Virus record (IMG/VR): IMGVR_UViG_3300042901_002277 | Length of the DNA: 64,000 bases | Direction: 5' to 3' (one strand) | Source: a virus | In this document: positions 1 to 64,000 of the stretch, piece after piece | How positions within the stretch are numbered: position 1 is the stretch's first letter | How the letters are laid out: each line of letters begins with the position of its first letter | Notes under the pieces: generated by a model | The model's input: the letters and a program-made list of their open reading frames with translations, nothing else | Told to the model about the DNA's origin: nothing | The model's database searches: none | Program-made: the position numbers and the translations under genes

Positions 1-2
1 CG

Positions 3-1904
3 GCAACTTCAAGCCCGGGTAATTTTAGTGCCTCCTCCGAAACTTCACCAATTCGCGTAAGTGGATTATCGCAAGACACTCCCTACTCGTTCACAATTCT
101 TGAGGTGGGTAGTGCTAGACCGTACTGGCAGGGAACAGTATTTGCGCAGAGCGCAAATACTTTCCCTAACACAATTGGTGCGCCATCAAATCTGACCGCA
201 ACCGATACAGGAACATCAATTCTCCTTGATTGGGACGCACCAGTTGGAGGAGGATACCTTGTTGAAAGATACGCAATTTCGTGGTCTGGAAGTCTCGGTG
301 GAGGTGGAATCGCTACAGGAAATGTTGGCGGTGCAAATGCGCTAAATACTTCTATTGAAATTCCATACTCTGTTGTCTACTCGTTCGGCGATGCTGGGGA
401 AACATTCGCCTTTCACATTCGCTCAGACAACGATACTTACAGTAAGTATTCCGCTAACTCCAACACTTTTTCAATTCAGGTGGGTGCTTCTACAATCACA
501 ACCGATACAAGCTCTACCACCTCAACCACAATTCCAACTCCAGCCGATTCGACTTCAACTACTTCAACTACTTCAACTACTACAACTACGAGTACTACTA
601 CAACTACAACTATCCCAGTAGAACCAGAACCGGAACAATCGACAACGACCACACAGCCAGTGGTAGTAGTCGCCCCCGTAGAGCCTGAGCCAGAGACCAC
701 AATCCCAGAAGACACCACGCCAGCCACAGAAGAGACGCTGCCTGAAGAAACAGAAACAGAAGAGACACTGCCAGAGTCACCAGATGAAACACTGCCATCA
801 GAAACAGAAACGGAAACAGAATCAGGTCCACTAGATGAGCCTAGTGCCGAAGCTGAAGAAATCCAAGATGCAATTGACGAGCTTCCAGTTGATGCTTCGC
901 CTGATGAAATAGGGGAAATAGTGGAAGAAGCGCTGATTGGCGCAACTGCCGAGGAAGTGGCTGAAGTTCTTTCCACGATATTTGAGGACGCAACCGATGA
1001 AGAAGTAGTAGCAATTCTTTCAGCAGTCTTTGAAGATGCAACAAGTGAAGATATTGTGGCAATTCTTTCAGAGACTTTCGCTGATGGCGCTACTGACGAA
1101 CAGGTCGCAGCTGTTACAGAAACATTGCTTTCAGACGGAGTCACCGAAGAAGCAGTATCAACACTTATTGACGTTCTTGAAAGCGGAGTAATTGACGAGT
1201 CACAAGTGGAGTCAGTAGTTGATGCAATCCTCCAAGAGGAACTTAATGAAGAAGTGGCTACACAACTTGCTACTAGCGCTGCAATTATTCAGAACATTAC
1301 TGCTGAACAAGCAACGGACATCTTTGAATCCGTGCCTGTAGGAGAATTGTCGGATTCAGAAGGTGCAGAAATTGTTAACGCAGTGCAGGACGCCCCTGTG
1401 GATGTTAAGGAATCATTTGAAGAAGAAATCAACGTATTCGCTGGTGTGTTCGACACCTATGTCCCACTTGATTCAGCCATAGATGTTGGGACAAGAAGAA
1501 GCGTTATTGCGGTAAACTTGGTGACTAGCACAGTGGCTCTTGCCGGTGCTGCTGGTGGATTACCAACCCCTTCATCATCAACTTCAACCCCAAAGCAGGA
1601 TATGGCTGCTCGCAAGCCAGAGGAAGAAGAGGCTGAAGAAGGCGGAGCAATCGAAGGCGAAGGCCCAGATTGGATTAAGCGGATATCTATTTACAAATAC
1701 GAAAACGGAGAAAGAGTTATGGACTGGAAGAATTTCACTAAGAAGTTTGTTTATGGAGTGATGGCATCTGGATTCACTCTTGCTGGAGCCGTGGTGATGT
1801 ATTTCACGCTCTCCGGATTCACTCAACAGGTTGCCCTGTGGGGTACATCAATCGCATTTGCCTGCGCGATGTACTTGCACATGAAAGAACCAGACGGAGA
1901 ATAA
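3..1904 (+). CDS. Large surface/virion-associated protein: fibronectin-III-like domain, Thr-rich and acidic stalk, two C-terminal TM helices; 5'-truncated
   Basis: Frame is open from base 3, upstream of the GTG at 105; APSNLTATD..ILLDWDAP Fn3-like motif; poly-Thr and Glu-rich tracts; hydrophobic C-terminus. Confidence 0.7.
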   Translation, partial: ATSSPGNFSASSETSPIRVSGLSQDTPYSFTILEVGSARPYWQGTVFAQSANTFPNTIGAPSNLTATDTGTSILLDWDAPVGGGYLVERYAISWSGSLGGGGIATGNVGGANALNTSIEIPYSVVYSFGDAGETFAFHIRSDNDTYSKYSANSNTFSIQVGASTITTDTSSTTSTTIPTPADSTSTTSTTSTTTTTSTTTTTTIPVEPEPEQSTTTTQPVVVVAPVEPEPETTIPEDTTPATEETLPEETETEETLPESPDETLPSETETETESGPLDEPSAEAEEIQDAIDELPVDASPDEIGEIVEEALIGATAEEVAEVLSTIFEDATDEEVVAILSAVFEDATSEDIVAILSETFADGATDEQVAAVTETLLSDGVTEEAVSTLIDVLESGVIDESQVESVVDAILQEELNEEVATQLATSAAIIQNITAEQATDIFESVPVGELSDSEGAEIVNAVQDAPVDVKESFEEEINVFAGVFDTYVPLDSAIDVGTRRSVIAVNLVTSTVALAGAAGGLPTPSSSTSTPKQDMAARKPEEEEAEEGGAIEGEGPDWIKRISIYKYENGERVMDWKNFTKKFVYGVMASGFTLAGAVVMYFTLSGFTQQVALWGTSIAFACAMYLHMKEPDGE

Positions 1905-1994
1905 GTACTTTATTTAGTAACTTATTATTATCCAACTTTTGTTGTAAAATCTTGTAGCGCTATTAGGCGTTTTCGGCGATTTTTATGAAAAGAG

Positions 1995-2768
1995 TTGACA
2001 ATGAAAAAGCTTGCTTGGGACTACATCGTCCCCGTAGTTCTCCCAAAAGACCTTAAAGGCATTGAGCCAGGCAAGCTTCCAGCCAATCTCTTGAAGGCAG
2101 TACCCGGTGGTGGGAAGATGCATTGGATTGCCGCATGCGCATGGACCGCGATGGTCGAGAAGGCAAAGGCTGAAGGAGTTGAACTAAAACCGACTTCCAG
2201 CGGCGACACATATCGCGATTACGAGACTCAGAAAAAAGGATTTCTAACCCGCTACACACTTGACCCAGTGGCCGGAACCAGCACTAAGACATTTGAAGGA
2301 AAGACCTGGTATCTCAAGAAGGGTATGGCAATGCTTGCGACACCGGGTAAATCGCAGCATAACCTCGGCTTGGCCGTTGACGTTCATTCAGCGTCAGAGC
2401 CAAAGCGCCTTAACTGGCTAATAGCAAATGTCAAGGAGTTCGGCTTCTCATGGGAAGTAGTTCCAAGCGAACCATGGCATCTCCGATATGTCTCAGGGGA
2501 CAACGCTCCAGCATCAGTGAAGGCATGGATGGAAGCAAACGGAGTGACCGCTCCAGCAGCAGGTGCCCCTGTAACAGCAGCAGGAGCCCGTGGAGAGCAC
2601 ACAGCACTCCAAGAAGCCCTGAAGGCTAAGGGTTTCTATAAGGGCAATGTAGATGGGGCCATGTCTCCAGCATTACAGGAAGCCGTCAAAGCATTCAAAG
2701 TTGCCAACAAGCTTGCAGCAGACTCTGTAGTTGGTCCAAAAGTAAAAGAACTTCTCGGGCTGAAGTAG
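1995..2768 (+). CDS. Endolysin: M15 (VanY-like) zinc peptidase plus C-terminal peptidoglycan-binding domain
   Basis: SQHNLGLAVD and EPWHLRY M15 motifs; LQEALKAKGFY..VDG..AVKAFK..L.ADSVVGP PG_binding_1 pattern. Confidence 0.85.
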   Translation: MTMKKLAWDYIVPVVLPKDLKGIEPGKLPANLLKAVPGGGKMHWIAACAWTAMVEKAKAEGVELKPTSSGDTYRDYETQKKGFLTRYTLDPVAGTSTKTFEGKTWYLKKGMAMLATPGKSQHNLGLAVDVHSASEPKRLNWLIANVKEFGFSWEVVPSEPWHLRYVSGDNAPASVKAWMEANGVTAPAAGAPVTAAGARGEHTALQEALKAKGFYKGNVDGAMSPALQEAVKAFKVANKLAADSVVGPKVKELLGLK

Positions 2769-2770
2769 CC

Positions 2771-3019
2771 ATGACCGAAATAATCGTTGCTCTTGTTGGT
2801 GTTATTGGACTTATAGCCGTAACCCTCATCGAAAAAGACCGTCGCTCATCAAAACTGATGTGGGAAGAAAACAAGGCAGACCACAACTACGTTGTCGAGA
2901 AGATTGAAACTCTTGGCAAAAGTCTTGGACGCTCAATTGATAAAACCAATAAATCACTCGACAGGGTAGAAGACAAACTGGACACACACATTCGCGACCA
3001 TGCAATAGGAGACCTCTAA
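2771..3019 (+). CDS. Small membrane protein with coiled coil (holin/lysis accessory candidate)
   Basis: N-terminal TM, directly after the endolysin. Confidence 0.55.
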   Translation: MTEIIVALVGVIGLIAVTLIEKDRRSSKLMWEENKADHNYVVEKIETLGKSLGRSIDKTNKSLDRVEDKLDTHIRDHAIGDL

Positions 3020-3252
3020 TGGCAAGTGGAAAGCCAGCTAAAAGAAACGTATCAAACACTGTTGTTTCAACACCAAAAATTGACGATGGCCAAAACGTAC
3101 TTTACGTTGGCGCCGGTAAATCTGTGTTTCATAAATGCCCTGTTTGCAGTAAGTCAACAGGTAAGGGAATGGTCAGAGAATACAAAAACGAGCTTTATTG
3201 CTCACGCGGTTGCGTCATGTCGCATAAGTCAAAAACGGAAGTATCAGCATGA
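3019..3252 (+). CDS. Small Cys-rich (zinc-finger-like) protein
   Basis: CPVC...CSRGC; overlapping start/stop with neighbours. Confidence 0.5.
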   Translation: MASGKPAKRNVSNTVVSTPKIDDGQNVLYVGAGKSVFHKCPVCSKSTGKGMVREYKNELYCSRGCVMSHKSKTEVSA

Positions 3253-3518
3253 AAAAGGATTTACTGATAAATGTCTCACTTAGAATTCTTGCTACTTTCG
3301 CCGCATCTGGTCTTGGCGTTATCGGTGCAGGAACTATCGCTGGTGTTCCAGTACTCAAGGCTGTCTTCATGGCTGGAATTGGAGGGGTTGCAGTAGTTAT
3401 CGAAGGTCTCTCTAGAGCGTTCCTTGATGATGGGAAGCTTACAGCATCAGAAATAAACGACGTATTCACCAAAGTCGATAAGAAGCCTGCGAAAGCAAAG
3501 GCGAATGAAACGGCTTAG
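3249..3518 (+). CDS. Holin-like two-TM protein
   Basis: Two hydrophobic helices, basic C-terminal tail, lysis context. Confidence 0.55.
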   Translation: MKKDLLINVSLRILATFAASGLGVIGAGTIAGVPVLKAVFMAGIGGVAVVIEGLSRAFLDDGKLTASEINDVFTKVDKKPAKAKANETA

Positions 3519-3729
3519 TCTTGTCCTCGTCTCACTTTTTGCTCTTGCTTCTTGTGGTTATGATGGTGCATATAGGTATTCTTGCCAAGACCCTGAAAAC
3601 TGGGGCGCTCCAGAATGTGAGCCACCGATATGCAAGGTAGATGGCGCGTGCACAGAAACGCTGCTTGGATGGGACCCGACAGAGACAACCTTAGAAATTA
3701 CACAAGATACAGGAGATTCAGATGGCTGA
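3505..3729 (+). CDS. Small lipoprotein
   Basis: Signal peptide with lipobox LASC. Confidence 0.6.
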   Translation: MKRLSLVLVSLFALASCGYDGAYRYSCQDPENWGAPECEPPICKVDGACTETLLGWDPTETTLEITQDTGDSDG

Positions 3730-4417
3730 TAAAAATGGCGACGGGATTGTTTATCATTGTTCAGATTGTGGCGATGACAATGTAAGAATGTACCTTGCAG
3801 GCGGCGATTGGCCAGGTTCGGCCTGTGAAACATGGGGGCTTACCAGTACGGCAATAAGGTACGTTCACGACCACCCTGAGATGAATCACAGACTTGAAGA
3901 CTTGCTCGCTATGGAAATCGCACCAATAATTGCGCCAATAGGCGAATTCATAGAAGAGGGTTATGAAAAAGTAAAAGAAGGCGTGATTGATGCATACCAT
4001 TGGGTGGATGAAAACGGTTGCAACATAGCCGTAACTGCAGCAATCTCTGCTGGGGTTATTGCGTTCTTCACACCGGCACAACCAGAAGGTGCTGCGACAT
4101 CAAGCGCTCTATCGCTGATGGCACAGCCAGTTCTCTATGTTACAGATATGGCGGCAAAAGCGGTGGTGGTAGCAGAGATGAGCAATCTCATAACAGATAC
4201 ATTCTTGTTAATACCATACGTAAGCGACAGTATTGACCGCACACTACTGAACAACATAATCTCAAATTGTTTGGCTAAAAGCTTAGATTCAGCAGCATTA
4301 TGGGCAACACCGGCAGGTGTTGGTATTGCAATTGGCGCGGCATTTGCACCTGTTATTGCAGATTTGATTTGCAAAAAAACCTGTCCCGAAGGATTCACAA
4401 AGGCATTTGGTGCGTAA
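3722..4417 (+). CDS. Hypothetical protein with hydrophobic C-terminal half
   Basis: 231-aa ORF coupled to neighbours. Confidence 0.55.
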   Translation: MADKNGDGIVYHCSDCGDDNVRMYLAGGDWPGSACETWGLTSTAIRYVHDHPEMNHRLEDLLAMEIAPIIAPIGEFIEEGYEKVKEGVIDAYHWVDENGCNIAVTAAISAGVIAFFTPAQPEGAATSSALSLMAQPVLYVTDMAAKAVVVAEMSNLITDTFLLIPYVSDSIDRTLLNNIISNCLAKSLDSAALWATPAGVGIAIGAAFAPVIADLICKKTCPEGFTKAFGA

Positions 4418-4717
4418 ATGATAAATAAACCAAACACCCGTCCAAGACTGACACCAGCGGAACTAGATGCCCGCCTTAAGTTTGTTATTGGCTGCATGCT
4501 TGGATTTGTTCTCCTTATCACAACCGTTGGAGTCCTTTGGGCACTCGTATTCGTGACGCAGCCAATTGGTGCTCAGGCCGAAAATGACAAGATGTTCTTT
4601 GGGGTTCTATCCTCGGTTGCCACATTTATCACCGGAACTTTGGCTGGGTTGATGATTTCAACAGGTCGTAATGCAGAAGACAAAAACGGTAACGGGATTC
4701 CAGACAGCGAAGAGTAA
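4418..4717 (+). CDS. Two-TM membrane protein
   Basis: Two TM segments; DKNGNGIPD tail. Confidence 0.6.
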   Translation: MINKPNTRPRLTPAELDARLKFVIGCMLGFVLLITTVGVLWALVFVTQPIGAQAENDKMFFGVLSSVATFITGTLAGLMISTGRNAEDKNGNGIPDSEE

Positions 4718-4728
4718 ATCAATACTAG

Positions 4729-5694
4729 TTAGAAATTTTTTGCAAGGTTTTCAGCTAAGTGCCAATGACCATGAGAGCCAAAGTGTGGTGGCCCGTAACC
4801 TTCAAAACTATTAAATTTAGTATTTACGGTTGATAGAAGCAATTTATCTAACTCTTCTTTTGATGGGACGCCATTCATGTATTTCTTGGGCACATTATAT
4901 CTATCCCAGCCAAAATCAAAACAACCATTTGATTTTTCTTTCAACCAATCACAACATGGTAAATCTTCATGAGTTTGAGAAACTAACCGATAGTCATTTT
5001 TTATTTTGTCATACTCAAAATGATGATAAGAATTAGTAAAATAACCAGCAAGTTCAAAACTTATATATGAATCAAATGTTTCCAAATAAACATCTTCTGA
5101 TAAAGTTTTTTCATTGGTCCACTGCTGCCATACCAGTTTTATTTTAGCGGCTTTGCATATGGATTCCAGCATGCTTAATGCAATAAGACTCTGACTTACT
5201 GACTGCTCTTCATTGAATCCATATTCATTTCCGCTTCCCTTTGAAGTGCAGTCCACACTAACCCCCTTTTCGTTGGGGTGCTCATACCTTAGAAGTTCAG
5301 GAAATGTGCATAGAACTATTTTAGGAGCACCATATATCCTAATATAATTAGAGAGCATTCGCACCTGACGGGCAATACCGCATCCAGCCTTGCCAAGGTT
5401 GACAAAATCATTTACGCCGATTAATTTCGAAACAAAATTTGGCCATGTAAAATCTACCGGAACCCCAACACCCAGGGTATAAGAACAACCAAGCACAATC
5501 ATTTCAGTATTTTCATGAAACTCTTGCGACCTAAAATTATGTTGGTTCATTGTATATGAATATATTGATGGTTGATAGTACTCTTTATACCTATCAATAT
5601 ATGGGCAAATTCGCCCAGTTTTTTTTTCACTAAAAAAAATTCCGTCTAGGGCTTTATGTCTTGCGTTGTTTTCGGGTGTGTATTTTCTTATCAT
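4729..5694 (-). CDS. SGNH/GDSL-like hydrolase or acyltransferase
   Basis: LGCSYTLG (block I), NLGKAG (block II), C-terminal PHFG..GH. Confidence 0.55.
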   Translation of the reverse strand: MIRKYTPENNARHKALDGIFFSEKKTGRICPYIDRYKEYYQPSIYSYTMNQHNFRSQEFHENTEMIVLGCSYTLGVGVPVDFTWPNFVSKLIGVNDFVNLGKAGCGIARQVRMLSNYIRIYGAPKIVLCTFPELLRYEHPNEKGVSVDCTSKGSGNEYGFNEEQSVSQSLIALSMLESICKAAKIKLVWQQWTNEKTLSEDVYLETFDSYISFELAGYFTNSYHHFEYDKIKNDYRLVSQTHEDLPCCDWLKEKSNGCFDFGWDRYNVPKKYMNGVPSKEELDKLLLSTVNTKFNSFEGYGPPHFGSHGHWHLAENLAKNF

Positions 5695-5805
5695 GGTAAA
5701 TAATATTTAAATTAGTAGGTGTACGTTGACTTTTTTCTAGATTTTTTTCTTATAAACACCCTTATTAGTCTTGTGAACCGTTTTATTTTTTTTTTAATCA
5801 CAATT

Positions 5806-7233
5806 TCATACTATCATAATTTTATGTGTCTTGTTCCAGGCATAAACATCTTCCAAATCGTCAAGAAGGGGTTGCCCCTTTATGTTAAGACTTGTATTTA
5901 GCAATACAGGAATTCCTGTTTTGTTGTTCCATTCAGATAAAAGTCCATAAAGTCCTGGGTGTTGTTTTTTGTTTACCGTTTGAACACGAGATGTTCCGTC
6001 AGCATGAACAACCGCGGGTATTAAGTCTGGTCTTTTACACCTAACCGCATATTGCATATATGGGCTGGCCCTGTCTATTTCGAACCAAGATGAAACATGT
6101 TCTTCAAGGATTACTGGGGCAAAAGGCCTGAATCTTTCTCTCCCCTTAATCCGATTCACTAAGTCTTTTGTTGATTTTTCCCTGGGGTCTGCAAAGATGC
6201 TCCTATTACCCAATGCTCGTGGGCCGAACTCGGCCCTACCTACTGCTACTGGCACTATTTTTTCAGACAAAAGAACACTTAGCGCTTTTTCTACCGGGTA
6301 TTCCCCTGAAATGTTGGTGCCGAGATAAGGTCCATCCCATTCGACGTGACTACCACGAACCGCAACAGCCGCACCGATACTGCTGCCAGCATCGCCCGGG
6401 TTTGGCATTATCCAGATATTTTCAAAAACATCAAACAGGCGGGTATTAGCGGAACAGTTCAGGGCGCACCCACCCATAAATACCAAATTTTTTTTCTTAG
6501 TTTTTTTCTTTGCAAAATTCATAAATTCGACAAGTCTCATCTCATAAACTGCCTGAACCGCTGCGGCTATATGGAATTTGTTTTTTTCTGTCAGCTCAAT
6601 CTGCAAATTTTTAACACCGTAGTGGAAAAAATTGTTTTGCTGGTGTATTGTTGGGAAGAGTTTATTTATCTCAGAAAAGTAAACATTTGAGTCTCCGTAT
6701 GCTGCCATACCCATCATTATGTACTCTTCCTCGTTTGGTTTTAAACCAATATATTGGGTAAAGGCTGAATAAAATAATCCAAAACTAAAAGGGTATCCGT
6801 CGGAATAAACTTTTTTCACCTTATTGCCGCTGGCGGACCAAATTGTTGTTGTTTCGAATTCACCTATTCCGTCTAAAACAACTATCACAGCATCATCAAA
6901 ATTGCTTGTGTAATACCCAGCACAAGCATGAGAGTAGTGATGTTTGAATTTAACTATTTTGGAATTTGGAAAAAATTCAGAGACGCTATCAAATGGATTG
7001 TTGCTTCCACCAAACAGTCTGACCCGCACTTTTTTAGAAAATGGTTTTTCGTAATATGCAATAACATCTGGATTTCCAAATGATAGAGCTTTGTCAATTA
7101 TTTTTCTATTTATATTCCAGTCATTTTTAATTTTACTATAACGTTCTGAGTGTGCAGCAAATAAAATTTTTCCGCTGTCTACAACAGACACTCCAGCATC
7201 GTGCGAGCAAGCGTTTATTCCTAAGATAAGCAT
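5806..7233 (-). CDS. Carbamoyltransferase, NodU/CmcH/TobZ family
   Basis: HDAG, ERYSKIK, HHYSHA, DGIGE, MGMAAYG, GGCALN, PGDAG, EFGPRALGNRS, RPFAP, HADGTSRVQ, LNTSLN motifs. Confidence 0.95.
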   Translation of the reverse strand: MLILGINACSHDAGVSVVDSGKILFAAHSERYSKIKNDWNINRKIIDKALSFGNPDVIAYYEKPFSKKVRVRLFGGSNNPFDSVSEFFPNSKIVKFKHHYSHACAGYYTSNFDDAVIVVLDGIGEFETTTIWSASGNKVKKVYSDGYPFSFGLFYSAFTQYIGLKPNEEEYIMMGMAAYGDSNVYFSEINKLFPTIHQQNNFFHYGVKNLQIELTEKNKFHIAAAVQAVYEMRLVEFMNFAKKKTKKKNLVFMGGCALNCSANTRLFDVFENIWIMPNPGDAGSSIGAAVAVRGSHVEWDGPYLGTNISGEYPVEKALSVLLSEKIVPVAVGRAEFGPRALGNRSIFADPREKSTKDLVNRIKGRERFRPFAPVILEEHVSSWFEIDRASPYMQYAVRCKRPDLIPAVVHADGTSRVQTVNKKQHPGLYGLLSEWNNKTGIPVLLNTSLNIKGQPLLDDLEDVYAWNKTHKIMIV

Positions 7234-7248
7234 CTGATAAAAATAACT

Positions 7249-8070
7249 TTAATTTTTGTAAACAAAACCACCATGCCCATTTTTCCCAAAAAATTTAATT
7301 TCATTTTTTGTATCTTGACACAAACTGCCATACCCAAGACCTAGGTCAGAAAACGAAAATGACATATTATCTCTCCTGAAGTCGTTCCAAACCTGCGACC
7401 CATTTAACTCTATAATTTGTTCTTGGTCAAAGAATTCAACAAAATTAACGGCCTCTGGGTTTTTCCTGTATATATCAGCAAATGACTGGGGGCCGGTAAG
7501 TGCGAAGCCAATGAGATTTCTCCCACTTTTAATTTCTTTCAAACATTTATTTTTTACGTTTTCTAAAAGCAATGTGATGAAATAGCCACCAGGTTTTGTT
7601 GCAAAAACCGAATTTGTTATCTCCCTTATAAAATTTTTTCCGTCAATAACTGAATTTGATTTTTCGAGTGTTTCTGAATTATGTTTTTTAAAATCATGAG
7701 TATTTGAGGTTTCTTCATTGCAAAATATATTGGAAGATTCAATAACAAAATCTGCATCCATATTTATAAATGATGATACTGGCTTAATGCATACAGTATC
7801 AATATCTGCATATATCCCACCGTATTTGTATAGACACAGAAGTCTCCAGATATCCGCTTTGGTTATTTCTGAATCAGAAAGTTTAAATATGTTTAACCAC
7901 TCTTTCCCAAAATTGTCAAATATAAAATCTGCAAAGGCAGAATTTGGTACATATTCGTACAAAAAATCTGGATTCTCTACAGACCAAGAAAGGCTTGGTC
8001 CCTGCATATATGCAGGTAAGTCATTTTGAGTTTGGTACTTATGTGTTTGCCATATTTTTTTAGGAATCAT
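7249..8070 (-). CDS. DXD-motif glycosyltransferase (GT32/Och1-like)
   Basis: IPKKIWQT, KADIWR..LYKYGGIYADID, TGP motifs. Confidence 0.9.
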   Translation of the reverse strand: MIPKKIWQTHKYQTQNDLPAYMQGPSLSWSVENPDFLYEYVPNSAFADFIFDNFGKEWLNIFKLSDSEITKADIWRLLCLYKYGGIYADIDTVCIKPVSSFINMDADFVIESSNIFCNEETSNTHDFKKHNSETLEKSNSVIDGKNFIREITNSVFATKPGGYFITLLLENVKNKCLKEIKSGRNLIGFALTGPQSFADIYRKNPEAVNFVEFFDQEQIIELNGSQVWNDFRRDNMSFSFSDLGLGYGSLCQDTKNEIKFFGKNGHGGFVYKN

Positions 8071-8080
8071 TTATTTCTCT

Positions 8081-8452
8081 CTACCTTATCCAAAAGCCAC
8101 CACAATCCCTCAAAAAAAGATGCGCCAGAATTATCTCGTTTTGTTGCAAAAATATTTTTTGATTTTTCCCCAAAAAATTTGCAATAGATTGTTTATAATC
8201 ATCCAGTTCCACCCTATCGTCACGATATTTTATTAATTGAACGACCATGTGAAGCTTTTCTGAAATGTCTTTACATCGTTCGTGGCTAAATATAATTCCG
8301 CAGTCATTAAGTAACATTTTATTTTTTTCTTCAAAACTAATCGCCTTAATAGACGCTAAAATTTGCAGGAATTCTGGCCATGACCAAATATTCATACGTA
8401 CACAAATACCAAGATGTGAATTTGGGTTTTCCCCAACCATCTCATAAGCCAT
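8081..8452 (-). CDS. Hypothetical protein, divergent paralog of 26476..26994
   Basis: RMNIWSW...FLRDCGGF versus RNNVWWW...FLENCGGF. Confidence 0.6.
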   Translation of the reverse strand: MAYEMVGENPNSHLGICVRMNIWSWPEFLQILASIKAISFEEKNKMLLNDCGIIFSHERCKDISEKLHMVVQLIKYRDDRVELDDYKQSIANFLGKNQKIFLQQNEIILAHLFLRDCGGFWIR

Positions 8453-8826
8453 AACATAAAGATAGCAGAGCGGATTTCAACGGTTTTTCAATAAAAATCA
8501 AGCAGTCTGGAAATTGATGAAAGTCTCAATTGACTGGTAGCATCCATCCGGGAGGTTTAATATGCCAGTAAAAGGTGGGTACCAGGCTCGCAAGGACTAT
8601 GAGCGTGAACGCAAAAATCGTAAGCGTATTGAGGCCTATATGAAATTACCCGAGCCAGAACGCTCCAGAAGGCTGGAAGCGAATATTAGGCGCAGAGCAT
8701 ACCAGATGAGATGGACTCAGGAAAAAACAGACTTTTAGTTCATACCCTGTTTATTCCAAAATAGTGGTAATTTCTTTATGTACACGACCTGCTTTGGGAT
8801 TGGCGAGTTTTTTCAGATTTATCCAA

Positions 8827-9162
8827 ATGGCCTCCAACAATAACGCTGACATGCTTTGGCATGATGATGGGCACTCTATAACCCTGCGCATAAACAGGTC
8901 TGAATTGGAAGTTCTTTCTATTACCTGCCCAAAGACCGATGACCGTAAATGCGCCTCCGAAGAACACGACTGTGTTGTTGAGTATTACATTCATCGATTT
9001 GGGATGGAATGCAATGCTGGAGTTTGCCCTGCCGCGGAAAACATACCAATCTGCTGGACGCTTCTCGGAGACCAAAAAAACCTCGACTTAGCGCAAGTCT
9101 GGTTTATGCCAAAAACCGATGACCTTTTCTCGGCATGGCTTATTGCCACTAAAAATATCTAA
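8827..9162 (+). CDS. Hypothetical Cys-containing protein
   Basis: Start chosen at internal ATG (MASNN) of ORF 8764..9162. Confidence 0.55.
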   Translation: MASNNNADMLWHDDGHSITLRINRSELEVLSITCPKTDDRKCASEEHDCVVEYYIHRFGMECNAGVCPAAENIPICWTLLGDQKNLDLAQVWFMPKTDDLFSAWLIATKNI

Positions 9163-9617
9163 AAAGGTTCGTCGTCTTTCTGTTTGGTTGCCGAGGTTTC
9201 TTTCTTTGTCGGCTTCCCAAGTGCTGATATAGCATCAGAAAACTTGCGTATATCAGGGTGTTTTAGAACCTCTTCTTCGTTGACTTTGTAGATATTTTGT
9301 CGGTTCACTTTTGTCTTTGTAATTAACCCTGATGCAATAAGGGTTTTAACAGTTTTGTCAATCATGGTTTCGCTCAAGTCAAGATAAACAGAAATTGCCC
9401 GTTGAGTTAGTTTTGGGTCTTCGCTTAAAACTACGAGAACGCGACCAGCGGTTGACAAAAGACTAATCACGTCGTCGTTGTGGTATCTGAACACCTTCTG
9501 TTTATCGAGGGCTCGCATTACGGCTTCAACAGCGTCCCCTTCTAAATCAGATTGATTGACACCAAGAGCAGCCTGGATGGCTTTTTTTACCTCTTCTGCC
9601 CTATTGTCATTTTTCAT
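9159..9617 (-). CDS. Winged-helix (MarR-like) DNA-binding protein
   Basis: LTQRAISVYLDLSETMIDKTVKTLIASGLITKTK..RQNIY wHTH pattern. Confidence 0.75.
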   Translation of the reverse strand: MKNDNRAEEVKKAIQAALGVNQSDLEGDAVEAVMRALDKQKVFRYHNDDVISLLSTAGRVLVVLSEDPKLTQRAISVYLDLSETMIDKTVKTLIASGLITKTKVNRQNIYKVNEEEVLKHPDIRKFSDAISALGKPTKKETSATKQKDDEPF

Positions 9618-9749
9618 AAAATCTACCTAGGTGTGCCTGTTGTCCAAATCACAATGGTGTAGTATCTCTGTTGGGTCACTGATACCGCACTTGCGGTCTT
9701 AGTGAGCGGAACTCACAAGACCTACAACCTAGGAGATTAGCAGGTAAAT

Positions 9750-10028
9750 ATGCCACTCAAAGACACACTCAAATTAATCGCGGATAAATCCGGAATGGGC
9801 TCGATGTGCAAGTTTGGGAAGATTTATTCCGATATGGACGCAGAGACGAAAGACGCCCTTCGCAGTGCCATGACGAGTAGCGCATCAACAATGGATATCT
9901 GCAGGGCCTTAAACGATGATGGAATCAAAATCCGCAGAGAGTTCTTGGCGGAGAAAAGAAAGTGCTTCTCATCAATTTCAGCAGCATCAAACTGTTGCCT
10001 TAACTCAGAAAGTAACGCACCAAAATGA
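9750..10028 (+). CDS. Hypothetical protein
   Basis: First ORF of a + strand operon; overlaps the next start. Confidence 0.55.
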   Translation: MPLKDTLKLIADKSGMGSMCKFGKIYSDMDAETKDALRSAMTSSASTMDICRALNDDGIKIRREFLAEKRKCFSSISAASNCCLNSESNAPK

Positions 10029-11239
10029 CAACAAAAAAGCCAAAATCGAGCATTGCAAAACTAGCTGAAACACAGCGCAAAAACGACTCAAATTCAGCCC
10101 TTGCTGCACAGTTGGCTGATTTGATAATGAAGAACAATATTGACCTTGATGAAATTGGCAATATTCAGAAGGTGTCGATTAGGCACAATATTGGCGCTGA
10201 TAAGAACGGCGTTCCACAAGGCAAGACGACAACAAGCATTCAGTTGTCGCCAAAGTGGGATACTGGTCCAGAATGGCCTTTAATTACGCCAGCTCCAAGG
10301 CCTGCAAAGCAACAACAAAAGTCAAATACAAAACCGAAGTCGATGAAGGGGTGGGAAACTGCTGTAATCGTCCCTGATATACAGTTCGGTTTCTATAAGA
10401 CTGGAGTGGCTCATGATGCACCAATTGCCGCAATTCATGATGATGAGGCCATCTCTGTAGCGCTTCAAGTAATCAAGGATGTAAACCCAGACCAAGTTGT
10501 CATGGTTGGAGACAACCTAGATTTTGCTGAATTTGGCAAATATCTGACGGCCCCAACGTTCAAGCAGATGATTCAGCCAGCAATCGATAGGGCTGCTCAG
10601 TTCCTTGAAGACCTTCGCACCGTTGCTCCAAACGCCAAAATCACATGGATTCAGGGCAATCATGAGAAGCGTCTGCCGATGTATATACAGAACAATGCTG
10701 AAGCCGCTTTCGGAATCACCAGAGGCAAGACCAAGCAAACCTCGCTCCGAGACAACTGGCCAGTGCTATCACTTCCAGTTCTCCTATGGATGGATGACCT
10801 AGACATCCAATATCTATCAGGTTATCCAGAAGCCGCCTACTACCTAAACTCAAATCTACGCGTCGTTCACGGAGACAAAGTGGTTTCAAACGGAAGCACA
10901 ACCAATAAATACCTGAATACAAACTCAGTTTCAGTGATTTATGGTCATATCCATAGAAACGAAATGGCGTTTCAGACCAGAGAAACCGACCAAGGTCCAA
11001 GAACAATCATGGCGGCAAGCCCTGGATGCCTCTGTCGTATCGATGGCGCCGTACCATCAGTTAAATCAGGACTCGACGAGTTCGGCGTACCAATCCTCCA
11101 AGGTGCTGAAAATTGGCAGCAAGGTTTGGGTGTTGTCCAATACCAACCAAAAGGTGTTGGCGGAGAATACTTCAACTACGAGCCAATGTGGATTTTCAAG
11201 GGCAGAGGGGTATTCAGAGGCCAGGAATACGTTGCGTAA
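10025..11239 (+). CDS. Calcineurin-like metallophosphoesterase
   Basis: PDIQ, GDNLD, GNHE, HGD, GHIH motifs. Confidence 0.85.
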   Translation: MTTKKPKSSIAKLAETQRKNDSNSALAAQLADLIMKNNIDLDEIGNIQKVSIRHNIGADKNGVPQGKTTTSIQLSPKWDTGPEWPLITPAPRPAKQQQKSNTKPKSMKGWETAVIVPDIQFGFYKTGVAHDAPIAAIHDDEAISVALQVIKDVNPDQVVMVGDNLDFAEFGKYLTAPTFKQMIQPAIDRAAQFLEDLRTVAPNAKITWIQGNHEKRLPMYIQNNAEAAFGITRGKTKQTSLRDNWPVLSLPVLLWMDDLDIQYLSGYPEAAYYLNSNLRVVHGDKVVSNGSTTNKYLNTNSVSVIYGHIHRNEMAFQTRETDQGPRTIMAASPGCLCRIDGAVPSVKSGLDEFGVPILQGAENWQQGLGVVQYQPKGVGGEYFNYEPMWIFKGRGVFRGQEYVA

Positions 11240-11454
11240 TGGACGAGGAAGAACTTCAGCGCAAGATTATTATCGAAACACTTGAAGAGTGTGTCAAGCT
11301 CGGATTAGTCGAAGTTGTCGGTATTAACGAAGCCGGAGACTGGCTGTATGGTGCAACGGAAAAGGGCAAAGAGGTTCTAAACTCTGCCGAAGGCTACGCT
11401 GCCGCCTATGAAGCAATCCTTGCTATGAGAGAAGACTACGAAGAAGAGGAATAA
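11239..11454 (+). CDS. Small acidic hypothetical protein
   Basis: ATG overlaps the upstream TAA; MDEEELQ... Confidence 0.55.
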   Translation: MDEEELQRKIIIETLEECVKLGLVEVVGINEAGDWLYGATEKGKEVLNSAEGYAAAYEAILAMREDYEEEE

Positions 11455-11459
11455 CCGCC

Positions 11460-12083
11460 ATGACTACAATCATCGGGATACAGGGAGACGGTTTTGCATT
11501 CGCATGCGTTGACTCCCAGATTTCCGATGTTGACGACAATGGTTATGCCACGCAGATAGCAACCCTTAGAGAGTCTTCGTCAAAGTTGAGCTACAACGGC
11601 AGGTATTTGCTTGGAGCGGCAGGAGATGTAAGGGCAATAAATATCCTTCATCATGCCTTCAACCCCCCAATATGTCAACCGACTTTAAAGGGAAAGAAGC
11701 TAGACCAATTTGTTACAGTTAAATTTATCCCAGCCTTAAGAGAGTGCTTCGAGACTCACGGCTACAACTCGCCACAAAATGAGAATTCGGAGCATGTCGC
11801 AGAACATGGTTCGGTCATTTTCATGGCAATCAATGGCGTGATATATGTAATCGACGGAGACTACTCATGGATGTCAGATATGAATGGGGTGTATGCGATT
11901 GGGACTGGCGCGCAATATGCGCTAGGGGCGCTGCATGTCCTGATGCCAAAGACCAAGATGACTATGGCTGTCGCCAAGAAGATTGGAATCAAAGCCATAG
12001 CAACTGCCGCCAGGTTTGACCCATACACCGGCGCGCCGTATCACTCATTTACTACTGGTTCCGAGAAGAAGCCAAGACCTTAA
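11460..12083 (+). CDS. Proteasome-beta/HslV-like Ntn (threonine) hydrolase
   Basis: N-terminal M-T-T-I-I-G, DSQ, conserved K, GAAG, AIGTG..YALGAL, D.YTG. Confidence 0.8.
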   Translation: MTTIIGIQGDGFAFACVDSQISDVDDNGYATQIATLRESSSKLSYNGRYLLGAAGDVRAINILHHAFNPPICQPTLKGKKLDQFVTVKFIPALRECFETHGYNSPQNENSEHVAEHGSVIFMAINGVIYVIDGDYSWMSDMNGVYAIGTGAQYALGALHVLMPKTKMTMAVAKKIGIKAIATAARFDPYTGAPYHSFTTGSEKKPRP

Positions 12084-12486
12084 CACAGGCTTTACAACTC
12101 CTATTAGGGCGTCCATTAACCATACGGACCCTAGTGTTCTCTTCAGTGAACTCATGACCGCGTAGACAATGAGTCTTAAGCGCCGAAGGATTTTTCCCTT
12201 TTTCGACAGCCATTACGGCCATATCCCTCTCACTAACAGCCAGCAAGTGCTCAGGGTTGATACACCCACTGTTATGACAAGACCGATAGACCTTTAGACC
12301 ATCAGGGATATCACCGTTAAACATAAGGTAGGAAACCCTAGAGGCATGCATGGATACCCCTTGCCACATGAACTGGGGATACTCATTGATAATCTCACCG
12401 TTTAGTTTGGTGAAGTACCAACAACCATCTGTCTTTTTAATTCGTTTTTTAAACACTGTATGGATAGATTTATCCGAAGTTTTCAC
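12052..12486 (-). CDS. HNH endonuclease with C-terminal Cys/His domain
   Basis: CWYF...ASRVSY...SCHNSGCINPEHL; THCLRGHEFTEENT...CKAC. Confidence 0.8.
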   Translation of the reverse strand: MKTSDKSIHTVFKKRIKKTDGCWYFTKLNGEIINEYPQFMWQGVSMHASRVSYLMFNGDIPDGLKVYRSCHNSGCINPEHLLAVSERDMAVMAVEKGKNPSALKTHCLRGHEFTEENTRVRMVNGRPNRSCKACVKVLASSRNQ

Positions 12487-12489
12487 CGA

Positions 12490-12756
12490 CTAGCTCCGGC
12501 TCCTCATAATTTCTGCTCTTGTCATAGCGTCTCCGAATACGCCACTACTCATAGCTGTCCTCATGCGGCTTCCACTAGGACGCTCATAAGTACTGCTTGC
12601 TGCAGAGCGAGCGCCAATATCTCCAGGCTTACATGTCAAGCATTGCTTGTACTTTCGACCACTTCCTTTATTCAGAATGCGAACATTGTCATCTGAAAGC
12701 TCGTGCCCCAACTTGCAGTGAGTTCGTTCGGCTCGCTCTTTGACCTGTCGTCCCAT
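12490..12756 (-). CDS. Stand-alone HNH-associated Cys/His domain protein
   Basis: THCKLGHELSDDNV...CLTC resembles the C-terminus of the adjacent HNH; SD GAAGGAAGGA before MGRQVK. Confidence 0.55.
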   Translation of the reverse strand: MGRQVKERAERTHCKLGHELSDDNVRILNKGSGRKYKQCLTCKPGDIGARSAASSTYERPSGSRMRTAMSSGVFGDAMTRAEIMRSRS

Positions 12757-12972
12757 GTGATTTCCTTCCTTCGTAGGTACGCACAGACTACACAAAGGAG
12801 AGGAACGAAGCAACAATCAGAGGAAACAAACGCCGCTTAATTTGCTGCCACGGGATTAGCAAATGCTAAGTAGTCCACTATACCTAGAGAGGAATAATAG
12901 ATGTGCTTATATAGGGAGACGTAATTAATGAGAACTCAATAAAGGGTTCTTAAGAAAGATTGCCCAATTATA

Positions 12973-13305
12973 ATGCCCAAACAAAAAAAGGTAAATAAAA
13001 GTGCCCAACCTCAACCAATGCCGTATATCCAAAGATTCGACTGGTTTGAACTAGCAGCCTGTAAAAAAAAGACCGAACTAATGTTTCCCAAAGAACATAA
13101 GGACATTACTTACATTGCACAGGCTAGGGCTATATGCAAGAGCTGCCCTGTGAAGGCTCCGTGTCTAGAGTACGCACTAGAGTTTCCACCGGCAGATATG
13201 CATGGTGTATGGGCTGGATTAACCTCAAGGCAGTTAGCAGCAGAGCAAAGACGCAGGGGAGTAAAGCCAACAAGGCCGACCCTTGCACAGATGTGGGGAA
13301 GCTAA
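12973..13305 (+). CDS. whiB: WhiB-family Fe-S transcription factor
   Basis: C..C-x2-C-x5-C and GVWAG motif. Confidence 0.9.
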   Translation: MPKQKKVNKSAQPQPMPYIQRFDWFELAACKKKTELMFPKEHKDITYIAQARAICKSCPVKAPCLEYALEFPPADMHGVWAGLTSRQLAAEQRRRGVKPTRPTLAQMWGS

Positions 13306-13407
13306 TGGAAGCAACCATATGCTCCTGTATTAAGAAGAAGATTCTCCCAACACAGCCTGTATGCGGAGAGAAGTTAGACGACTTCGAAGACTAACGAATC
13401 GCTTCGC

Positions 13408-13752
13408 TCAGCCAACTCTTAAATTACAGGTCTTACAGAACTCCATACCTGATATTTCAGTAAGGTCCTGAACGCATTCCTTTTGACCACAAGGCTGGAG
13501 AAGTCTTTCACCAGTGATGTACGAACGGATTACATCGTCAGCAGTGACTTTAGAGTATTGAGAAGGACCAGGCTCAGGGATATTCTTTTCGTTCCGTATG
13601 AACATAAGGGCCGCATAGGTAATCAGTTGATTGACTGAAACCCCTATTTCATCGGCATAGCGAACAATCTCATTCTTTTGAGCACCCGTAACAGAGAGGG
13701 CAATGCCGTACTTGCGGTTAGGGAACTTGGCTAGTTCTCGCTTACGAACCAT
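13408..13752 (-). CDS. Ribbon-helix-helix-like protein with C-terminal Zn ribbon
   Basis: IALSVT..QKNEIVRYADEIGVSVNQLI; CGQKEC..CKTC. Confidence 0.55.
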   Translation of the reverse strand: MVRKRELAKFPNRKYGIALSVTGAQKNEIVRYADEIGVSVNQLITYAALMFIRNEKNIPEPGPSQYSKVTADDVIRSYITGERLLQPCGQKECVQDLTEISGMEFCKTCNLRVG

Positions 13753-14246
13753 CCCGAATAACCAAAGCCTTTATATAGTCTGTAAGGGTAAGGTCGACGG
13801 CTTCAGCTTGGGCAATAAGGCGTTCTTTAAATGCCCTATCCACTTTGATGGTTACAGTCGTATTCTCTTTGACTGGGTGGACAACTGGACGCCCCTGATT
13901 CCGTTTCATAGCCAGATGTTAGCGGATAACTAGGTTATGGATGAGCAGGGCTATATAGGTAACAGAAAGAGCACGAATCCAGAAGGAGGCACGGGAATAC
14001 GAGATGACGAAAATAGCCGCCAGCCCTATAAGGAAGAAGGTGTATTGGATGATTGACATAGGTGACCTTTCAGACTGCGAGGGTAACTAGGAGACGAATT
14101 GCCCACCAGCATAGCCAGAGGTAGACGGAAATACCGGCAATCCAGAGAAAGGAAACGTATGTCCACTTCCAAAAGACTGAAAAAGAGGCAAAAAACTTGC
14201 GCGCGTGCGGGTTTTTCGTTTCAAAATTTTTTTTGTCAGTGCTCAA

Positions 14247-14723
14247 CTACAAATCCTCCTTTTGTATTGCGTACTTGTCTTGCTCTAGCTTCTGGACCAC
14301 CTGCTCATACGTCCGTACGAAGACCTCTCTATCGCCATTGGTGTGCATGTCGTACGAAACTTCCCCTAATTTATTTAGCGTAATTTTTAGGGCCTCATCG
14401 AAAGGGGGTCTTTCTGTTTGGGCACCGGAATGTACCTCTTTTAATATCCCCTGAAAAATACCCCAAGCAGAATAGGCATCTAAAAATGGGGGTATTTTAT
14501 TACGGGTATCTATTGCGGTGCGTCGTACGTCCCCAGGCCTGGGCATGAACTTGGCGTGTGTCGCTAGCTGGATGAAGGCCGACTTGACTTCCTCGTACTC
14601 TAAGTCGCGCAGTAACTCATGCCATGCGCTAAAGGTTGCCTTCTCATCTACTTTCAGTAGCTGTTGGTTGTAGGTGGCGTATGCCTGCCTGACTATCTCG
14701 ACTGTCTGCTCTTTGGTAATCAG
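14247..14723 (-). CDS. Replicative helicase loader/inhibitor-like protein (SPP1 G39P-like N-terminus), non-canonical start
   Basis: Frame is open 59 codons upstream of the listed ATG: (L)ITKEQTVEIVRQAYATY...AWHELLRDLEYEEVKSAF...KFMPRPGD; CTG overlaps the upstream TGA; GAGGA upstream. Confidence 0.55.
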   Translation of the reverse strand: MITKEQTVEIVRQAYATYNQQLLKVDEKATFSAWHELLRDLEYEEVKSAFIQLATHAKFMPRPGDVRRTAIDTRNKIPPFLDAYSAWGIFQGILKEVHSGAQTERPPFDEALKITLNKLGEVSYDMHTNGDREVFVRTYEQVVQKLEQDKYAIQKEDL

Positions 14724-15133
14724 AATGGTTCCTCGTTTGTGGTGTCGTCTGATACTAGGGCAAGGAAGCGCTCAATGTGCTCTGAGTCTCGCAGGATGAG
14801 TTCTATATCGTTGTACACACGGTTGTTCTTGTTACGGCCCATGTGGAAGTCTGAGCGAGAGCAGCCGACTATAGCGTCCCTACAGGCGTCTAGTCCATAG
14901 TCGTGTATTGCAGCTCCTATAGCTTGTCTGCGCTTCTCATCTAGTACTACGCGCTTCTTATTGAACGTCAGCACCCAGAAGTCGAATACTTCTTTTATTT
15001 GGTTCTGGTCTACAAGTAAGGACTTCTTGTTCTTACTTATTGTTGCAGCACGGGGGCGTTTTTGAGGTCCCCTTTTCTTAGCTGGTTGGGTCATTTCAAA
15101 AAGCCTTTCCACCACCGTAATATTTGAAGACAT
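14720..15133 (-). CDS. Protein resembling the C-terminal domain of phage replication initiators
   Basis: VFDFW...RRQAIGAAIHDYGLDACRDAI..C..SDFHMG.N......DIELILR; SD AAGGGGGAG before MSSNIT. Confidence 0.55.
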   Translation of the reverse strand: MSSNITVVERLFEMTQPAKKRGPQKRPRAATISKNKKSLLVDQNQIKEVFDFWVLTFNKKRVVLDEKRRQAIGAAIHDYGLDACRDAIVGCSRSDFHMGRNKNNRVYNDIELILRDSEHIERFLALVSDDTTNEEPF

Positions 15134-15589
15134 AGTTCTCCCCCTTAAAGATTGAATGTTACAAGTTGTATAGGTGAATCTATAGGCTACGGAGAAACAT
15201 TTTTTCGTGGAAGAATGTTGCGACTCATACTGACTGTGAGTTGTTGATTTGTTCCACGAAACAAACTGAATTGGAACAGAAAAGCTAAGTGTCCCACTTT
15301 GGAAGGGGTACGGGGAAACCTTTTGTTTCCGCAGACCCACCAAATACGCCACAATGTAAGCCCTCTGAAAATTTCAGAAAGTTAATCTAGGTGATTCAGT
15401 TGTAGGCCTACGTATTTCACTGGGAGCTACCCAGCGGCATTTAAGTTAGCAGAGTCTTCCACCACCGTCAACCTCAAAACGAAGATTTTTCAGATTTTTT
15501 TTTCGGCCATCTGGTTTGATTTATCCAGAGCCATCTCGTGACCTGCGCACGGTTCCGCTGCGGGGCTTTAACCTATGATATATTTTACC

Positions 15590-15698
15590 CTCGATGCCGG
15601 AGGGTCCCCCCTTTCTCCTTCTGGTGTCACTCGACCCCGGGGTTGAGATAAAGCGGGTTAGTAGGTGGCGCGCTTGGTCTCCTCCGGGGTCACTTTTT
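15590..15698 (+). ncRNA. Candidate small RNA: hairpin with C-rich anti-SD loop, then a long hairpin and U-tract
   Basis: TATGAT -10 at 15574; GATGCCGGAGGG-TCCCCCCTTTCT-CCTTCTGGTGTC; GACCCCGG...CCGGGGTC-ACTTTTT; intergenic. Confidence 0.5.
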
Positions 15699-15731
15699 CC
15701 CGGCCTTTCCACCACCGTCATGTAAAAGAAG

Positions 15732-16259
15732 TTATTTTTTCTTTTTCTTCTTCGGTGTCTGGGGTTTTTCTTCGTTGAAGTCGTCGTCTTCAAACTCATA
15801 TTCCTCTGATGAAATCATCCGTATGTGCTCCATGGCTAACCGGCTGCTCTGCGTGTCAGCTACCTGTTTCCAAAGTTTTCTGGATGGCTTCTTGCTTGAT
15901 ATTTGCACTAGCGCGTACATGCTGGTTTCGAATTCCAGGAGGTCAGCATCTGATTGACTTACGTCCCAGGACGAATACTCATTGAAAACACCTGAAACCA
16001 ATAGCGCGTCTAAAGGAATAGCTGCTGCAGTCATGTTCTGGAACAGCACATAAGGCTGAACTGATTTTGCATCTTCGTCATGCGCGCCGACGATACCCCA
16101 GCCAATAATTTGAAATTTGCGTCTGCAGCTCCTGGGAAAAGTGATTTTTAATTTGCCTTTTCTATCGTCCAGTGCTCCGCCCACGTAGAGAAGATAGGCA
16201 AAAAGCGGAGTTAATTGTGGGGTGAGCTGGAGCTCAGAAGATTCGAAATGGGAAGCCAT
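15732..16259 (-). CDS. Hypothetical protein with acidic/basic tail
   Basis: SD AAAGGGA before MASHF. Confidence 0.6.
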   Translation of the reverse strand: MASHFESSELQLTPQLTPLFAYLLYVGGALDDRKGKLKITFPRSCRRKFQIIGWGIVGAHDEDAKSVQPYVLFQNMTAAAIPLDALLVSGVFNEYSSWDVSQSDADLLEFETSMYALVQISSKKPSRKLWKQVADTQSSRLAMEHIRMISSEEYEFEDDDFNEEKPQTPKKKKKK

Positions 16260-16354
16260 AGTAAATTTTCCTTTTTTAGTGTTTTCCCCTCGAGACCAGA
16301 ACGTTCCGTGAATCTGAGCTCGAGGGAAATCTGTGAATTTTTTAACTTTTTTGA

Positions 16355-16990
16355 CTATTCTGCGGCCGGCGCCAGGGGAAGTAAAAACCAATTTCTTTCC
16401 CACATGATGCCGATTGACGCGTAACCGATGACGTCGATGAAGTTATCCACCACCGATTCGTTTTCTGGAGCCCTGCCATCCTGCAGCAGGTTCTCGAGGC
16501 GCGCGACCTTGTCATGCATTCTCACGAGTAGACCGGCGCGACCGAATCGAGCAATGTTATGGTGCCCATAGTCGCGCTGCTTCTTAACAAGAATCTTTGA
16601 TATATCATCAACGTGATATGCAAGCTGCTCATCTATTTCGATAAAGACATTTTTTTTCTCAGCAACAACAGCTGAAGTTCTTCCCAAGATGGCCCAGTAC
16701 TCTGCCGCCACTTTTCCTGGAATTTCTTTCTTCGACTCTGGTCCCATCTCGTCGATTAAATAATCGAGATATTCTCTGACGTCTGACATCCGGTCCCACG
16801 TGTTGAAAGAATGATTAAAAATCTGAAAAACTGCACGGCGTGCTGCGTCGTCCCAGGTAGTGGGAGCTTTGCGCCCGTAGACCCAGTCGACCATTTTGAC
16901 GAGGTCAAGCTGACCATCGGTCATGGTTTCCACCACCGTCGAATTAATAGGGACGTCAAACTTTGTTTGTTGCATTACAGGTCCTTCCAT
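16355..16990 (-). CDS. Nucleotide-modification-associated domain protein (DUF1599/MazG-like fold)
   Basis: KKQRDYG..NI...GLLVRMHDKVARL.NL...ESVVDNFIDVIGYA. Confidence 0.75.
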   Translation of the reverse strand: MEGPVMQQTKFDVPINSTVVETMTDGQLDLVKMVDWVYGRKAPTTWDDAARRAVFQIFNHSFNTWDRMSDVREYLDYLIDEMGPESKKEIPGKVAAEYWAILGRTSAVVAEKKNVFIEIDEQLAYHVDDISKILVKKQRDYGHHNIARFGRAGLLVRMHDKVARLENLLQDGRAPENESVVDNFIDVIGYASIGIMWERNWFLLPLAPAAE

Positions 16991-17403
16991 GTGGGTGGGT
17001 TCGACTCACACTCTAGCGTAATTTTGTCATTTAGCAACTCCAGGAATTCAACCCATGCTTCATCTTGGAGCCCCGGTGTTAGTTGTTCGATGTAATCGAT
17101 TTGGTCTTGAATGTATTCCTTGGAGAAAGCGGCCAGGATTACATTTGGATTCGAGCACGGAAATAGTACCGGTCCATTCACATTGCCGATTGACGACTCT
17201 GGCACGTGGATTGCTTTTATTGCGTAGGCACCATCAGTAGACACAAATATAACGTTGTGTTCTTTCTGTTCAGTTTCTTCGAGTTCCTCGAGCATTGCTG
17301 CGGCGACGTCATCATTTATTCCTGAGGCTGCCAAGGCTGCAGTTAACTCTTCTTTTCGCTCGAATGGGACTGAAGCTTCAAAGTCATCAAATGGATTTTT
17401 CAA
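16975..17403 (-). CDS. Hypothetical acidic protein
   Basis: ORF with SD GGAGG, coupled to the downstream gene. Confidence 0.6.
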   Translation of the reverse strand: MKNPFDDFEASVPFERKEELTAALAASGINDDVAAAMLEELEETEQKEHNVIFVSTDGAYAIKAIHVPESSIGNVNGPVLFPCSNPNVILAAFSKEYIQDQIDYIEQLTPGLQDEAWVEFLELLNDKITLECESNPPTWKDL

Positions 17404-17527
17404 TTACACCTCCATGGGCTGAGCTCATTGTACTCGCGCGCATCCCAGATGTTAAGTTTTGTTGTAATAAATAATTAAATGTCAACTGTTTCCGTGAGGC
17501 AGCGGATGCCGTACTAATCTCTGCTTT

Positions 17528-17899
17528 ATGGATAACACGACAAGATTCAATACCTATGTTAAAGCCCTTTCTCAGTTCGCCGCGCGCGAAGGACATTGCA
17601 ATGTTCCAGCCATCCATACTGAAATTGTTGAAAATAATGATGTCACACTGGGAGCTTGGGTTGGCTATGTTCGCCAGAGACGAAGAAAAAATCAACTTTC
17701 TGAAGAGCGCGCGACTGCCATCCAGGCTGTTTCCGGCTGGCAATGGGGTCCACTGAAGCCTGGTCCTGCTACAGATGCTGATAGAAATTATGAAATTTTG
17801 CAGATGCGCGCAGCCGGTTCTTCGCTCCGCCAAATTGCAGATAAATTTGATTTGAGTCGGCAGCGCGTCCATCAAATTGTTAAAAATATTCAGGTGTAA
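17528..17899 (+). CDS. Helicase-associated (HA) domain plus sigma70-r4-like HTH protein
   Basis: REGHCNVP...LGAWVGYVR...LSEER..AI; GSSLRQIADKFDLSRQRVHQIV; TAATCT 7 nt before ATG (leaderless). Confidence 0.75.
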   Translation: MDNTTRFNTYVKALSQFAAREGHCNVPAIHTEIVENNDVTLGAWVGYVRQRRRKNQLSEERATAIQAVSGWQWGPLKPGPATDADRNYEILQMRAAGSSLRQIADKFDLSRQRVHQIVKNIQV

Positions 17900-18089
17900 A
17901 CCAGACACCGGGTCGATAGAAAAATTGTCAAAAAAACGATTTTTTTCACCATCGGCGGCCGGCCCAGTCTTCTGAGAAAAGTTATTTTTTTGCGCATCTG
18001 AGCTGCACGTGAAGTGTTCAAAAAAACTGGAAATCTGATATCGCCCAGAACGTGCACACGAGTCAGCCGTCTGGGTATGATTAGAAATC

Positions 18090-18392
18090 ATGAAAAAGAA
18101 ATCCTTTCCACCACCGTCATATAACGAACGACACGGGTACGACCTGTACGACGACACGGAAGACGATGACGACGAATCAAAAAAGAACATTGCTGGCGCG
18201 CTCGCCGTTGGGCTCATTGGGCACGCAGCGACAATACTTTTGTACTCTGTCATCATCAATGGATTGCTTTCAATTGGTCGGGAGTCCCGGGTTTTTGATT
18301 GGCAAATTTCGTTTCGCAATTTAGTGACTGCAGTATTTCTAGTGCAGGCGCTGCGAATTTGGGACAGGGCTATTCGCTCTCGTCAACAATAG
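18090..18392 (+). CDS. Membrane protein
   Basis: Acidic N-terminus, two hydrophobic segments. Confidence 0.5.
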   Translation: MKKKSFPPPSYNERHGYDLYDDTEDDDDESKKNIAGALAVGLIGHAATILLYSVIINGLLSIGRESRVFDWQISFRNLVTAVFLVQALRIWDRAIRSRQQ

Positions 18393-18687
18393 TTAAACGA
18401 GGCTGTCTGAACCCACTGGTTGGGTGATTGGCTCTGGACATCTCTATGGAGTGAACCATCTCTGTGAGGCTCACCCAAATGCCGTCCAGCGGTAAAGAGA
18501 ATTTAATTCTTTCTTCCTCTGTAAAGCGCGTTGCGTGGCTGAGTCTCGTCCAACCAAGTTCGTTATTCCAGTACATGTCAGGAGCGTCATCATCGTGCTC
18601 GCTGACACTAAGAATTACGAATTCAAGAGGCTTGTCAATCGCCTTGTTCTGAATGAGGGTAAATTTATTCTGCACTGAAAACTCCAT
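18370..18687 (-). CDS. Hypothetical protein
   Basis: YWNNELGW..L..AT.FT motif; coupled to the upstream ORF. Confidence 0.55.
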   Translation of the reverse strand: MEFSVQNKFTLIQNKAIDKPLEFVILSVSEHDDDAPDMYWNNELGWTRLSHATRFTEEERIKFSLPLDGIWVSLTEMVHSIEMSRANHPTSGFRQPRLTIVDESE

Positions 18688-18853
18688 CGCAGTAGTCCTG
18701 TACTAGTTCTGCAAGTAGACCATCAACAAAGTTTTCTACTCTTCCTTCAATCTCACTACCGATGTTCTTCCATTCTTCATCGGTGAGTGGGCCCTCAATC
18801 CAGTGTTCAACATCTTCTCTAGTAACTGGTTCAAACTTTACTTCTTTTTCCAT
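18665..18853 (-). CDS. Small acidic hypothetical protein
   Basis: CAACTACTAACAAGGAG leader. Confidence 0.55.
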   Translation of the reverse strand: MEKEVKFEPVTREDVEHWIEGPLTDEEWKNIGSEIEGRVENFVDGLLAELVQDYCDGVFSAE

Positions 18854-19009
18854 GACTGCTCCTTGTTAGTAGTTGTTAGTAATTCTATATCGAATTTAGT
18901 GAATCCCCCCAGCGTTGAAAGGAGGGTAAGGACGCTGAAGGGATTACACCTGCGCCGATTAAAGCGCATGTCGTGAGGCAAGCCGACACCTGCCCCACGA
19001 CACTCCTCG

Positions 19010-20548
19010 TTAGATAAGTTCAGTTCCGTTCAGTTCCTTGTATGTTCGTTTAAACATTTCAGGATAGATACTTACTGCCTTATCGCCAGCCTTTAGTTTT
19101 TTCAGTTGGTCAATCGCTTCGTCAACATGAGGCACAACAACGATGTTGTTTTTCTTACAGAAGTTAATGCACTGCATGGCAAGAACTGCTTCATAATTGC
19201 CACCCGCACCGCACACTCCACCGTCAGTAACCCAAAGAATTGGTGACTTAGAAGTTTGCTTCTGCTTCACGCCCCACTCAATTGCAGGGAAGTCAACTCC
19301 GTTGCCATATCCAACACTAGGAAGTTGATTAACCATTTTGCCTTTATGAGAAACAACCCAAAGGTTTGTTGCGTTTGCGTCACCCTTGTCGGTGTACACA
19401 GCCACAGTTGCACCCGGAGCGTTCTCAATGATTTTCGTAAGTTGTTCTCTACTGAATGACATTGAACCACTTCCGTCAATGATTACAACTCCACCAGTGC
19501 CACGAATTACCTTGTCAAAGATTCTCATCTGTGGGTCGGTAATCATTCGGTGCATTCGGCGTGGACGCATTCCCATATTGGAAGCAACACGCTTCTTTCC
19601 CAAGTTGCCTCTTGACAACACTGGCATTGGCATAAACTCAATGTTTAGTTTTTGCCATGACGCAACTCGGTATGTCGCATTGGAACTGGTGATTCCCTTG
19701 TAAGGGTTTCCGTCCTCTTTGCCTTGGTCAGTTGGTTTGATTCCCTTGTTGGAGTGCTTACCAGTACCCTCGTTGGCTTCACCGTCCTCGCCCTCTGCGC
19801 CCTCTGATTCCTCACCGTCTTGACCAAGAGCCTTGCGGAGTTTTGCTTCCTCACGCTCTCTACGAGCCTTTTCTTTTTCCTCTGCTATCTGCTCGGGTGA
19901 CTTTGCGCAAAGACGGTCAACCCATTCAGCCAGTCGTTCTGTGTGAACGAATCCCAAAGGGAATAGACCGCTAGTTGGGTCAACTTTTGTTGAGGCAAGG
20001 TTGGAGTACTTGTCAGCCTTTTTCATTTCCTTGACTGCTCGCTTGGAGATATCAAGAAGTATCGCACCCCACTCTCGTTTGTGTCTGCGGATTCCGTTTA
20101 GCAATAGTTTGTTGGACGCAGTGCCAGCAGTAGCAACTGCCATTTGCACAGCACCAGCCCAATCCTCTGTCGCACCAAGTCGTTCACCGTCAGCCGTTTC
20201 ACCACCGTCTGCAAGGTCGTTCTTAACATCAAACCCTGCCTTTTGGCAAAGATAGTTAACACGCAATTCCTCAACAACAACCATTGATTCTTGTGTTGCA
20301 ATTTTGCGTTCAATCCATTTCGACCAATCATCAGCAGGCGATACTTTTGCGTGAACCATTTCATGCGCACGAATCGCCCGAGCGAGTGAATCATCGTCAG
20401 TAGGAACTTTCATTTCCCTTGTAACGATGTTGGTGCAAGGTTCGCCACGAATTGCACGAACCTCGCCCACCGTCCACACGCCACCGTCCACATCGTTGCG
20501 TGAAAGGAACTCGGGTTCAGCCGAGATACGCTTTTTTACAGTTTTCAT
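19010..20548 (-). CDS. vWA-domain protein with N-terminal HExxH metallopeptidase-like domain
   Basis: HEMVH; acidic linker; MIDAS IIDGSGSMS, VTDG. Confidence 0.85.
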   Translation of the reverse strand: MKTVKKRISAEPEFLSRNDVDGGVWTVGEVRAIRGEPCTNIVTREMKVPTDDDSLARAIRAHEMVHAKVSPADDWSKWIERKIATQESMVVVEELRVNYLCQKAGFDVKNDLADGGETADGERLGATEDWAGAVQMAVATAGTASNKLLLNGIRRHKREWGAILLDISKRAVKEMKKADKYSNLASTKVDPTSGLFPLGFVHTERLAEWVDRLCAKSPEQIAEEKEKARREREEAKLRKALGQDGEESEGAEGEDGEANEGTGKHSNKGIKPTDQGKEDGNPYKGITSSNATYRVASWQKLNIEFMPMPVLSRGNLGKKRVASNMGMRPRRMHRMITDPQMRIFDKVIRGTGGVVIIDGSGSMSFSREQLTKIIENAPGATVAVYTDKGDANATNLWVVSHKGKMVNQLPSVGYGNGVDFPAIEWGVKQKQTSKSPILWVTDGGVCGAGGNYEAVLAMQCINFCKKNNIVVVPHVDEAIDQLKKLKAGDKAVSIYPEMFKRTYKELNGTELI

Positions 20549-21270
20549 TTTGACAACTTCTCAATCGCAATAGCGTCAAGAATTGACTGCGCCCTGTCAC
20601 CGAATGTCAACTGGCTTGCTCGCTCGTCACCAAGACCCTTGCGGAGTTGGTCGTAAGCGATGAATGCTCGCAGTGAGATACGGCGTTCGCCAGCGTCAGC
20701 CATACGAACTGCGAACTGGCGCAATTCAGGTGAGAGACGAAGCAGAGCGCTCGGGTGTGGTTCGTTGATACGAATCTTGATTGGGAATCGGTCAGTGAGA
20801 GCCGTTGGCAATTCGCCCATGTTCTCAACATTGGTGGTCATGATTGCAGAGAAGCCTGCATTGGGACGGTGAACCCGACCAGTGTCAGGGTGTTCAAAGG
20901 AAGCCGATTCAGGTGAATCCAACATCGCCAAGAGCGTTGCATAAACATCGCCCGAAGCCTTGTCAATTTCGTCCACGATTAAGCGACCGCCCTTAATGCC
21001 GTTGCCTGCCCAAGCCTTTAAAGCCGAACCGTCAAGCCACTTAGTGCCACCCTTACCGTCAGGTAGGAATGTTCCAGTAACATCCATGTTGGTCATGTCC
21101 TCTGTGCAGACCAATCGGAATGCTCCTGCTTCAACATCGCCGATGTTCATTCCAGCGTATGTCTTGCCGATACCCGAAGGTCCAAAAAGGATTACTCGGT
21201 CAACACCGTTGTTGAGAGCGTCCTCTAGGTCTTGCCAGCACTGTGGCAGTTTGGTTTGTGTAGTAGTCAT
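20545..21270 (-). CDS. MoxR/CbbQ-like AAA+ ATPase
   Basis: GPSGIGKT, LIVDEID, TTN, ALTDRF, SLR; coupled to the vWA gene. Confidence 0.9.
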   Translation of the reverse strand: MTTTQTKLPQCWQDLEDALNNGVDRVILFGPSGIGKTYAGMNIGDVEAGAFRLVCTEDMTNMDVTGTFLPDGKGGTKWLDGSALKAWAGNGIKGGRLIVDEIDKASGDVYATLLAMLDSPESASFEHPDTGRVHRPNAGFSAIMTTNVENMGELPTALTDRFPIKIRINEPHPSALLRLSPELRQFAVRMADAGERRISLRAFIAYDQLRKGLGDERASQLTFGDRAQSILDAIAIEKLSK

Positions 21271-21484
21271 TTTTCCCTCCTTAAGGGTGTTTGTTTAGTT
21301 GTGTCTATCGTACATCACGGAATACCAAATTTCCAAAATCACTTGACACCGTGAGGCAGTAGTTACTCTACATCATGCGATACCAAATTTCCAAAATCGC
21401 TAGACACTCACATTACCTATAGAGCAATTTTTTGATTTTCTTGCAGGGGTGTAACAGAGTTTCCCCGGGGCTATGGCTCTCGAT

Positions 21485-21502
21485 TGTTAGGCTGACCTAA
21501 CA
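21485..21502. promoter_or_regulatory. IdeR/DtxR-like palindrome
   Basis: TGTTAGG-CTGA-CCTAACA; about 14/19 match to TTAGGTTAGGCTAACCTAA. Confidence 0.4.
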
Positions 21503-22018
21503 CCTGTTGCCGGGGCTTAAGAAAAATGAATGAACCGGGAGCTAGTTGCAACCACAGCAGGCTGAGCAAAAGACAACTTCGCCATGCTCGGTGCAGTCAG
21601 CGCGGCGCGACTCACAAATAATGCAATTTTCTGCAGACATGGCAGCCTGCGCACGACGCTCCGCCTTTTTCTCTCCACGGTTCTTGCCTATCTTGTAGAC
21701 AACATAGCCACCGAGCAAACCCATTAAAGGTCGCGCCTACTTTTGTATTTTCTTTCAGCACTGATGTCGTCCCACAATAGAAGGACTGCGCCAGCGACTG
21801 CGATGATACAGACACTCATGATGATGATGTAACCAGCCACCAGTATCCCCTGAAGCATTAGATACCCGACTTCCTATTAGCCTCGTCTTTTGGCTGTTTG
21901 CTTCTTTCTGCCCAACAATTCGGACAGAAGTATGCGTTATCTATTACATCAGTAAAGCCATCTGTCGTAGTGTCATCATTGCAATCAAAACACTCAATTC
22001 CTATTTGGTTGCTGACGG

Positions 22019-22522
22019 TCATTTCATTTCCCTATCAGCCTTGGCGTCTCGGACTTCCCATAGACCCTTCTTTATCTTTCTGAAGGTAGGAGACTCCTGA
22101 ACATACTTCAGGGTGGTCGGGTAGGAGAATCCACACTGCTCCATGAGTTGTTCCGTGGTGTACTGCTCAAAGTGGTGCTGGTTAGCCCATTTCAGGAAGG
22201 CGTCCCACTTGTCAGCACGCTTCTCTGTCTTGATTTCATCTACGACAGACTCCTCATCTACCTGAATACCGCAGTATTCGCTTGATACATCCGCGATTAC
22301 AGCGTCAGGGAGCGAGTAGGAGAGCATGGTACGGATAGGACTGCCCTTTGCTCCGTCACGATTCCACACTTGGAGAACATGTAACGCCCTTGTGTAGTCA
22401 CTGATACCTTGGGAGACTTCCCGTGGCACGGCGAACTTGTCCCCGAACTCGTCAATGGCTTCAGCCCAACGAGAGTTGTGGATATCGGTAATGAATGATT
22501 CGGTTATTGACTTTTTCAACAT
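22019..22522 (-). CDS. Hypothetical cassette protein (C-terminal wHTH-like)
   Basis: Own promoter at 22561 and SD GAAAGGAAG. Confidence 0.65.
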   Translation of the reverse strand: MLKKSITESFITDIHNSRWAEAIDEFGDKFAVPREVSQGISDYTRALHVLQVWNRDGAKGSPIRTMLSYSLPDAVIADVSSEYCGIQVDEESVVDEIKTEKRADKWDAFLKWANQHHFEQYTTEQLMEQCGFSYPTTLKYVQESPTFRKIKKGLWEVRDAKADREMK

Positions 22523-22741
22523 AGTAGATACTTCCTTTCATCACCTATCCTACAACAGGCGATACCAAATTTCCAAAATGAGGGTCTTCCCCCACCGTCA
22601 ATAAGGGATGGCCCCCCGGAGGTCGTCCAATTTTTTGATTTTTTTGAATATTTCAGCTGTTTTTTGAATACTCTATTTGAATACAACCAGGCCCTTCGGC
22701 CGAACAGTGCTACTACCCACTATCCGGCCCGAGCCCCGGTT

Positions 22742-23020
22742 TTACCCTTTTGTTTTTTCGAAAGATTTGTTCCAGGTGTGCGTGTAGTAGTAACTTGCGG
22801 TCGTCTTAAGCTTTCCCTCGATGTGAAATTTAACTCGAAGGTATTCAATAGCCGCCGCTACCTCTTCATCGGTGAAGTCATTATCTGTGTCGTTGCCCCA
22901 GTAACCATTTAAAAAATCGCTTTTTGCTGTATCAACAGCATCTTCACCGGTTGTGGACAGCGTGTAGTAATTCTCCTCAAGAATCTCTGCAATCTGCGCA
23001 AGGACATCCATGTCAATCAT
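22742..23020 (-). CDS. Hypothetical protein
   Basis: Coupled within the 24079-22742 operon. Confidence 0.55.
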   Translation of the reverse strand: MIDMDVLAQIAEILEENYYTLSTTGEDAVDTAKSDFLNGYWGNDTDNDFTDEEVAAAIEYLRVKFHIEGKLKTTASYYYTHTWNKSFEKTKG

Positions 23021-23430
23021 TGCTTCTCACTTTTCAACATCGTGTACAGGTCGTCTATGACGCCACCAATACTTTCCTCAACTTCAGTGTTGATGTTCTC
23101 TTCAATTGTTTCTTCTATCTTTGCTAATCCAGCAACAAAACCATCCCAAAGGTCATCAAGCATTTCGTGTTCTTCAGGGGTGAATTTCGGACCCATAGGG
23201 ATATTCCTTATCTCTACTTCTCCATCGCTCATGAGTTCCATGAGTTCATCTGGAGCAAGAGCCTGACGACGCCTTTCTGAAAAGATTCGTCCGTCTTTAT
23301 CAAAAAGTCCAGTACTCATTCTGCGATTAGCGTCCTTGAATACTGAGATTGCCTCGATGATGAGTGTTATCTCTTCAAGGGTGAATCTTTTTTTACTCAT
23401 TGAAGCGGTTACTCTTTTTTTCCTAGCCAT
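23017..23430 (-). CDS. Hypothetical protein
   Basis: Coupled within operon. Confidence 0.6.
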   Translation of the reverse strand: MARKKRVTASMSKKRFTLEEITLIIEAISVFKDANRRMSTGLFDKDGRIFSERRRQALAPDELMELMSDGEVEIRNIPMGPKFTPEEHEMLDDLWDGFVAGLAKIEETIEENINTEVEESIGGVIDDLYTMLKSEKQ

Positions 23431-23648
23431 TACAAGGTCCTTCCTGAGAACTCAAACCATTCATCATAGGTCATGCCAATAGTTCCGACAAACTCTGCAT
23501 TCTCATAGAAGTCCATGATAAAGCCCTCATGAGTGATTCCAATGTTGATGAACTTGGCGTTGACCTCGTCATAGCCACTCGTAAAAACGGTTACATCCTT
23601 GCGTGAATGCTGATTGACATCAAATGTCATCTTCTCATTGTCGCTCAC
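23430..23648 (-). CDS. Hypothetical protein
   Basis: Coupled within operon. Confidence 0.55.
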   Translation of the reverse strand: MSDNEKMTFDVNQHSRKDVTVFTSGYDEVNAKFINIGITHEGFIMDFYENAEFVGTIGMTYDEWFEFSGRTL

Positions 23649-24079
23649 TTGTCACCTGCCTCGTCCAGTCGTCGCTTGATGTTGACCATCTCAGCCAAGT
23701 ACTCATCAAATGACATTTGGAATGGGAACTCAATACCATCAACAATGTTTGAGAACAGGATGTTTCTGTTTTGCATTTGTTGCCAAAGGTCAAGGAATTT
23801 GTAGCCAGCACTCAGGTACTGGTCAAACGCTGTGAGCCACTCTTCAGCGATACCTACAGATACCCAAGAGTCCTCACCTTCTACCAAGGAGAGCGAACTG
23901 CCGTTATCCCAATCAACACCGATACACATAGCGCCAGCATTATCGTACGGCTCCCGTGTAACGGTCCCTAGGTCACCCTTGCGAATCCGTGTGTACGGGT
24001 CGTTAGTGCGGACCAATTTGATTCTTTCTCCGACAAGTGTCTTATTCATCATTCTCTCCTTAGTAGTAGTTGAGTACAT
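23645..24079 (-). CDS. DUF4314-like protein
   Basis: GERIKLV..NDPY..I..GDLGTV...IGVDWDNGSSLSLVEGED. Confidence 0.7.
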   Translation of the reverse strand: MYSTTTKERMMNKTLVGERIKLVRTNDPYTRIRKGDLGTVTREPYDNAGAMCIGVDWDNGSSLSLVEGEDSWVSVGIAEEWLTAFDQYLSAGYKFLDLWQQMQNRNILFSNIVDGIEFPFQMSFDEYLAEMVNIKRRLDEAGDK

Positions 24080-24110
24080 CCTAGTACGCCCGATACCAAA
24101 TTTCCAAAAT

Positions 24111-24329
24111 CTAGATTCCCTCTAGAACATCGGAAGGCTTCACCTTGAGTGCTCCGCAGAGCAGGATGAGTGACTGAAGGCTCGGTGAGAAGTGTCCGTT
24201 TTCAATCCGGTTGATGGTCTTGCGCTCGAGCCCCGCCTTCTTTGCCAACGCATCTTGCGAGAGTTCTCGCTCAATACGCAACTTACGAAGTCGTGCGCTA
24301 ACCCGTTGTTCTTTCTTTTGGGTATTCAT
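24111..24329 (-). CDS. XRE/Cro-family HTH regulator
   Basis: LRKLRIERELSQDALAKKAGLERKTINRIENGHFSPS. Confidence 0.9.
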   Translation of the reverse strand: MNTQKKEQRVSARLRKLRIERELSQDALAKKAGLERKTINRIENGHFSPSLQSLILLCGALKVKPSDVLEGI

Positions 24330-24359
24330 GTTTTCTCCTTGTTAGGTGTTTGGTTTATT

Positions 24360-25025
24360 TCAGTTTGCACTGAAAATCTGTTGTGCGGTCATGGCTGTAT
24401 CCATGCCTTCTGCAATCTCAAATGTGAGAGCGTCTTTCCATTCCGAATACTTTTCGTCAAAGTTCTCGTCGTCGTCGTCGTATTCAGGTTGCCCCTGCAT
24501 TTCGTGTTCACCTTCTGAAACAATCTCGCCTTTGTGAAAGACCATGTACCCAGCAAAGAAATCTGCTTCCTCTGTGAAGTGCATGCCAAACACAAGTTCA
24601 GGGAATTGTTCGGAGATGTTCTTCATAAGACCAACCGCAGGGCTCCAAGCACTTTCCCAATACAGCGTTATTGAGTTGCTGTTCTCGTCAAATGTGTCCT
24701 CGTCAAAATCAACACGGCAAGCACCCCATTTGGTGTCCCAGTTCGCATTCGCCCAGTCGTACCAGTCCTTGTGACCGTACTTAGCGAGATTTGACTCTTG
24801 TTGCTTGCGGTGTTCTTCTGCCTTCTCTTCACCAACATATCCTGAAACTGTTTCGTGCAGTTCTGTTGGAATTGGGAATAGTTGGTTCATGTCCCATTCT
24901 GTTCTGTTCCATTCAGGAATTGCTTTCCACTCTTCAGTTTGCTCAATGCGAATAGCCTCAATGAACCGCTTCAGTTCCTTGTTGCTTCCACGAACTTCTC
25001 CGTATTGGTTGCACCAGTTAGGCAT
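24360..25025 (-). CDS. DUF1281/YubB ferredoxin-like domain protein
   Basis: MPNWC, WYDWANANWDTKW, ESAWSP motifs. Confidence 0.75.
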   Translation of the reverse strand: MPNWCNQYGEVRGSNKELKRFIEAIRIEQTEEWKAIPEWNRTEWDMNQLFPIPTELHETVSGYVGEEKAEEHRKQQESNLAKYGHKDWYDWANANWDTKWGACRVDFDEDTFDENSNSITLYWESAWSPAVGLMKNISEQFPELVFGMHFTEEADFFAGYMVFHKGEIVSEGEHEMQGQPEYDDDDENFDEKYSEWKDALTFEIAEGMDTAMTAQQIFSAN

Positions 25026-25088
25026 TATTTTCTCCCTTTGTAGTAGTAGGTGATGTAACTATACAGGTACAGATACCAAATTTCCAAA

Positions 25089-25586
25089 TTAGTACCATGC
25101 GTCAGACCCGTTGCATTCATTGGCGACCCAGCGCAACCACCAAATGGCGTACTTGACTTCCTTGTCCAAGTTCTCCCCGTCTTTGGTTACGGTTCCCATT
25201 TCTGTCATACGGTTTTCCATGTCGTCTGCTAGAGCGAGGCAGGATGATGGTGACTTATATGTACCATCCTCGTTGTCGCCGTAGAACGAATACTCAAAGT
25301 CAGGCAGTTCCAGTGCTTCTATTAGATAGTTGCCGTACTTCCCTCTGTACCAGCAGTCCGTTCCGAATATGCCAGTAACGCTTCCGTCTTGCAAATCAGT
25401 CTTTGACAGGGAGATGAGGTAGGGGCATTTGCCTTCTGCCTGCGTTGCTCTGCAGTCAATTCGTTTTTCAGATAATCCTGTTTCTTCGTCAACAATGGCT
25501 ACGCCGTCTTTGTCAAGAATGTCAACTTTTACAGCAGTGCCAAGACGCTCGCAGGCGTATCGGTGTGGGATGTTGTCTAAGCCCAT
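25089..25586 (-). CDS. Hypothetical cassette protein
   Basis: MGLDN start; own promoter at 25629. Confidence 0.65.
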   Translation of the reverse strand: MGLDNIPHRYACERLGTAVKVDILDKDGVAIVDEETGLSEKRIDCRATQAEGKCPYLISLSKTDLQDGSVTGIFGTDCWYRGKYGNYLIEALELPDFEYSFYGDNEDGTYKSPSSCLALADDMENRMTEMGTVTKDGENLDKEVKYAIWWLRWVANECNGSDAWY

Positions 25587-25731
25587 GTGAACTCCTTAGT
25601 AGTAGGTGAGTACCACTATAGCGACCGAGATACCAAATTTCCAAACTCTTCCACCACCGTCATGATAATGGGTAATACTTGACTCAATCTGAATTATGTG
25701 GTACAGCAGACCGGTGGGTGGCCCGAACCGG

Positions 25732-25745
25732 CGAACACATGTTCG
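25732..25745. promoter_or_regulatory. LexA (SOS/Cheo) box
   Basis: CGAAC-ACAT-GTTCG, intergenic. Confidence 0.75.
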
Positions 25746-25797
25746 CTCAGCCCCGGTGCTCATTGTGGCGGCCCGGCCGCCGGGGCTCTATGGTCAA

Positions 25798-26121
25798 TTA
25801 TTCGTCGTGAGCAATTACCAGGTTGCCGCCAACGATTTGCCAGCCGTCGTCATGAGTGTTCCAAACAAACGATAAAGCTTCTTTTATTCCATCTAGGTAA
25901 TAGAACACATCATCATCTAGAACACCGAAGTCGTCCCACTGTAGATAGACAGGGTCTTTACTGAATGATAAGTAGTAATGCAACAATTCACCCTCATCAA
26001 CCCAGTACACCTGTGCGTCCATGCCAACCAGCACGCCCTCTTCAGCGATTACATATTTCAGGTAATCCTTCAACAATTTCAGAGTAATAAGCGTCTTTCT
26101 AATCGTTGCTCTAATCATCAC
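25798..26121 (-). CDS. Hypothetical protein
   Basis: Coupled ORF. Confidence 0.55.
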   Translation of the reverse strand: MMIRATIRKTLITLKLLKDYLKYVIAEEGVLVGMDAQVYWVDEGELLHYYLSFSKDPVYLQWDDFGVLDDDVFYYLDGIKEALSFVWNTHDDGWQIVGGNLVIAHDE

Positions 26122-26438
26122 GCGCTCACTACATCTATGAGTTGCACGAATGAATCCAGTGGCTCTGCTTCATCAGGATACGCCCTCATGGCGTCGTCTA
26201 GGAACATTTGGTAAGCACCCAAGTCGTCACCTCTGAAGTAGTGATTCGCTCCACCATCTCCATAGTTCTCTACACGGCATGCAATAATTCCTTTTCTTAG
26301 AATTTGTGCCATCCAAGTAATTCCTCTTGAAGTCTCCATCTCTTGGATTACCTTGAAGTCGTACAGGCTTGCGATGTCGTCCACCGCAGGCTCTGTCACA
26401 AATAATTTCAGTGAGGGTGGAAGTGTTGAGTAAAGCAT
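26118..26438 (-). CDS. Hypothetical protein
   Basis: VENYGDGGAN motif; CAACTACTAACAAGGAG leader. Confidence 0.6.
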   Translation of the reverse strand: MLYSTLPPSLKLFVTEPAVDDIASLYDFKVIQEMETSRGITWMAQILRKGIIACRVENYGDGGANHYFRGDDLGAYQMFLDDAMRAYPDEAEPLDSFVQLIDVVSA

Positions 26439-26475
26439 GATTTCTCCTTGTTAGTAGTTGTTTGAATTCTAGTCG

Positions 26476-26994
26476 TCAGCAGATTTGGAATCCACCGCAG
26501 TTCTCTAGGAACTCTGCGAACCGCTTGACATTCTCCACATCAAACGGATAAGCGGACAGCCACGATTCCCTAGTGCCAATTCCATCACAGGCATTGCACC
26601 AGCCATGAGTGCGACCAGTAAGAATCTGCGCCTCGGGTGAGAGTTCTTTAGTAGGCATTCCCATTTCCACGCCGACCTCATCATTGCGAATGCCAGTGCA
26701 CTCACAGAGGTTGCATGCTTCACGGGGAAGCGAGGAACGCCATTCGTTGTAGGTCTGTGCGTACTTTTCTACCGTGCCATTTTCAAGGTCTATCTTGAGT
26801 GACCAAGCCAATGATTCAGCCAGTGCGTCGTCTAGCCCGTCACCGTCGTTTGAGTGCCACGATTCGCAACCGCTAGCAATGTCGTCATAGTTGGTGCAGA
26901 TAAAGTCTGCCAGTGGACGCCACCACCACACATTGTTGCGGAAGTATTCGCCCTTTTCATTCTTTGGCTTTACGCCATAGACATCCATACCCAT
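26476..26994 (-). CDS. Conserved phage-type protein with inserted CxxCxxxG Zn ribbon
   Basis: MGMDVYG..YFRNNVWWW, CNLCECTG..CNACDGIG, FLENCGGF. Confidence 0.7.
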   Translation of the reverse strand: MGMDVYGVKPKNEKGEYFRNNVWWWRPLADFICTNYDDIASGCESWHSNDGDGLDDALAESLAWSLKIDLENGTVEKYAQTYNEWRSSLPREACNLCECTGIRNDEVGVEMGMPTKELSPEAQILTGRTHGWCNACDGIGTRESWLSAYPFDVENVKRFAEFLENCGGFQIC

Positions 26995-27087
26995 TTTCTT
27001 GCTCCTTGTTAGTAGTAGTTAGGTGACTGAATCTTACAATACTGAATACCAAATTTCCAAAATCGAGAAGAGCCCCGCGCTCTCCCT

Positions 27088-27555
27088 TTACGCCTCAACC
27101 TTGTCAAACGGGCACTCGGCTACTTGACCGAATACAGCCTCGTACAGGTCACGCCCGTCTTGCCATTCACTCCAGTCTCCATCTGACGAGATACGGACAC
27201 AAGAGCCGTAGATTTCTTTCGCCCGAATGAGTATCGCAGTAACTACAGCGTCATACGGTTTCTGTGCAGTCTTGCAAAAATCAAAGATTTCAGGCTCATC
27301 TTTACGCCATTCAACTTGAGTTGGCAGTGCCTTCCAAGTAAAGGTTTCGTGAGACATATCATCTATGCCGTTGAAACTGAACTCTCCCTCTGTGAACTGT
27401 GGTTGAGTTTCGTTCTCTCCACTCCAGTCGCCAAGTTTTATGCCAATGCTCTGTGCGTGTTCGCAAATAGCCTTAGCGTCTAGTGCGAGTTTGCCGTACA
27501 TATAGGCAGACCCAGCGTTCTTTCGTGGTCGGTAGTTGTAATGCGTGTAACCCAT
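27088..27555 (-). CDS. Hypothetical phage protein
   Basis: MGYTHY..FCKTAQKPYD..ISSDG; degenerate promoter at 27600. Confidence 0.7.
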   Translation of the reverse strand: MGYTHYNYRPRKNAGSAYMYGKLALDAKAICEHAQSIGIKLGDWSGENETQPQFTEGEFSFNGIDDMSHETFTWKALPTQVEWRKDEPEIFDFCKTAQKPYDAVVTAILIRAKEIYGSCVRISSDGDWSEWQDGRDLYEAVFGQVAECPFDKVEA

Positions 27556-27603
27556 AGTTAGTGCCTTTCGTTAGTAGGTAGTAGTACCTTAGCAGACCCA
27601 ATA

Positions 27604-27807
27604 TCAGATTTCCAATTTTTTCTGTTCGTAGACCATGAACTCACCATCACTGTCACGGCTGATTCCAGTCACCCACATAGAGCGACCAATCTGCCCGTAG
27701 TCCTCTATTGCGTTCTGAACTTCCTCTACGGCAACGCCACAGCACTCGCTGTCGTTTTCAGCTTGCACATCAAGCGTCACCATTACTGTTACTCGGTAGG
27801 TGTTCAT
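27604..27807 (-). CDS. Hypothetical protein
   Basis: Coupled ORF. Confidence 0.55.
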   Translation of the reverse strand: MNTYRVTVMVTLDVQAENDSECCGVAVEEVQNAIEDYGQIGRSMWVTGISRDSDGEFMVYEQKKLEI

Positions 27808-28094
27808 TAGTAGTTACTCCAATCGTAGTTGTCGTTTTTGTGTGCGATTTCCTCGGAACATACTCCGATTACTTTTAGCGTTTCGCCGTCAATGACACGG
27901 CTACATTTCTCACAAAGATAGGTATCGCCGTCCCATTCTCCGTTGAGTGTTGGCGAGACAATCTCTCCAGTCTTTAGGCAAGAGTAAAAGCCCTCGTAGT
28001 TTGGTTGGTTGCCACATAGACACTGAAACCAATCAGTAGTTCCACCTATGTACTCCTCGTACAGTCGGTTATTCATACTCAACCTCTGTTCCAT
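27807..28094 (-). CDS. Cys-rich hypothetical protein
   Basis: CLCGN..CEKC. Confidence 0.55.
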   Translation of the reverse strand: MEQRLSMNNRLYEEYIGGTTDWFQCLCGNQPNYEGFYSCLKTGEIVSPTLNGEWDGDTYLCEKCSRVIDGETLKVIGVCSEEIAHKNDNYDWSNY

Positions 28095-28314
28095 AGTCGT
28101 GTATGCATTCGCTGTCGTACTCCTCTGCGTGGTCTTCCATTGTGCGGAAGTGGCAATTCTCGTTTATCCACTCATAGCGAGCGTCAGCGTCCCACTCATT
28201 CCACTCAAACGGAAGTTCCATTCCTTGTGGCATGTCGTAGTACTTGTAACGGGTGTACTTGACAAGCATGTGCTCATCAACGGTAACGGCAAAGCGTGTA
28301 GGTGTAGTAGTCAT
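28069..28314 (-). CDS. Hypothetical protein, leaderless
   Basis: ATG 6 nt after TACTAT of the 28335 promoter. Confidence 0.6.
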   Translation of the reverse strand: MTTTPTRFAVTVDEHMLVKYTRYKYYDMPQGMELPFEWNEWDADARYEWINENCHFRTMEDHAEEYDSECIHDYGTEVEYE

Positions 28315-28651
28315 GAGTACATAGTAGTACGCTGGATACCAAATTTCCAAAGTGCTTTCCGCCACCGTCAAGATAATAGAGGCTTATGGATATCTGTTGG
28401 CGATTTTTTTGCTCGCTCCGATTATTGCAAATATTTTTATTTTCTTGCAACTTTCTGGGAATTTTCTGGCTAGCCCCGCACGGCGTTCTGGCCGCACCGA
28501 GGCCGGGGCTCTTGGGGAAAATAGCTACCTTGTTATTTAGGTATCCATCAGATAACCGCTATTACCACAACCTGGGCAGTGTTCGGTATCTAATCTAATT
28601 TCTAATTGCTCTTCAGTGCTTACTGTTTCGCACCAATTACAGATAATCGTT

Positions 28652-28885
28652 TCAGGCGTTTTCATTAGTTGCCCACCGATTTTCGCTGTCATAGAAGCAA
28701 GTGTTACATACGAAGCCGTCTAGGTCGTTATCCCAGACTGGCTCACTCCCAAAGGTGCGTACGGTCATCTCCATTCCGCATGAGTCGCAATTAGCCCTAT
28801 CGCCACGAATATGAATTACGCCGTGTACGAGTGGCAGTGAGTTGATTTTTTCGATATATGCCTCGCTCATGTCGGTCACTCCCAA
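28652..28885 (-). CDS. Small Zn-ribbon protein
   Basis: CDSC..CNTC. Confidence 0.5.
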   Translation of the reverse strand: MGVTDMSEAYIEKINSLPLVHGVIHIRGDRANCDSCGMEMTVRTFGSEPVWDNDLDGFVCNTCFYDSENRWATNENA

Positions 28886-29145
28886 GCCCTATTGAGCAGT
28901 ATCCCTGCGAATGGGTTGGGGTACTTCACCTCGTCATTTAGCCAACGCTCACTATCGGAGTGTTGAGTTTCGCAGTCTCGGAATGTCTCAGTGGCGAACG
29001 CCTTGTCATCTTTCATGAGGCGCACCAGCAATTTACCAGTGCCGTCTTCCCAGACATCTAGTTGGTAGGTAGCGTCAATGCCACCGAACGGACCAGCTTG
29101 CTCACCGAATACGGATAATTTATGAGTCATCGTTACAGTGCTCAT
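28876..29145 (-). CDS. Hypothetical protein
   Basis: Coupled ORF. Confidence 0.55.
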   Translation of the reverse strand: MSTVTMTHKLSVFGEQAGPFGGIDATYQLDVWEDGTGKLLVRLMKDDKAFATETFRDCETQHSDSERWLNDEVKYPNPFAGILLNRAWE

Positions 29146-29435
29146 TACTTACCACCCCTTTCGGAGTAGTAAGCAACGGCTTCGGTCAGTGTGGTGCAGT
29201 AGTCACCGCTATAGCGCTCCCAGCCACTAGGGCGAGCCACAACGGTCCATACGGCGAACTTGTGGAATGGATTAGTTGGGTTATAGCAGACCGTAATCCA
29301 TGAAGCGTACGAGTCACCAATTTCACGGTCATTCTTTTTCGTGAGTGCCAAGACGGTTATTTCAGTGGCGATTACTTCGCCAAGTTTTAGTTCAGCGAAT
29401 GTTAGGTCCACTGAATTGTCGGTTAGTAGGTACAA
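29145..29435 (-). CDS. Hypothetical protein, paralog of 34108..34389
   Basis: TTG start after GAAAGGGA; YASW...KF.VWTV.A...W....G.YC......Y..RGGK. Confidence 0.65.
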   Translation of the reverse strand: MYLLTDNSVDLTFAELKLGEVIATEITVLALTKKNDREIGDSYASWITVCYNPTNPFHKFAVWTVVARPSGWERYSGDYCTTLTEAVAYYSERGGK

Positions 29436-29626
29436 GGTATTCCCTTTCGTAGTAGTTGGGATAGACACTACAACACCGAATACCAAATTTCCAAAATTAT
29501 TGAGAGCCCCGCAGCACTAGATGCTGGGGTGTGCGGCGGGGCTTTTCGCACGCATAAAGGAAGCCCTGCCCACCAGTTACGGCAGACAGGGCTTCGGTTG
29601 TTCGTAGGGGTGAAAGGGGTAAAGCC

Positions 29627-30067
29627 CTAGAACAAATCCATTACTGCTTCGGCAAGTGCGCCACGAGCATTACCGTCATCGGTAATTGTCTCATCAGGCG
29701 TATCAGAGAAGCGCATAACGCTGGCACAACCGTCTTTGCTGGCGAACACCACTAGGCGTACACGCCTGCGTTCAGGGTGTTGCGATGGTGGTACTTGGTC
29801 ATCATCGCTTTGCCCCTCAACAATAGGTGAAGCCCAACCGCAAGTAAGTACTGCGATGTAATCGCTTACCTTTGCTACGGCTCGGCTGTCATCGCTATTT
29901 AGCAAGTCATAAACATCGCCGTGTTCACCTGCTAGAACAAGTGCCACTCTGCCGTCATCGGTTTCGTTGATAGAAAAGAACATTGCCTGCTTTAGGTCAA
30001 AGTCCCCGTTTAGTTCGTCAGATATTGCCTTTTCGGCTGTCTCTGCCTTATGTAGTAAATCGCTCAT
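29627..30067 (-). CDS. Hypothetical protein
   Basis: SD GAAAGGA before MSDLL; PSQHPERRRVRL motif. Confidence 0.65.
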   Translation of the reverse strand: MSDLLHKAETAEKAISDELNGDFDLKQAMFFSINETDDGRVALVLAGEHGDVYDLLNSDDSRAVAKVSDYIAVLTCGWASPIVEGQSDDDQVPPSQHPERRRVRLVVFASKDGCASVMRFSDTPDETITDDGNARGALAEAVMDLF

Positions 30068-30395
30068 CGGTAGTTCCTTTCGGTAGTAGTTGATTAGATA
30101 AGCACCACTCACATTACTACCCCCGATACCAAATTTCCAAAATACGGGTAGCCCATACAAGAGCCCCGCTGAACTAATCTCTTGGGGTGAACGAACTAGA
30201 GCAAGCGAGAAGCCGGGGCTTATCAAAAAGAATTGCCGAGTTTGATATCGAGTTGTACAACCTTTGGGTACAGATAAGAGCCGTAGAGGAAAGTAACGCC
30301 GAGTTCACTGCCGACAATTTACGCAAGAGTTTCAGGGTAATAAAAAGAGAGGGCTAGAGATTTCTCTCTAACCCCCTCTCGGTAGGTGGATAGGA

Positions 30396-30794
30396 CTAGA
30401 CCGCTTCGGCGGTTTCGGTAACTGCGCCTTCGGCAAGGTCACGGATAACGATACGGGTGTAAGCCGTTGGCTTCACACACGCAGTTTCCACTTCCTCACT
30501 GATATCGCCAGCCTTACGAGCCTTATCAAAAGCCTTCGGCTCAACGGCAGTCTTGGTGACTGCGCCGAACACTTTGGCATTGACAAGTTCTGAAAGTGTT
30601 GCGACATCAAAGTTGCGACGAATTGCCTCAACAAGTTGGACACACTTGTCGTTCGCTTCCCAAGAGTTCACGCCTGCTTCGGCGTACGCTTCGGAAAGCA
30701 ATTCCTTCGCAACAGCGACGGCTTTCTCGGCAGAAGCGAGAGCCTCAACGGCACTCACATACTGGCGAGCAACGGCAGAAAGTTGCTTAGACAT
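30396..30794 (-). CDS. Hypothetical cassette protein
   Basis: Own promoter at 30848 and terminator hairpin at about 30342-30380. Confidence 0.7.
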   Translation of the reverse strand: MSKQLSAVARQYVSAVEALASAEKAVAVAKELLSEAYAEAGVNSWEANDKCVQLVEAIRRNFDVATLSELVNAKVFGAVTKTAVEPKAFDKARKAGDISEEVETACVKPTAYTRIVIRDLAEGAVTETAEAV

Positions 30795-30991
30795 ATTTAT
30801 TCACCCCCTTAGGTGTCTGTAGTAGTTGATACCACTATACACCCCACGATACCAAATTTCCAAAATCGCTTGACGCCATACAGAGCCCCGCCCTTGCCAT
30901 TGCTTGGTTGAGTTGCGGGGCTGTGAACGTGCGCGAAAAAAAGAGGGGCAGGTTTCCCCACCCCTCTCTCCTTTTCAGTAGCCAGTTGTGA

Positions 30992-31423
30992 CTAGAGGTA
31001 CTCCGACACCGACTTGAGAGTAGATGCGTTCACATACTCCTGCTCGGTCATCTTGAGGACACGGATTGCCTGCTTGATTTCCGTTGTCTCGCGCTCGTAC
31101 CTGTGGTCAGGATACGCCTCAGGGCATTGAGGTTCTGTCGGAAGTGCCGTCTTTGGCAACTCCATAGTGACTTGGAACTCCGCTGTCTTGCTCTTTGAGT
31201 TGTTGCTGGAACTGCTGTACCAACGGTTACGGCTTGCGTCAGTCACTACGCCTTTGCTCTTGACGAGTTTGAGGATAGCCAAGTTGTAGGCTTCCTTTGC
31301 TTTCTCGTAGAGAGCCTGCTCTTTTTCTTGATTGGCAAAACGCTGTTCACGCTCGGTCAATGCTTTCTCTAGTGATGAGATGAGCGTACTCACTTTCACC
31401 TTTACGGATATGGACTTACTCAT
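30992..31423 (-). CDS. Hypothetical coiled-coil cassette protein
   Basis: Own promoter at 31478 and terminator at about 30936-30967. Confidence 0.7.
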   Translation of the reverse strand: MSKSISVKVKVSTLISSLEKALTEREQRFANQEKEQALYEKAKEAYNLAILKLVKSKGVVTDASRNRWYSSSSNNSKSKTAEFQVTMELPKTALPTEPQCPEAYPDHRYERETTEIKQAIRVLKMTEQEYVNASTLKSVSEYL

Positions 31424-31589
31424 TATGCCCTGCCTTTCGTAGTAGTTGATTGGGGCACTAATGACATTACTACACCCGATACCAGATTTCCAAAGCCCTT
31501 TCCGCCACCGTCACCTAAAGACGGATACTTGACAAACCACCTCGCACCTGCTAGTGCACCGATTTTTTTCGGCGATTTTTTTGGTGGGG

Positions 31590-31603
31590 CGAACATATGT
31601 TCG
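31590..31603. promoter_or_regulatory. LexA (SOS/Cheo) box
   Basis: CGAAC-ATAT-GTTCG, intergenic. Confidence 0.75.
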
Positions 31604-31704
31604 GTCAGCCCCGCAGTACCAGTAGCGAAGCGGGGCTCTGTGAAAAAAATAGGCCTAGAGCGGAAAGCCCCAGGCCCATTCTGTCTCTAGCTCTTTTTCG
31701 AGCG

Positions 31705-32109
31705 TCAGTCTCTCCACTCGGTAATGACTGGCGTCAAGTCCATGCTCTCTCTGCTGTTGGTTATCATGACGCCCAATTCCAAGTCATGCGAAGCCTCTAG
31801 AGCCATGTTGGCGAAGTGCTCTGTCATGAAGTCGCTCGGAACATTGGTGTCATAGCCTTCATTATCAGCGATACCGACCAGCACGGCGTCACCAGCAAGA
31901 ACCCTGCGGAACAACAAAGACGTGATGTTGTTTGTCGGCAAGTCAATGAGCAAGCCTTCGTCATGGACATAGGCAGTAACGCCCATTTCCCAATCGTTCA
32001 CGCAGTCAAACCAGCCACCGACTAGTTCCTGAATAACGGTGTGTGCGCCGTCACGAGGTAACTCAATAGCGGTTACTTCACCGCTTGTCTTTACAAGTAC
32101 TGCTTTCAT
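31705..32109 (-). CDS. DUF3846-like protein
   Basis: IQELVGGWFDCV...YVHDEGLL..LPTN...LAGDAVLVG. Confidence 0.7.
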   Translation of the reverse strand: MKAVLVKTSGEVTAIELPRDGAHTVIQELVGGWFDCVNDWEMGVTAYVHDEGLLIDLPTNNITSLLFRRVLAGDAVLVGIADNEGYDTNVPSDFMTEHFANMALEASHDLELGVMITNSRESMDLTPVITEWRD

Positions 32110-32561
32110 TTTTTCCCTCTTTCGTAGTAGTTGATTAGATATTACAGGAACGGATACTAAATTTCCAAAACCAAATGGTTGTGGTTATCGGTAAGGACAA
32201 CCACAACCAAATTTGGTTAGTGGACTAAATTACTTTCAGGAACAATCGCAAGTGGGTCGAATTTCCCCGAACCATTTACTCGAACCATGTAACGTAGGTG
32301 ATTGTCGTAACCAACAACCACGCCACTGAATGCGTTGCCGTGACCGTCACGGAACGTAATCGGCGAACCCTCGTCTTTCATAAGCACCCCTTTCGTTGAG
32401 TTGTTAGTACCCTATCAGACCCGATACCAAATTTCCAAAATAACGATAGCCCCGCAGTTGCTGCTACCAATTACCGCTGCGTACTGATTACTCCCGGGGC
32501 TTATATGTAACAGAGATTCGACCCCCACTATTACGGAAGAGGTCGGTGGTAATTGGGTGGA

Positions 32562-32867
32562 CTAGCTACTGTTCTTTAGTGCCCTGACCATTCGCTGTAT
32601 TTTTTTAGCAGCAGGGCTATCAATTTGCGTCACGCAATAACCCAGCTCGTCTAGCTTGTCAAAAAAGCCCCACCAATCTATTTTCTCCTCATTGGCATAC
32701 CAATCGTCATACAGCGACTCCACTAGCTCAATGCAGGTGTCGGTAATGTCGCTCGCTTCAACAATGTTCACTGACTCACTCATTACGCCCCTACTTCCTG
32801 TTGCGCGGTAAGAGATTTGCCATACCTGTTGTATGTACCGTTTCGTGTGTGCTGACCTACTTCGCAT
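32562..32867 (-). CDS. Hypothetical protein (true start likely MSESV)
   Basis: ORF in cassette. Confidence 0.5.
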   Translation of the reverse strand: MRSRSAHTKRYIQQVWQISYRATGSRGVMSESVNIVEASDITDTCIELVESLYDDWYANEEKIDWWGFFDKLDELGYCVTQIDSPAAKKIQRMVRALKNSS

Positions 32868-32974
32868 AGGAAGTACATAGTCTCGCCATTGGTCATTACT
32901 TCCATATCTACAATATGAGCCAGTGTTTCTTTGCCGTTCAAGCTGAACGACACTAGTTGGTCTAGTTCAAACAT
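32783..32974 (-). CDS. Hypothetical protein
   Basis: SD GAAAAGGGG; promoter at 33017. Confidence 0.55.
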   Translation of the reverse strand: MFELDQLVSFSLNGKETLAHIVDMEVMTNGETMYFLCEVGQHTRNGTYNRYGKSLTAQQEVGA

Positions 32975-33669
32975 TGCTATCCCCTTTCATTTGGATACCC
33001 CCACTCTATATCACTGGATACCAAATTTCCAAAATCATATTCAGCCCCGCTTCATCCGGTCGCCGCAATTCTTTTTGCCGCAATGCCCGGGGCTATTGAA
33101 ATGGAACGCGCCGCATATTTTGTTTTTATACGCGAAAAAGCCCACCGCACATTTCGCACGGTGGGCTTTACTCGAATTGCTGTTACTTACTTAGACTGCT
33201 GATTTACTCGAAGCTTGTTCGCTAACCCTGTTGGGAAGCCAACCTCGCCTCGTTGCACAACGCCAGTGTTCGACGCTGGTTTGCGCTTTTTCTTTGGCTT
33301 GTTGCTCTCGTTCATATTCACCCCCAATCCCTTTCGTAAGAGCAACACTACAGCATGAGATACCAAATTTCCATTGCGCAGCGGGGCTTCGTTGCAGCAA
33401 GCATTTATCGCTGCGTAATTATTTGTGAGACATGAACGACAAATGATTCACCCATGTACTCAACTCGAGCAAGTTGTTGCTGCATGTCGTGATAGCCAAC
33501 AAAAACAACCGCAGCATGCCCTGTTGTTTTTCTACTTGTTTTCTTTTCTTTGTGGTATCCGAATGACACTGGCACAAAAACTAATTCACCGCTTTGCATT
33601 TTTTTCCTTTCGATAGATTCCTTTTTCAAATAGTGGTTTCTGTTGCCAAGTACCACTGGACTCCGTTTG

Positions 33670-33912
33670 TTAGACGGTGATGGTTCCACCTTCCCAAATG
33701 CCTCGGGTGCGGTGTCCTACCAGTGGATACTCATAGTTGAGGTATCCAAGTGGCAAGTCCGCAGCGAAGCGAGTGGTCGTGATGACGGTCGCCATGTCAA
33801 TGCCACAGCGCTCCAAGTCACGCACAAAGGACAGAATCAGGTGTGTGTAAACCACACGCTGACGAGTCATCTGTCCATCGTGGAACTGAAGAATGCTCTT
33901 TTTCATATTCAC
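33670..33912 (-). CDS. Hypothetical protein
   Basis: SD GAAAGGGGG; promoter at 33973. Confidence 0.55.
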   Translation of the reverse strand: MNMKKSILQFHDGQMTRQRVVYTHLILSFVRDLERCGIDMATVITTTRFAADLPLGYLNYEYPLVGHRTRGIWEGGTITV

Positions 33913-34107
33913 CCCCTTTCAAAGAAGCGTGGTTCGAGTGGTTCTCGAACGCTGCACCACATTACTACGCTCGATACCAAATTTCCAAAATAGAAGCAGC
34001 TCGATTTAGCCCCGCAGCACACGTTGGTAGACAAAAAGAATAACGGGGCTTACGTACAAGAAAAGCGACCCGAAGGTCGCTCTTCCCGAACTTTCCGACT
34101 TGCTGAA

Positions 34108-34389
34108 CTACTTGCCACCTCGTGACTCGTAGTGCTTCACAGCGTCAACGATTGACGTGCAGTAGTTTCCGCTCTCACGCACCCAGCCGTAGTCCTCGGT
34201 CGCAATCACTGTCCACACTACGAACTTCGCGTGTGGGTCGTTTGTGACTTCGCAGATGGCAACCCATGATGCGTAGATGATACCGACCATGCGGTCTGAT
34301 TTTTTCGTGCATGCAATCACTCGCACACCCGCTGCGATTTCCTCGCCGAACTTCAACTCACTTGCTTCGGTCACCTTGATGGTATCCAT
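34108..34389 (-). CDS. Hypothetical protein, paralog of 29145..29435
   Basis: SD GAAAGGGG; shared motifs. Confidence 0.65.
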   Translation of the reverse strand: MDTIKVTEASELKFGEEIAAGVRVIACTKKSDRMVGIIYASWVAICEVTNDPHAKFVVWTVIATEDYGWVRESGNYCTSIVDAVKHYESRGGK

Positions 34390-34819
34390 GTCGTTCCCCT
34401 TTCGTGGGCTTGTTTTTATGACAACCACATCTTAGTACACGTGATACCAAATTTCCAAAATGGTCAGAGCGAAAATGAGCCCCGGCTTTACTCCTCGTCG
34501 CCTTCATGCTCGTAATCCGATGGGCAATAGTCATACCTATCAGGGTTTGCTCTGTACTCCTCACGGTACTCCTCTGTTGTCTTGCCAGTACGGCAGGCTT
34601 CTGCTTCCTGCTTCATCTCGTGCATGAGGTTGGTGTCTAGGTAATTGGTCATCGCATACTCCCTGCGTACATTCTGTCCTGCAGGTCTGCATGGTGATAA
34701 TCGCACAATGAGACAGTGATAATGCCACTTTCGTACTGACGTACAGTGCCACCGCATTTATCTGCGCTGTCTGCATTGGTGTTGAGTTCTCTACATTGAG
34801 TTGTTGGTGTATTCACTGG

Positions 34820-35197
34820 TTATTCCTTTCCGATTAGAACTTTATTGCAATTCTTGATTGCCGTAATGCACTGGTTGATAAGTGACGTAAACGCCCTGTA
34901 CGACATGACGCTATCTCGTTCGTCGTATCGTGCACACTCTAAATCCTGTTTACGCCACAGCAATTCTTTTTTCAGAGCTTTTATAGCGTCAATAGATACA
35001 TCTACGGCAACGGTGTTGTTTAGTCCACGCTTTACAACTATACGGCGTGGTGCAATAACAAACTCTGCGAACGCTTTTGTATCATCGTCCATTTCCTCAC
35101 CCGATGCTATTTGGCGTTCTACGTCCTCACAGCGAGGCGTCATATCACCATCTATGACACTAGAGAACCTAATCTCGAATACTTGTTTTGTTTCCAT
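34820..35197 (-). CDS. Hypothetical protein
   Basis: SD GAAAGGGG before METKQ; promoter at 35241. Confidence 0.6.
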   Translation of the reverse strand: METKQVFEIRFSSVIDGDMTPRCEDVERQIASGEEMDDDTKAFAEFVIAPRRIVVKRGLNNTVAVDVSIDAIKALKKELLWRKQDLECARYDERDSVMSYRAFTSLINQCITAIKNCNKVLIGKE

Positions 35198-35374
35198 TTC
35201 GTTATCCCCTTTCATTGGATATGTACATATTACTAAACGAGATACCAAATTTCCAAATCACACAATAAGCCCCGGTATCCGGACGCCGCTTACCGGGAAT
35301 GAAGCGGGGCTCTCGGCCAAATAAGTGGCGCAGGTTTCCCCACGCCACCTAATCTGTTGGACTAACTTCGCTAA

Positions 35375-35671
35375 CTAATCGGCGTCGTAATAGTCTTCAG
35401 GATTGTCGCACCATGCGTCTAGGTGGTGGGATTGAATGATTGCCCATGCAGGCGCACTTGTCTTACCCTTCCACGACACACCTTCAGGCAGTTCAATGAG
35501 TTCATCGCCACTGAACGTTGCGTTGTAACTGTCAATGGCGTTCAAGCACACTGGGACCATTGACAACGGCACTGGTGGATAGTGATTACTTTGCAGGTGG
35601 ATTGCTAGGGCGTTATCTAGTGATATGCCCATGTCGTTATCGGCTAATTCTTGCGCTAACTGATTACCCAT
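35375..35671 (-). CDS. Hypothetical phage protein
   Basis: HLQSNHYPPVP..IELPEGV..HHLDAW; structured leader upstream. Confidence 0.65.
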   Translation of the reverse strand: MGNQLAQELADNDMGISLDNALAIHLQSNHYPPVPLSMVPVCLNAIDSYNATFSGDELIELPEGVSWKGKTSAPAWAIIQSHHLDAWCDNPEDYYDAD

Positions 35672-35700
35672 GATTGCCCCCTTCAGGACTGTAGTAGTGA

Positions 35701-35774
35701 AGTTGGTGGGAGCCTGTCGGGAGACATTTCCATCCCCCGATTAGCGTTATTGGACACTCTTCAGTCCCACCAAC
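35701..35774 (-). promoter_or_regulatory. Structured 5' leader (three-way junction)
   Basis: GTTGGTGGGA/TCCCACCAAC closing stem with two inner hairpins, between the 35796 promoter and the SD. Confidence 0.55.
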
Positions 35775-35941
35775 AATGAATACTTTACAACACTGGATAC
35801 CAAATTTCCAAAGTGCGACTGGCCACCCCTGCGCCTTCAAGAGCGTGGTTTAAGCCCCGCGTATCAACTGGCTTGAGTATTGGAATGCCGGGGCTATCTG
35901 ACTAAAAAGTCGAGCAACCGATTGGCTGCCCGACTTTTGTT

Positions 35942-36145
35942 TCAGTCGATTTGGATTTTGTCAAACACTTCGGCTCGAGCATTGAGCATCGCCCAATGAA
36001 AAGCGTCCATGAAAATCTGCTGCTTCTCTGCCGACCGAAACTCTCGCTCGGCGTGGGCCCGAGCCTCGGCGGTCTTAACCGCCAAGAGCCCGACCCACCA
36101 GTTGGCCTTCTCGTTCATTGGATTTTGTACAACTCGTAAATCCAA
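35942..36145 (-). CDS. Hypothetical protein
   Basis: ORF in cassette. Confidence 0.45.
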   Translation of the reverse strand: MDLRVVQNPMNEKANWWVGLLAVKTAEARAHAEREFRSAEKQQIFMDAFHWAMLNARAEVFDKIQID

Positions 36146-36339
36146 CCCGTGCCGCCGCCGTAGGTGTACCTCTCGCCGATGCTGCTCTTCATGGCGTCAA
36201 GCGCGCTGTCGAGCATGAACCAAGCATCCTCTTCGTACGTCTCGTCCTCGGCGTTCCTGATTGCCTCGGTGAACAACTCGAGTTGGACCTTCACCTCCTC
36301 GATTATTTCCTTGACTGTCTTCACCTTTTCTGCTTCCAT
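36115..36339 (-). CDS. Hypothetical protein
   Basis: SD GAAAAGGGG; promoter at 36406. Confidence 0.6.
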   Translation of the reverse strand: MEAEKVKTVKEIIEEVKVQLELFTEAIRNAEDETYEEDAWFMLDSALDAMKSSIGERYTYGGGTGWIYELYKIQ

Positions 36340-36359
36340 GACTTTCCCCTTTTCTCGAA

Positions 36360-36375
36360 TGTTCCACGTGGAACA
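36360..36375. promoter_or_regulatory. parS: Chromosomal-type parS site
   Basis: Perfect palindrome TGTTCCACGTGGAACA (extends to 20 bp) matching the TGTTNCACGTGNAACA consensus. Confidence 0.7.
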
Positions 36376-36628
36376 TTTCCTTACGAGACCAATACTAGTA
36401 CACCCGATACCAAATTTCCAAATTCAAACACAGCCCCGCAAAAGTTTTTTTCATTTAACATACAGATGACATACAGGTAACATACAAATTTTCAGCAGCA
36501 GAAGGGTATGCGGGGCTATTTTGGGCAAAAAATAAACCACACCAAAACTCTACGCAATTTGAAAGGGGTAAAACGCGGAGTAATGGTGTGGTTATTTATT
36601 AGTAGGTATTTCTACCCACTAAAACTTG

Positions 36629-36967
36629 CTACACAATACGAGAGTGTAGTGGTGTCTCAATGTAGATGGTAGGTCGGTCTGAGAACTTGTCCTCAAATAC
36701 TCCGAGCAAGTATGGTGCTACTTCCTCGTTGTACCCATCTGCGATACCGCAAGCCTGTGACTTGGATAGACATGGTAGGTCACGGTAGAGAAAGTCTGAA
36801 CCATCTCCAGTTGGTGACTGAAAGTAAATGCGTACTGCCCATTCTGTAGTTACTCCAAACTCTTTCATGAGTTGTTTTACTACTTCGGCACTAACAATAG
36901 AACCTTTTCCCGATTTCATTACTTGCCTACCTTTCCAGTAGTGAGTGTTTGTTCTAGCACTAGCCAA
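36629..36967 (-). CDS. Hypothetical protein (start likely MKSGK)
   Basis: Coupled ORF. Confidence 0.5.
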   Translation of the reverse strand: MASARTNTHYWKGRQVMKSGKGSIVSAEVVKQLMKEFGVTTEWAVRIYFQSPTGDGSDFLYRDLPCLSKSQACGIADGYNEEVAPYLLGVFEDKFSDRPTIYIETPLHSRIV

Positions 36968-37167
36968 GAGTGACCAGTACTTGTGTTTGCGTGTATTTGG
37001 AAACTGTAAGTGTTGTAGTCGCCTACGCTCTCCCAGTACTCCAAAGCCTCGTCAGTTGCCAACCAAGCCTCACACTCTTTACGAGTGTCAGCCTCAAACG
37101 CTGGCGTGTCGCTATCTGGTAGACAGCCTGCGCTAGCCCACCAAACCTGATAAATCGTATGTTTCAT
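36919..37167 (-). CDS. Hypothetical protein
   Basis: AGCLPDSD motif; SD GAAAGGGG. Confidence 0.6.
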   Translation of the reverse strand: MKHTIYQVWWASAGCLPDSDTPAFEADTRKECEAWLATDEALEYWESVGDYNTYSFQIHANTSTGHSWLVLEQTLTTGKVGK

Positions 37168-37505
37168 AATTTCCCCTTTCCGAGAAACTTACGGAGATAC
37201 TTTCCCCGTTGAGATAGATAGTACTACCCCTGATACCAAATTTCCAAAATCACTTTTTACGCTTTATTACTGCGTAGATATAGGTAAAGATAACGCCACT
37301 AAGAAACCCAATGACCAATCCTTGTACATACATAACTACTTCCACGATTTTCCCTTTCCGTTGTAGGTGATACTAAATTACAGGCCTGTAGTGATTATGT
37401 CAAGGATTTCGATACAGCCCCGCGTTTCCGGCTGCGCCGCTCTAGCCCCCGGGGCTTTGCTCTAGAAAGAGAGTAGCAACCGTTGTGGTCACTACTCCCT
37501 TCCGA

Positions 37506-37814
37506 CTAGCAGGTGAAGTAATCGTATAGATACTGACGAGCCTCGTCAGAGAGTGCGTCCTCGTCAAGTACGAGATACTTCCCAGAGCCATTGCAATCAT
37601 CACAGCGCTCGTCATAGAGCCCTGAGATGTAGTTCTCACGGAACTCGTCATCTTGCTCATTCCACTCGTCAGCCGAATATGCGCCGAACCTGTTGGAGTG
37701 ACCACCAGAGCCACGACAAAGGTCGCAGATAGCCCATTCCTCATGAATAGAGCAACGTCCTATCTCCTCGTCAGCAATCGCCTGACGAATAATCTCAGCA
37801 TGAGTAGTTTTCAT
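37506..37814 (-). CDS. DnaJ-type CxxCxGxG Zn-finger protein
   Basis: CDLCRGSG, CDDCNGSG. Confidence 0.65.
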   Translation of the reverse strand: MKTTHAEIIRQAIADEEIGRCSIHEEWAICDLCRGSGGHSNRFGAYSADEWNEQDDEFRENYISGLYDERCDDCNGSGKYLVLDEDALSDEARQYLYDYFTC

Positions 37815-37999
37815 AAAATAACCCCTTTTCTAGTAGTTCCCAATAGTTTATTACACGAGATACTAAGTTTCCAAAATACTGGTGGCACACCCAGTCACAT
37901 AGAGCATGGGTCAAGCCCCGCATTTGAGTGTTGTTGTAGGTAGAGCCGGGGCTATCGAAAAGTTTTAGCCAGGTGAACAGGCTAAAACCATCTTGCAGC

Positions 38000-38170
38000 T
38001 CATTCGTAATCAAGCCCATCCATAAAGGCTTCGTTGTCCGAATACCACGCAAGGTCGTCTTCCTGTATGAGGTGACCATCTAGTGTGTACTCTCCGTCGT
38101 CCCACGGATTGAGCTTGGCCTCGCGGCGCTCTGCTTGCTTTGCTGTTTCGTATTGCTCGTTGTTGTCCAT
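38000..38170 (-). CDS. Small acidic protein, leaderless (not in ORF track)
   Basis: MDNNEQYETAK...DGLDYE*; ATG 6 nt after TAAATT of the 38191 promoter. Confidence 0.55.
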   Translation of the reverse strand: MDNNEQYETAKQAERREAKLNPWDDGEYTLDGHLIQEDDLAWYSDNEAFMDGLDYE

Positions 38171-38358
38171 GCCTCAAATTTACAACATGAGATACCAAAT
38201 TTCTAAAATCAAGAGGGGTCGAATGGACAAGATGAGCTGGCCGCCTTTCGCAATCAGTAGCCCCGGCTATCCGGTAATCCAGTAGGAGCGGCGGGGCTGA
38301 TGAAAAATTTTAGGGGTGTAACAAGGTTTTATTCCCTGTTACACCCCCAACGGGGGGA

Positions 38359-38676
38359 TTAGAACTCGTAGGAGTAGTAGTACCTGCGACCACTCAAGTG
38401 AAGGACAGCCCAACTATCCAAGGAGTCGCCAACCTGAACCCACCTTCCGTTTTTACGGAGTGTAAAGCAAGTGGTTGGGTTGTTTGGGTTTGGTGTAATT
38501 TCCCAGTCGTTACTGTAAGGCTTCGCACCTTCGGCTGGCTTGACATCATCTTGCTGAACAATAATTTTCTTGCCATTTTCGCTAACGAAAACAATCGTTA
38601 CTGAGTGGGTGTCCACTCCATTGCTAACGTGTGCGCCGTTTCCGACTACTGGCTTCGTTCTTTCTTTGGTTTCCAT
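38359..38676 (-). CDS. Hypothetical protein
   Basis: FTLRKNGRWV..GRRYY; own promoter and terminator. Confidence 0.65.
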   Translation of the reverse strand: METKERTKPVVGNGAHVSNGVDTHSVTIVFVSENGKKIIVQQDDVKPAEGAKPYSNDWEITPNPNNPTTCFTLRKNGRWVQVGDSLDSWAVLHLSGRRYYYSYEF

Positions 38677-38756
38677 TGTGTCCCCTTTCGTGGAACTCGT
38701 TTACAAATGAAACATTACAGCATGAGATACCAAATTTCCAAAATAGAACGAACAGG

Positions 38757-38770
38757 CGAACAGGTGTTCG
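38757..38770. promoter_or_regulatory. LexA (SOS/Cheo) box
   Basis: CGAAC-AGGT-GTTCG just upstream of the 38726 promoter. Confidence 0.75.
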
Positions 38771-38881
38771 GTCTTTATGGGTTAGCCCCGGTATACCGGC
38801 AGACTACGACGGGGCTTTGCTCTAGAAAGAGAGTGTTACCGTTTCTGGTAACACCCTCTTTGATTATGGTGAGCCAGCTGG

Positions 38882-39139
38882 CTAGAGCGAGCTCGCCATG
38901 CGACAGGTCTTGCGATACTGGCCTTTGGCAGCCTCAATCATGAGAGCCCATGCAGCCTCGTCAGGGCAGACAGCGAGCACAAGCAGCTGGAAGTTCTCCA
39001 TGCCGAAATTCTTGTGAGTGCGGCGAGCCTTACGGAGTGCTGCGTCTTGGGGGTTCTTGGTAGCAGCGTCAAAAATATACAGCTGCTCATAGACAGACGG
39101 GTCAAACCCGTCAGACCAAAGGATACGGACAGTGAACAT
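38882..39139 (-). CDS. Hypothetical protein
   Basis: SD GAAAGGGG before MFTVR. Confidence 0.55.
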   Translation of the reverse strand: MFTVRILWSDGFDPSVYEQLYIFDAATKNPQDAALRKARRTHKNFGMENFQLLVLAVCPDEAAWALMIEAAKGQYRKTCRMASSL

Positions 39140-39205
39140 ATAAACCCCTTTCATGGGTGGTAGGTACCCCAAACATTACAGTACGAGATACCAAATTTCC
39201 AAAAG

Positions 39206-39219
39206 CGAACACTTGTTCG
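39206..39219. promoter_or_regulatory. LexA (SOS/Cheo) box
   Basis: CGAAC-ACTT-GTTCG abutting the 39187 promoter. Confidence 0.75.
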
Positions 39220-39376
39220 CATAGCCCCGGCTACTGACTTATGGAAGCACTTTCTGTTTCCATTAGGTGAAGCCGAATATCAAGAAGCAAGTCCTGCATT
39301 TCGCTTGACGCCACAAGTTCACGGCTAGAGATATTGACTAGCGCCTTATCAAGAAGTGTGATTATTTCTTTTTCGT

Positions 39377-39559
39377 TCATTGTGGGCAGTCCTCGTATGG
39401 GTTGGGGTTTCCTTCATTGTCCTCGCAAGAACAGAAGCCGAATAATTCTACTTGAGTTTCGTGAGTGAGTTCAGTCAAGTCCTCGTATGACGGGGAGCCC
39501 CGTAGTTCCTCTATCACTAAACTCCAAAAGTCTACGAAAAGTTTCTCTTGTGAGTTCAC
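39377..39559 (-). CDS. Small hypothetical protein
   Basis: SD GAAAGGGAG. Confidence 0.5.
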   Translation of the reverse strand: MNSQEKLFVDFWSLVIEELRGSPSYEDLTELTHETQVELFGFCSCEDNEGNPNPYEDCPQ

Positions 39560-39581
39560 TTCTTGCTCCCTTTCGTTGTGA

Positions 39582-40259
39582 TTATGGATTTGACCTTGTG
39601 TATGGGTTCACCCAAGTTCCGTTAGCCCTGAAGTATCCTGAAACATAACTGTTTCGTGGCAAGCCGTTCACTTTTGACGGAACTCCATAACAGATACCCA
39701 CACAACTACTAGCGCTCGGAACTGCTATGGAAGGCACTCTTGTCGCTGGATTGATAACTGGATAACCCGCTGGTTTAATTCTTGTAGTAGTTCCGTATGT
39801 ATTCCAAGAAATTGGTGGAAGGGTAATTGGAGATTGCTGTGGGTTGAAGTTGATTGGTGGAAGGGCAATTGGTTTCCAAGTACTTGGCGTCCAAGAAATT
39901 GGTGGGATAGTAATCGGCGTGTATGGACCGTATCCACCAAAAGAAACTGGCAGAGTTATGGTTGGGGCGATTACTGGTGATGCAACTGGGACAACTATCG
40001 GAACGGTTGTGGTTGGGATTGTTGTGGTTGTAGCGTTCGGCATAGGTGCAACAAAAGAAACATTTCCACTTACTGCTATGTACTTTACAAAATTACACTT
40101 TTCGTCAAATAGCGGAGCCATTCCTGTTGGGTATGGTTTATTGGTAGACCAAAAAGACAACATAATAGGGTGGCAGTCAGTAGTCGCTTTTGCTTGACTG
40201 GCAAAAGATAGCGCCACTCCAGTTACTAAAACTACGAGTGCTGTCTTTAGTGCTTTCAT
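39582..40259 (-). CDS. Secreted Pro/Thr-rich protein
   Basis: Signal peptide (AKA); PITLPPISW repeats; C-terminal YVSGYFRANGTWVNPYTRS motif. Confidence 0.7.
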   Translation of the reverse strand: MKALKTALVVLVTGVALSFASQAKATTDCHPIMLSFWSTNKPYPTGMAPLFDEKCNFVKYIAVSGNVSFVAPMPNATTTTIPTTTVPIVVPVASPVIAPTITLPVSFGGYGPYTPITIPPISWTPSTWKPIALPPINFNPQQSPITLPPISWNTYGTTTRIKPAGYPVINPATRVPSIAVPSASSCVGICYGVPSKVNGLPRNSYVSGYFRANGTWVNPYTRSNP

Positions 40260-40349
40260 TACTTATCCCCTTTCTAAGGGCTTGTTGTTGTCTCTATCGT
40301 AGGGCAACGGATACCAAATTTCAAAATCCACAAATAGCCCCGGTGGGTG

Positions 40350-40682
40350 CTATGCGCACTCTTCCATTACTTCGCCACCATCAGTTATGCGCAACTCGCA
40401 AGCGTTGTGTGTCGGTAGGTAGATGGTGTCGCCAATAGTAAGTGTCGTTCCGTACAACTCAACGAGCCTATCCACTACTTCCATAGTGTTGCCCTCGCAC
40501 TTTGTACGGGCTATCCAATAGAGAGTGTCGCCACTTTCTATTTTGACAGGCGTTCCGTCACAAAAGAACTCGCTGTCTTTCGTGTTCTGTCTGTCTAAGT
40601 ATCCAAATGCGAATACTGACGCAAGTGTTATTGCGATAGTGATAAGCACTGTCTTTGCTGTTCGGTAGGTGTTCTCGTTCAT
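40350..40682 (-). CDS. Membrane-anchored LysM protein
   Basis: TM followed by VKIESGDTLYWIA...LTIGDTIYLP. Confidence 0.75.
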   Translation of the reverse strand: MNENTYRTAKTVLITIAITLASVFAFGYLDRQNTKDSEFFCDGTPVKIESGDTLYWIARTKCEGNTMEVVDRLVELYGTTLTIGDTIYLPTHNACELRITDGGEVMEECA

Positions 40683-40687
40683 TGTGT

Positions 40688-41146
40688 TTATCGCCCTTCC
40701 CATAGCAGGTCTGTTTTTATATACACGACAATTCGTTTCACTCCGAACCCGAATAGAACTCCATAAAACAAGACAAAGAAAATTAGCGGATTTGTTGGGA
40801 CATTGTTTCGTAAAAAAGATGTATGTTCACCATAACCATAGATTGCTTCCATAGTTCTGTTGTACGAGATGTAGTAACCATAGGAATAGTCTCGTTCATT
40901 GTACAGAACCTCAGTGCATTGCTCCCCAGTTCCGTATGTTTCTCCACATACCTCTCCGAATACAGGCGTTGCGTTCGGATTGTAGTCCTCATTTACTACC
41001 CATTCGGTGTCAAACATTTTGTCCACAGTGAAAGTGGAAATACTGATTACGCCAAACAAACAAGCAACACAGACCACTGCTAAAGGTATGGATTTTCTTA
41101 CTAGTGGTATTTGTTTCTTTGCTGTTCGGTAGATGTTTTCGTTCAT
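40688..41146 (-). CDS. Two-TM membrane protein
   Basis: Two hydrophobic segments; N-terminus nearly identical to that of the downstream gene. Confidence 0.6.
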   Translation of the reverse strand: MNENIYRTAKKQIPLVRKSIPLAVVCVACLFGVISISTFTVDKMFDTEWVVNEDYNPNATPVFGEVCGETYGTGEQCTEVLYNERDYSYGYYISYNRTMEAIYGYGEHTSFLRNNVPTNPLIFFVLFYGVLFGFGVKRIVVYIKTDLLWEGR

Positions 41147-41420
41147 TGCTCTCCCTTTCAGTAGGTAACTAAATCATATCCGAGCCAATACCAAATTTCA
41201 ACGACCCCAAGGCGGGGCTATTTCGAGTTAGCGTGCAATTTGGAAATCTGGTATCACGGATAGTACGATTTACTTGTCCACGAGAAAAGGGGAAAGAAAT
41301 GAAAGTATCATCACACACGAAAACTAAGTGCGTAGAGTGCGGTCGGGTATTTGACCTGCTAGACGAGGAACAGGCAAATGAGTTTTTCTACGGTCACGAT
41401 TGCGAAGAGGGGGGTGAATA

Positions 41421-41588
41421 ATGAGCAAGAACATTATCTGCCCTACTTGTAGTGGCTTTATTCCGAACGGACATACGCCAGGTATGTACCCAGGTGCTAT
41501 TTCACGTAAAGACAACAAAACAGAGATTTGTTCGCAATGCGGTGAAGATGAGGCAATGGAAGATTTTTTCCGTATGATGAGCAAATGA
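41421..41588 (+). CDS. Small Zn-finger protein (not in ORF track)
   Basis: MSKNIICPTC...AISRKDNKTEICSQCG. Confidence 0.6.
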   Translation: MSKNIICPTCSGFIPNGHTPGMYPGAISRKDNKTEICSQCGEDEAMEDFFRMMSK

Positions 41589-41956
41589 GCGAAACACCTA
41601 ACAAGCCACAAGACATATTCGTAGGCAACACTTACGAGCAATGGAAAGAAATCGGCGAACAGCGAAACTGGGAAAGCGGGGCTAAAAGCGCAACTCGGCA
41701 GGAAATACAGGAAGCACTAGAGGAGTTAGGTGAAACTACCTTGCTTATGGACGGGTTTGACGAAGCCTTTATTGGTTGGTCACGCCGTATCAATGAGCCA
41801 CTACTCGCCGTCTATTCATATGACGCACTAATCAAGGTTTGTGTTGAGCGAGACGGTATGGATTTTGAGGAAGCCGTTGAGTATGTGGACTACAATGTCG
41901 TAGGTGCTTGGATTGGCGAACAGACACCAATAATCGTTATGCCCTTTATCCACTAA
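41585..41956 (+). CDS. Conserved phage hypothetical protein
   Basis: DGFDEAFIG...AVYSYD...EEAVEYVDYNVVGAWIGEQTP. Confidence 0.7.
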   Translation: MSETPNKPQDIFVGNTYEQWKEIGEQRNWESGAKSATRQEIQEALEELGETTLLMDGFDEAFIGWSRRINEPLLAVYSYDALIKVCVERDGMDFEEAVEYVDYNVVGAWIGEQTPIIVMPFIH

Positions 41957-41974
41957 TTTACTATCGGAGAAAAA

Positions 41975-42292
41975 GTGACATCAGTAGCAGTGAGAGTAAG
42001 CGCACCACCGAGAGGCGATTTGCCTTGTACTGGCAGGCAAGATTTGTTTTATGGCAAGTACGCCGAAAGACCTGAAGCACGATTGCGCCGTGAAGAAAAA
42101 GCCAAAAAAGTTTGCGCTACTTGTTCGCAGGCGACTACCTGCCGTGATTACGCCCGTAGTAATGGCGAAGTGTTTGGTATTTGGGGCGGAGAAACAGAAA
42201 TGGAGAGATATAGCGCAGGATTTATGTTGTCAGTACCACCCCACCTGTCACGGAGAGTTGTTACTATGAAAGAAAGATATGGGAACTTATAA
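41975..42292 (+). CDS. whiB: WhiB-family transcription factor
   Basis: C..CATC..C and GIWGG. Confidence 0.9.
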   Translation: MTSVAVRVSAPPRGDLPCTGRQDLFYGKYAERPEARLRREEKAKKVCATCSQATTCRDYARSNGEVFGIWGGETEMERYSAGFMLSVPPHLSRRVVTMKERYGNL

Positions 42293-42503
42293 CGATTTCC
42301 TCGCCACGATTTCTATTTACTACGAGACACAACTTGTAGCAGGTGGCGATTTGCGCTATGGACAAATGTATATGAGCCATCTTTGGGAAGTAAAGCCCCG
42401 CATAGCAGAGAAGCTAAGCAACTCTTTACTTGACCCATTTCATAGAGACAACTGCCCACCTAAAGTACACGAGTTTGTGGAAAGTCTTTGGTCTAGCGAA
42501 TAG
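42279..42503 (+). CDS. Hypothetical protein
   Basis: LRYGQ...DPF motif. Confidence 0.6.
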   Translation: MGTYNDFLATISIYYETQLVAGGDLRYGQMYMSHLWEVKPRIAEKLSNSLLDPFHRDNCPPKVHEFVESLWSSE

Positions 42504-42642
42504 GACAGCAAGACGAGCGACGAGGTTTCTGAATAACCCGTGAAGGCTTTGGTTCAGCCTCTTTTTTCTTCTTTTTTTCGTCATCAGCCATACAACAAGA
42601 ATACACCTTGTGTTTGGAGCTGAGCCCCGCTAACATTTCGGT

Positions 42643-42840
42643 ATGAGTATGCCCCCACTTTATACCTGCATCGTTTGCAACGGCGCAATTGACCCGAACT
42701 CGTCGCAGTCCTTGAGACTGGCAACGGTGTGGCTAAAGAGCAGTGGGAAGACAGTCCACGCAGTAGAGACAGAGATGTATCGCTATAGGCACGGCTTTTG
42801 TAGTCTCGGACCCAACTTTGAGCAGGACAGTTTGTTCTAG
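42643..42840 (+). CDS. Small Cys/His protein
   Basis: CIVC..HGFC. Confidence 0.45.
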   Translation: MSMPPLYTCIVCNGAIDPNSSQSLRLATVWLKSSGKTVHAVETEMYRYRHGFCSLGPNFEQDSLF

Positions 42841-43058
42841 CCAAGCCTCATTGCGCCAATTGTTTGGTTAGTTTCACCAAGTGTCTTGCCAGCCGTATTG
42901 TTTGTGACGGCAACCCGAGCGTCAAGGTTATTGAGTATGACCTGAACTTGGTCAAGTTTCCGATTTATTTCCTCAACCGAGTTCATTACCGACTTCATTG
43001 CTTGTTCTAAAGATGCTTCTATTTCCATATCGCCTAGCCTAGCAAGTATGATGAGCAA

Positions 43059-44981
43059 GTGCGACTTTACCTTGACCACGACTTATTAGCCCTTGACTTT
43101 CCGTATGACCCAGCACAAGTTGCTGAAGTCAAGTCAATAGCCGGGGCTACATGGGACAAGGTGGACAAACTTTGGAAAGCACCCGTAGCCTCAATTGACG
43201 AGGTGCGAGCATTTGCTATGAAGCATGAGTTTCAGATAACAGACGAAGTGCTTAGGTTTACAGCCCCAAAGAGAGCGTCACGAAAAGGCGTTTATCTCAA
43301 AGGCGACTGGACTTACATCCAATTCCCTTACGACAAGGTTGTGCTCAAAGCAGTAAAGCAAATAGCAGGGGTTACTTGGGATAACAAAGAGATGGCATGG
43401 AGAGCGCCACTCACCTCAACATCTGAAGCAATTGCGTGGGCTAACTCGTTTGGGGTGCTTGTATCGCCCGAAGTACACGGTGTATCTGCCTCGATAACCA
43501 AGAAACTAGATGAACTAAAGGAAGCCTCACGCTCAACTGACGCTGATATAGAAGTGCCTTCACTACAAGGAACGTTATTGCCTTACCAAAGAGCAGGCGT
43601 GGAGTATGCGTCTAAAGCCCGTAGAAGTTTTATCGCTGACGAGATGGGACTTGGAAAGACGATACAAGCGATAGCGACACTGGAATATTCGTCAAAAGAT
43701 AGCGAAGTGTACCCAGCAGTAATTGTCTGCCCCCCTTCACTTGTACTCAACTGGAAGTCAGAGTGGAACAGATGGTTGCCTAACAGGAGGGTTGCCGTTG
43801 TGACCAACCGTAGAGACATGCCAGAGCCCCGTTCGTATGATGTGCTCGTTGTCGGCTACTCAAACATCTCTCACTGGGAAAAGCAACTACTTGCGCATAA
43901 CTCTTATGTATTTGATGAGAGTCACTACGCAAAAAGCCCAACGGCACAACGTACTAAGTCGGCTATAAAGATGGCAAAGAGCGCACCTAAACACGGGATA
44001 GTCCTATGCCTCACTGGGACACCCGTAACGAATAGACCAGCAGAGTACGCCAGCCAACTAGACATAATCGGGAAACTGAAAGAGTTTGGTGGGTTGTGGG
44101 GATTTTATAGAAGGTATTGTTCAGCCTTCCAAGATAGGTTCGGTCAATGGAATATCAGCGGTCACTCGCACCTTGATGAACTAAACGACAGGCTTCGTGG
44201 TACTTGCTATATAAGACGAACTAAGTCGCAGGTACTTACAGAACTCCCACCGGTTATACACAGCACCCTTGTTGTTCAGGGAACTGATGCGGGGCTCAAG
44301 GAGTATCGTAAGGCAGAACAAGACATAATAAAGTACATAACCGACAGAGCAAAAGAGATAGCAATAGAACTCGGGGAGAGCCCGTACTCGGCAGCCGTTG
44401 TGGCGAGAATAAAAGCAGAAAGCAACGAACACCTCGTCAAACTGTCAGTACTTAGACGGCTTGCTGCGAAAGCCAAAATGCCAATGGTTGAGGAGTGGGT
44501 GCAGTCACGCATTGATGATGGCAAGAAAGTCGTAATCGCAGCGCACCATAGAGACGTTGTAGATGAACTCGCACGAAAGTTTGGCAACCTTCGCATTCAG
44601 GGCGGCATGTCGGTTGAGGAAGTGGAAGCACAAAAGGCACGCTTTCAGAACGAACCCGTAGAGACAGCGCCCGTCATTGTGTTGTCTATTCAGGCAGCCA
44701 AGACTGGTCACACACTCACAGCCTCACAAGACATACTTTTCGTAGAACTTCCGTACACGCCAGCAGACCTAGACCAAACTTATTCACGCCTTCATCGCAT
44801 TGGTCAGACTGGAAGCGTTACGACTACTTACATGCTGGTTGACGGGACTATTGACGAGGAAATCTATGCGCTCATAGAAAAGAAGCGCAAGGTAGTGAAC
44901 GCTTCGGTTGAGGGGGGAGAGTTCGCAGCAGGTGGTAACGCAACGCAGTTGGTACTTGACTTGCTCAACAGACATCGATAG
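43059..44981 (+). CDS. SNF2-family ATPase with two tandem HARP-like domains (SMARCAL1-like annealing helicase)
   Basis: ADEMGLGKT, DESH, LTGTP, SRLHRIGQ; duplicated FPYD..V..VK.IAG.TWD....W.AP N-terminal repeats. Confidence 0.9.
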   Translation: MRLYLDHDLLALDFPYDPAQVAEVKSIAGATWDKVDKLWKAPVASIDEVRAFAMKHEFQITDEVLRFTAPKRASRKGVYLKGDWTYIQFPYDKVVLKAVKQIAGVTWDNKEMAWRAPLTSTSEAIAWANSFGVLVSPEVHGVSASITKKLDELKEASRSTDADIEVPSLQGTLLPYQRAGVEYASKARRSFIADEMGLGKTIQAIATLEYSSKDSEVYPAVIVCPPSLVLNWKSEWNRWLPNRRVAVVTNRRDMPEPRSYDVLVVGYSNISHWEKQLLAHNSYVFDESHYAKSPTAQRTKSAIKMAKSAPKHGIVLCLTGTPVTNRPAEYASQLDIIGKLKEFGGLWGFYRRYCSAFQDRFGQWNISGHSHLDELNDRLRGTCYIRRTKSQVLTELPPVIHSTLVVQGTDAGLKEYRKAEQDIIKYITDRAKEIAIELGESPYSAAVVARIKAESNEHLVKLSVLRRLAAKAKMPMVEEWVQSRIDDGKKVVIAAHHRDVVDELARKFGNLRIQGGMSVEEVEAQKARFQNEPVETAPVIVLSIQAAKTGHTLTASQDILFVELPYTPADLDQTYSRLHRIGQTGSVTTTYMLVDGTIDEEIYALIEKKRKVVNASVEGGEFAAGGNATQLVLDLLNRHR

Positions 44982-45032
44982 CCCCGGCCTATCGTTTTAG
45001 AAATTTGGTATTTGGCTTGCTAAGCTTGCGTT

Positions 45033-45255
45033 GCCGCAAGGCACGAAGCGAAAGGGGCAAAAGAAACTAGGTATTCCTCCTGCAGGGGGCTTTATTAACG
45101 AAGTCGGCATGGCGACCGACAGGCCTAGGTTCTCCCTCTAGCCGAGAGAAGGCAAGGATACGCGAGGTGGCGTGTGTACACACGGCAGCCAAAAGGCAGT
45201 GCCCGAAAGGGACGCTTGAACCATCTCGCTAAGTCCTTGCTCTTTTTTCGGTTTT
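45033..45255 (+). ncRNA. Novel structured non-coding RNA (about 220 nt)
   Basis: Downstream of a repeat-class promoter (box 44995-45012, TAAGCT 45021-45026); no ORF of note; nested long stems, GNRA loops, terminal U-tract. Confidence 0.75.
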
Positions 45256-45265
45256 GTGGCGGGGC

Positions 45266-45688
45266 TTACTCGGCTTCTTTGGTTGGGACTCTGCCCATCA
45301 GTTCGTCAGCAATTAGTTTTGCGTACTTTCTGCGCAGTTTCCAGACTTTTTGGTTCATTTCAGCCATTGCGTCAGTCGTTCGTGCCTTCTTTATGCTGTC
45401 GCTGTCAAACACGCCGTACTTCTTGAACAAGATGTCGTCAATGTCATTGTTTTCTATCATTATGTCCGTAATCCAATGGCCCCGCTTGTCAATGCTAAGC
45501 AGAAGTTCGCAAAGACCTTCAAATCCGAACTCGTTATAGACACGATTGGTAACTAAGTCACAGAAATGCGCACGATACATCGTTTCTGCTTCAGCGGTGT
45601 GGCTCATAAACTCACTCAGCCATACGGCAAGCTCTTCTTTTGACGGAATATCGCCGTCTTCACTGTCAAACTCAAAGTCGTCTTCCAT
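45266..45688 (-). CDS. Hypothetical acidic protein
   Basis: 140-aa ORF with SD. Confidence 0.6.
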   Translation of the reverse strand: MEDDFEFDSEDGDIPSKEELAVWLSEFMSHTAEAETMYRAHFCDLVTNRVYNEFGFEGLCELLLSIDKRGHWITDIMIENNDIDDILFKKYGVFDSDSIKKARTTDAMAEMNQKVWKLRRKYAKLIADELMGRVPTKEAE

Positions 45689-45744
45689 TAGCCTGCCTTC
45701 CGTTACGCCGGGGCTCTAGTAATCAATGATACTTGTGCTAACTG

Positions 45745-46770
45745 TCAAGCCAGCGACAGAATAACTTCCTGCGCTAATACTTTCTTTTGCGTAACCCACG
45801 AGTTGTTGTTCATTGAGGCAAGCGCCCGTTCATCAGCCTTAGCGTCACGATAATGGTCTAGGTACTCGGCGATTGCGTTGTAAGCACTCCACCCGTTGTA
45901 CCCGTAGCCACCTGCATTTCGTTCGTTGTCGTACACTCCACGAACCAATGCCACTACTCCGTCACGATTTTTCTTTTGTCTCTCCGTACCGTTCATTTCG
46001 TTCGGGAATACCTTGTCAAGTATCGTGGCGAGTTGCGCACTTCGCGGTGGAACGTTGATAGCAAGCAACCGGTTGGCTGTAAGTTGGAACGACTTAGCCC
46101 ACTCTGTTGATATTTCTAGGACTTTTTGCGCTTCCTCAATGGCGTTATCAGCGTTACGAGTGTGTCGTGCCGTGAATACCCTACGGGCAGACGATTGACC
46201 TGCGATTACCGTGTTTTTGCATACTGCTCGTATCGAGGTATTAGCAAAGGTGATAGCCGTCTTACCGTCGTGACCATTGCGAACCAGTAGGTAACGGTCT
46301 ATCTTGTCATTGATACCGGTTGGGTCTATGACGAGTTGCCCCAAGTCAAGGGAACTAAAGAACTCTCTGCCTTCGTCAAGTACGCCACAAGTGTCTACAA
46401 CTGCGTCACCCTTAGAAGCGCCGACTATTGCAAGTGCGTAGTCCAAGCACTCACGGTTTTGCTGTACGACATAGCGTGTGCCTACCGTAGCCAGCCCGTC
46501 AAAGGTGCCATCAGGGTTCACTCTCACGGTTGCTCGGCTGTCCTCAATAACGATTGGCGTGCCATCAGGGTTTCTGATTAGGTTGCCATCAGTATCAACG
46601 ACTGCGACTTTAGTAGTGACGACATCAAAGTCTGCTTGCGCCGCCTGAAGCATTGCCTCTGCTGTCTGTAGTCCCTTCATAGGAACTCCTAGACGATGCC
46701 ACGGCACTTCACGGTCTGCGTAAGCCATTTTCGCTACGCCCTTAGTGTCTACCTCTAACCCGTGTGCCAT
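45745..46770 (-). CDS. DUF932-family phage/plasmid protein
   Basis: MAH..PWHRLG..Y.VQQN..NGHDG..IRAVCKNT..RHT..WSAYNAIAEYLDH. Confidence 0.85.
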   Translation of the reverse strand: MAHGLEVDTKGVAKMAYADREVPWHRLGVPMKGLQTAEAMLQAAQADFDVVTTKVAVVDTDGNLIRNPDGTPIVIEDSRATVRVNPDGTFDGLATVGTRYVVQQNRECLDYALAIVGASKGDAVVDTCGVLDEGREFFSSLDLGQLVIDPTGINDKIDRYLLVRNGHDGKTAITFANTSIRAVCKNTVIAGQSSARRVFTARHTRNADNAIEEAQKVLEISTEWAKSFQLTANRLLAINVPPRSAQLATILDKVFPNEMNGTERQKKNRDGVVALVRGVYDNERNAGGYGYNGWSAYNAIAEYLDHYRDAKADERALASMNNNSWVTQKKVLAQEVILSLA

Positions 46771-46870
46771 TTTCGTCTTGCCTTCCTATGCCTCTAGTTA
46801 GATTTATCTAAAGGCAAGCATACACTCTGCCCTCTTACCGCTAGAGCAAGTGGCTATAAGCCCCGGCTTT

Positions 46871-47149
46871 TCACTTCGCTTTGTCGTCTACGAATTCGGT
46901 ATAAGCCTTCACCGCTTCATCGGGTGCGCCGTCTACTAGGTACTGATACATAACGCCTGCGAGGTCACGCCACTTACCGTCACTAAGTATCTTTTCAGTA
47001 ATTGTGTAGCCTTCGTGTTCGGTTGCCCAACTAATTGAGTGGGGCTGTAACTTGTGTAGGTGCGCTACTGCTTCGTAGTAAGTGCTGAAACTCTCAAGCA
47101 CTGCGCCGTCTCTCGCTACTTCGTAACTAATCTGCGCTTCTGTGTTCAC
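46871..47149 (-). CDS. Hypothetical protein
   Basis: Coupled ORF. Confidence 0.55.
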   Translation of the reverse strand: MNTEAQISYEVARDGAVLESFSTYYEAVAHLHKLQPHSISWATEHEGYTITEKILSDGKWRDLAGVMYQYLVDGAPDEAVKAYTEFVDDKAK

Positions 47150-47418
47150 TTGTCAAACCTCACTTCTTGGGATACTTGGATAACTTGTCCGTACTTGGCT
47201 ACTAGGTCATCAGTCGCTTTCAGTGTGTTGCCGTGACACCACTTGACTGCTAAGCCACTTAGGGTATCGCCTTCCTGAACGATTACTCGGTCAATATCAC
47301 AACGATAATTTTCATCACCTCGCATTGAGATAATCATTGCGATAATCGTCACGAGGAATACGAGTGGGAGTGTAATCAGGTCACGCTTGCTTGGTCGGTT
47401 TGTGTAGTGGTTGTTCAT
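47146..47418 (-). CDS. Membrane-anchored LysM protein (paralog of 40350..40682)
   Basis: TM followed by VIVQEGDTLSGLA..C.GNT; sigmaA-type promoter TTGACC-N17-TAATGT upstream. Confidence 0.7.
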   Translation of the reverse strand: MNNHYTNRPSKRDLITLPLVFLVTIIAMIISMRGDENYRCDIDRVIVQEGDTLSGLAVKWCHGNTLKATDDLVAKYGQVIQVSQEVRFDK

Positions 47419-47629
47419 TGTCTGCCCCTTTCAGTAGGTACTAATTACATTAGGGTAGTTTGTGACAAAGGTCAAGGATTTCCGAGCCTTATGGGCATTG
47501 GGTTATACCCGTAGGGCTACCCGTAGGCACTGCGCCAACCTCATAAGCATTTGTAGGTGGCAAGGTGAGTGTGCTACCACCACCTATGCCGGGGCTTCGA
47601 GCTGTGTTGTTCTCGGCTTTGGGGTTAGG

Positions 47630-48418
47630 TTACTTCTTGACGGTGCGCTTCTTTGGTGGCGACTTCTTTTTGACTGACTTCTTTGGCGCTACCTTCACTG
47701 GCGCTAGCGATATGGATACGCCTGCGCTCGCTACTACTGGGATAGTGGTTGTGGTAGTGGTCGCTGGCTCGGTTGCTACTGGCTCACTCTCTACTACTGG
47801 CTCGCTCGCTGTCACTGGCTCGGCTGTCTCGGATATGGGTGCTGTCGTAGTGGTGGTAGTAGGGCTAGTCGTAGTCGTAGTGGTTGTCGTAGTCACTGGG
47901 ATAGTCGTAGTCGTAGTAGTTGTGGTCGTTGTAGGCGTAGTTGTAGTTGTGGTCGTAGGTATCACTCTGTTTACTGTTCCGTCACAGGCGATAGCACAGT
48001 CTCCATTAGTGACTACTGGGTTACTACTTGCGCCAATCAACTGATACACAGCACTACGGGCGAGGGCGATATCTATTCCGTCACGCCATAGGGCAAGCAT
48101 AAAGTTGGGGCGATAGCCGTTGCCACCTGAACCACTGCCAATTCCAACGCCGACATACTCACACACTGCGAACCATTGGTGCGCTTTCGCTATGGCGATA
48201 CCTAGCGAACGGTGACCACCATTGGAATAGGTGACTAGACGCTCAAACGCTTCAGTGCCTACTTCGGTGTCAATAATTGTTAGTAGTGTCGGTTGTTGTG
48301 ACGAGGGTGCTTCTATCGGTTCAGTACACTCGCTTGCCTTCGCTTCGGTGATAGTGACAAGGGGTAGCGATAGCGATAGGGCTAGGGCTAATGCTGTAAG
48401 TGTTCGTGTTCGCTTCAT
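47630..48418 (-). CDS. Secreted Thr-rich protein with Lys-rich tail
   Basis: Signal peptide, poly-Thr tracts, KKSVKKKSPPKKR. Confidence 0.7.
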   Translation of the reverse strand: MKRTRTLTALALALSLSLPLVTITEAKASECTEPIEAPSSQQPTLLTIIDTEVGTEAFERLVTYSNGGHRSLGIAIAKAHQWFAVCEYVGVGIGSGSGGNGYRPNFMLALWRDGIDIALARSAVYQLIGASSNPVVTNGDCAIACDGTVNRVIPTTTTTTTPTTTTTTTTTTIPVTTTTTTTTTSPTTTTTTAPISETAEPVTASEPVVESEPVATEPATTTTTTIPVVASAGVSISLAPVKVAPKKSVKKKSPPKKRTVKK

Positions 48419-48475
48419 AGTAACTCTCTCTCGGTACGGGCTACCCGTAAGGCTACCCGTGGCATTGGAATTTTT

Positions 48476-48832
48476 TCACTTTTTTTCGCTTATCCACTCA
48501 CCACCACTAGCGAACACTGTCTCTCCCTCATTGGTGAAACTCCAAGCGTAATCGCAACAAGGCTTCTGCTGATAGGGGCTAGGGTGTGCGCCTTTCTCTA
48601 ATGACTTCGCTAGTAGTGGAAATGTCTCTAGTAACTTGACGATACAAGCGTGGCACATATTCCACGATTTAGGTTCACTATCAGACATTAGAAACTCAAG
48701 GTTGTCGGTGAAACCACCATAGAAACCAAACGCTTCATAGGGCAAGCACCAACCACTGTCTAGTGTTGTTGCTGTCGGGTGACTTGTCTTGCTCACTTCG
48801 CCACAAGCGTCACACTTCACTGCGTTGCTCAT
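48476..48832 (-). CDS. Cys-rich hypothetical protein
   Basis: CDACG..CHAC. Confidence 0.6.
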   Translation of the reverse strand: MSNAVKCDACGEVSKTSHPTATTLDSGWCLPYEAFGFYGGFTDNLEFLMSDSEPKSWNMCHACIVKLLETFPLLAKSLEKGAHPSPYQQKPCCDYAWSFTNEGETVFASGGEWISEKK

Positions 48833-49122
48833 AGTGCGTACTCTCCACGCTTACGGCGATAGTGCGATACGAATTCGTCACTGTCATAGTCACAAGGTGA
48901 CCACACTATGTCGGCTTCACTAAAGGTATGGTCAAGGTGCAGACGGACTATCACATAGTCAAAGGCGTCGTATGCGTTGTCAGCGATGAACCTGATGCAA
49001 CCTACGAGGGTAGAGCGATACTCAAAGTGTTCAGGTAAGTCATAGCGACACATACTCCAAGCGTCACCATACGAGGGACACTCAACCACTGCGTACCTGC
49101 GTCGGTCTTTCTCGATAGTCAT
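48829..49122 (-). CDS. Hypothetical protein, leaderless
   Basis: ATG 6 nt after TACACT of the 49143 promoter. Confidence 0.6.
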   Translation of the reverse strand: MTIEKDRRRYAVVECPSYGDAWSMCRYDLPEHFEYRSTLVGCIRFIADNAYDAFDYVIVRLHLDHTFSEADIVWSPCDYDSDEFVSHYRRKRGEYAL

Positions 49123-49446
49123 AGGGCAAGTGTACCTAGTGTGATACCAAATTTCCAAAGACGGACTACCCGTATGTCACCCGTGCGCCTTGCGTCAGTC
49201 ATACTCTCTCAACTTCAGTGCGACATAGATGAGGGCGACACCTGCTAGGCACATCAACTCAAGCGCTGCCTCACCGCTCATCGTCACTTCCTAGCGTGAA
49301 CTTAGGCATAACGAATAGCGTGTTGCCCATGCGGTAGGCGTTACGGCTTGCGTTGTACTGTGCGTCAGGGAATAGACGAACTAAGTCGATGGCTGTCAGT
49401 GGCGTGTCGCTTAGGTGAACGACATGACGTAGGTGCTTCACTGCGA

Positions 49447-49641
49447 CTACCTCAACCAAGTTGGGTCGAGCTTTTTTGTGACCTCTAACGAATACATTGC
49501 TTCACGCTCTGACACGACTACTTCGTGAGAGTGCTTTGCTTTGTCACGAATGTTCTGTGCGACTTCATTCGCTTTCTGCTCTGTCTCGTAGAACCCTGCG
49601 ACGTCGTTTCTGTTAGGTCGAAGAATGGTTACTTGATACAT
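49447..49641 (-). CDS. Small hypothetical protein
   Basis: SD GAAAGGGG; promoter at 49683. Confidence 0.55.
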   Translation of the reverse strand: MYQVTILRPNRNDVAGFYETEQKANEVAQNIRDKAKHSHEVVVSEREAMYSLEVTKKLDPTWLR

Positions 49642-49829
49642 CGTTATCCCCTTTCATGAGATACGGTAAGCCTACTACATCGGATACCAGATTTCCAAAG
49701 CGCGTAACGCGTTGCGAATATGGTACGAAGTCGACTTCCAGAGTGTCATGCGGGGCTCTTTCCGGCACTACACCACACCGGTGGGCAGTCGTATTCCAAA
49801 TTTTTAAGCTCGCCGTATTTCAACTAGAT

Positions 49830-50462
49830 TTATCTAAAGCGGCTCTTAGAGACCTTCTTCTTGCCTTTTGCTGCCTCATAGGCCGCCATGTCGTCTATTG
49901 GCGTTACAAGCTCTCCTATGCTCGTCCAGTCCGCCTGTGCTCCTAAGTGCATGACCGCTGTCTTGACTTCCCAGCGCATCTCAGCATCGAATGCAATGTC
50001 TAATAGTTTGATATGCAACTTGTTGAGGTCGTATATGGTCATCGGTGATGAGTCGCCATACCTGAAGTGTTCTCTGAGTGCTGCAGATAGCTCTGCGTAG
50101 TTTCCGTCAACATGAATGATGTCTTCAGGCTTTGTGATGTTTGTAGCTATGTAGCCATATGGCTCTTCCATCAAATTGAGAAACGTCCGCATGAGTTCTC
50201 TCATTTTTTGGGTCCCAAAACCGGCTTCTTCTAACTGTCCAAGGAGCAATACAATGAAGCATCCTTCATAGGTGAAGCTTCTGTCATAGCCTGAGACACC
50301 TGTCTGTATGTAGGCAGGGGGGATAAACCCTTCTTTAATCCAGTTATCGAAAGTCTTGTACTGAGTTTCGGTGTAAAAGGAGAGCTCTTGCAGTGTGAGT
50401 GTAAGAGTTTGTTTCTTTTGTAGATGGAGAGCTTTTATTCTCTCTGTGTCCATAAGTGCCAT
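49830..50462 (-). CDS. MerR-like HTH protein
   Basis: TLQELSFYTETQYKTFDNWIKEGFIPP...GSGYDRSFTY-like pattern. Confidence 0.6.
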   Translation of the reverse strand: MALMDTERIKALHLQKKQTLTLTLQELSFYTETQYKTFDNWIKEGFIPPAYIQTGVSGYDRSFTYEGCFIVLLLGQLEEAGFGTQKMRELMRTFLNLMEEPYGYIATNITKPEDIIHVDGNYAELSAALREHFRYGDSSPMTIYDLNKLHIKLLDIAFDAEMRWEVKTAVMHLGAQADWTSIGELVTPIDDMAAYEAAKGKKKVSKSRFR

Positions 50463-50657
50463 TGTGTTGTTCCTCTAGGTGTAAATATAACAGAAGACGT
50501 GGCAAACCAGGATAAATTTAACTGAAAGTTGGCGCCGTTTTTGTGCCAGTTTGAATTGCTGACTGGCTATAAACACATAGCAGGCTGTTAATGCTGTTTA
50601 AATTTATCCAATAGAGGGGCCAAAATAAAAAAATCGCGGGGAAAGCCTTCGCCTAGA

Positions 50658-51044
50658 TTACAAGTCCCCGCCGTTTCGTTTTAATTTATCCAGAACTCTG
50701 AACTCAGCAAGGGATTTTGACTTGTATCCATTCGCTGTCATTCTGGCATTCATAGCATCGTGTTCTTGTTTCTTTCTTGCTTGCCCTGTCAGCTGTAGAA
50801 CATGCTCTCCATAGAGCGTGAGCCTGTATCGCTCTTTTCCTTTTGCTCCAGCAACCTCTAGGCAACCACTTTTTTCTAGATGCTTGAACGACTCCTCAAC
50901 ATGGTTGGTGTAGTCCCTTCTGTTGAGCTGGAAATTGCGGTAGTCCGCACGAGTAAACCAGCCCTTTTTCATCTTTGCATAACACATGACAACATAGGCT
51001 TGACTGCCTTGTTTGATTGGTTTTCTGTTTGGCAATTGGTTCAT
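50658..51044 (-). CDS. Hypothetical wHTH-like protein
   Basis: LEKSGCLEV...YRLTLYG. Confidence 0.5.
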   Translation of the reverse strand: MNQLPNRKPIKQGSQAYVVMCYAKMKKGWFTRADYRNFQLNRRDYTNHVEESFKHLEKSGCLEVAGAKGKERYRLTLYGEHVLQLTGQARKKQEHDAMNARMTANGYKSKSLAEFRVLDKLKRNGGDL

Positions 51045-51075
51045 GAGCGTGAACTGTATCTACCGTTTTAGAAAA

Positions 51076-51492
51076 TCACAAGCTTTCTTCAGTGTCTTTT
51101 GTCTCTTTATTTACTTCTGAATACTTGGCGTAGTGAAGCGTTGATGCTGCATACTCCGGATTTAGCGTCTTGTACCATCCGCCAATAGACTTCATGAGAA
51201 CCCCGGGATTACCGGTTGCTTCGCATGTCTTTGCGGCAATTTCCTCATACTTTGAAATAATGTCATGAAGGCGTCTTGGCTCATAGCATGTTTCTGAAGG
51301 TTTTACGTAGTACCGCAACTCTCCAAATTTTTCCTTTACTTGGAGGATTTTGTAGTGTGGGTCAAATAGTGATAGTTCTCTGTCGCAGTCGATTACTAGC
51401 TGATACCAGCCCTCGTCAACTTGGATTACCTGCGTCCACCCTGAAGCAATCTTCTGCTTTATCTTCTCTATCTGTGACTGCGTCTCATTCAT
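51076..51492 (-). CDS. Conserved phage hypothetical protein
   Basis: GW..L...QVKEKFGELRYY...TCE.TG.PG...GWYKTL. Confidence 0.7.
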   Translation of the reverse strand: MNETQSQIEKIKQKIASGWTQVIQVDEGWYQLVIDCDRELSLFDPHYKILQVKEKFGELRYYVKPSETCYEPRRLHDIISKYEEIAAKTCEATGNPGVLMKSIGGWYKTLNPEYAASTLHYAKYSEVNKETKDTEESL

Positions 51493-51642
51493 CTCGTGTT
51501 GTCTTCTCGTCCAGTATCTTGGCGCATATGTTACAGAATACTACTCCGGCCTTTTGGTTTCCGAGGAAAGTCTGCCAGTTCTCGCACTTGTGAGGGGTTT
51601 TTGATTTAAACCAATACCAAATGTGCAGAATGTAGTCCATGC

Positions 51643-52116
51643 TCAACCCTGCTTTGTGAAGATGTCAGCACAGCAGTATGCGCCTAGATTCATTGTCAAT
51701 GTACCAAAACCAATCGGAATCGATATTTCAACATACATGGCATTTTTATCACCGACCCCACACAGGTCGCATCCACTTGAGTCGGCCATTAGGAGTGGCA
51801 AGAAACCACTCAAGCATTCATAACAACATCCCACGCCTATTGATGGGGCGAATATGTGCCTGAATGTCGGAGTTGTGGTTGCGAAATGGGGACAAAATTT
51901 ATCAATCTTGTTTAGCAGCTTTCCCAGACTTTCTGTTCTTTTAGCAGAAAAATCAGTATGGCTTATTCCCTTGAAGCCGTGTGGTTCTAAGGTCTCTGTT
52001 GTCTCATCGAACGTTTTTAGTTGCGCTTCAAATAGTTTACGCACGAAATCATGCTGCTCCTGTTCGTTTGCAAATTTTTTGATTTCTGGTTTTGATTTTC
52101 TGTATCTTGGTTGCAT
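51643..52116 (-). CDS. Cys-rich hypothetical protein
   Basis: CPH, CCYEC, CDLC. Confidence 0.55.
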   Translation of the reverse strand: MQPRYRKSKPEIKKFANEQEQHDFVRKLFEAQLKTFDETTETLEPHGFKGISHTDFSAKRTESLGKLLNKIDKFCPHFATTTPTFRHIFAPSIGVGCCYECLSGFLPLLMADSSGCDLCGVGDKNAMYVEISIPIGFGTLTMNLGAYCCADIFTKQG

Positions 52117-52156
52117 ATTTCTCCTTAGTAGGTTTGTTCAGTATTTAGGCTACGAC

Positions 52157-52384
52157 CTAGCAGTGTTTTTCATATGCACGGTGAGCGATTCTGTTTACCT
52201 GGTCACTCAACTCGTCAGCAACGCTTCCGGGATTGTCCCAGCCAAGCTCATCCATGAGCATGTCAAAAAGCTCGGCAACAGCTCGTTCTAGTAAGATAAC
52301 CTGCTTTTCTGGTGACTTCGGAATAGGACCCAACTTGTATATTCCGGACTCCCATGCTCTGGGTGATGTACGTGTAAATTTCAT
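52157..52384 (-). CDS. Hypothetical protein
   Basis: SD AAGGAG. Confidence 0.55.
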   Translation of the reverse strand: MKFTRTSPRAWESGIYKLGPIPKSPEKQVILLERAVAELFDMLMDELGWDNPGSVADELSDQVNRIAHRAYEKHC

Positions 52385-52411
52385 TTCTTCTCCTTTTTTG
52401 ATTTATCCTAG

Positions 52412-52474
<63 letters not shown>

Positions 52475-52484
<10 letters not shown>

Positions 52485-53239
52485 TCTTTTGCAAATTCCA
52501 TAGATGTTTTGATTAGCCTGGAAAACTGTTCTATGCTCATCCAGCTTAAACTTATCTTTTGATTGCAAAAATCATTCAATACTCGGTAGCCGAGTTCTTT
52601 ATCCGACTCCCACCAGGGTGTATCAATTGCTTCTTTTGAAAAAACACACTCCTTGGGCCCCCATGATGAAAAATCGTTATAGAAAACTCTTACATTCAAC
52701 AATATTGTTGGGGGGAATTTACGATAAATCTGCCAGCGAAATTCATCGTTGCTCGACTCGTTTAAATTACAGGAGTGGCACAACAACCCTCGTATAAGTC
52801 CGCTTTCGTGGCAGTGGTCCATTACGATTTTAGAGTCTTCGAATCCGCACATCGCACAGCGGTTTTCTTGCCAGCCCCATAGCTCGTCCAAACCTTCCGA
52901 GCCCTCTAATAGCGAAGCTTTTTGGTCCCATCTTTCAGTATTGTGCTGCCATTGCAAATAAGCTGGTTGCGGTCGGTCGGTCGGTCGAAGATGTCCAGCA
53001 TGTTTAAACTTTTTTTCTGTTTCATACAACCCTGCCATTGCACTATAATTCGAGTAATCACCCAATGAGGAAATACGGTTTTTATTTTTTTCCCTATGCT
53101 GCAAAGCCTCAAATAAGCTTGCTTCTTTTTTAGTTCTAAAAGTTTTAGCGATTTGCTTTCCGCTCGTATCGCGATACTTAACTTGATAGGAGGTTCCCCG
53201 TTTACCTACGCGCTTGTGGATACTCATTTCAGTTTTCAC
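52475..53239 (-). CDS. Endonuclease VII-like nuclease with N-terminal integrase-arm-like DNA-binding domain
   Basis: QENRCAMC...DHCHESGLIRGLLCHSCN; YQVKYRDTSGKQIAKTFRTKKEA. Confidence 0.8.
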
Positions 53240-53268
53240 CTTTTCTCACTGAGTTGCAGGCCCTTCAC

Positions 53269-53559
53269 TTATAAGTCTCTTGGCGGTATCGGCATCCCAC
53301 CACCAGCCATTTTTAGAAATGTCTTTTCGTCAATAACCTCAAACGACCATGCATCCTGGGTGAAGCCATTATTTATTTCGTGCGGCCTTCTATCGATTAG
53401 CGACACTAGCCTGCATCTGACTAATTTCCCACCGATTTTTGAATTGACGTACCACGTCTTAACCGGGTCTCTGGTTTGCCAAATTACATAGATGCAGGTA
53501 TCTGTTTTACCGGCTTTAGTTATTTCCCCAATTGTGCCTTTTTGCGACATGCCCTTCAC
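53269..53559 (-). CDS. Hypothetical protein
   Basis: Coupled ORF. Confidence 0.5.
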   Translation of the reverse strand: MKGMSQKGTIGEITKAGKTDTCIYVIWQTRDPVKTWYVNSKIGGKLVRCRLVSLIDRRPHEINNGFTQDAWSFEVIDEKTFLKMAGGGMPIPPRDL

Positions 53560-54140
53560 CCTCCCTTGTTATTTTTTTGCTGCTTTGCACAGGTCGGCCC
53601 AATTCCAGCAGCAATACTCTGTGGGTCATCCAGAACTTTTCCACATACGCAGCAAATACCGGTATTTTTACCAATCTTGATGATTCCTTCTTCTGTGAGC
53701 TTTATAAAATTTCCATTGGCTACATTGGTGAAGAAGTCATCTCGCGCACTCCGCGAGTAGCCATTCTTGACTTCGAACCAGGTGGGCGAATCAATACGGC
53801 GCTTTCTCAAAGAGCGAGACTTAAAGTCACCCTCTACCACCCATGACAACTTATAAATTTCTTTATTTATACCGTCCATGTAGATACCGTTTTCCACAGA
53901 TACACCACTTGGGTCATAAAACTTATCAACTTTTTTCCGCATCTTAATGGCGGACTGAAGTTGCTTTTCTGTAAAACCACTGTAAGTCACGTAATACTCG
54001 GAGAGGCTCTGAGCGAAATCAGACCACTTCTGTTCTTTCAGCCATTCATACATGTTTTCATTTTTTTTTAAACCGTTACTTACCGGTCTCTGTACGTGTC
54101 TATTGCTTAAACGGCTTCCACCGCTTTTACCGTAACTCAT
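53556..54140 (-). CDS. DUF6011-like Zn-finger protein
   Basis: CCVCGKVLDDPQSIAAGIGPTCA. Confidence 0.7.
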   Translation of the reverse strand: MSYGKSGGSRLSNRHVQRPVSNGLKKNENMYEWLKEQKWSDFAQSLSEYYVTYSGFTEKQLQSAIKMRKKVDKFYDPSGVSVENGIYMDGINKEIYKLSWVVEGDFKSRSLRKRRIDSPTWFEVKNGYSRSARDDFFTNVANGNFIKLTEEGIIKIGKNTGICCVCGKVLDDPQSIAAGIGPTCAKQQKNNKGG

Positions 54141-54241
54141 ATGGCCCCAATGCTTTAATTAGATAGTTTATTTTTATTGAAATAGTTTTAGACAGTGCAC
54201 TGTACCAAGAATTTTTGTACAAATCAACTTTTCCAGCATTG

Positions 54242-54316
54242 TGCCCCTGGTTGGAATTGAACCAACGTGGACCGCTACGGTTTCTACACCTTATAAGAGT
54301 GAGCCGATACAGGGGC
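54242..54316 (-). tRNA. D-armless tRNA-like RNA with UAU (Ile) anticodon and long variable arm
   Basis: GCCCCTG TATCGGCT CACT CTTATAA GGTG TAGAA ACCG TAG CGGT CCAC GTTGG TTCAATT CCAAC CAGGGGC A. Confidence 0.65.
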
Positions 54317-54501
54317 GAGCATCATCGTGCTAACCCCCGTATTCGACCCGTAAAAAACATTAGTTTGGTTGGTTCCCGTCTTCTATCTGAATGGGTGTTT
54401 CTTCTTCTTCTAAATCTTCATACCACTCTACAAATGAATCTGCTCCATTTGTCATCCCTGGTCTTTCAATGTTCACAGATTTTCTTACCCACTTTCGCTT
54501 T

Positions 54502-54774
54502 TCATCCACGTCGTCGCGTCCTGTGGTTTGTTACGGCAGAAGCATATTTTTCTGCGTAATTTGGTTCAGAGTGCTCCATCATTACTACATCGTAAAGCTC
54601 GTCAGCTAAGTCGCGCTCTTTTTGATAATCATTTCGCCAGTTATCCCTGTCTAGGCGAAGTAATACGTTGTTATCACGCAATGCTTTTATTTCGTTTATC
54701 ACCGTTTGAGCAAATGGGCTTGGACTCTTTTTGAGTTCTTCGATGATGTCTAATTGGTCTTCTTCTGCAGACAC
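54502..54774 (-). CDS. Hypothetical coiled-coil protein
   Basis: ORF in operon. Confidence 0.55.
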   Translation of the reverse strand: MSAEEDQLDIIEELKKSPSPFAQTVINEIKALRDNNVLLRLDRDNWRNDYQKERDLADELYDVVMMEHSEPNYAEKYASAVTNHRTRRRG

Positions 54775-54778
54775 TTTT

Positions 54779-55237
54779 CTATCCTTGTTCGTCGTATCTC
54801 TGGTTAATCATCATGTCTTGGACATCTTCTGGCATAAGTAGAAAACCTTTTGCTGGATTGTCCGCACCACCAAGGTTTATCTTATTAGAGCTATTGAATC
54901 TTTCCGGGAATGCTCGCAGGTATCTTTTTAGGCGAGGTACAGAAATGACAATGAAAGCTCCCTCGGGAGAGAAAATGTAAACCCACCATTTAGCAGTGGT
55001 TATGTTTATCCCGCTTTTATTCCAGACCTGCACGCCGTTCACGTCTCTGTATCCGCGTGGGTTTTGGTCTGTTTCAACAACCATTCTCCCGTTGCGGTAT
55101 CTATCACTCTTCACTTCAAACGAACCATCTGACAGGTCGTCAAGAAATGTTGATACAAGAGACTCACCCTGTTGCCCGTAGGCTAGGTCTTTTTTAAAAT
55201 CAAATTTTCGTGCTGGAATATCAAACTCTGCGGCCAT
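54779..55237 (-). CDS. PD-(D/E)XK-like nuclease-fold protein
   Basis: G..GE, FEVKSD, SGI..T.A.WW. Confidence 0.55.
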   Translation of the reverse strand: MAAEFDIPARKFDFKKDLAYGQQGESLVSTFLDDLSDGSFEVKSDRYRNGRMVVETDQNPRGYRDVNGVQVWNKSGINITTAKWWVYIFSPEGAFIVISVPRLKRYLRAFPERFNSSNKINLGGADNPAKGFLLMPEDVQDMMINQRYDEQG

Positions 55238-55274
55238 GAATCAATCATGCCAGCGTTAAAACTCGTTTGCAACC

Positions 55275-55988
55275 TTAGTTTTTATATACTCGCCAGTTTC
55301 CGAGCTTGCCCTGAGAGTTGTCCATAATCCATTTTGCAAAAATAACGTTGCATCGGACATCTTTGAGACCACTCATGCGATTTTCTACGGCGTCTTTTCC
55401 GCAAACATCAGCAACTCGCGACTTCCATGATGAGTTGATTTGGAGAAGTCCAGTATCGTACGATTTATCCTTATTCAGGGCATAAGTCATGTTCCCGTTG
55501 GCATCCCACCTAGCGTTTTGAGCAGCTGGATTACAGCCGCTTTCGCGCCATGCAATATATGAAAAAACCTCAACCGGCAGGAGCCCTACTTCCTCGAAAA
55601 GAGGTTCCCACATTGGGCATCGCTTCGCTTGGTCTCCAGGAATGTTGTAAACAGCACTCATTGGGGGTTCTGGAACATTGCTCACAGGGAGATTTAGTGA
55701 TTGGAGCTTTTCAATGTGCCTGCGACGGGTTATGGAACCGTAATCGCCGTCAACCCTGACGCTTCCAATCGTTCTTTGCAGATTTTTGACTCGCTCACTC
55801 TTCTCTCCGAAGGAGTAATTGTCCAATAAAACCTGCTTGTTTTTGGCCTCTTCCATTCTGTCTGGAGAAACAACAGAGACAGCCGGTAGAGGTGCCAGCA
55901 TGGCTACCTCCGCCTTTGTCCCACCTGGGATTGAAATCCCCAAGGCTCCAAAAAGTATAGAAATAGACCATCCTGTGATTTGCTTCAA
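55275..55988 (-). CDS. Secreted lytic transglycosylase (SLT-like) with PG-binding domain
   Basis: Signal peptide; VDGDYG..T; IAWRESGCNP.A; DTGLLQIN. Confidence 0.8.
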   Translation of the reverse strand: MKQITGWSISILFGALGISIPGGTKAEVAMLAPLPAVSVVSPDRMEEAKNKQVLLDNYSFGEKSERVKNLQRTIGSVRVDGDYGSITRRRHIEKLQSLNLPVSNVPEPPMSAVYNIPGDQAKRCPMWEPLFEEVGLLPVEVFSYIAWRESGCNPAAQNARWDANGNMTYALNKDKSYDTGLLQINSSWKSRVADVCGKDAVENRMSGLKDVRCNVIFAKWIMDNSQGKLGNWRVYKN

Positions 55989-56126
55989 TGTTTTTCTCCT
56001 GAACTCGGCGGATAGGGCAACAGGCTTTAGTAAATAGCCTGCCTATGTCAGTATCGGGTACTTCAATATTACCAAATTATTAGGCAATAGCAACTTCAGC
56101 GATAGTTTAACTCTTGACGAGTGGCT

Positions 56127-56495
56127 CTAATCCCCAATAACCGTACGGTCTTGAAGGCCTGTCATAAATTTCTCAAAATCTTTTAGATTTACTGAGGTTT
56201 TGAATGAATTTTCGGACTCAATATCATAAATATCAAGATTCATTGATTGAACAAGAACGCTTGCAATATCTCCACAGTCATTTGATGCGTCATCAATTTC
56301 CTCTTCGCTCATGTCGTCGTCTATATAGAAGTACAGAAGCACTCCAGCAATGTGTTCGACGAGGTTCAGGCGTGCTTCATCTTTTGTTGTTGTCATGGGT
56401 TGCATCCTATCAGCGGTGGTGATAAAGTTGCAATCGCTGAAGTCACCCGACCTCGGCATACGTAAACCAAGGAGAAGAAATGAACCCGGCACCAA
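56127..56495 (-). CDS. Hypothetical acidic protein (true start likely internal)
   Basis: Internal Met start MQPMTTTK. Confidence 0.5.
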   Translation of the reverse strand: MVPGSFLLLGLRMPRSGDFSDCNFITTADRMQPMTTTKDEARLNLVEHIAGVLLYFYIDDDMSEEEIDDASNDCGDIASVLVQSMNLDIYDIESENSFKTSVNLKDFEKFMTGLQDRTVIGD

Positions 56496-56956
56496 CGGTG
56501 ATTATCGGTAACGTTACGGCGGAACCAGAACTCACCTTCACATCAAACGGACAGGCACGCCTGTCATTTTCAGTAGCTGCAAACTATGTTTGGTACGACC
56601 AGGCAGGCGAAAAGCAGGAAAAGGTTTCCTTTTTCAACATCGTCGCATGGCGCTACACAGCCGAGAATGCTGCAAAGACACTGGAAAAGGGAATTGGTGT
56701 AATCGTAACAGGACGCCTTGAACAGCGTTCATGGGACGACAAAGAGACAGGCCAAAAGCGTTCAACAGTCGAAGTTATTGCAGATGAAATTGCAATTAAC
56801 ACTCGCAGTGTTGAAACTGTTGTCCGTCGCACCAAGCAGGACGGTGGTCAAGCGCAGGGCGGTTCATCCGCTCCGGCACAGCGCCGCTCAAAGCCAGCAG
56901 CATCAAATCGTCAGCCAGTAGGCGTTGGCGTAGATGGTGAATCAGAACCATTCTGA
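56480..56956 (+). CDS. ssb: Single-stranded DNA-binding protein
   Basis: IIGNVT.EPEL.FT..G, GRLEQRSW, acidic EPF tail. Confidence 0.95.
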   Translation: MNPAPTVIIGNVTAEPELTFTSNGQARLSFSVAANYVWYDQAGEKQEKVSFFNIVAWRYTAENAAKTLEKGIGVIVTGRLEQRSWDDKETGQKRSTVEVIADEIAINTRSVETVVRRTKQDGGQAQGGSSAPAQRRSKPAASNRQPVGVGVDGESEPF

Positions 56957-57022
56957 TTCTTGCCCTTTAAATAAATAAAACCCTCGTTAATTTCGTGCAG
57001 AGACGCGAAGACGAGGGTTTTT

Positions 57023-57208
57023 TTATATCCTTTTTAAACCATGCAGTATTTTTGTAAGTTCATCGCCATCAAACGGAATTGCATAAGCGTCGACATAGTT
57101 TTTGGCATCCAACAGCATGTCTATGACTTCTGCCACTGGGACCGAAGACTTAGGGTCTTTAACTAATTGACCTGAAAGCCTTTGTAGGTGGGTTTCTATA
57201 GAGTCCAT
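57023..57208 (-). CDS. Small hypothetical protein
   Basis: ORF close behind a TATACT -10 element. Confidence 0.45.
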   Translation of the reverse strand: MDSIETHLQRLSGQLVKDPKSSVPVAEVIDMLLDAKNYVDAYAIPFDGDELTKILHGLKRI

Positions 57209-57318
57209 GAGTTAAGTATAAACACAAAAAATATCCTTACAGAGGTTGTCAATGCATTTTTTAGTTATTAATATCTAAGTCAACCTACAAATAGACGGAC
57301 ATAAAGGAGTTATTACTA

Positions 57319-57528
57319 ATGTCTGAATACAATAAACTCAAGAACAGCGGCCTTGGTCGTGGTCGTCCAAAACTCAATGAAGAAGAGCGCATTTTGCGGA
57401 AGCAGATGAACTCAGTGCGCCAAGAAGCTCGCAGACGAGCGCATCTTGTGCTTCAGCATCGTCATCAGGATGAGTACAATAAGATTTTTGAAGAAGAATT
57501 CAAATCTCTTAGCAAAAAGAGCCGTTAG
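57319..57528 (+). CDS. Small basic protein with AT-hook-like GRGRPK
   Basis: SD AAAGGAG; GRGRPK. Confidence 0.6.
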   Translation: MSEYNKLKNSGLGRGRPKLNEEERILRKQMNSVRQEARRRAHLVLQHRHQDEYNKIFEEEFKSLSKKSR

Positions 57529-57627
57529 TTTTATTTCTGCTCCTGGAAGTCTTTATCGACTTCCGGGGGCGGAACATCATGAACTAGTTCGCCAGTTTTA
57601 AATCTTAGAATAAGGGGCGGAGGTTCT

Positions 57628-57828
57628 TCAGGGGTACTCAATGTTGCCACTTTTCATTGAGCCTCTACCCTTTTTTGAGGGCTTCATAACTTTTGACTTT
57701 GATTTTCCATATTGAGATTCTAACCATTCGTCAAAGTCGTCTACTTCTCCCTGGCTTGAAATCACATATTTTTCGTATTGTTTTATAAGCCCAACGAGCT
57801 CGTCGTCTTCTTCGTCAAATCTTGGCAT
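57628..57828 (-). CDS. Small hypothetical protein
   Basis: Coupled ORF. Confidence 0.5.
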   Translation of the reverse strand: MPRFDEEDDELVGLIKQYEKYVISSQGEVDDFDEWLESQYGKSKSKVMKPSKKGRGSMKSGNIEYP

Positions 57829-57830
57829 TT

Positions 57831-58340
57831 CTATCTGGACCTTCTTGCTCTTCTTCCAGCTTTTGCCGCTCTCATGGTGTTTGGAACGAATTGTTTTCCT
57901 TTTTTACTTCCAGCAATCTTTTTTCTATTTGTCGCTGCTTTTTGTGCTGGAGTTAATTTCTCCCAAGCTGCTGCAGGGAGATACCTGCGCATTCCGTCTG
58001 GTCGGTTTGCTGGTTTACCATCGCTAGTTGTCCATTTTTCTTTTGTCCATTTTTTCAAGGACCGTTGAGTCTTGCTTAATCCACCGCGATATCCGCCGCC
58101 AGCTTTCCTGTATCGAACGGCAAGAAGTTGAGCCTTCCGAGCAGACCATTGACCTGGCTTCCCGCCTTCAGAACCGGCAAGGATGCGGGATTTAATTCTT
58201 TCCCTTAGTTCGGGTTTGGTGTATGAATTCTTGGCTGACTTTTCCATGAATTCTGAATCAACACCAGCTAAAAATTCCCCAACAGCAAGCTCAACCCAAT
58301 CAGGGCCGTAGTTCGTTGATTTGTCTTGTCTGCTCGCCAT
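57831..58340 (-). CDS. Highly basic DUF5872-like protein
   Basis: YTKPELRERIK..I.AG..GGKPGQWSARKAQLL...Y...GGGY; SLKKWTKEKW. Confidence 0.7.
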   Translation of the reverse strand: MASRQDKSTNYGPDWVELAVGEFLAGVDSEFMEKSAKNSYTKPELRERIKSRILAGSEGGKPGQWSARKAQLLAVRYRKAGGGYRGGLSKTQRSLKKWTKEKWTTSDGKPANRPDGMRRYLPAAAWEKLTPAQKAATNRKKIAGSKKGKQFVPNTMRAAKAGRRARRSR

Positions 58341-58394
58341 TGATGTCTCCGCTTAAAATAATACGCGATAAAAAAGCGGATTAGTGTTAAGTGT

Positions 58395-58694
58395 TTATTG
58401 CAGTCTTTGACCGCATTTTAGACAAGTGACAGACCACGGATAACGCCTAACTGATGGGTGCTCGCACTCAAGAAGGGTCTTTGCCTTTGCATTCAACACA
58501 TCGCGTATCCAGGCCGACATTGTTTTTCCATCAACCGCAGCAGCTTTTCTCCAGCGCTCTCTTACCTCATCTGTTGTTCTGATTAGGACGGATGTATTTG
58601 TCGGTCCCTCGTCTTCTTTTTCTAGTGGTCTTACTGACAGGTCTGTCGAGTCAGCGACGGCCTTCATTGCTGCTTCAAGGTTGCTGTCACTCAT
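58395..58694 (-). CDS. Ribbon-helix-helix protein with Zn ribbon
   Basis: VLIRTTDEVRERWRKAA...TMSAWIRDVL; CEH..CLKCG. Confidence 0.65.
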   Translation of the reverse strand: MSDSNLEAAMKAVADSTDLSVRPLEKEDEGPTNTSVLIRTTDEVRERWRKAAAVDGKTMSAWIRDVLNAKAKTLLECEHPSVRRYPWSVTCLKCGQRLQ

Positions 58695-59331
58695 TTGTTT
58701 CCTCTTCGATTGTTTCTTCCTCTGTAGATACTATCTCAGCATCAACGATGTCGGCCTCGCCAAGCATTTGTCTCACGGCACTTTCCGGCAGGACACCCGA
58801 CATTCCCATTAGTTGAAGAAGCTGTCTTGCTTCAGACTCTGGGTCGAAAGTGTTGCCTATCTGCTTCAACTGCTCCGAGCCAGCAAGTGTGGCCTTTATT
58901 GTCTCGCTGGTTTTATTCCCAACATCCATCTGAACGCTGATATTGGTTTGGTCCATGCCTAGAAGTTTTGTGCGCCTATCCATGATGGATAGAACCTGTT
59001 GTATTGCCTTTAAGTCTGGTTCAACGGCAACTTCTGTTCCGTCATCCATCACCTGTCTTCTATGCTGGGTTAATGGCCAAATTGCCTGCTGAAGACTATC
59101 TAGTCTTTCAAGCTCAAGCCGAAGAACTTCTGGATAAGCCATCAGTGTCTCACGGTTCATTTTCTCTAACTGACGAGATATTGCCTTAGACACGGCGCTC
59201 GTTGTCATTCCAAAACGCCTTGCTATCTCGGACGTTGAGGTCCCAGCTTGACGAAGTTTAAATATCCGCATGTCTCTTTCACCAAGAAACTCACGCGTAG
59301 CAATTTTATTGCTTTTGTCTTCGCTCATCAC
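58687..59331 (-). CDS. HTH protein, possible terminase small subunit
   Basis: LRQAGTSTSEIARRFG; LELERLDSL..AIW; KAI..VL.IMDRR.KLLG. Confidence 0.6.
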   Translation of the reverse strand: MMSEDKSNKIATREFLGERDMRIFKLRQAGTSTSEIARRFGMTTSAVSKAISRQLEKMNRETLMAYPEVLRLELERLDSLQQAIWPLTQHRRQVMDDGTEVAVEPDLKAIQQVLSIMDRRTKLLGMDQTNISVQMDVGNKTSETIKATLAGSEQLKQIGNTFDPESEARQLLQLMGMSGVLPESAVRQMLGEADIVDAEIVSTEEETIEEETNE

Positions 59332-59345
59332 CCTATCTTAGTGAC

Positions 59346-61175
59346 TTATTTGTCAACTTTCATGAACTCAATCACTTCGAACGGGAATACCTTGCCTCGC
59401 TTGATTTTCAATGGCCACTGACGCTGGTCACGCGCCCCTCTAAAGTGTCGAACGTCGTAAACATATGGTTCGTTAGCTGTTGGGTCTGGTTGAAGAGAAA
59501 TACCAAACTCCGGCCAGCGTGACCATACGGCAGAACCAAAAGGGCGCAACTCTCTTGTGTTCAGGGTCGTCCCAAGTGGTGCGTGGTGTTCAAGCCAAAG
59601 GGCGCATCCATAAACGGTTCTAATAGTGTCTAGATATTTGGCGACCTCAACAGCAATCGCTTCCGAGGTCCTGCCGCCTGGGTCAACGAATGCTTTATAC
59701 AAAGGACCCATGACCAAAATGTCGGGCTTGACTCTCTCAATCGCTTCCTCAAGAATCAATCTGTCTTCTGGCTTCAAAAGGTCCATTCCAGACGGCTTTG
59801 TTAAAACCTCTCCATAAACTCTTGCGACATGTCCACGACGCATTGCTTGCGTAAGAATTGCAGAAGAGGCTCTTCTGATAATCCGTTCAGGGTTTTCAAG
59901 GTCAACTGTCAACGTGACTACAGGCTTCATCTGCCCATACGTAAAAGGATGAATGCCAGCAGCAGCACAAAGCGCAACTTGGCGCGCGAGCATCGTTTTG
60001 CCAACACCTTCGGCAGCAACAACGATTACTCTTTCTCCACGTTCAAGAAGACCAGGAATAACCCAATCGTATGATTCATCAACTTGCTCTTCAATGAAAT
60101 CATTCCATTGAACTAGTCTGCCTGGGTCCGTGATTTGTTTTGATGTAGTTGCCGAAAGAATCATCGACATTTTTGAAACCATCTGGCCAGGACTTAAATC
60201 ATCTCTTCCAAATAGGTCTTGAATTTTAATCAGGGCGGAATCAAATATTGACTCCTTTTTCTCTTCAACTGGTTCATTCTCTTCTTGAATGTCATGCTCA
60301 ATGTTTTCTACTTGTTCAATTTCATTTTCTTCTGGTGGTGAAAAGGCAGAAAGACTATCGAATGTTCCGCCAGATGAAAGGTGGTCAGTGATGTCTTTCG
60401 TATCTGGACAAATCCACACCTGCGCATCACAGCCAGCAGCAGTAAGAACTTTTAAAATCCTAGAAGCATGTTCTCTACCAGGAACGTCATTGTCTGCAAC
60501 AATGTCTATAACCGCACCAGCCAAGGCTTCGGTGTGAATATCGAGCCAGTGTCCTGCACCGCCAGGCATGGTGGTGGCTACATATCCAAGAGAGGTAAGT
60601 GTGTCGGCGTCTTTTTCCCCCTCAACAACCCAAATTGGAGTACCCTCCGCTTTCGCGGCAATAACAGCAGGGAGATTGTAGAGAATTTTAGGAACATCAG
60701 AAAGAGAGTATGACCACTCACCATTCTCGAGAGGTTTGCGTTGTCTGAATGTTTTTACACCATCTTGATTTACATATCTAACCTTTTGAAATAAAAGTTC
60801 ACCAGATTCATTTAGGTAATCATAAGAACAGACAAATTTTAACTGCTCTTTGGTAATCGGTTTTGGCGATTGTTGCTGAACTGAAGCTTGTTTATCTTTT
60901 TTGATAATCGGTTTTTCGTAAATCGTGCTAGTTCCATTTTGAGGCATTATGTCAGCAATCGTTAGTCCGACTGCAGCACAAATTTCTCCAGCATCACAAC
61001 CATTACCACGATGGCAGTGGACTAGAACTCTTCCATCATTTCCCTCGCTGACTGAAAGAGATGGATTGTTATCGTCGTTTCTACACGGGCAACGAGCCAT
61101 GAAGTTTCCACCGCTTTGCCTGACACCATCTAGTCTGTCAAGAAAGCTCTGAACGATTGGGCCTGGGGAAGTCAT
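59346..61175 (-). CDS. Primase-helicase (Zn finger + TOPRIM + RecA-like AAA)
   Basis: CPC..CHRGNGC; VEGEKD, ADND; AAEGVGKT; RPFGS. Confidence 0.9.
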   Translation of the reverse strand: MTSPGPIVQSFLDRLDGVRQSGGNFMARCPCRNDDNNPSLSVSEGNDGRVLVHCHRGNGCDAGEICAAVGLTIADIMPQNGTSTIYEKPIIKKDKQASVQQQSPKPITKEQLKFVCSYDYLNESGELLFQKVRYVNQDGVKTFRQRKPLENGEWSYSLSDVPKILYNLPAVIAAKAEGTPIWVVEGEKDADTLTSLGYVATTMPGGAGHWLDIHTEALAGAVIDIVADNDVPGREHASRILKVLTAAGCDAQVWICPDTKDITDHLSSGGTFDSLSAFSPPEENEIEQVENIEHDIQEENEPVEEKKESIFDSALIKIQDLFGRDDLSPGQMVSKMSMILSATTSKQITDPGRLVQWNDFIEEQVDESYDWVIPGLLERGERVIVVAAEGVGKTMLARQVALCAAAGIHPFTYGQMKPVVTLTVDLENPERIIRRASSAILTQAMRRGHVARVYGEVLTKPSGMDLLKPEDRLILEEAIERVKPDILVMGPLYKAFVDPGGRTSEAIAVEVAKYLDTIRTVYGCALWLEHHAPLGTTLNTRELRPFGSAVWSRWPEFGISLQPDPTANEPYVYDVRHFRGARDQRQWPLKIKRGKVFPFEVIEFMKVDK

Positions 61176-61564
61176 TGCGCTTCTCGCAGAGCCTTCTTTA
61201 TTGCTGCATCCTTAAGACGATAGTTGCCCTTATACGCAAATCCATTGGCGTTTCTTCTTCCAATCCCTGGAAGGAAAATTCTTGCTTCGCGTGATAAAAG
61301 AATTCCCCTATCGCTTCTCATCATTGCGCGTTCGGCTTCTGTTTTTCCTCCCCAAATACCGATTGGTTCATGGCGAAGTGAGTACTCAAGACAGTGCTCT
61401 CTAGATGCACATGAATCGCAAAGCTCAATCGCTTCCTTTATATCCGCTCTGAATTTGAGCCACTGTTCTCTTGGTAAACCCTTTTCAATTACTGGGAACC
61501 ATTTATCGACGTCGTGTCCTTTGCAATTTCCCTCTGCTGGTGGCGCATCGTGGTTTGGCAACAA
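61172..61564 (-). CDS. whiB: WhiB-family transcription factor
   Basis: C..CDSC..C and GIWGG. Confidence 0.9.
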   Translation of the reverse strand: MLPNHDAPPAEGNCKGHDVDKWFPVIEKGLPREQWLKFRADIKEAIELCDSCASREHCLEYSLRHEPIGIWGGKTEAERAMMRSDRGILLSREARIFLPGIGRRNANGFAYKGNYRLKDAAIKKALREAQ

Positions 61565-61573
61565 TTCAACTCC

Positions 61574-61996
61574 TTACGTCGGATTAGGTTTGGTTATCCT
61601 AGCGACGTCGGATGAAGAAAGAAATACCAGAGCGTGTTTTACTACAAGATTTCCTGAGATGTCCGTAGCGACAATATCGATTGCTTCTAATGGTATTTTA
61701 AACCTTGAAGCAATTGCTGCTTTCATTTTGCTTATATCAATTTCTTCTTCAACAAATTTAACATTGTCATCAATGTCTGTTGGAATGGCTCCGGCGGTAA
61801 GAGCCTTCATTTCGCCATCTTTTTCTACAGCGCGAAGACACCATGCACAGGCTAATTTTGGGGTTGATGCAGCACGCGCACGTGTTTCAGTGTGTCCACA
61901 GGAAAGCAAGTGTCGGTATTCGACTTTTCCCCAAGCACCCTCGCGAGTGATTTGAACCACGTCTTGGCGTGGTGCTTTGCGATGTTCAGTTGTCAC
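61574..61996 (-). CDS. Hypothetical protein (CGH..CxxC)
   Basis: LSCGH..CAWC. Confidence 0.55.
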   Translation of the reverse strand: MTTEHRKAPRQDVVQITREGAWGKVEYRHLLSCGHTETRARAASTPKLACAWCLRAVEKDGEMKALTAGAIPTDIDDNVKFVEEEIDISKMKAAIASRFKIPLEAIDIVATDISGNLVVKHALVFLSSSDVARITKPNPT

Positions 61997-62023
61997 AACC
62001 CACCATTATGGTGGAAGAAGAAG

Positions 62024-62287
62024 TTACTTCGAGAGACGTCTGAAAAGCTTTCGCAGCCACTTCTTTGCGCCACGAGCATCAACTGATACTTGCGCTGGAA
62101 TGCTGTCGATTAACTTCTCAATTTTGTCTGCATGCTCTGCTACTTGCTTCGCTGCAATTTCTTCAATGAAGTCTTCTGCTTTTGCAAAAGTGCTTTTTGG
62201 AGCAGCCTTCTTCGCAGGAGCCTTTTTAGCTGGCGCCTTTTTAGCAGGAGCTTTCTTTGCTGTTGTCTTTTTCTTTGCTGTTGCCAT
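62024..62287 (-). CDS. Histone-like protein with AKKAP repeats
   Basis: AKKAPAKKAPAKKAPAKKAAPK. Confidence 0.7.
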   Translation of the reverse strand: MATAKKKTTAKKAPAKKAPAKKAPAKKAAPKSTFAKAEDFIEEIAAKQVAEHADKIEKLIDSIPAQVSVDARGAKKWLRKLFRRLSK

Positions 62288-62369
62288 GTCCTTGACTTTA
62301 TCAAACCATTTGCCCCCGTAGTGGAACCACCTCCCCCGTTGGTGGCAGGGTTGGACCTAGGCTGTTCGT

Positions 62370-63017
62370 GTGGAAGGCTCTTATGACAACGATTATAGTA
62401 AAATTGCTCTTGCTATAACTGCCGCCCAATTAGCAAAATCTACGAGCGTAAAAGAATTTGGAATTGGTGAGGATTTATCAATTAATTTCTTTGGCTGGGA
62501 AGAGGACAGATTGGCCATCGTCTGCCAGATGAGGCAGGACATGATGAAGATTGACCCAGAAGAGCGTTTGGCGCGCTGTACGGAGCTCTGTGCTGTTCTG
62601 AGGCGATACTGGGGCGTCTCGTCCATAACAATGGTTGCTGAGGGCTACTGCTCTGCAAACATGACTGAGACAGAGGGGTTATCCCTATCCGATGCGTTTC
62701 TTGATGCCTCAAAACCGGTAAAAGAGTGCATCACTGTAACCAACGTAACCTTGGATGAAAAGGCTGTTTCTGACGGTGGTTTTGTGACGACGATTATTGC
62801 CGTTCCTTATGCCTACGAGCTAGGAAGGACGCTGAAGTGGTTTGACACCCTCATTTACACGAATGGAGGGGGAAAGAACTTCAGGAACTCCAAATACCCT
62901 CAGTCCATGAGGCGAGCTTTAAAGAATAAGGTTGTAGATGACCTGCCAGACGAAGCGTACGAGGAGCTAATAGGTCTTATTAATTCAAATGGATTTCATA
63001 TACAGGAATTTTATTAA
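62370..63017 (+). CDS. Hypothetical protein
   Basis: 215-aa ORF. Confidence 0.6.
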   Translation: MEGSYDNDYSKIALAITAAQLAKSTSVKEFGIGEDLSINFFGWEEDRLAIVCQMRQDMMKIDPEERLARCTELCAVLRRYWGVSSITMVAEGYCSANMTETEGLSLSDAFLDASKPVKECITVTNVTLDEKAVSDGGFVTTIIAVPYAYELGRTLKWFDTLIYTNGGGKNFRNSKYPQSMRRALKNKVVDDLPDEAYEELIGLINSNGFHIQEFY

Positions 63018-63033
63018 AGTATAATTATTACAA

Positions 63034-63372
63034 ATGCCATTTTACGATAACTCATATGACGACATGTACGGTCGTTCGCGCAATCTGTTCGACAACGTCA
63101 CAATTCTGCCAGCTGATAGGACTCCGTGCCTTGTTTGCGGCCACCCAACCGGGGACTGTGCTGGGGATAACTCCTCTCACACGAGAATAGCTGGATTCGG
63201 AATGATTGATTCGCTCAAGGCTATTCAAACTTTTTTGGTTGAAGAAGACATACACGAAGAGAGACAGATAACACCTTCAATAAAAACAAAAGTTCTGTTG
63301 CATAAGAAGGGTAAACAGATACCATATGCCGAAGCCGAGAGGCTTGGGTTAATTAAAAGCTGGACAAACTAA
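63034..63372 (+). CDS. Hypothetical protein
   Basis: CLVCGHPTGDC. Confidence 0.6.
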   Translation: MPFYDNSYDDMYGRSRNLFDNVTILPADRTPCLVCGHPTGDCAGDNSSHTRIAGFGMIDSLKAIQTFLVEEDIHEERQITPSIKTKVLLHKKGKQIPYAEAERLGLIKSWTN

Positions 63373-63464
63373 GAGCAAAGTTACTACGACTTTAGACCCT
63401 TTCAGTATTCTCGGTTAAGTTAAAATCGATACCTACTCAAATCACTATCACAACAGGAAAAATC

Positions 63465-64000
63465 ATGACTTCGCTTGACCAATCATTCGTGGATTCGTAT
63501 TCTCTAAAACAAGCTCCTTGGGGCTTCAACGGTATGGGGGAAATTGTATTTCTTCGTACATACAGTCGCAAGAAAGAAGATGGGAATAACGAGAGTTGGC
63601 CAGAAACATTGCAGCGTGTTATCAATGGCGCAATGGAAGTCGGAGTCGAGTACACGAAAGAAGAAGCAGAGGCATTGTTTGACCACTGCTTTAATCTTCG
63701 CTGTTCGTTTTCGGGTCGCTCCCTTTGGCAACTTGGAACTCCGCTTGTTCAGAAGTTCAATGCAACATCGTTGAATAACTGCTACTTCACCAATATCGAA
63801 AAGATTGAAGACTTTGAACTCTTGTTTGAATATTTGATGCTTGGCGGTGGCGTTGGCTTTTCTGTTGAGCGTTCAAAGATTCACGACCTGCCAAAAGTTA
63901 AGTCTGGTGTAACAATTACTCACGAACGTTCCAACGATGCAGACATCATTGTTCCTGACTCACGTCAAGGATGGAAGCGTCTTCTTCATGCGGTGTTGAA
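63465..64000 (+). CDS. nrdJ: Class II (B12-dependent) ribonucleotide reductase, 5' part (runs off the window)
   Basis: Manual translation MTSLDQ...FLRTYSRKK...ESWPET..RVING...SGRSLWQLG...LNNC...LMLGGGVGFSV...VPDSRQGW. Confidence 0.9.
   Translation, partial: MTSLDQSFVDSYSLKQAPWGFNGMGEIVFLRTYSRKKEDGNNESWPETLQRVINGAMEVGVEYTKEEAEALFDHCFNLRCSFSGRSLWQLGTPLVQKFNATSLNNCYFTNIEKIEDFELLFEYLMLGGGVGFSVERSKIHDLPKVKSGVTITHERSNDADIIVPDSRQGWKRLLHAVL

Follow-up and report, generated by a model that had tools for sequence, protein, structure and literature searches.

A PeSL-like array of about 30 gene cassettes in an uncultured phage, with a predicted promoter box that changes in concert between related lineages

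Promoter-early stem-loop (PeSL) cassettes are known from T4-type phages (Arbiol et al. 2010, PMC2839356; Comeau et al. 2014, PMC4122927). The uncultured phage described here (G000; 160,449 bp, DTR) carries a comparable array, in which some 30 small, self-contained gene units extend over 28 kb of its 160-kb genome; positions refer to a window of 64,000 nucleotides of this genome. In both systems the repeated unit is composite, with a stem-loop immediately preceding a promoter of the sigma-70 family and its SD, and the units cluster where small ORFans are found. Between close relatives, ORFs are inserted, deleted, replaced or displaced at the units, and the motif sequence varies somewhat between phage pairs. 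The original prediction had already drawn this analogy, which proved apt. In contrast to the PeSLs, the array belongs to another phage group and host phylum (actinophage-like) and possesses an invariant 16-18-nt box over the -35 and spacer, which switches in concert between near relatives and occurs in at least 11 types. Its stem-loop has fixed 7-8-nt arms, a free centre of 17-72 nt and no U tail, and follows a separate predicted terminator.

Repeated regulatory motifs are also described from actinophages, namely the 17-bp dyad repeats of Cluster O, for which a repeat-flanked gene insertion is described as well (PMC4351075), and the SAS/ESAS motifs of Cluster K (PMC3203893). Like the array, both comprise tens of short conserved motif copies in the non-structural half of the genome. 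Further common features are the 7-bp inverted repeats of Cluster O (PMC4351075) and, for the Cluster K ESAS, inverted repeats with a variable spacer adjoining gene starts and subcluster-specific concerted differences at positions (PMC3203893). However, these motifs show no sequence similarity to the repeats of the array, whose main repeat is itself the predicted promoter and keeps a constant distance to the -10, with far longer spacers in the inverted repeats and better evidence for a role in cassette exchange. The stoperators of Cluster A mycobacteriophages and the C1 operators of P1 are asymmetric operators that occur in many copies and have a repressor which co-evolves with them. Their site of 13-17 bp resembles the box in its asymmetry, its number of 20-35 copies, its single orientation with respect to transcription, its overlap with promoters and its lineage-specific variants. 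Here, however, every copy is located at a fixed promoter position and not within operons, and neither a cognate repressor nor an integrase was found in the phage. The T4 middle promoters, which consist of a MotA box and a sigma-70 -10 and depend on sigma appropriation, likewise combine a host-type -10 with a phage-specific upstream box replacing the normal -35, whereas the array has a longer box that differs from lineage to lineage. PMC4122927 mentions Mot-box PmSLs.

The host of the phage is assigned to the actinobacteria because three WhiB genes are present and the closest cultured phages are those of Arthrobacter, Microbacterium and Gordonia. The lifestyle is probably lytic. Comparable arrays are known from three independent genomes only, G000 and its relatives G001 and G5 (the latter a fragment), which share about 80-90% nucleotide identity with G000. 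The same array architecture is found in a distant relative with a complete genome of 148 kb (G006), which contains 33+1 copies of its own box, all within one 26.5-kb block.

The pattern TTGGAAATTTGGTATC-N8-TAnnnT (at most 3 mismatches, -10 required) occurs in 31 same-strand and 2 reverse copies between positions 21321 and 49698 of the window (Table 1), in agreement with the roughly 30 promoters counted originally; the proposed self-contained cassettes of promoter, leader, ORFs and terminator are supported. With at most one mismatch, TTGGAAATTTGGTATC has 28 forward matches and 1 reverse match in the whole 160,449-bp genome, where no box copy lies outside the array and a control pattern gave 0 matches. 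Among 185,579 prokaryote species genomes the box is absent beyond chance level. In sets of 25 and 19 orthologous pairs, conservation of the TA and the T of the -10 is 100%, and at about half of the boxes of the relatives an ATG follows 6-7 nt past the -10, as known from leaderless mRNAs of actinobacteria. The suggested pattern of leader and SD was recovered as well, with 11 copies of the leader motif CAACTACTA (0.39 expected) and 17 of the SD motif GAAAGGGG (2.0 expected) in the window; CTACTA is present in 13 of the 31 leaders and an SD-like motif in 25. A pattern search of the window gave the same number of AGCCCCG..CGGGGCT brackets as counted before, namely 16, all between 25749 and 38816. 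The loop measures 17-45 nt in 15 of them and 72 nt in one, and 12 brackets are exact with a loop of at most 30 nt (0.00 expected). A terminator-like GC-rich hairpin with a T-rich tail is located at most 75 nt before 11 of the 16 brackets.

Table 1. Features of the cassette array in window coordinates
Feature	Position	Strand	Remark
Whole cassette array	21321..49698	-	= G000 78864-107241; 31 forward boxes, 16 brackets, ~60 small ORFs
Distal part	21321..32168	-	Cassette-by-cassette colinear in G000, G001, G5; fine-scale phylogenetic mosaic
Hyperplastic part	32169..41202	-	Cassette gain, loss, replacement, permutation between relatives
Opposite-strand block embedded in array	41240..45012	+	Bounded by reverse boxes 41240 and 44997; SNF2 helicase 43059-44981, WhiB 41975-42292
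Forward genes of long conserved unit behind box 49143-49158	45266..49158	-	Include DUF932 (45745-46770)
Paralog A (family 16)	29145..29435	-	
Paralog B (family 16)	34108..34389	-	Cassette missing from G001
152-aa ORF, G000 only	40688..41146	-	Inserted behind leader
Reverse-oriented box TTGGAAATCTGGTATC	41240..41255	+	
Reverse-oriented box TTAGAAATTTGGTATT	44997..45012	+	
Promoter box, 1 mismatch	49683..49698	-	-10 TAGGCT
Promoter box, exact	49143..49158	-	-10 TACACT; ATG 6 nt past -10 (leaderless-type)
Promoter box, 3 mismatches	41187..41202	-	-10 TATGAT
Promoter box, 1 mismatch	40310..40325	-	
Promoter box, exact	39187..39202	-	
Promoter box, exact	38726..38741	-	
Promoter box, 1 mismatch	38191..38206	-	ATG 7 nt past -10 (leaderless-type)
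Promoter box, 2 mismatches	37859..37874	-	
Promoter box, exact	37232..37247	-	
Promoter box, exact	36406..36421	-	
Promoter box, exact	35796..35811	-	
Promoter box, exact	35241..35256	-	Content breakpoint vs G001 within or just past box
Promoter box, exact	34443..34458	-	
Promoter box, exact	33973..33988	-	
Promoter box, 1 mismatch	33359..33374	-	
Promoter box, exact	33017..33032	-	
Promoter box, exact	32423..32438	-	
Promoter box, 1 mismatch	32153..32168	-	
Promoter box, position 9 C	31478..31493	-	Position 9 C common to G5 ortholog
Promoter box, exact	30848..30863	-	-10 TATAGT at 30834-30839
Promoter box, exact	30125..30140	-	
Promoter box, last base T	29479..29494	-	
Promoter box, exact	28335..28350	-	
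Chimeric box TTGGAAATCTGATATT	27600..27615	-	5' half own type, 3' half G001 type
Promoter box, last base T	27045..27060	-	
Promoter box, exact	25629..25644	-	
Promoter box, exact	25072..25087	-	G001, G5 orthologs: flanks identical, box their own
Promoter box, exact	24092..24107	-	
Promoter box, exact	22561..22576	-	
Promoter box, exact	21379..21394	-	First of tandem pair
Promoter box, last base T	21321..21336	-	Predicted to drive AAA_5 and 512-aa genes
Bracket, 19-nt loop	38784..38816		
Bracket, 26-nt loop	38259..38298		
Bracket, 26-nt loop	37914..37953		
Bracket, 27-nt loop	37416..37456		G001 homology begins exactly at upstream arm
Bracket, 72-nt loop	36432..36517		
Bracket, 29-nt loop	35853..35895		
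Bracket, 30-nt loop	35268..35311		
Bracket, 29-nt loop	34008..34050		
Bracket, 38-nt loop	33043..33094		
Bracket, 40-nt loop	32448..32501		
Bracket, 17-nt loop	31607..31637		
Bracket, 25-nt loop	30884..30922		
Bracket, 45-nt loop	30162..30220		
Bracket, 25-nt loop	29505..29543		G001, G5 orthologous loops also 25 nt, hardly alignable
Bracket, 25-nt loop	28472..28510		
Bracket, 25-nt loop	25749..25787		

The region is probably an accessory-gene region built from about 30 autonomous transcription units. Each putative promoter consists of the box, occupying the -35 and spacer positions, and a sigma-A-type -10 (TAnnnT) a fixed 8 nt after it; a short leader of standard type (ACTACTA, then GAAAGG as SD) or none follows, then 1-4 small ORFs, a predicted intrinsic terminator and usually a bracket, i.e. 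two conserved inverted arms around a free spacer. The array may well be expressed early, but the suggested early or host-takeover function found no support; promoter activity, timing and terminators of the cassettes are predictions from the nucleotide sequence. Regarding the cargo, the predicted paralog pair was recovered with 51% identity over 84 aa (E 7e-31), and the two supposed LysM genes gave sub-threshold Pfam matches only (E 0.006 and 0.009). In the suspected HARP/SNF2 helicase and DUF932 genes the SNF2 and DUF932 domains were found, HARP was not detected at E<=1, and nothing ties either gene to cassette exchange, in which they had been suggested to help.

The new point is that the box changes in concert, lineage by lineage, throughout the about 30 copies of one genome. 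Orthologous promoters keep their flanks and the boxes carry lineage-specific bases, with three fixed differences in 25 pairs between G000 and G001. Identity at box positions 4, 9 and 12 is limited to 4%, 16% and 4% of these pairs, the remaining 13 positions are 92-100% identical, and the flank upstream of the box is 54% identical. All box types of the phage family are equally distant from the -10. Most of them open with TTG at the -35 position, which is not found in lineage L078, and the box is therefore not simply a -35 element. In G006 four free positions separate two invariant half-blocks of the box. We favour, with a probability of roughly 70%, the reading that accessory cassettes are shuffled with the boxes as recombination homologies and that the box is read sequence-specifically by a factor which differs between lineages. 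Recombination, both from cassette to cassette and among relatives that infect the same cell, would use the repeated boxes as short stretches of homology, and leaders and first codons to a lesser degree. Such recombination would shuffle the cargo, and homology-limited gene conversion would keep the boxes of one genome alike. The -10 would be read by the host RNA polymerase, and the box most likely by a phage-encoded factor.

It is possible, albeit rather doubtful, that the box has no dedicated reader and is an ordinary sigma-A -35 (TTGnnn) with a spacer of little importance, both the uniformity inside one genome and the differences from genome to genome resulting from gene conversion alone (molecular drive). 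The TTG of most box types fits with this, recombination among boxes is indicated independently, and conversion tracts would naturally be confined to the 16-35 nt common to the copies. Also, no box reader was found, and every DNA-binding candidate tested failed to covary. However, given the high identity of 13 of the 16 positions next to neutral DNA, the box consensus changes more slowly than neutral drift predicts; the missing TTG of L078 also speaks against this reading, and the half-blocks of G006 resemble a contacted site.

It is unlikely that the phage supplies its own polymerase or sigma factor for the array, which would make it a block of middle rather than early genes and the box the promoter element of that enzyme. 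The box is indeed phage-private and lineage-specific, sub-threshold sigma region-4-like HTHs occur in the phage, and some actinophages are described as encoding a putative RNA polymerase of the YonO-like type whose ends carry HTHs (bioRxiv 10.1101/842583). On the other hand, the phage gave no match to Sigma70_r2 and, at E<=10, none of the RdRP/YonO-like kind, and host sigma-A promoters are marked by just this strict TAnnnT with an ATG 6-7 nt later.

The expectation that gene content varies among relatives holds for about 9 kb (window 32.2-41.2 kb), where cassettes are gained, lost, replaced and permuted, but not for about two thirds of the array, which are colinear among the three genomes; G001 and G5 are colinear with G000 over window 21.3-32.2 kb. 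The alignable share of 32169..41202 is 52% for G001 and 36% for the G5 fragment, and the permutations concern cassettes 6, 7 and 8 plus an A/B permutation. As had been anticipated, breakpoints in the aligned genomes fall at the promoter box far more often than by chance: 27 of 101 block ends, counted in genome pairs and hence not independent, are located within -7 to +1 of the box start (3.6 expected). The leader is not enriched in this count. Alignments tend to stop at the box edge because the upstream neutral DNA is only 54-61% identical between orthologs. In a strict test of ends without colinear continuation, which reduces this bias and does not remove it, 9 of 52 are found at the box start (2.1 expected, P 2e-4), and all nine are starts of homology blocks at the 5' edge of the box. 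In the colinear part, where more than 70% of the mosaic boundaries lie inside genes, 6 of 33 mosaic change-points are at boxes after removal of the box sites (2.1 expected, P ~0.02), a significance that is lost under the most conservative segmentation (P 0.07-0.08).

There is little reason to regard the association of box and breakpoint as an artefact, in which cassettes would differ through illegitimate recombination of the usual kind and through selection against disrupted genes, with alignments ending at the box next to unalignable upstream DNA. The low identity of the upstream flank and the lack of enrichment for arms and leader would agree with it, and so would the insertion of the 152-aa ORF, which is bounded not by boxes but by a 33-nt repeat of codons 1-11 of the gene that follows. 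Nevertheless, the enrichment remains in the strict test and in the mosaic test, which is independent of the alignment. Cassettes 6 and 8, which are translocated, start 1-2 nt ahead of the box, chimeric boxes exist, one of them at a content breakpoint in G001, and the concerted change of the box needs exchange among boxes.

It is highly improbable that the array is an integron-like platform with a dedicated recombinase and the brackets its folded, attC-like recombination sites. The conserved arms, inverted 7-mers, do enclose a variable centre, persist even where relatives share only 56-59% identity in the neighbouring 512-aa protein, and coincide exactly with the start or end of a few homology blocks, but they comprise only 7-8 bp, the centre is unstructured (z-scores -2.0 to +1.0), the enrichment of arms at breakpoints is not significant (12 observed, 8.9 expected), translocated cassettes move without their brackets, each cassette has its own predicted promoter, and no tyrosine recombinase was found in the phage. 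The bracket is a conserved boundary element, for which a protein-binding or hairpin insulator is more likely than a recombination site.

With the array described here, a PeSL-like system, known from T4-type phages, is found in an unrelated phage group.

The window corresponds to the reverse strand of bases 64,562-128,561 of a 160,449-bp IMG/VR record with direct terminal repeats, which is rated complete and is called G000 here. A megablast comparison of the array with 50,697 deposited phage genomes gave zero matches. The genome encodes three members of WhiB, a family known from Actinobacteria and their phages, and its primase-helicase is closest (30-35% identity) to proteins from phages of Arthrobacter, Microbacterium, Gordonia and Streptomyces. 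With these actinophages as nearest cultured relatives and with WhiB genes present, G000 does not group with the T4-type myoviruses. A tyrosine recombinase/integrase (PF00589) was not found in the 160-kb genome but was detected in all 14 control genomes. According to its gene content G000 is read as an uncultured, probably lytic actinophage. One of the WhiB genes is located in the opposite-strand block of the array.

The 512-aa protein encoded directly downstream of the array retrieved 34 viral contigs. Comparable arrays are found in three independent genomes, namely G000, G001 (172.5 kb, complete; G002 and G003 proved to be this same phage) and G5, which consists of two abutting contigs, G011 and G005, from one metagenome. 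G000 and G001 are colinear with about 80-93% nucleotide identity across most of their length, and the majority of their core proteins share 90-100% identity. Five ORFs that form one block have no counterpart in G001. Among them is a 254-aa ORF with an endonuclease VII domain, which adjoins a tRNA-Met gene; the block may represent a mobile nuclease insertion immediately upstream of the array.

With at most one mismatch the promoter box TTGGAAATTTGGTATC occurs 28 times in forward and once in reverse orientation in the whole genome (control matches: 0). If up to three mismatches are allowed and a downstream TAnnnT is required, 31 forward and two reverse copies are obtained, which agrees with the about 30 promoters originally counted. 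All of them lie within a 28-kb block, and none was found in the remainder of the 160-kb genome. In 31 of 31 forward copies TAnnnT follows 8 nt after the box. The T and A at the start of this motif and the T at its end agree in 100% of the orthologous pairs between G000 and its two relatives while the inner bases vary, which indicates the pattern of a sigma-70-family -10 hexamer; the motif is kept at a fixed offset across all box types. Taking the hexamer as -12 to -7, the box would span approximately -36 to -21 and cover the putative -35 hexamer and most of the spacer. TTGGAA, at 18-nt spacing from the -10, lies at the putative -35 position; a sigma-70-type -35 would be TTGACA-like and 16-18 nt upstream. 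TTG is common to most box types; the contig L078 has CAGAAT there. In about half of the cassettes of two further contigs, L077 and L070, and in two cassettes of G000 the -10 is followed by an ATG at a distance of 6-7 nt. Leaderless actinobacterial mRNAs have this geometry, which speaks for the putative -10 assignment as well as for an actinobacterial host and would fit transcription starts 6-8 nt after the -10.

Of the 31 leaders, 13 contain CTACTA and 25 an SD-like motif. The sequence CAACTACTA is found in 11 copies (0.39 expected) and GAAAGGGG in 17 copies (2.0 expected). Several boxes are preceded, at a distance of 4-10 nt, by the 14-mer TGACGGTGGYGGAA. This 14-mer ranks among the most frequent words in distant relatives with different boxes as well (L056, L061, L062, L076 and L081) and therefore represents a putative second, family-wide regulatory site. 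Behind one of the two reverse boxes lies a stretch of about 220 nt that contains no ORF. The positions of these and the following features are listed in the table.

Positions of features in the window (genome position = 128,561 - window position + 1), unless stated otherwise
Feature	Position	Strand
Forward boxes of the array (31)	21321-49698	
Reverse boxes	41240; 44997-45012	
ORF-free stretch behind second reverse box	45033-45255	+
TGACGGTGGYGGAA upstream of boxes	22577-22600; 25645-25670; 28351-28375; 31494-31520	
Colinear part of array	21.3-32.2 kb	
Hyperplastic part of array	32.2-41.2 kb	
Promoter with identical flanks	25072-25087	
Chimeric box	27600-27615	
Brackets (16)	25749-38816	
Terminator with bracket-like arms	29562-29593	
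Palindrome GAACATATGTTC or near copy	~25730-25741; ~31590-31601; ~38757-38770	
Paralog pair	29145; 34108	
Family 40 protein, 137 aa	23017-23430	-
XRE protein	24111-24329	
110-aa cargo protein	40350-40682	-
152-aa ORF	40688-41146	
WhiB gene in opposite-strand block	41975-42292	+
WhiB gene	13042-13233	+
WhiB gene	61322-61534	-
HA-domain and HTH protein	17498-17866	+
Box-like sequence	18012-18027	+
214-aa HTH protein	58687-59331	
Five-ORF block	51643-54140	
Endonuclease VII domain ORF, 254 aa	52475-53239	-
tRNA-Met	52411-52484	
Tandem HTH module (outside window)	G000 38938-39360 = L096:18938-19360	

The box is specific for the lineage. Zero copies of the G000 box are present in G001, which has TTGTAAATCTGATATC in about 31 copies at the corresponding sites, and the box of G5 is TTGGAAATTTGGTATT. 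Of 25 orthologous promoter pairs of G000 and G001 only 4%, 16% and 4% agree at box positions 4, 9 and 12, against 92-100% at the remaining 13 positions; the 25 nt upstream of the box are 54% identical. Between G000 and G5 (19 pairs) the difference is confined to the last box position. At one promoter the 10 nt before and the 24 nt after the box are the same in all three phages and the box is genome-specific. The distant relatives show the same architecture with unrelated boxes at an equal distance to the -10, among others TTTTGAGATAGGTCGGGG, TTTGTCGGTCAAGGGTGGGT, ACTTGTTGGGTTGGGTAAGC, ACTTGTTAGTCGTCCGTAACG, TTGTAAGCCGTCCGTAGG and CAGAATATTCTGTCTGTCG, and at least 11 box types exist in the family. 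The complete genome of one distant relative, G006 (148 kb), contains 33+1 copies of its own box, all within one 26.5-kb block. The box type is decoupled from the similarity of the neighbouring core gene, as the contig L057 (88%) has the G5 type and L056 (93%) the type of L058.

Ninety parallel substitutions are not independent, and the copies within one genome must therefore exchange sequence. At the sequence level the concerted change of the boxes is direct evidence of exchange among dispersed promoter copies. The heteroduplex or conversion tracts would be confined to the box and little more, because only this much is common to the paralogous promoters, which explains why the flanks have stayed orthologous. 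Since 13 positions are unchanged while the adjoining neutral DNA has diverged by 46%, the box is also under sequence-specific constraint.

Two explanations for the switching remain. Either a factor that recognises the box, most likely a phage protein, shifts its specificity between lineages, or the tolerated box positions drift and are subsequently homogenised. We looked for such a factor by covariation with the box type. None of the genes in the 16 kb around the gene of the 512-aa protein groups by box type, and a cognate DNA-binding protein which tracks the box variants in a stoperator-like manner was not found among the five candidates, a protein with an HA domain and a sigma-region-4-like HTH, the three WhiB proteins, a 214-aa HTH protein, an XRE-type HTH protein and the family 40 protein. 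The recognition helix of the HA-domain protein is invariant across box types, the 214-aa protein is 100% identical in G000 and G001, the C-terminal region of the WhiB protein W1 is conserved in all lineages recovered, W2 and W3 show 95-96% identity when G000 is compared with G001, and the XRE protein does not covary with the box. The family 40 protein evolves fast (67% identity between G000 and G001, with neighbours at 97-100%, and 49-55% in L056, L057 and L058), yet in L057, which has the G5-type box, it is very different from that of G5.

Sigma-region-4-like HTHs are encoded in three places, the HA-domain protein, the 214-aa protein and the head polyprotein. The last of these has 3563 aa and contains a tandem module of 141 aa between two [L/F]SSG motifs (sub-threshold in Pfam). 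Both recognition helices of this module differ between G000 and G001; it was not found in the five more distant relatives G006-G010. We give a probability of roughly one in four to the reading that every lineage has a private promoter code, in which the 16-18-nt box at about 30 promoters co-evolves with a phage factor, possibly delivered with the virion, the box types being comparable to specificity or immunity groups.

The box as the site of a host regulator is ruled out, as the G000 box gave 7 scattered single matches in 185,579 prokaryote species genomes, which is about the chance number, and none of them in Actinobacteria. Transcription from the boxes by a phage RNA polymerase or sigma factor is unlikely, because neither a Sigma70_r2 nor a YonO/RdRP-like polymerase match was found in the genome. 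An RNA guide is dismissed, since the ORF-free promoter-driven RNA is not complementary to the box.

A box-like sequence without a -10 is located outside the array on the opposite strand, about 130 nt after the gene of the HA-domain protein. It varies with the lineage like the real boxes (CTGGAAATCTGATATC in G000, TTGTAAATTTGATATC in G001, GTGAAAATTTGGTATT in G5) and may be an isolated binding site for the factor that recognises the box.

Cassette comparison and gene-family maps show one part of the array to be colinear in the three genomes, and a second part to be hyperplastic, with an alignable share of 52% in G001 and 36% in the G5 fragment. Certain cassettes are found in only one or two of the three genomes, the order of cassettes 6, 7 and 8 is changed in G5, and one gene pair is arranged as A-B, B-A or A1-B-A2. 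Behind one leader stands an inserted 152-aa ORF; the 33-nt repeat that flanks it corresponds to the first 11 codons of the following gene.

According to the original prediction the shared motifs serve as recombination points. The breakpoints in the relatives are in line with this at the box edge but not at the bracket arms. Among 101 unique homology-block ends located within -150..+100 of a box start, 27 fall within -7..+1 (3.6 expected, P about 2e-16), whereas the counts for the bracket arms (12 versus 8.9) and the leader (15 versus 16.5) are not significant. Even orthologs are hard to align in the neutral DNA that precedes the box, and this could produce the pattern at the box edge. A stricter recount was therefore restricted to block ends without colinear continuation within 400 nt. 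Here 9 of 52 ends lie at -8..+2 (2.1 expected, P 2e-4), all nine of which are block starts, and block ends accumulate in the interval 20-50 nt before the following box (14 versus 6.2 expected). The translocated cassettes 6 and 8 start 1-2 nt before the box and leave their brackets behind. At position 61819 the G001 sequence is orthologous to G000 until the box and unrelated beyond it, and the box itself, TTGGAAATCTGATATC, is chimeric; a similar chimeric box is present in G000.

When the colinear 11.7 kb of the three genomes are aligned, the 2,183 informative sites switch among the three possible groupings at a sub-kilobase scale, which indicates frequent recombination among these phages. With box sites removed, 6 of 33 change-points are located at boxes (2.1 expected, P about 0.02), and with a 30-nt margin 9 of 33 (3.2 expected, P 0.003); this excess loses its significance if the alignment is segmented most conservatively (P 0.07-0.08). 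The boxes appear to be preferred crossover points, about threefold, with most crossovers elsewhere.

In agreement with the original count, 16 copies of the bracket AGCCCCG..CGGGGCT were recovered, with loops of 17-72 nt; 12 copies have loops of at most 30 nt (0.00 expected). The bracket has no U tail, and a separate terminator-like GC-rich hairpin with a T-rich tail precedes 11 of the 16 within 75 nt. The arms are identical in G001 (13 copies) and G5. They are retained in relatives with unrelated boxes and a neighbouring protein of only 56-59% identity, where the bracket again follows a terminator and precedes the box by about 25 nt. Centres at orthologous sites have the same length, but their sequences share only 64-67% identity, a level close to that of neutral DNA, so that hypermutation of the loops is rejected. 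Conserved arms around a neutral centre, even where the boxes are unrelated, indicate that the arms are recognised by their sequence. The centre has no extra structure compared with shuffled sequence (z-scores -2.0 to +1.0), and no Rfam family was matched at E<0.05. Solo arms occur beside some boxes. The bracket would lie in the least transcribed gap, and its distance to the box (9-168 nt) seems too variable for a rigid dimer. We favour a putative boundary element, a hairpin or a protein site, which would insulate the units. An attC-like role has low odds because of the absent integrase, the unstructured centre and the lack of a significant breakpoint excess at the arms.

The terminator before one bracket has the arms AGCCCTG/CAGGGCT, which differ from the bracket arms by a single compensated change, and ends in a T-rich tail; a common origin of brackets and terminators is possible. 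Directly after some brackets, also in G001 and G5, the palindrome GAACATATGTTC or a near copy is found, which resembles the operator of a dimeric HTH protein such as the XRE protein.

Most of the 65 ORFs scanned are without Pfam or PHROG function. The identifiable cargo includes XRE-type HTH, WhiB and replication-initiator-like proteins as well as DUF932, DUF3846 and DUF4314/4315. The proposed paralog pair is real (51% identity, E 7e-31), the two supposed LysM genes gave sub-threshold matches only, and of the suggested HARP/SNF2 helicase an SNF2 protein is present with no detectable HARP domain. Nothing speaks for the suggested helper role of SNF2 or DUF932 in cassette exchange, and early or host-takeover timing of the array is likewise unsupported. 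Homologs of a 110-aa cargo protein (60-88% identity) are encoded on many other viral contigs. There the 10 kb downstream lack a repeated box, carry one bracket at most and are not similar to the array; such unrelated surroundings indicate that the gene moves between phage contexts. Additional contigs found with the family 2 protein carry its gene in other contexts, in which a repeated box is absent and the hyperplastic part has no homologous sequence.

The PeSLs of T4-type phages are composite repeats of stem-loop, promoter and SD in hyperplastic regions, through which ORFs are inserted, deleted, replaced or displaced; they vary to some extent from one phage pair to another (PMC2839356; PMC4122927). 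Further PeSL traits are a stem-loop that acts as an effective terminator and small circles that arise by exchange between nearby repeats. The predicted analogy holds, as the array works alike and shows the testable defining features: a bracket upstream of the box, the -10 downstream of it, an SD-like motif in the leaders, and all copies in one block of small genes mostly without assigned function. The gene-content differences are bounded by the repeats at the box edge, while the stem-loop arms are not significantly enriched. The array differs from PeSLs in that its phage group is unrelated, its long box switches in concert, its bracket combines fixed arms with a free centre, and its terminators are separate. 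Unlike integrons it has no IntI-type tyrosine recombinase, each cassette has its own promoter, and the bracket centre lacks the structure of attC. Among actinophages, Cluster O genomes contain 7-bp inverted repeats and one gene insertion flanked by a repeat (PMC4351075), and the ESAS of Cluster K are inverted repeats in which the spacer varies and certain positions are subcluster-specific (PMC3203893).

PeSL-type shuffling, for which the records up to now come from T4-type phages infecting Gram-negative hosts and cyanobacteria, is thus extended to a large family of uncultured phages that infect Actinobacteria. As the promoter-leader modules are standardised, they could be used as orthogonal expression parts for these bacteria. 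The lineage-specific promoter code is the most interesting and least explained part of the finding. Phages with about 87% DNA identity, in which three bases of a 16-nt box were replaced in all of the about 30 orthologous promoters, are a natural experiment, which raises the question of what reads the -35/spacer box and why it diversifies. If the private code is true, co-infecting and recombining close relatives would be unable to use, or to be controlled via, each other's accessory-gene promoters, and the box types would be reassorted relative to the core genome and behave as specificity or immunity groups.

Follow-up and report, generated by a model that had tools for sequence, protein, structure and literature searches.

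The closest analogues of the DNA element described here are the stoperators of actinophages, the ESAS repeats of Cluster K and the PeSL cassettes of T4. The stoperators and operators of Cluster A mycobacteriophages are bound by a monomeric repressor of the L5 gp71 type, which occupies a longer stretch of DNA than the conserved word itself; these sites are 13 to 14 bp long, tolerate some variation, occur genome-wide and are oriented with transcription, and their reversal abolishes repression (PMC9283540). The extended start-associated sequences (ESAS) of Cluster K mycobacteriophages, likewise an actinophage element, consist of imperfect 17-bp repeat arms in one orientation with spacers of 4 to 13 bp and accompany a 13-bp start-associated sequence located at the start codon (PMC3203893). 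In the PeSL (promoter-early stem-loop) systems, the element is the composite terminator/promoter sequence itself, which works via homologous recombination (PMC2839356, PMC4122927).

The 64,000-nucleotide stretch of DNA analyzed here (the window) contains 57 exact copies of AGCCCCG on both strands, whereas 4.4 ± 2 are expected; the motif is clearly enriched over background. Sixteen inverted pairs of the form AGCCCCG-N(17-72)-CGGGGCT and 25 solo sites make up the 57 copies (Table 1). The initial annotation had described these brackets and listed a number of solo half-sites, some of them inside ORFs; all of them are indeed present, and the spacer lengths of the pairs are exactly as it gave them. 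It had also noticed few copies outside 15 to 50 kb, and in fact the copies are limited to 15.5 to 49.8 kb, with none elsewhere in the window. In the complete genome of this uncultured actinobacterial phage (160,449 bp), 57/57 copies lie between 75 and 115 kb, where the early genes are, and the remaining 120 kb contain 0 copies versus 3 to 6 expected. The word is strict: all 21 one-mismatch variants are at background level, and no information outside the 7-mer was found among 551 non-redundant sites of the clade. As far as our literature search reached, the statement of the initial annotation that no described element has this consensus held.

Table 1. AGCCCCG sites and LexA-like boxes in the window (distances to promoters and boxes as measured from the site)
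Feature	Position	Strand	Context
Pair, spacer 25	25749..25787		minus-strand promoter 25629-25644, 104 bp off; LexA-like box adjoins
Pair, spacer 25	28472..28510		promoter 28335-28350, 121 bp off
Pair, spacer 25	29505..29543		promoter 29479-29494, 10 bp off; intrinsic terminator upstream in gene sense
Pair, spacer 45	30162..30220		promoter 30125-30140, 21 bp off
Pair, spacer 25	30884..30922		promoter 30848-30863, 20 bp off; follows terminator GAGGGGTGGGGAAACCTGCCCCTC + T-run
Pair, spacer 17 (clade minimum)	31607..31637		promoter 31478-31493, 113 bp off; LexA-like box adjoins
Pair, spacer 40	32448..32501		promoter 32423-32438, 9 bp off
Pair, spacer 38	33043..33094		promoter 33017-33032, 10 bp off
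Pair, spacer 29	34008..34050		promoter 33973-33988, 19 bp off
Pair, spacer 30	35268..35311		promoter 35241-35256, 11 bp off
Pair, spacer 29	35853..35895		promoter 35796-35811, 41 bp off
Pair, spacer 72	36432..36517		promoter 36406-36421, 10 bp off
Pair, spacer 27	37416..37456		canonical TTGACA-N17-TAATTT promoter-like site 12 bp beyond promoter-side arm
Pair, spacer 26	37914..37953		promoter 37859-37874, 39 bp off
Pair, spacer 26	38259..38298		promoter 38191-38206, 52 bp off
Pair, spacer 19	38784..38816		promoter 38726-38741, 42 bp off
Long convergent pair, 273-bp interior	44980..45266		between stop codons of two convergent genes; encloses cassette-type promoter 44997-45012 and ORF-free region; both arms kept in relatives
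Solo, intergenic	15561..15567	-	
Solo, inside ORF	17069..17075	+	
Two tandem solos (21466-21472, 21511-21517), intergenic	21466..21517	-	upstream of promoters 21379, 21321
Solo	22732..22738	+	
Solo, inside ORF	24229..24235	+	kept in L011
Solo	27071..27077	+	10 nt past stop codon, 10 bp before promoter 27045-27060; kept in L011
Solo	33382..33388	-	7 bp upstream of promoter 33359-33374; orientation opposite to other promoter-side arms
Solo	34478..34484	+	3 nt past stop codon, 19 bp before promoter 34443-34458; kept in L011
Solo	39223..39229	+	1 nt past stop codon; promoter 39187-39202; LexA-like box 3 bp outside
Solo, inside ORF	39496..39502	+	no conservation in relatives; may be chance or a recent copy
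Solo	40336..40342	+	7 nt past stop codon, 10 bp before promoter 40310-40325; kept in 5 relatives
Solo	41213..41219	-	10 bp upstream of array's first minus-strand promoter (TTGAAATTTGGTATT); kept in 5 relatives
Solo, inside ORF	41677..41683	-	kept in relatives
Solo, inside ORF	42394..42400	+	relatives have AGCCTCG: unconserved
Solo	42623..42629	+	kept in relatives
Solo, 5' part of HARP-SNF2 helicase gene	43142..43148	-	kept in relatives
Solo, inside SNF2 gene	43825..43831	+	kept in relatives
Solo, inside SNF2 gene	44290..44296	-	kept in relatives
Solo, interval between DUF932 gene stop and next start codon	45709..45715	-	kept in relatives
Solo	46859..46865	+	5 nt past stop codon
Solo	47590..47596	-	kept in L010
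Solo	49751..49757	-	52 bp upstream of promoter 49683-49698
LexA-like palindrome CGAACACATGTTCG	25732..25745		3 bp outside arm at 25749
LexA-like palindrome CGAACATATGTTCG	31590..31603		3 bp outside arm at 31607
LexA-like palindrome CGAACAGGTGTTCG	38757..38770		13 bp outside arm at 38784, between arm and promoter
LexA-like palindrome CGAACACTTGTTCG	39206..39219		3 bp outside solo site at 39223

Pairs with a gap of at most 40 were found 14 times in the window but 0 times in 100 shuffles. Where neighboring sites of the clade are less than 50 bp apart, they converge in 71 cases, against a single divergent and a single tandem case. Clade spacers range from 17 to 81 bp and beyond; 17 bp is both the shortest and the commonest length (22 cases). 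Among 83 non-redundant clade pairs, whose spacers are unstructured (mean folding z-score, 0.07), 34 have Watson-Crick partners as the first bases inside the arms; positions further in pair at chance, and no stem extends past 7 bp. For the 16 pairs of the window, the earlier count of 5 with complementary inner bases was confirmed. Spacers matched neither the rest of the genome nor one another.

The genes of the array are on the minus strand, and each pair follows the intrinsic terminator of one cassette and precedes the TTGGAA-N18-TAnnnT promoter of the next, which is the location that the initial annotation had assigned. The distances from the promoter-side arm to the -35 element cluster at 9 to 11, 19 to 21, 39 to 44 and 52 to 53 bp. 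The resultant length of this phasing is 0.76 at a period of 10.5 bp (n = 76) and reaches 0.82 (n = 13) in a lineage with a different promoter; the terminator-side arm begins 12 to 13 nt past the terminator stem in 21/47 cases, and 12 of the 24 non-redundant CGAAC-N4-GTTCG (LexA-like) boxes have the 5' side of an AGCCCCG at a distance of exactly 3 bp. Many of the contexts counted in this study are orthologous, and the statistics therefore overstate independence. In L053, a GC-rich relative, arms and promoters are 54 to 64 bp apart, and no helical phasing was seen.

In relatives, 21/23, 10/12 and 8/10 sites are conserved, compared with 29 to 44% for control 7-mers, and the sites conserved in relatives that are 82 to 85% identical comprise paired sites, solo sites and solo sites inside ORFs. 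Spacer identity between relatives is 0.36 to 0.82 in most pairs, with flanks at 0.75 to 0.97. The comparison at orthologous positions that the initial annotation had proposed revealed spacers that drift like neutral sequence in most pairs; the 72-nt spacer is 93 to 94% conserved in L009 and L016. These alignments support selection on the DNA word itself. The element also outlives promoter turnover: relatives with another promoter consensus and a GC content of 0.47 to 0.62 have 40 to 60 copies in one region of 30 to 45 kb. A distant relative, L060, is without AGCCCCG; in its place are 21 copies of another motif, 19 nt long, which likewise include convergent pairs, and this swap would fit a changed specificity of the protein that recognizes the motif.

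Most probably, these copies are DNA sites, as yet undescribed as a set, at which a sequence-specific protein keeps early transcription units apart or regulates them jointly. We give a probability of about 0.5 to the reading that AGCCCCG is the double-stranded DNA recognition site of one such protein, with a boundary or co-control role of the pairs and solo sites. The initial annotation had preferred protein sites in DNA to RNA stems, and this preference is supported by the strictness of the 7-mer and the conserved solo copies inside ORFs and, further, by the convergent pairs, the 17-bp minimum, the unstructured spacers, the promoter phasing and the LexA-like boxes at a fixed 3 bp. The protein would be encoded by the phage clade or be a conserved actinobacterial factor; Pfam and PHROGs scans of about 50 proteins of the window found no clear sequence-specific DNA binder except a WhiB-like factor. 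It would sit asymmetrically on each 7-mer, with its body over about 8 bp on the 3' (inner) side, leaving the 5' (outer) one uncovered. Two inward-facing copies would form a boundary complex in what would be the sole untranscribed DNA between tandem early cassettes; one copy would lie just beyond the upstream intrinsic terminator, and an integral number of helical turns would separate the other from the sigma-A-type promoter that follows. Such a complex would stop read-through and promoter occlusion from either side and so insulate neighboring units, and pairs together with solo sites in and between ORFs could be a common handle for coordinate control of the 35- to 40-kb early/middle region, e.g., its shut-off in the manner of stoperators. 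The arrangement of terminator, pair and promoter fits the insulator or architectural role suggested earlier; that role, the roadblock action, its timing and the protein itself are what we infer, and what the sequences show is how the sites are arranged, that they are conserved and that they are limited to one region. In lineages L049, L052, L043 and L055, most sites are inside ORFs, with no sense/antisense bias, and a permanent roadblock there would harm the expression of those genes, which speaks against this reading, as do the protein scans with no clear binder besides the WhiB-like factor and the unphased arms of L053.

Full intolerance of mismatches, which also counts against the boundary-protein reading, would be uncommon in a transcription factor; restriction-modification enzymes or base pairing show it more typically. 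The 7-mer might be the word of an enzyme that marks or cuts the early region, such as a methyltransferase, a nickase or a Type IIS/III-like nuclease dependent on head-to-head sites, and the word might serve, e.g., as an epigenetic timing mark or for recombinogenic or replicative ends; we consider both the enzyme and these purposes unlikely. An exact asymmetric word without flanking information, strictly head-to-head pairs with a fixed minimum spacing and the lack of the word in the rest of the genome would suit such an enzyme, as would the enrichment of AGTCCCG beside AGCCCCG in three lineages, which gives a degenerate AGYCCCG in the style of restriction-modification systems. However, the complete genome had no match to the N6_N4, N6 or C5 DNA methyltransferase families, one host enzyme is unlikely to be common to phages with GC contents from 0.47 to 0.62, and promoter phasing, placement after terminators and the 3-bp composite with the LexA-like box are unexpected for a mere modification or cleavage word.

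Whole cassettes have been inserted, lost and relocated between relatives, and 8/47 homology breakpoints fall in pairs versus 2.8 expected (about 3-fold). This would be explained if the arms, as recombination sites or microhomologies, delimited mobile promoter-gene-terminator cassettes and caused their shuffling, much as T4 PeSLs or integron attC do, and so would spacers that look replaced rather than diverged (identity of 0.36 to 0.6 beside flanks of 0.85 to 0.97). It seems improbable, nevertheless, since 39/47 breakpoints are outside pairs, exchange between promoter copies explains at least one indel and the genome is without a tyrosine recombinase. Moreover, no target-site duplications were seen at spacer ends, spacers are not inverted between relatives, the arms are unlike attC core sites and have no internal dyad, and the conserved sites inside ORFs and the promoter phasing would be left unexplained. 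The recombination protein that the initial annotation had offered as an option is weakly supported by the breakpoints in pairs.

A 7-bp G+C stem is predicted in 15/16 pairs (-12 to -23 kcal/mol), and the pairs directly follow intrinsic terminators, as would be expected of an RNA (or single-stranded DNA) hairpin with a variable loop that acts on read-through transcripts. Such a hairpin is very unlikely, and so are its conceivable roles as a back-up terminator, 3' stabilizer or processing or protein-binding site. The stem is invariant, with neither covariation nor extension past 7 bp; the loops are always at least 17 nt and unstructured; no T-run follows the pair on either strand; and 25/57 sites are solo and equally conserved. 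CGGGGCT..AGCCCCG would pair as well, yet it is absent at short range (1 divergent case below 50 bp in the clade). The 10.5-bp promoter phasing and the 3-bp spacing to the LexA-like box are properties of duplex DNA, and DNA downstream of terminators and upstream of promoters is the least transcribed. The initial annotation had also considered a dispersed spacer/guide system. In a CRISPR-like version of it, the spacers would serve as guides or memory units, with a repeat on either side. This idea drew on the unique spacer sequences and a length mode of 25 to 30 nt, but it is close to refuted by repeats that are inverted rather than direct, spacers that match nothing in the genome or among themselves, drift of orthologous spacers like neutral sequence, clade lengths from 17 (the commonest) to 81 and beyond and a location outside transcription units.

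Like stoperators, the double-stranded DNA sites proposed here belong to an actinophage and consist of a short asymmetric word in dozens of copies, which lie at promoters, inside transcription units and in the short gaps between genes; for either element, an effect on initiation and elongation is proposed. Unlike stoperators, AGCCCCG is a strict 7-mer found in a single 40-kb region only, has no sense/antisense bias and forms inward-facing pairs at least 17 bp apart; neither a tyrosine integrase (the only integrase family searched) nor a recognizable stoperator-type repressor was found in this phage. From ESAS, the pairs differ by exact 7-mer arms, spacers of at least 17 bp and a position upstream of the promoter instead of the start codon. 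The locus resembles the T4-like PeSL systems as an array of small, fast-evolving early genes, every one of which has a conserved early promoter and terminator of its own (PMC2839356, PMC4122927). In both, close relatives differ by cassettes gained, lost or moved, but no distinct exact 7-mer pair in inverted orientation stands between the terminator and promoter of a PeSL, and here most breakpoints are off the pairs. As in integrons, 7-bp inverted cores end a variable-length element, and such elements separate the gene cassettes of an array that runs in one direction. In attC, the cores read RYYYAAC/GTTRRRY, the imperfect-palindrome interior folds and a tyrosine integrase is required; AGCCCCG pairs share neither core sequence, folding interior nor integrase, and the cassettes of this phage, unlike those of integrons, carry their own promoters. 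Opposed polar barriers are known from Tus-Ter fork traps, TTF-I/Reb1 at the rDNA terminator and promoter and convergent CTCF sites. They have no homology or sequence in common with AGCCCCG, belong to different domains of life and have much longer sites, but there, too, the sites are asymmetric, their orientation matters, they are occupied as opposed pairs or both where one unit ends and where the next begins, and the function would be that of a boundary; the analogy extends no further than the possible mode of action of the element.

The heptamer AGCCCCG (CGGGGCT on the other strand) was found 57 times on the two strands of the window where 4.4 ± 2 copies were expected, which bears out an enrichment over background such as the initial annotation had asked for. 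A pattern search for AGCCCCG-N(10-40)-CGGGGCT gave 14 exact matches, compared to 0 in 100 dinucleotide shuffles, and once longer gaps were allowed, all 16 inverted pairs listed in that annotation were recovered with exactly the spacer lengths stated there. The window corresponds to positions 64,562 to 128,561, minus strand, of an IMG/VR virus record of 160,449 bp, which is rated complete and carries direct terminal repeats. In this genome, 57/57 copies lie between 75 and 115 kb, whereas the remaining 120 kb contain 0 (3 to 6 expected). All one-mismatch variants of the word (21/21) were at background, and outside the seven bases there was essentially no information in 551 non-redundant sites of the clade. 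The pattern is thus genuine, well above what chance would give, and conserved in the clade. As far as the literature could be searched, the element is undescribed; a search for the motif returned unrelated primer matches only.

The genes of the array are encoded on the minus strand. Read in gene sense, the intergenic order is stop codon, intrinsic terminator (a G+C hairpin followed by a T-run), AGCCCCG-spacer-CGGGGCT, promoter, leader and ATG. The promoter of these promoter-gene-terminator cassettes reads TTGGAA-ATTTGGTATC...(18-nt spacer)-TAnnnT and is present in 31 copies (window 21321-49698) in the same region as AGCCCCG; the leader holds CAACTACTAC and a GAAAGG-type ribosome site before the ATG. 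Neighboring pairs are 0.3 to 2.7 kb apart, with genes in between. Many of the 25 solo (unpaired) sites follow a stop codon by 0 to 10 nt and precede the next promoter by about 10 bp, and others are within ORFs in either orientation. The window also holds a canonical promoter-like sequence, TTGACA-N17-TAATTT, that is unlike the cassette promoter consensus. Furthermore, seven copies of the 14-mer TGACGGTGGBGGAA (gene sense; TTCCVCCACCGTCA on the plus strand), all in one orientation, precede some early promoters by a few bp, and the GC-rich related locus L053 has a related GGTGGCGAGACAGC box in this place.

The promoter-side arm keeps preferred distances to the -35 hexamer, with clusters at 9 to 11, 19 to 21, 39 to 44 and 52 to 53 bp. 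This phasing had a resultant length of 0.76 at a period of 10.5 bp (76 contexts, two promoter types), which was matched by no random set, and of 0.82 for the promoter type of the related locus L030 (13 contexts), many of the counted contexts being orthologous and the effective sample for the spacing statistics correspondingly smaller. At 10 bp from the promoter, arms were found in both orientations. In L053, the distance is 54 to 64 bp with no clear phasing, and another conserved box lies in between. At the opposite end, most pairs are preceded by a separate canonical terminator, and the arm begins 12 to 13 nt past the base of its stem, which places it a few bases beyond the T-run, in 21/47 cases and 6 to 20 nt past the stem in most others. 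The 160-kb genome contains four perfect CGAAC-N4-GTTCG palindromes, resembling LexA boxes of the Gram-positive/actinobacterial type, and all four adjoin an AGCCCCG arm; for 12 of 24 non-redundant boxes of the clade, the gap to the 5' (outer) side of the word is exactly 3 bp, as in the composite CGAACA-N2-TGTTCG-N3-AGCCCCG. The location of the four boxes in the early array beside the arms suggests that some early promoters are under SOS-linked control. The promoter, terminator and LexA-box spacings are properties of protein-bound duplex DNA.

In relatives that are 82 to 85% identical, AGCCCCG was intact at 21/23, 10/12 and 8/10 aligned positions, compared to 29 to 44% for control 7-mers, and solo sites inside the gene for a HARP-SNF2 helicase (SNF2 gene) are among the conserved ones. 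Orthologous spacers often keep their length (25/25, 45/45, 17/17, 29/29, 72/72), with an identity of 0.36 to 0.82, whereas that of the flanks is 0.75 to 0.97. A clade census from which redundant contexts had been removed counted 71 convergent, 1 divergent and 1 tandem arrangement of neighbors less than 50 bp apart. The minimum spacer across the clade is 17 bp: 22 spacers have exactly this length, 7 have 18 bp, and a second class covers 24 to 31 bp, these two classes being the only ones when the length counts were read by eye. The convergent-only rule and the 17-bp minimum are both explained by an asymmetric binder that would reach about 8 bp inward.

The arm-plus-promoter pattern was found at seven loci in IMG/VR and the neighboring HARP-SNF2 helicase at 56, with amino acid identities from 98% down to 52%. 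AGCCCCG ranks first or nearly first among the over-represented 7-mers in most of the large loci examined (for example, 38, 36, 43 and 21 copies per ~20 kb versus ~2 expected; 29 copies in the 11.8 kb of L053), and its enrichment persists over GC contents of 0.47 to 0.62. Five other long records have 40 to 60 copies apiece (56, 60, 60, 56 and 40), and the sites listed for three records all fall inside one 30- to 45-kb stretch. In L052, L055 and L058, AGTCCCG is enriched beside AGCCCCG (14 to 16 copies per locus), so the word there is AGYCCCG. The distant relative L060 (IMGVR_UViG_3300027983_000042) has 0 AGCCCCG; instead, a 19-nt word, TGCGTnnTTCTCCGGATT, is present in 21 copies on both strands between 448 and 13354, with three convergent pairs 12 to 20 bp apart. 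Along with L060, L062 and L063 count among the lineages in which the motif is missing or has been switched. Within one genome, the early promoters agree over a long consensus, the -35/-10 spacer included, but between relatives it varies: TTGGAAATTTGGTATC in this genome, TTGTAAATCTGATATC in L016, even though the SNF2 protein of L016 is 98% identical, TTGTATCTGACCTGTG in L030 and TTGCTAAC...TACGCT in L053. That about 30 promoters changed in concert implies a trans factor evolving along with them. In GC-rich L053 and L048, an AT-rich box, (T/C)(G/T)AATAAAGATAGC, separates each terminator hairpin from the AGCCCCGC-N15-GCGGGGCT pair, sometimes with a second, inverted copy beyond the pair.

The initial annotation had favored DNA sites for a protein, and this is supported and sharpened by the strict conserved word, the pair rules, the helical phasing and the 3-bp LexA-box spacing. 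We read AGCCCCG as the double-stranded DNA site of one sequence-specific protein, with the pairs as boundary complexes and the ~57 sites as a common regional handle, and give this reading a probability of roughly one half. An inward-facing pair would assemble a boundary complex in the sole untranscribed DNA that separates tandem early units, with one copy at the upstream terminator's exit and its partner ahead of the next promoter, on a defined face of the helix. Together, the ~57 sites would offer a common handle on the early/middle region for insulation and/or coordinate shut-off; that they are confined to one region and missing from the other 120 kb would suit a factor barred from the late genes. 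The protein and its origin, an action as roadblock or insulator and the timing are putative throughout. Against the protein-site reading stand the search for the reader, which gave none, the zero mismatch tolerance, which is more typical of restriction-modification enzymes, and the L049-type lineages, in which most sites lie within ORFs without strand bias and binding would thus need temporal control. A more specific form is rather unlikely: the protein would be polar and monomeric, its exact 7-bp sites in convergent pairs would be bidirectional boundaries between transcription units and would mark a whole temporal gene class as a single regulatory domain, and coupling to host LexA via the 3-bp composite would be possible. 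Such boundaries would amount, in a phage, to an insulator grammar of the Ter/CTCF-like 'convergent site' type.

A recognition word of the restriction-modification type would suit so strict a sequence, its AGYCCCG variant and the rule that pairs stand head to head. However, it leaves the promoter phasing unexplained, and a genome-wide search for the three main methyltransferase families (N6_N4, N6 and C5) found none; we consider this explanation quite unlikely. Only a small probability also attaches to recombination sites or cassette borders. Cassettes are indeed shuffled between relatives, and 8/47 breakpoints fall in pairs versus 2.8 expected, a roughly 3-fold enrichment, but most breakpoints are elsewhere, spacer inversions and attC features were not found, and the complete genome had 0 matches to the tyrosine recombinase family PF00589 while the control genomes all matched. 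Invertible spacers were rejected, direct alignment scoring above reverse-complement alignment at orthologous pairs, barring three poorly aligned cases. Transposon-like cassettes were likewise rejected; no target-site duplications were seen when the spacer ends were read by eye.

That the pairs act as an RNA hairpin is very unlikely. A stem of RNA or single-stranded DNA forms in silico, but this candidate was rejected, having no extension, spacer structure, small loops or T-run. The folding z-score of 83 non-redundant clade spacers averages 0.07, and in the same number of non-redundant pairs complementarity directly inside the arms is at the chance level; a stem that is never extended or compensated argues against hairpin selection. 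Moreover, solo sites are conserved equally well, and an RNA stem would be equally possible in divergent order and with small loops. Judged by these comparisons, selection is on the AGCCCCG word and not on structure. The dispersed spacer/guide system offered in the initial annotation can practically be discarded, since the spacers have neither a second genome match nor mutual similarity.

A phage-encoded reader was sought among ~50 proteins with Pfam and PHROGs; for the most part these had no match or hit domains of unknown function, and family scans of the window proteins found no repressor candidate. Family searches of the genome for a reader likewise found no sigma-70 region 2, methyltransferase of the three families or tyrosine recombinase. 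Three genes beside the SNF2 gene are kept in motif-bearing relatives and missing at the motif-less L060 locus, but had no informative family or PDB match. The SNF2 gene itself is conserved in the clade and contains three conserved AGCCCCG sites; from its domains, the product is probably a SMARCAL1-like annealing helicase. The WhiB-like factor could be a modulator of promoters. Domains such as DUF4314, DUF1281_C, DUF4315, DUF3846 and DUF932 are common in the leading regions of conjugative elements, and by this analogy their presence in the early cassettes would suggest anti-defense cargo. The carbamoyltransferase and the DUF1599 protein hint at a possible DNA base modification by the phage. In a phage collection, no cultured relative was close at the DNA level; the top protein matches, at ~35% identity, are to Arthrobacter phages, and Gordonia and Microbacterium phages are also among the best matches. 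Together with the WhiB-like gene, these matches indicate an actinobacterial host.

Positions of features in the window and, where marked, in the related locus L053
Feature	Position	Strand	Remark
Long pair	44980...45266		between two convergent genes; encloses cassette promoter and ORF-free region
Promoter-like TTGACA-N17-TAATTT	37380-37415	-	12 bp beyond arm at 37416
14-mer copies	15457, 15707, 18106, 22587, 25649, 28357, 31500
LexA-like boxes	25732-25745, 31590-31603, 38757-38770, 39206-39219		early array
AT-rich box examples (L053)	2820-2835, 3350-3365
Carbamoyltransferase	5806-7233	-	NodU/CmcH type
DUF1599 protein	16355-16975	-	'nucleotide modification associated domain 1'
DUF4314 protein	23645-24052		early cassette
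DUF1281_C protein	24360-25025		early cassette; Api92-like
DUF4315 protein	30992-31423		early cassette; weak match
DUF3846 protein	31705-32109		early cassette
WhiB-like transcription factor	41975-42292	+	Pfam E = 1.4e-12
Co-occurrence candidate	42279-42503
SNF2-family helicase	43059-44981	+	two N-terminal HARP-like repeats (FPYD...W.APL motif twice)
Co-occurrence candidate	45266-45688
DUF932 protein	45745-46770		early cassette; co-occurrence candidate
tRNA-Met (CAT)	52411-52484	-

Dense, strong early promoters of the same direction entail transcriptional interference, and the solutions of phages to it are little known. The grammar of the element is simple and highly regular: the 7-mer is exact, its pairs are convergent with 17 bp or more between the arms, the promoter distance is helically phased, a certain terminator distance is preferred, and each genome has ~40 to 60 copies, all within the early region. 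Since it is kept across a clade of uncultured large actinophages despite promoter turnover, it points to a trans-acting factor and possibly to an insulator or coordinate shut-off mechanism. In practice, the word serves as a marker to delimit early regions in related metagenomic phage genomes; if confirmed, the element would provide a compact insulator with which to build synthetic operons for Actinobacteria.

Intrinsic (Rho-independent) terminators have a short G+C-rich hairpin with a small loop and a T-run directly after it, whereas the pairs have unstructured loops of 17 to 72 nt and no T-run on either strand. Integron attC sites have RYYYAAC/GTTRRRY cores around an imperfect, hairpin-forming dyad (L boxes) and come with an associated tyrosine integrase; here, the arms are AGCCCCG/CGGGGCT, the spacers do not fold (average z-score, 0.07; n = 83), and the genome has no PF00589 match. 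CRISPR arrays have regularly spaced direct repeats of 21 to 48 nt with unique spacers, but the repeats here are 7 nt and inverted, in pairs separated by 0.3 to 2.7 kb and by genes. Copies of REP/REPIN or MITE elements are related over their full length and have a conserved interior or an imperfect palindrome of 20 to 40 nt, whereas our spacers are mutually unrelated and have the 7-mers alone in common. Cluster A stoperators are asymmetric 13- to 14-bp words read by a monomeric repressor in an orientation-dependent manner (PMC9283540); in contrast, the word here has 7 bp, flanks without information and no single orientation (in-ORF copies in L049: 17 sense, 18 antisense). The ESAS of Cluster K, imperfect 17-bp inverted repeats with 4- to 13-bp spacers and unknown function, are at gene starts, directly upstream of the start-associated sequence (PMC3203893), whereas here exact 7-mer arms with spacers of at least 17 bp are located upstream of the promoter and not at the start codon. 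The T4-type PeSL is a composite repeat of early promoter and stem-loop that sits at cassette borders and mediates indels by homologous recombination (PMC4122927); cassettes built with promoter and terminator, and indels of whole cassettes, are present here too, but the AGCCCCG pair comes as an additional element, and only 8/47 breakpoints lie in pairs. The element is classed with the dispersed short cis-acting protein sites of phage genomes, as a member with an unusual and well-defined grammar and a putative reader.

Follow-up and report, generated by a model that had tools for sequence, protein, structure and literature searches.

The SNF2-type helicase gene (43059 to 44981, + strand) and a convergent gene encoding a 140-aa protein (45266 to 45688, − strand) enclose a gap of 284 nt, measured from stop codon to stop codon, in which the RNA unit described here is located. 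The window, i.e., the whole stretch of 64,000 nucleotides that was analyzed, is the minus strand of bases 64562 to 128561 of a 160,449-bp IMG/VR record from an uncultivated lake phage, which has direct terminal repeats and a completeness rating of 100%. Genes in the window encode WhiB, the SNF2-type helicase, a DUF932 protein, a primase/helicase, and a tRNA, and this gene content suggests that the virus is actinophage-like. The gap is bracketed by two heptamers, AGCCCCG (44980 to 44986, + strand), which overlaps the stop codon of the SNF2 helicase gene, and CGGGGCT (45260 to 45266, + strand), which adjoins the stop codon of the convergent 140-aa gene. The sequence elements named in the initial annotation, comprising the promoter, hairpins, Shine-Dalgarno (SD) sequence, stems, and heptamers, were each recovered where they had been placed.

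A copy of the predicted phage promoter, a motif repeated genome-wide, occupies positions 44995 to 45026 on the + strand and consists of the box TTTTAGAAATTTGGTAT (44995 to 45011), 9 nt, and the −10 element TAAGCT (45021 to 45026). The motif, TTT-G/A-GAAAT-T/C-TGGTAT followed after 9 nt by TAnnnT, is present in 30 copies in the 160-kb genome, all of which fall in the cassette-rich part of the 64-kb window; with three mismatches or fewer allowed, it has 10 matches in the window versus 0.02 expected. The copy at 44995 to 45026 retains every core position, and its position weight matrix score of 33 bits is below the median of the others (44.9; range, 5.2 to 49.4). The other strong copies are followed about 20 to 110 nt downstream by an SD sequence (GAAAGGGG or AAGGAG) and, 6 to 9 nt past it, by ATG, GTG, or TTG. 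In the closest complete relative (G001), an ORF follows each of the 29 such promoters. The copy studied here is the sole strong one lacking a downstream start codon and ORF. The version of the promoter box differs between the two closest complete genomes in all copies, with TTGGAAATTTGGTAT in about 30 copies of the studied genome (window positions 18000 to 50000) and TTGTAAATCTGATAT in the 29 copies of G001 (L126 to L128), and this concerted switch suggests that the sites are recognized by a phage-encoded factor co-evolving with them.

Downstream of the promoter lies a cassette leader (45025 to 45044, + strand) common to the relatives, among which 21 distinct leaders were aligned. The leader contains the 5′ hairpin GCC-GCAA-GGC (45033 to 45042) and can form two mutually exclusive hairpins, CUUGCG-UUGC-CGCAAG or UUGCC-GCAA-GGCA(C) with a GNRA loop, and each alternative has one covarying pair. 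The palindrome CTTGCG-N4-CGCAAG (45025 to 45040) overlaps the −10/+1 region of the slot promoter, and its covarying pair is G-C in 12 leaders and A-T in 8; in the competing GNRA hairpin UUGCC-GCAA-GGCAA, the pair appears as G-C, C-G, and A-U. As far as the alignment tells, this covariation fits a leader that is transcribed and conserved or, alternatively, a palindromic operator, and the palindrome could act as an operator or as a leader switch. Compared with the 21-leader consensus, the leader of the RNA-bearing genome has a 7-nt deletion. The leader is followed by an orphan SD sequence, GAAAGGGG (45050 to 45057, + strand), with no ATG, GTG, or TTG 3 to 13 nt past it, where CAAAAGAAACUAGG comes next. 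Gene callers applied to three independent assemblies called no gene in the gap, in agreement with the initial annotation, which had found no ORF behind this promoter.

Cargo of the slot in related phages

Related loci, from lake metagenomes, were fetched via the helicase (56 loci) and via the 140-aa protein, which gave 19 viral and 11 metagenome loci. Nearly identical versions of this protein, located in assemblies from ENA, Logan, and JGI, led to 26 further loci. Across about 70 related loci, the slot holds a small protein gene or nothing, and the RNA is found only in the studied lineage. A 58- to 62-aa acidic ORF (MEQWQEEGF...) is the cargo in about 20 loci; about 15 loci have a ~73-aa ORF (MKRTIVWRL...) instead, some have other ORFs, and a few have longer variants. 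All of the 11 metagenome and 26 variant-protein loci examined by the slot-based search carry protein cargo. Three viral loci (L006, at 3220 to 3260, L007, and L029) have an empty slot reading AAGCCCCGG-ATTT-TACTCGG, in which a single AGCCCCGG is kept ahead of ATTT-TACTCGG. AGCCCCG is found at the slot's left edge in every relative, empty sites included, and filled slots lie between AGCCCCG and CGGGGCT and have in common the promoter, leader hairpin, and SD sequence at the left and GTGGCGGGGCTTACTCGG at the right. The slot is thus polymorphic, being empty or occupied by one of at least three unrelated protein cargos or by the RNA, and these phages show the features of a mobile cassette, i.e., repeated modules with insertion, deletion, and replacement of cargo at the borders among relatives. 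A 372-nt interval without a called gene at positions 1324 to 1695 of L096 to L101 turned out to be the ~73-aa cargo, cargo B, with a GTG start; that it had been overlooked by gene callers indicates that small cassette genes are under-annotated in these phages.

In the RNA-bearing genome, homology to the relatives stops where the start codon would lie and picks up again past the U-tract at GTGGCGGGGCTTACTCGG, indicating that about 190 nt of unrelated sequence replaced a gene together with its terminator. The locus L080, whose 140-aa protein is 99% identical, still has the protein cargo in its slot, which indicates that the replacement was recent. Together with the protein cargo or empty sites in the ~70 related loci, this identifies the RNA as a recent cargo replacement in one lineage. 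The RNA genotype was present in at least three samples, in assemblies of 159 to 160.5 kb, with 100% identity across 300 nt; JGI 3300042399 and 3300044533 and ENA ERZ28008667 represent lakes from which it was obtained. Such identity in three independent assemblies makes an assembly artifact unlikely, and it also means that there is no variation to analyze.

No homolog of the RNA was detected by blastn and megablast searches of 50,697 phage records, by nhmmer and blastn-short over the 56 related loci, or by blastn of the cargo against five whole related virus records. A covariance model built from the single sequence (R1) found none in the genome of the phage itself, in 14 related records taken whole, or in 76 loci. 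Exact 18- to 26-mers sought in IMG/VR, JGI metagenomes, and GTDB genomes yielded no homolog and two matches in unrelated coding regions, and architecture patterns in which only the loops, junction, and receptor were fixed gave three matches, none of which folds. Comparison with the ancestral cargo revealed no similarity of sequence or peptide that would betray a coding remnant in the RNA unit. The unpaired parts of the RNA have 27 complementary 10- to 12-mers in the phage genome, compared with about 30 expected, i.e., no excess.

Predicted fold of the RNA unit

The 238-nt stretch has a minimum free energy (MFE) of −102 kcal/mol, with a z score of −4.5 for the + strand, compared with −2.1 for the − strand. 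The initial annotation had described the whole unit as highly structured, a description that holds for one of its two domains. Domain 1 (45062 to 45133, + strand) is a stem, AGA..CUAGGU/GCCUAG..UCU, around the hairpins CCUCC-UGCA-GGGGG and GUCGG-N8-CCGAC, with pair probabilities of 0.88 to 0.99; folded alone (45058 to 45136), it has a z score of −1.2, and 19 of 200 shuffles fold equally well. On this prediction, domain 1 may be a linker, and its significance is uncertain. The RNA bears two pyrimidine tracts resembling the anti-SD sequence of 16S rRNA in addition to the SD GAAAGGGG, namely, CCUCCU (45077 to 45081) and CUCCCUCU (45132 to 45139), the second of which pairs with the SD at a probability of 0.39.

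Domain 2 (45141 to 45256) carries the structural signal, with an MFE of −60.9 kcal/mol, a z score of −7.3, and an MFE structure that makes up 47% of the ensemble; a second computation against dinucleotide shuffles gave a z score of −8.1. Six of its 43 pairs are G-U, and the fold of its minus strand is 16 kcal/mol weaker, so that the + strand, which is the one that the promoter faces, is favored, as had been proposed from the G-U pairs in the initial annotation. The outer stem P1 has 20 bp, its 5′ strand (45140 to 45159, + strand) pairing with 45233 to 45253 around one bulged U (45241). The 3′ strand of P1, GUCCUUGC-U-CUUUUUUCGGUU, together with its U-tract (45233 to 45256, + strand) is likely an intrinsic terminator: UUUU follows the stem at 45252 to 45255, and six further U residues lie within the 3′ strand. 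A consensus terminator scan with a loop limit of 8 nt does not list P1, whose "loop" is longer.

Above P1 and separated from it by a 2×3 internal loop, P2 (GCGAGGUGG/CCAUCUCGC, 45162 to 45170 and 45221 to 45229, + strand), of 9 bp, closes a predicted four-way junction with three further + strand arms. These arms are P3 (45171 to 45184), a perfect 14-nt palindrome, CGUGUGUACACACG, that forms 5 bp and a GUAC loop; P4 (45188 to 45197), with 3 bp and an AAAA loop; and P5 (45198 to 45216), with 7 bp, a GAAA loop at 45205 to 45208, and a bulged A at 45212. The junction core P2 to P5 (45162 to 45229, + strand) folded alone has an MFE of −33.5 kcal/mol, a z score of −3.7, pair probabilities of 0.95 to 1.00, and an MFE structure accounting for 68% of the ensemble. 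The GUAC loop of P3 is self-complementary and its stem is palindromic, and two copies of the RNA could in principle pair with each other. The linkers between the arms measure 0, 3, 0, and 4 nt, lengths at which P2 and P3 should form one stack and P4 and P5 another.

Other intergenic spots of the genome reach z scores of −4 to −7 with sets of simple long hairpins that have 4- to 7-nt loops and U-tracts, which are by their predicted folds ordinary terminators. Among the stable intergenic elements of this genome, domain 2 is the only one that forms a single multi-branched structure. Very stable tandem long hairpins (z scores of −6 to −7) occur between genes at 18885 to 19000 (− strand), 36525 to 36640 (− strand), and 57515 to 57630 (+ strand), and two of these three sites show anti-SD loops resembling UUACCC(U)CCUUUCA.

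A search of the whole window against Rfam 15 at the gathering threshold returned a tRNA (52412 to 52484) as its sole match, and the region itself, searched at E values up to 10, gave only chance-level scores for DUF3800-VII (16.8 bits; cutoff, 36.2), ctRNA_p42d (13.1), and Six3os1_1 (10.1), so that the unit matches no Rfam family at threshold and the initial annotation's failure to recognize a known family is upheld. Several specific candidates were also rejected. For the DUF3800-VII RNA (RF02967), no PF12686 match was found in the 160-kb genome at E values up to 1, a search in which control genomes matched. For a tRNA or transfer-messenger RNA, ARAGORN found none in 44800 to 45500, and each of the three arms ends in a tetraloop, the linkers being 0, 3, 0, and 4 nt long; given this and the Rfam result, the mimicry of a tRNA or Y RNA that had been suggested for the element was not corroborated. 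A riboswitch was rejected since nothing lies downstream in the sense orientation, the next gene on the + strand side being convergent, and the ensemble contains no competing structure.

GAAA tetraloop and receptor-like internal loop

The internal loop between P1 and P2, in which 5′-U45159 A C G-3′ faces 5′-C45229 U A A G45233-3′, resembles the 11-nt receptor of GAAA tetraloops. On the + strand, the site reads GCUAAG (45228 to 45233) over UACGC (45159 to 45163), versus CCUAAG/UAUGG in the canonical receptor, as judged by motif comparison. Mutagenesis of the canonical receptor has shown that its critical elements include C2:G10 as the A-minor pair, U3-A8 as the handle, A4-A5 as the platform, and G6:U7 as the wobble (PMC2275092). 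Each of these has a counterpart in the phage element, as C45229:G45162, U45230/A45160, A45231-A45232, and G45233:U45159, respectively, and the site has the 3×2 internal loop of the receptor with helices on both sides. There are two departures, the top pair C1:G11 being flipped to G45228:C45163 and position 9 being C45161 instead of U. In tectoRNA assays, C1:G11 mutants lose at least 1.73 kcal/mol (PMC2275092). U9 is flipped out in the receptor, and one variant studied as a folding receptor is CCUAAG_UACGG (bioRxiv 10.1101/2024.03.11.584472).

The GAAA loop that could serve as the partner caps the 7-bp P5 arm, next to the 9-bp P2. With the stacking expected from the linkers, P5 should lie antiparallel beside P2 with its loop reaching the receptor, an arrangement that is proposed on geometric grounds. 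Over the two strands of the 160-kb genome (320 kb), the receptor pattern with 3-bp flanking helices occurs only once, in this element. Shuffled genomes contain about 2.8 such sites each, of which 0.15 also enclose a GAAA hairpin, and a receptor site with a GAAA hairpin was not found in about 480 kb of related loci. The likeness of tetraloop and receptor is, for a motif recognized post hoc, strongly suggestive of a selected tertiary fold, and the pair of motifs adds weight to the prediction of a real folded RNA.

Interpretation and comparison with known systems

The unit is interpreted as a stand-alone noncoding cargo of a mobile promoter cassette, a reading to which we assign a probability of about one-half, and it is best regarded as a candidate new family of structured phage RNA with one member. 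The phage promoter at 44995 to 45026 would drive a transcript of about 220 nt on the + strand, from about 45033 to 45255, which would begin with the leader common to the slot, i.e., the 5′ GNRA hairpin and then the orphan SD, and continue through the weakly structured linker of domain 1. Its 3′ end would be a 116-nt module in which the 20-bp P1 and the U-tract terminate transcription and protect the 3′ end, and the apex of this module would be the 70-nt four-way junction with P2 stacked on P3 and P4 on P5. Docking of the P5 GAAA loop into the 11-nt-type receptor at the P1/P2 boundary would clamp the junction in one rigid shape. The RNA would then most likely work by its shape, with a protein of the host or phage, or some other macromolecule, as its binding partner, and not by base pairing or translation. 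More tentatively, and with appreciable doubt, the 70-nt junction clamped by a tetraloop-receptor contact may found a new class of compact, tertiary-folded phage RNA, such as a decoy for a protein, an aptamer, or a small ribozyme, that is delivered as mobile-cassette cargo.

The most serious competing explanation is that the cassette is dead: recombination would have swapped out the ancestral small gene and destroyed its start codon, a remnant would be left that is either transcribed or silent, the 3′ hairpin would be merely the terminator between two convergent operons, the resemblance to a tetraloop and receptor would be coincidental, and nothing would act in trans. Such an emptied cassette would account for the restriction of the element to a single lineage, with protein cargo or an empty site in all other relatives, for the orphan SD and the 7-nt leader deletion, and for a domain 1 fold that is not significant. 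In addition, long terminator hairpins with U-tracts are normal in this genome, and the frame from 45061 stays open up to a TAG at 45139 to 45141, with the stop adjoining the stem as it would for a gene. However, a terminator can do without a 70-nt four-way junction in its loop, and the other terminators of the genome are simple hairpins with 4- to 7-nt loops. A receptor with a GAAA hairpin is expected about 0.15 times anywhere in a shuffled genome, and here the two occur within one element, and relatives with an empty slot lack any terminator there. The absence of similarity to the ancestral cargo also indicates that the RNA is an acquisition and not a product of decay. Because of the singleton status and the unremarkable domain 1, the chance that the cassette is dead is nevertheless kept at roughly one in four.

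A catalytic or ligand-sensing RNA, i.e., a self-cleaving ribozyme or an aptamer that tunes termination and, through it, antisense read-through into the operon of the 140-aa and DUF932 genes, is improbable. Tetraloop-receptor clamps are typical of both kinds of RNA (PMC2275092), the junction is placed inside the terminator stem so that its folding would stabilize P1, and what follows on the + strand is only the antisense of convergent genes. Against this, no ribozyme or riboswitch family matched at E values up to 10, no pairing that could act as an anti-terminator is apparent, P1 with its 20 bp is stable alone, and there is no downstream gene in the sense orientation; for a ribozyme, 3′ terminators have been argued to be at odds with self-cleavage in comparable motifs (Weinberg et al., PMC5737381).

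It is very unlikely that the unit is a tiny protein gene, which could be either the + strand frame of about 26 aa (45061 to 45141, with a noncanonical start) or a 28-aa − strand ORF (45224 to 45138) cotranscribed with the 140-aa gene. Both frames are open, and the ATG of the − strand ORF has AAGGA, a plausible SD, 9 nt ahead. The + strand frame, however, has no start codon at a suitable distance from its SD, an open frame of 27 codons has a chance expectation of about 27%, and the − strand ORF lies wholly within the palindromic structure. No similar peptide is encoded in the relatives or elsewhere in the phage's own genome, an overlapping 41-aa antisense ORF had no similar peptide in the protein collection probed with it, and nothing was called in the three assemblies. 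From its placement between inverted heptamers, the unit could be imagined to work as DNA, for instance as a recombination site, an origin, or a cruciform bound by protein, and this is scarcely credible, given that the G-U pairs make the fold strand specific, that the heptamers flank every cassette regardless of its cargo, and that an intact promoter is directed into the element.

Read as the noncoding cargo of a cassette, the element has its closest known counterparts, by analogy of architecture, in the orphan RNAs with complex folds and 3′ Rho-independent terminators, including DUF3800-I and drum as well as FuFi-1 and skipping-rope (Weinberg et al. 2017, PMC5737381). Like these, it is predicted to be a stand-alone multi-branched fold, of a complexity that hints at a sophisticated function, with its own terminator outside 5′ untranslated regions; unlike these, which have many covarying homologs and gene associations, the phage RNA is a singleton. 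The 11-nt GAAA receptor contact is known from group I and group II introns and RNase P (PMC2275092), with which the phage element shares the GAAA loop, the C[UAA]G/U[AN]G internal loop, and helix lengths that would permit side-by-side docking. It differs from the RNAs known to bear the receptor in its outer pair, G:C instead of C:G, and in having C instead of U at position 9, and its docking is predicted from the fold. The contact is a motif and not a family, and the ~75-nt phage RNA that hosts it matches no RNA known to carry it.

As a genomic arrangement, the cassettes recall the PeSL cassettes of T4-type phages, in which repeated promoter/stem-loop modules lie beside small variable genes (PMC2839356, PMC4122927). 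There, as in the slot studied here, close relatives differ exactly at the modules by insertion, deletion, or replacement (PMC2839356, PMC4122927), and the abstracts of the two reports hold no description of noncoding cargo. The cassettes of the lake phage differ from PeSL cassettes in their promoter motif, in their occurrence in an unrelated, WhiB-bearing, actinophage-like phage, and in the AGCCCCG/CGGGGCT brackets. The RNA-bearing phage is abundant enough for complete assembly from several lakes. Phage-encoded stable structured RNAs whose role is structural or unknown include T4 RNAs C and D and the phi29 pRNA. The unit would resemble them as a compact, untranslated RNA of 100 to 200 nt with a predicted promoter of its own, and it differs from them in having no sequence or structure match with them and in lying outside a tRNA cluster and in a genome that is not phi29-like.

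Being confined to a single recent lineage, the RNA could be evolutionarily transient. If the cassette is dead instead, the locus would provide a clean case of cargo replacement at defined junctions. If the noncoding-cargo reading is true, a very small and readily synthesized RNA with a textbook tertiary clamp would join the orphan structured RNAs, and with an element of about 115 nt, in vitro tests would be cheap. The hyperplastic regions of phage genomes are viewed as shuttles for small accessory proteins. A cargo RNA folded for a purpose would widen this view, in that such cassettes would also traffic functional RNAs.
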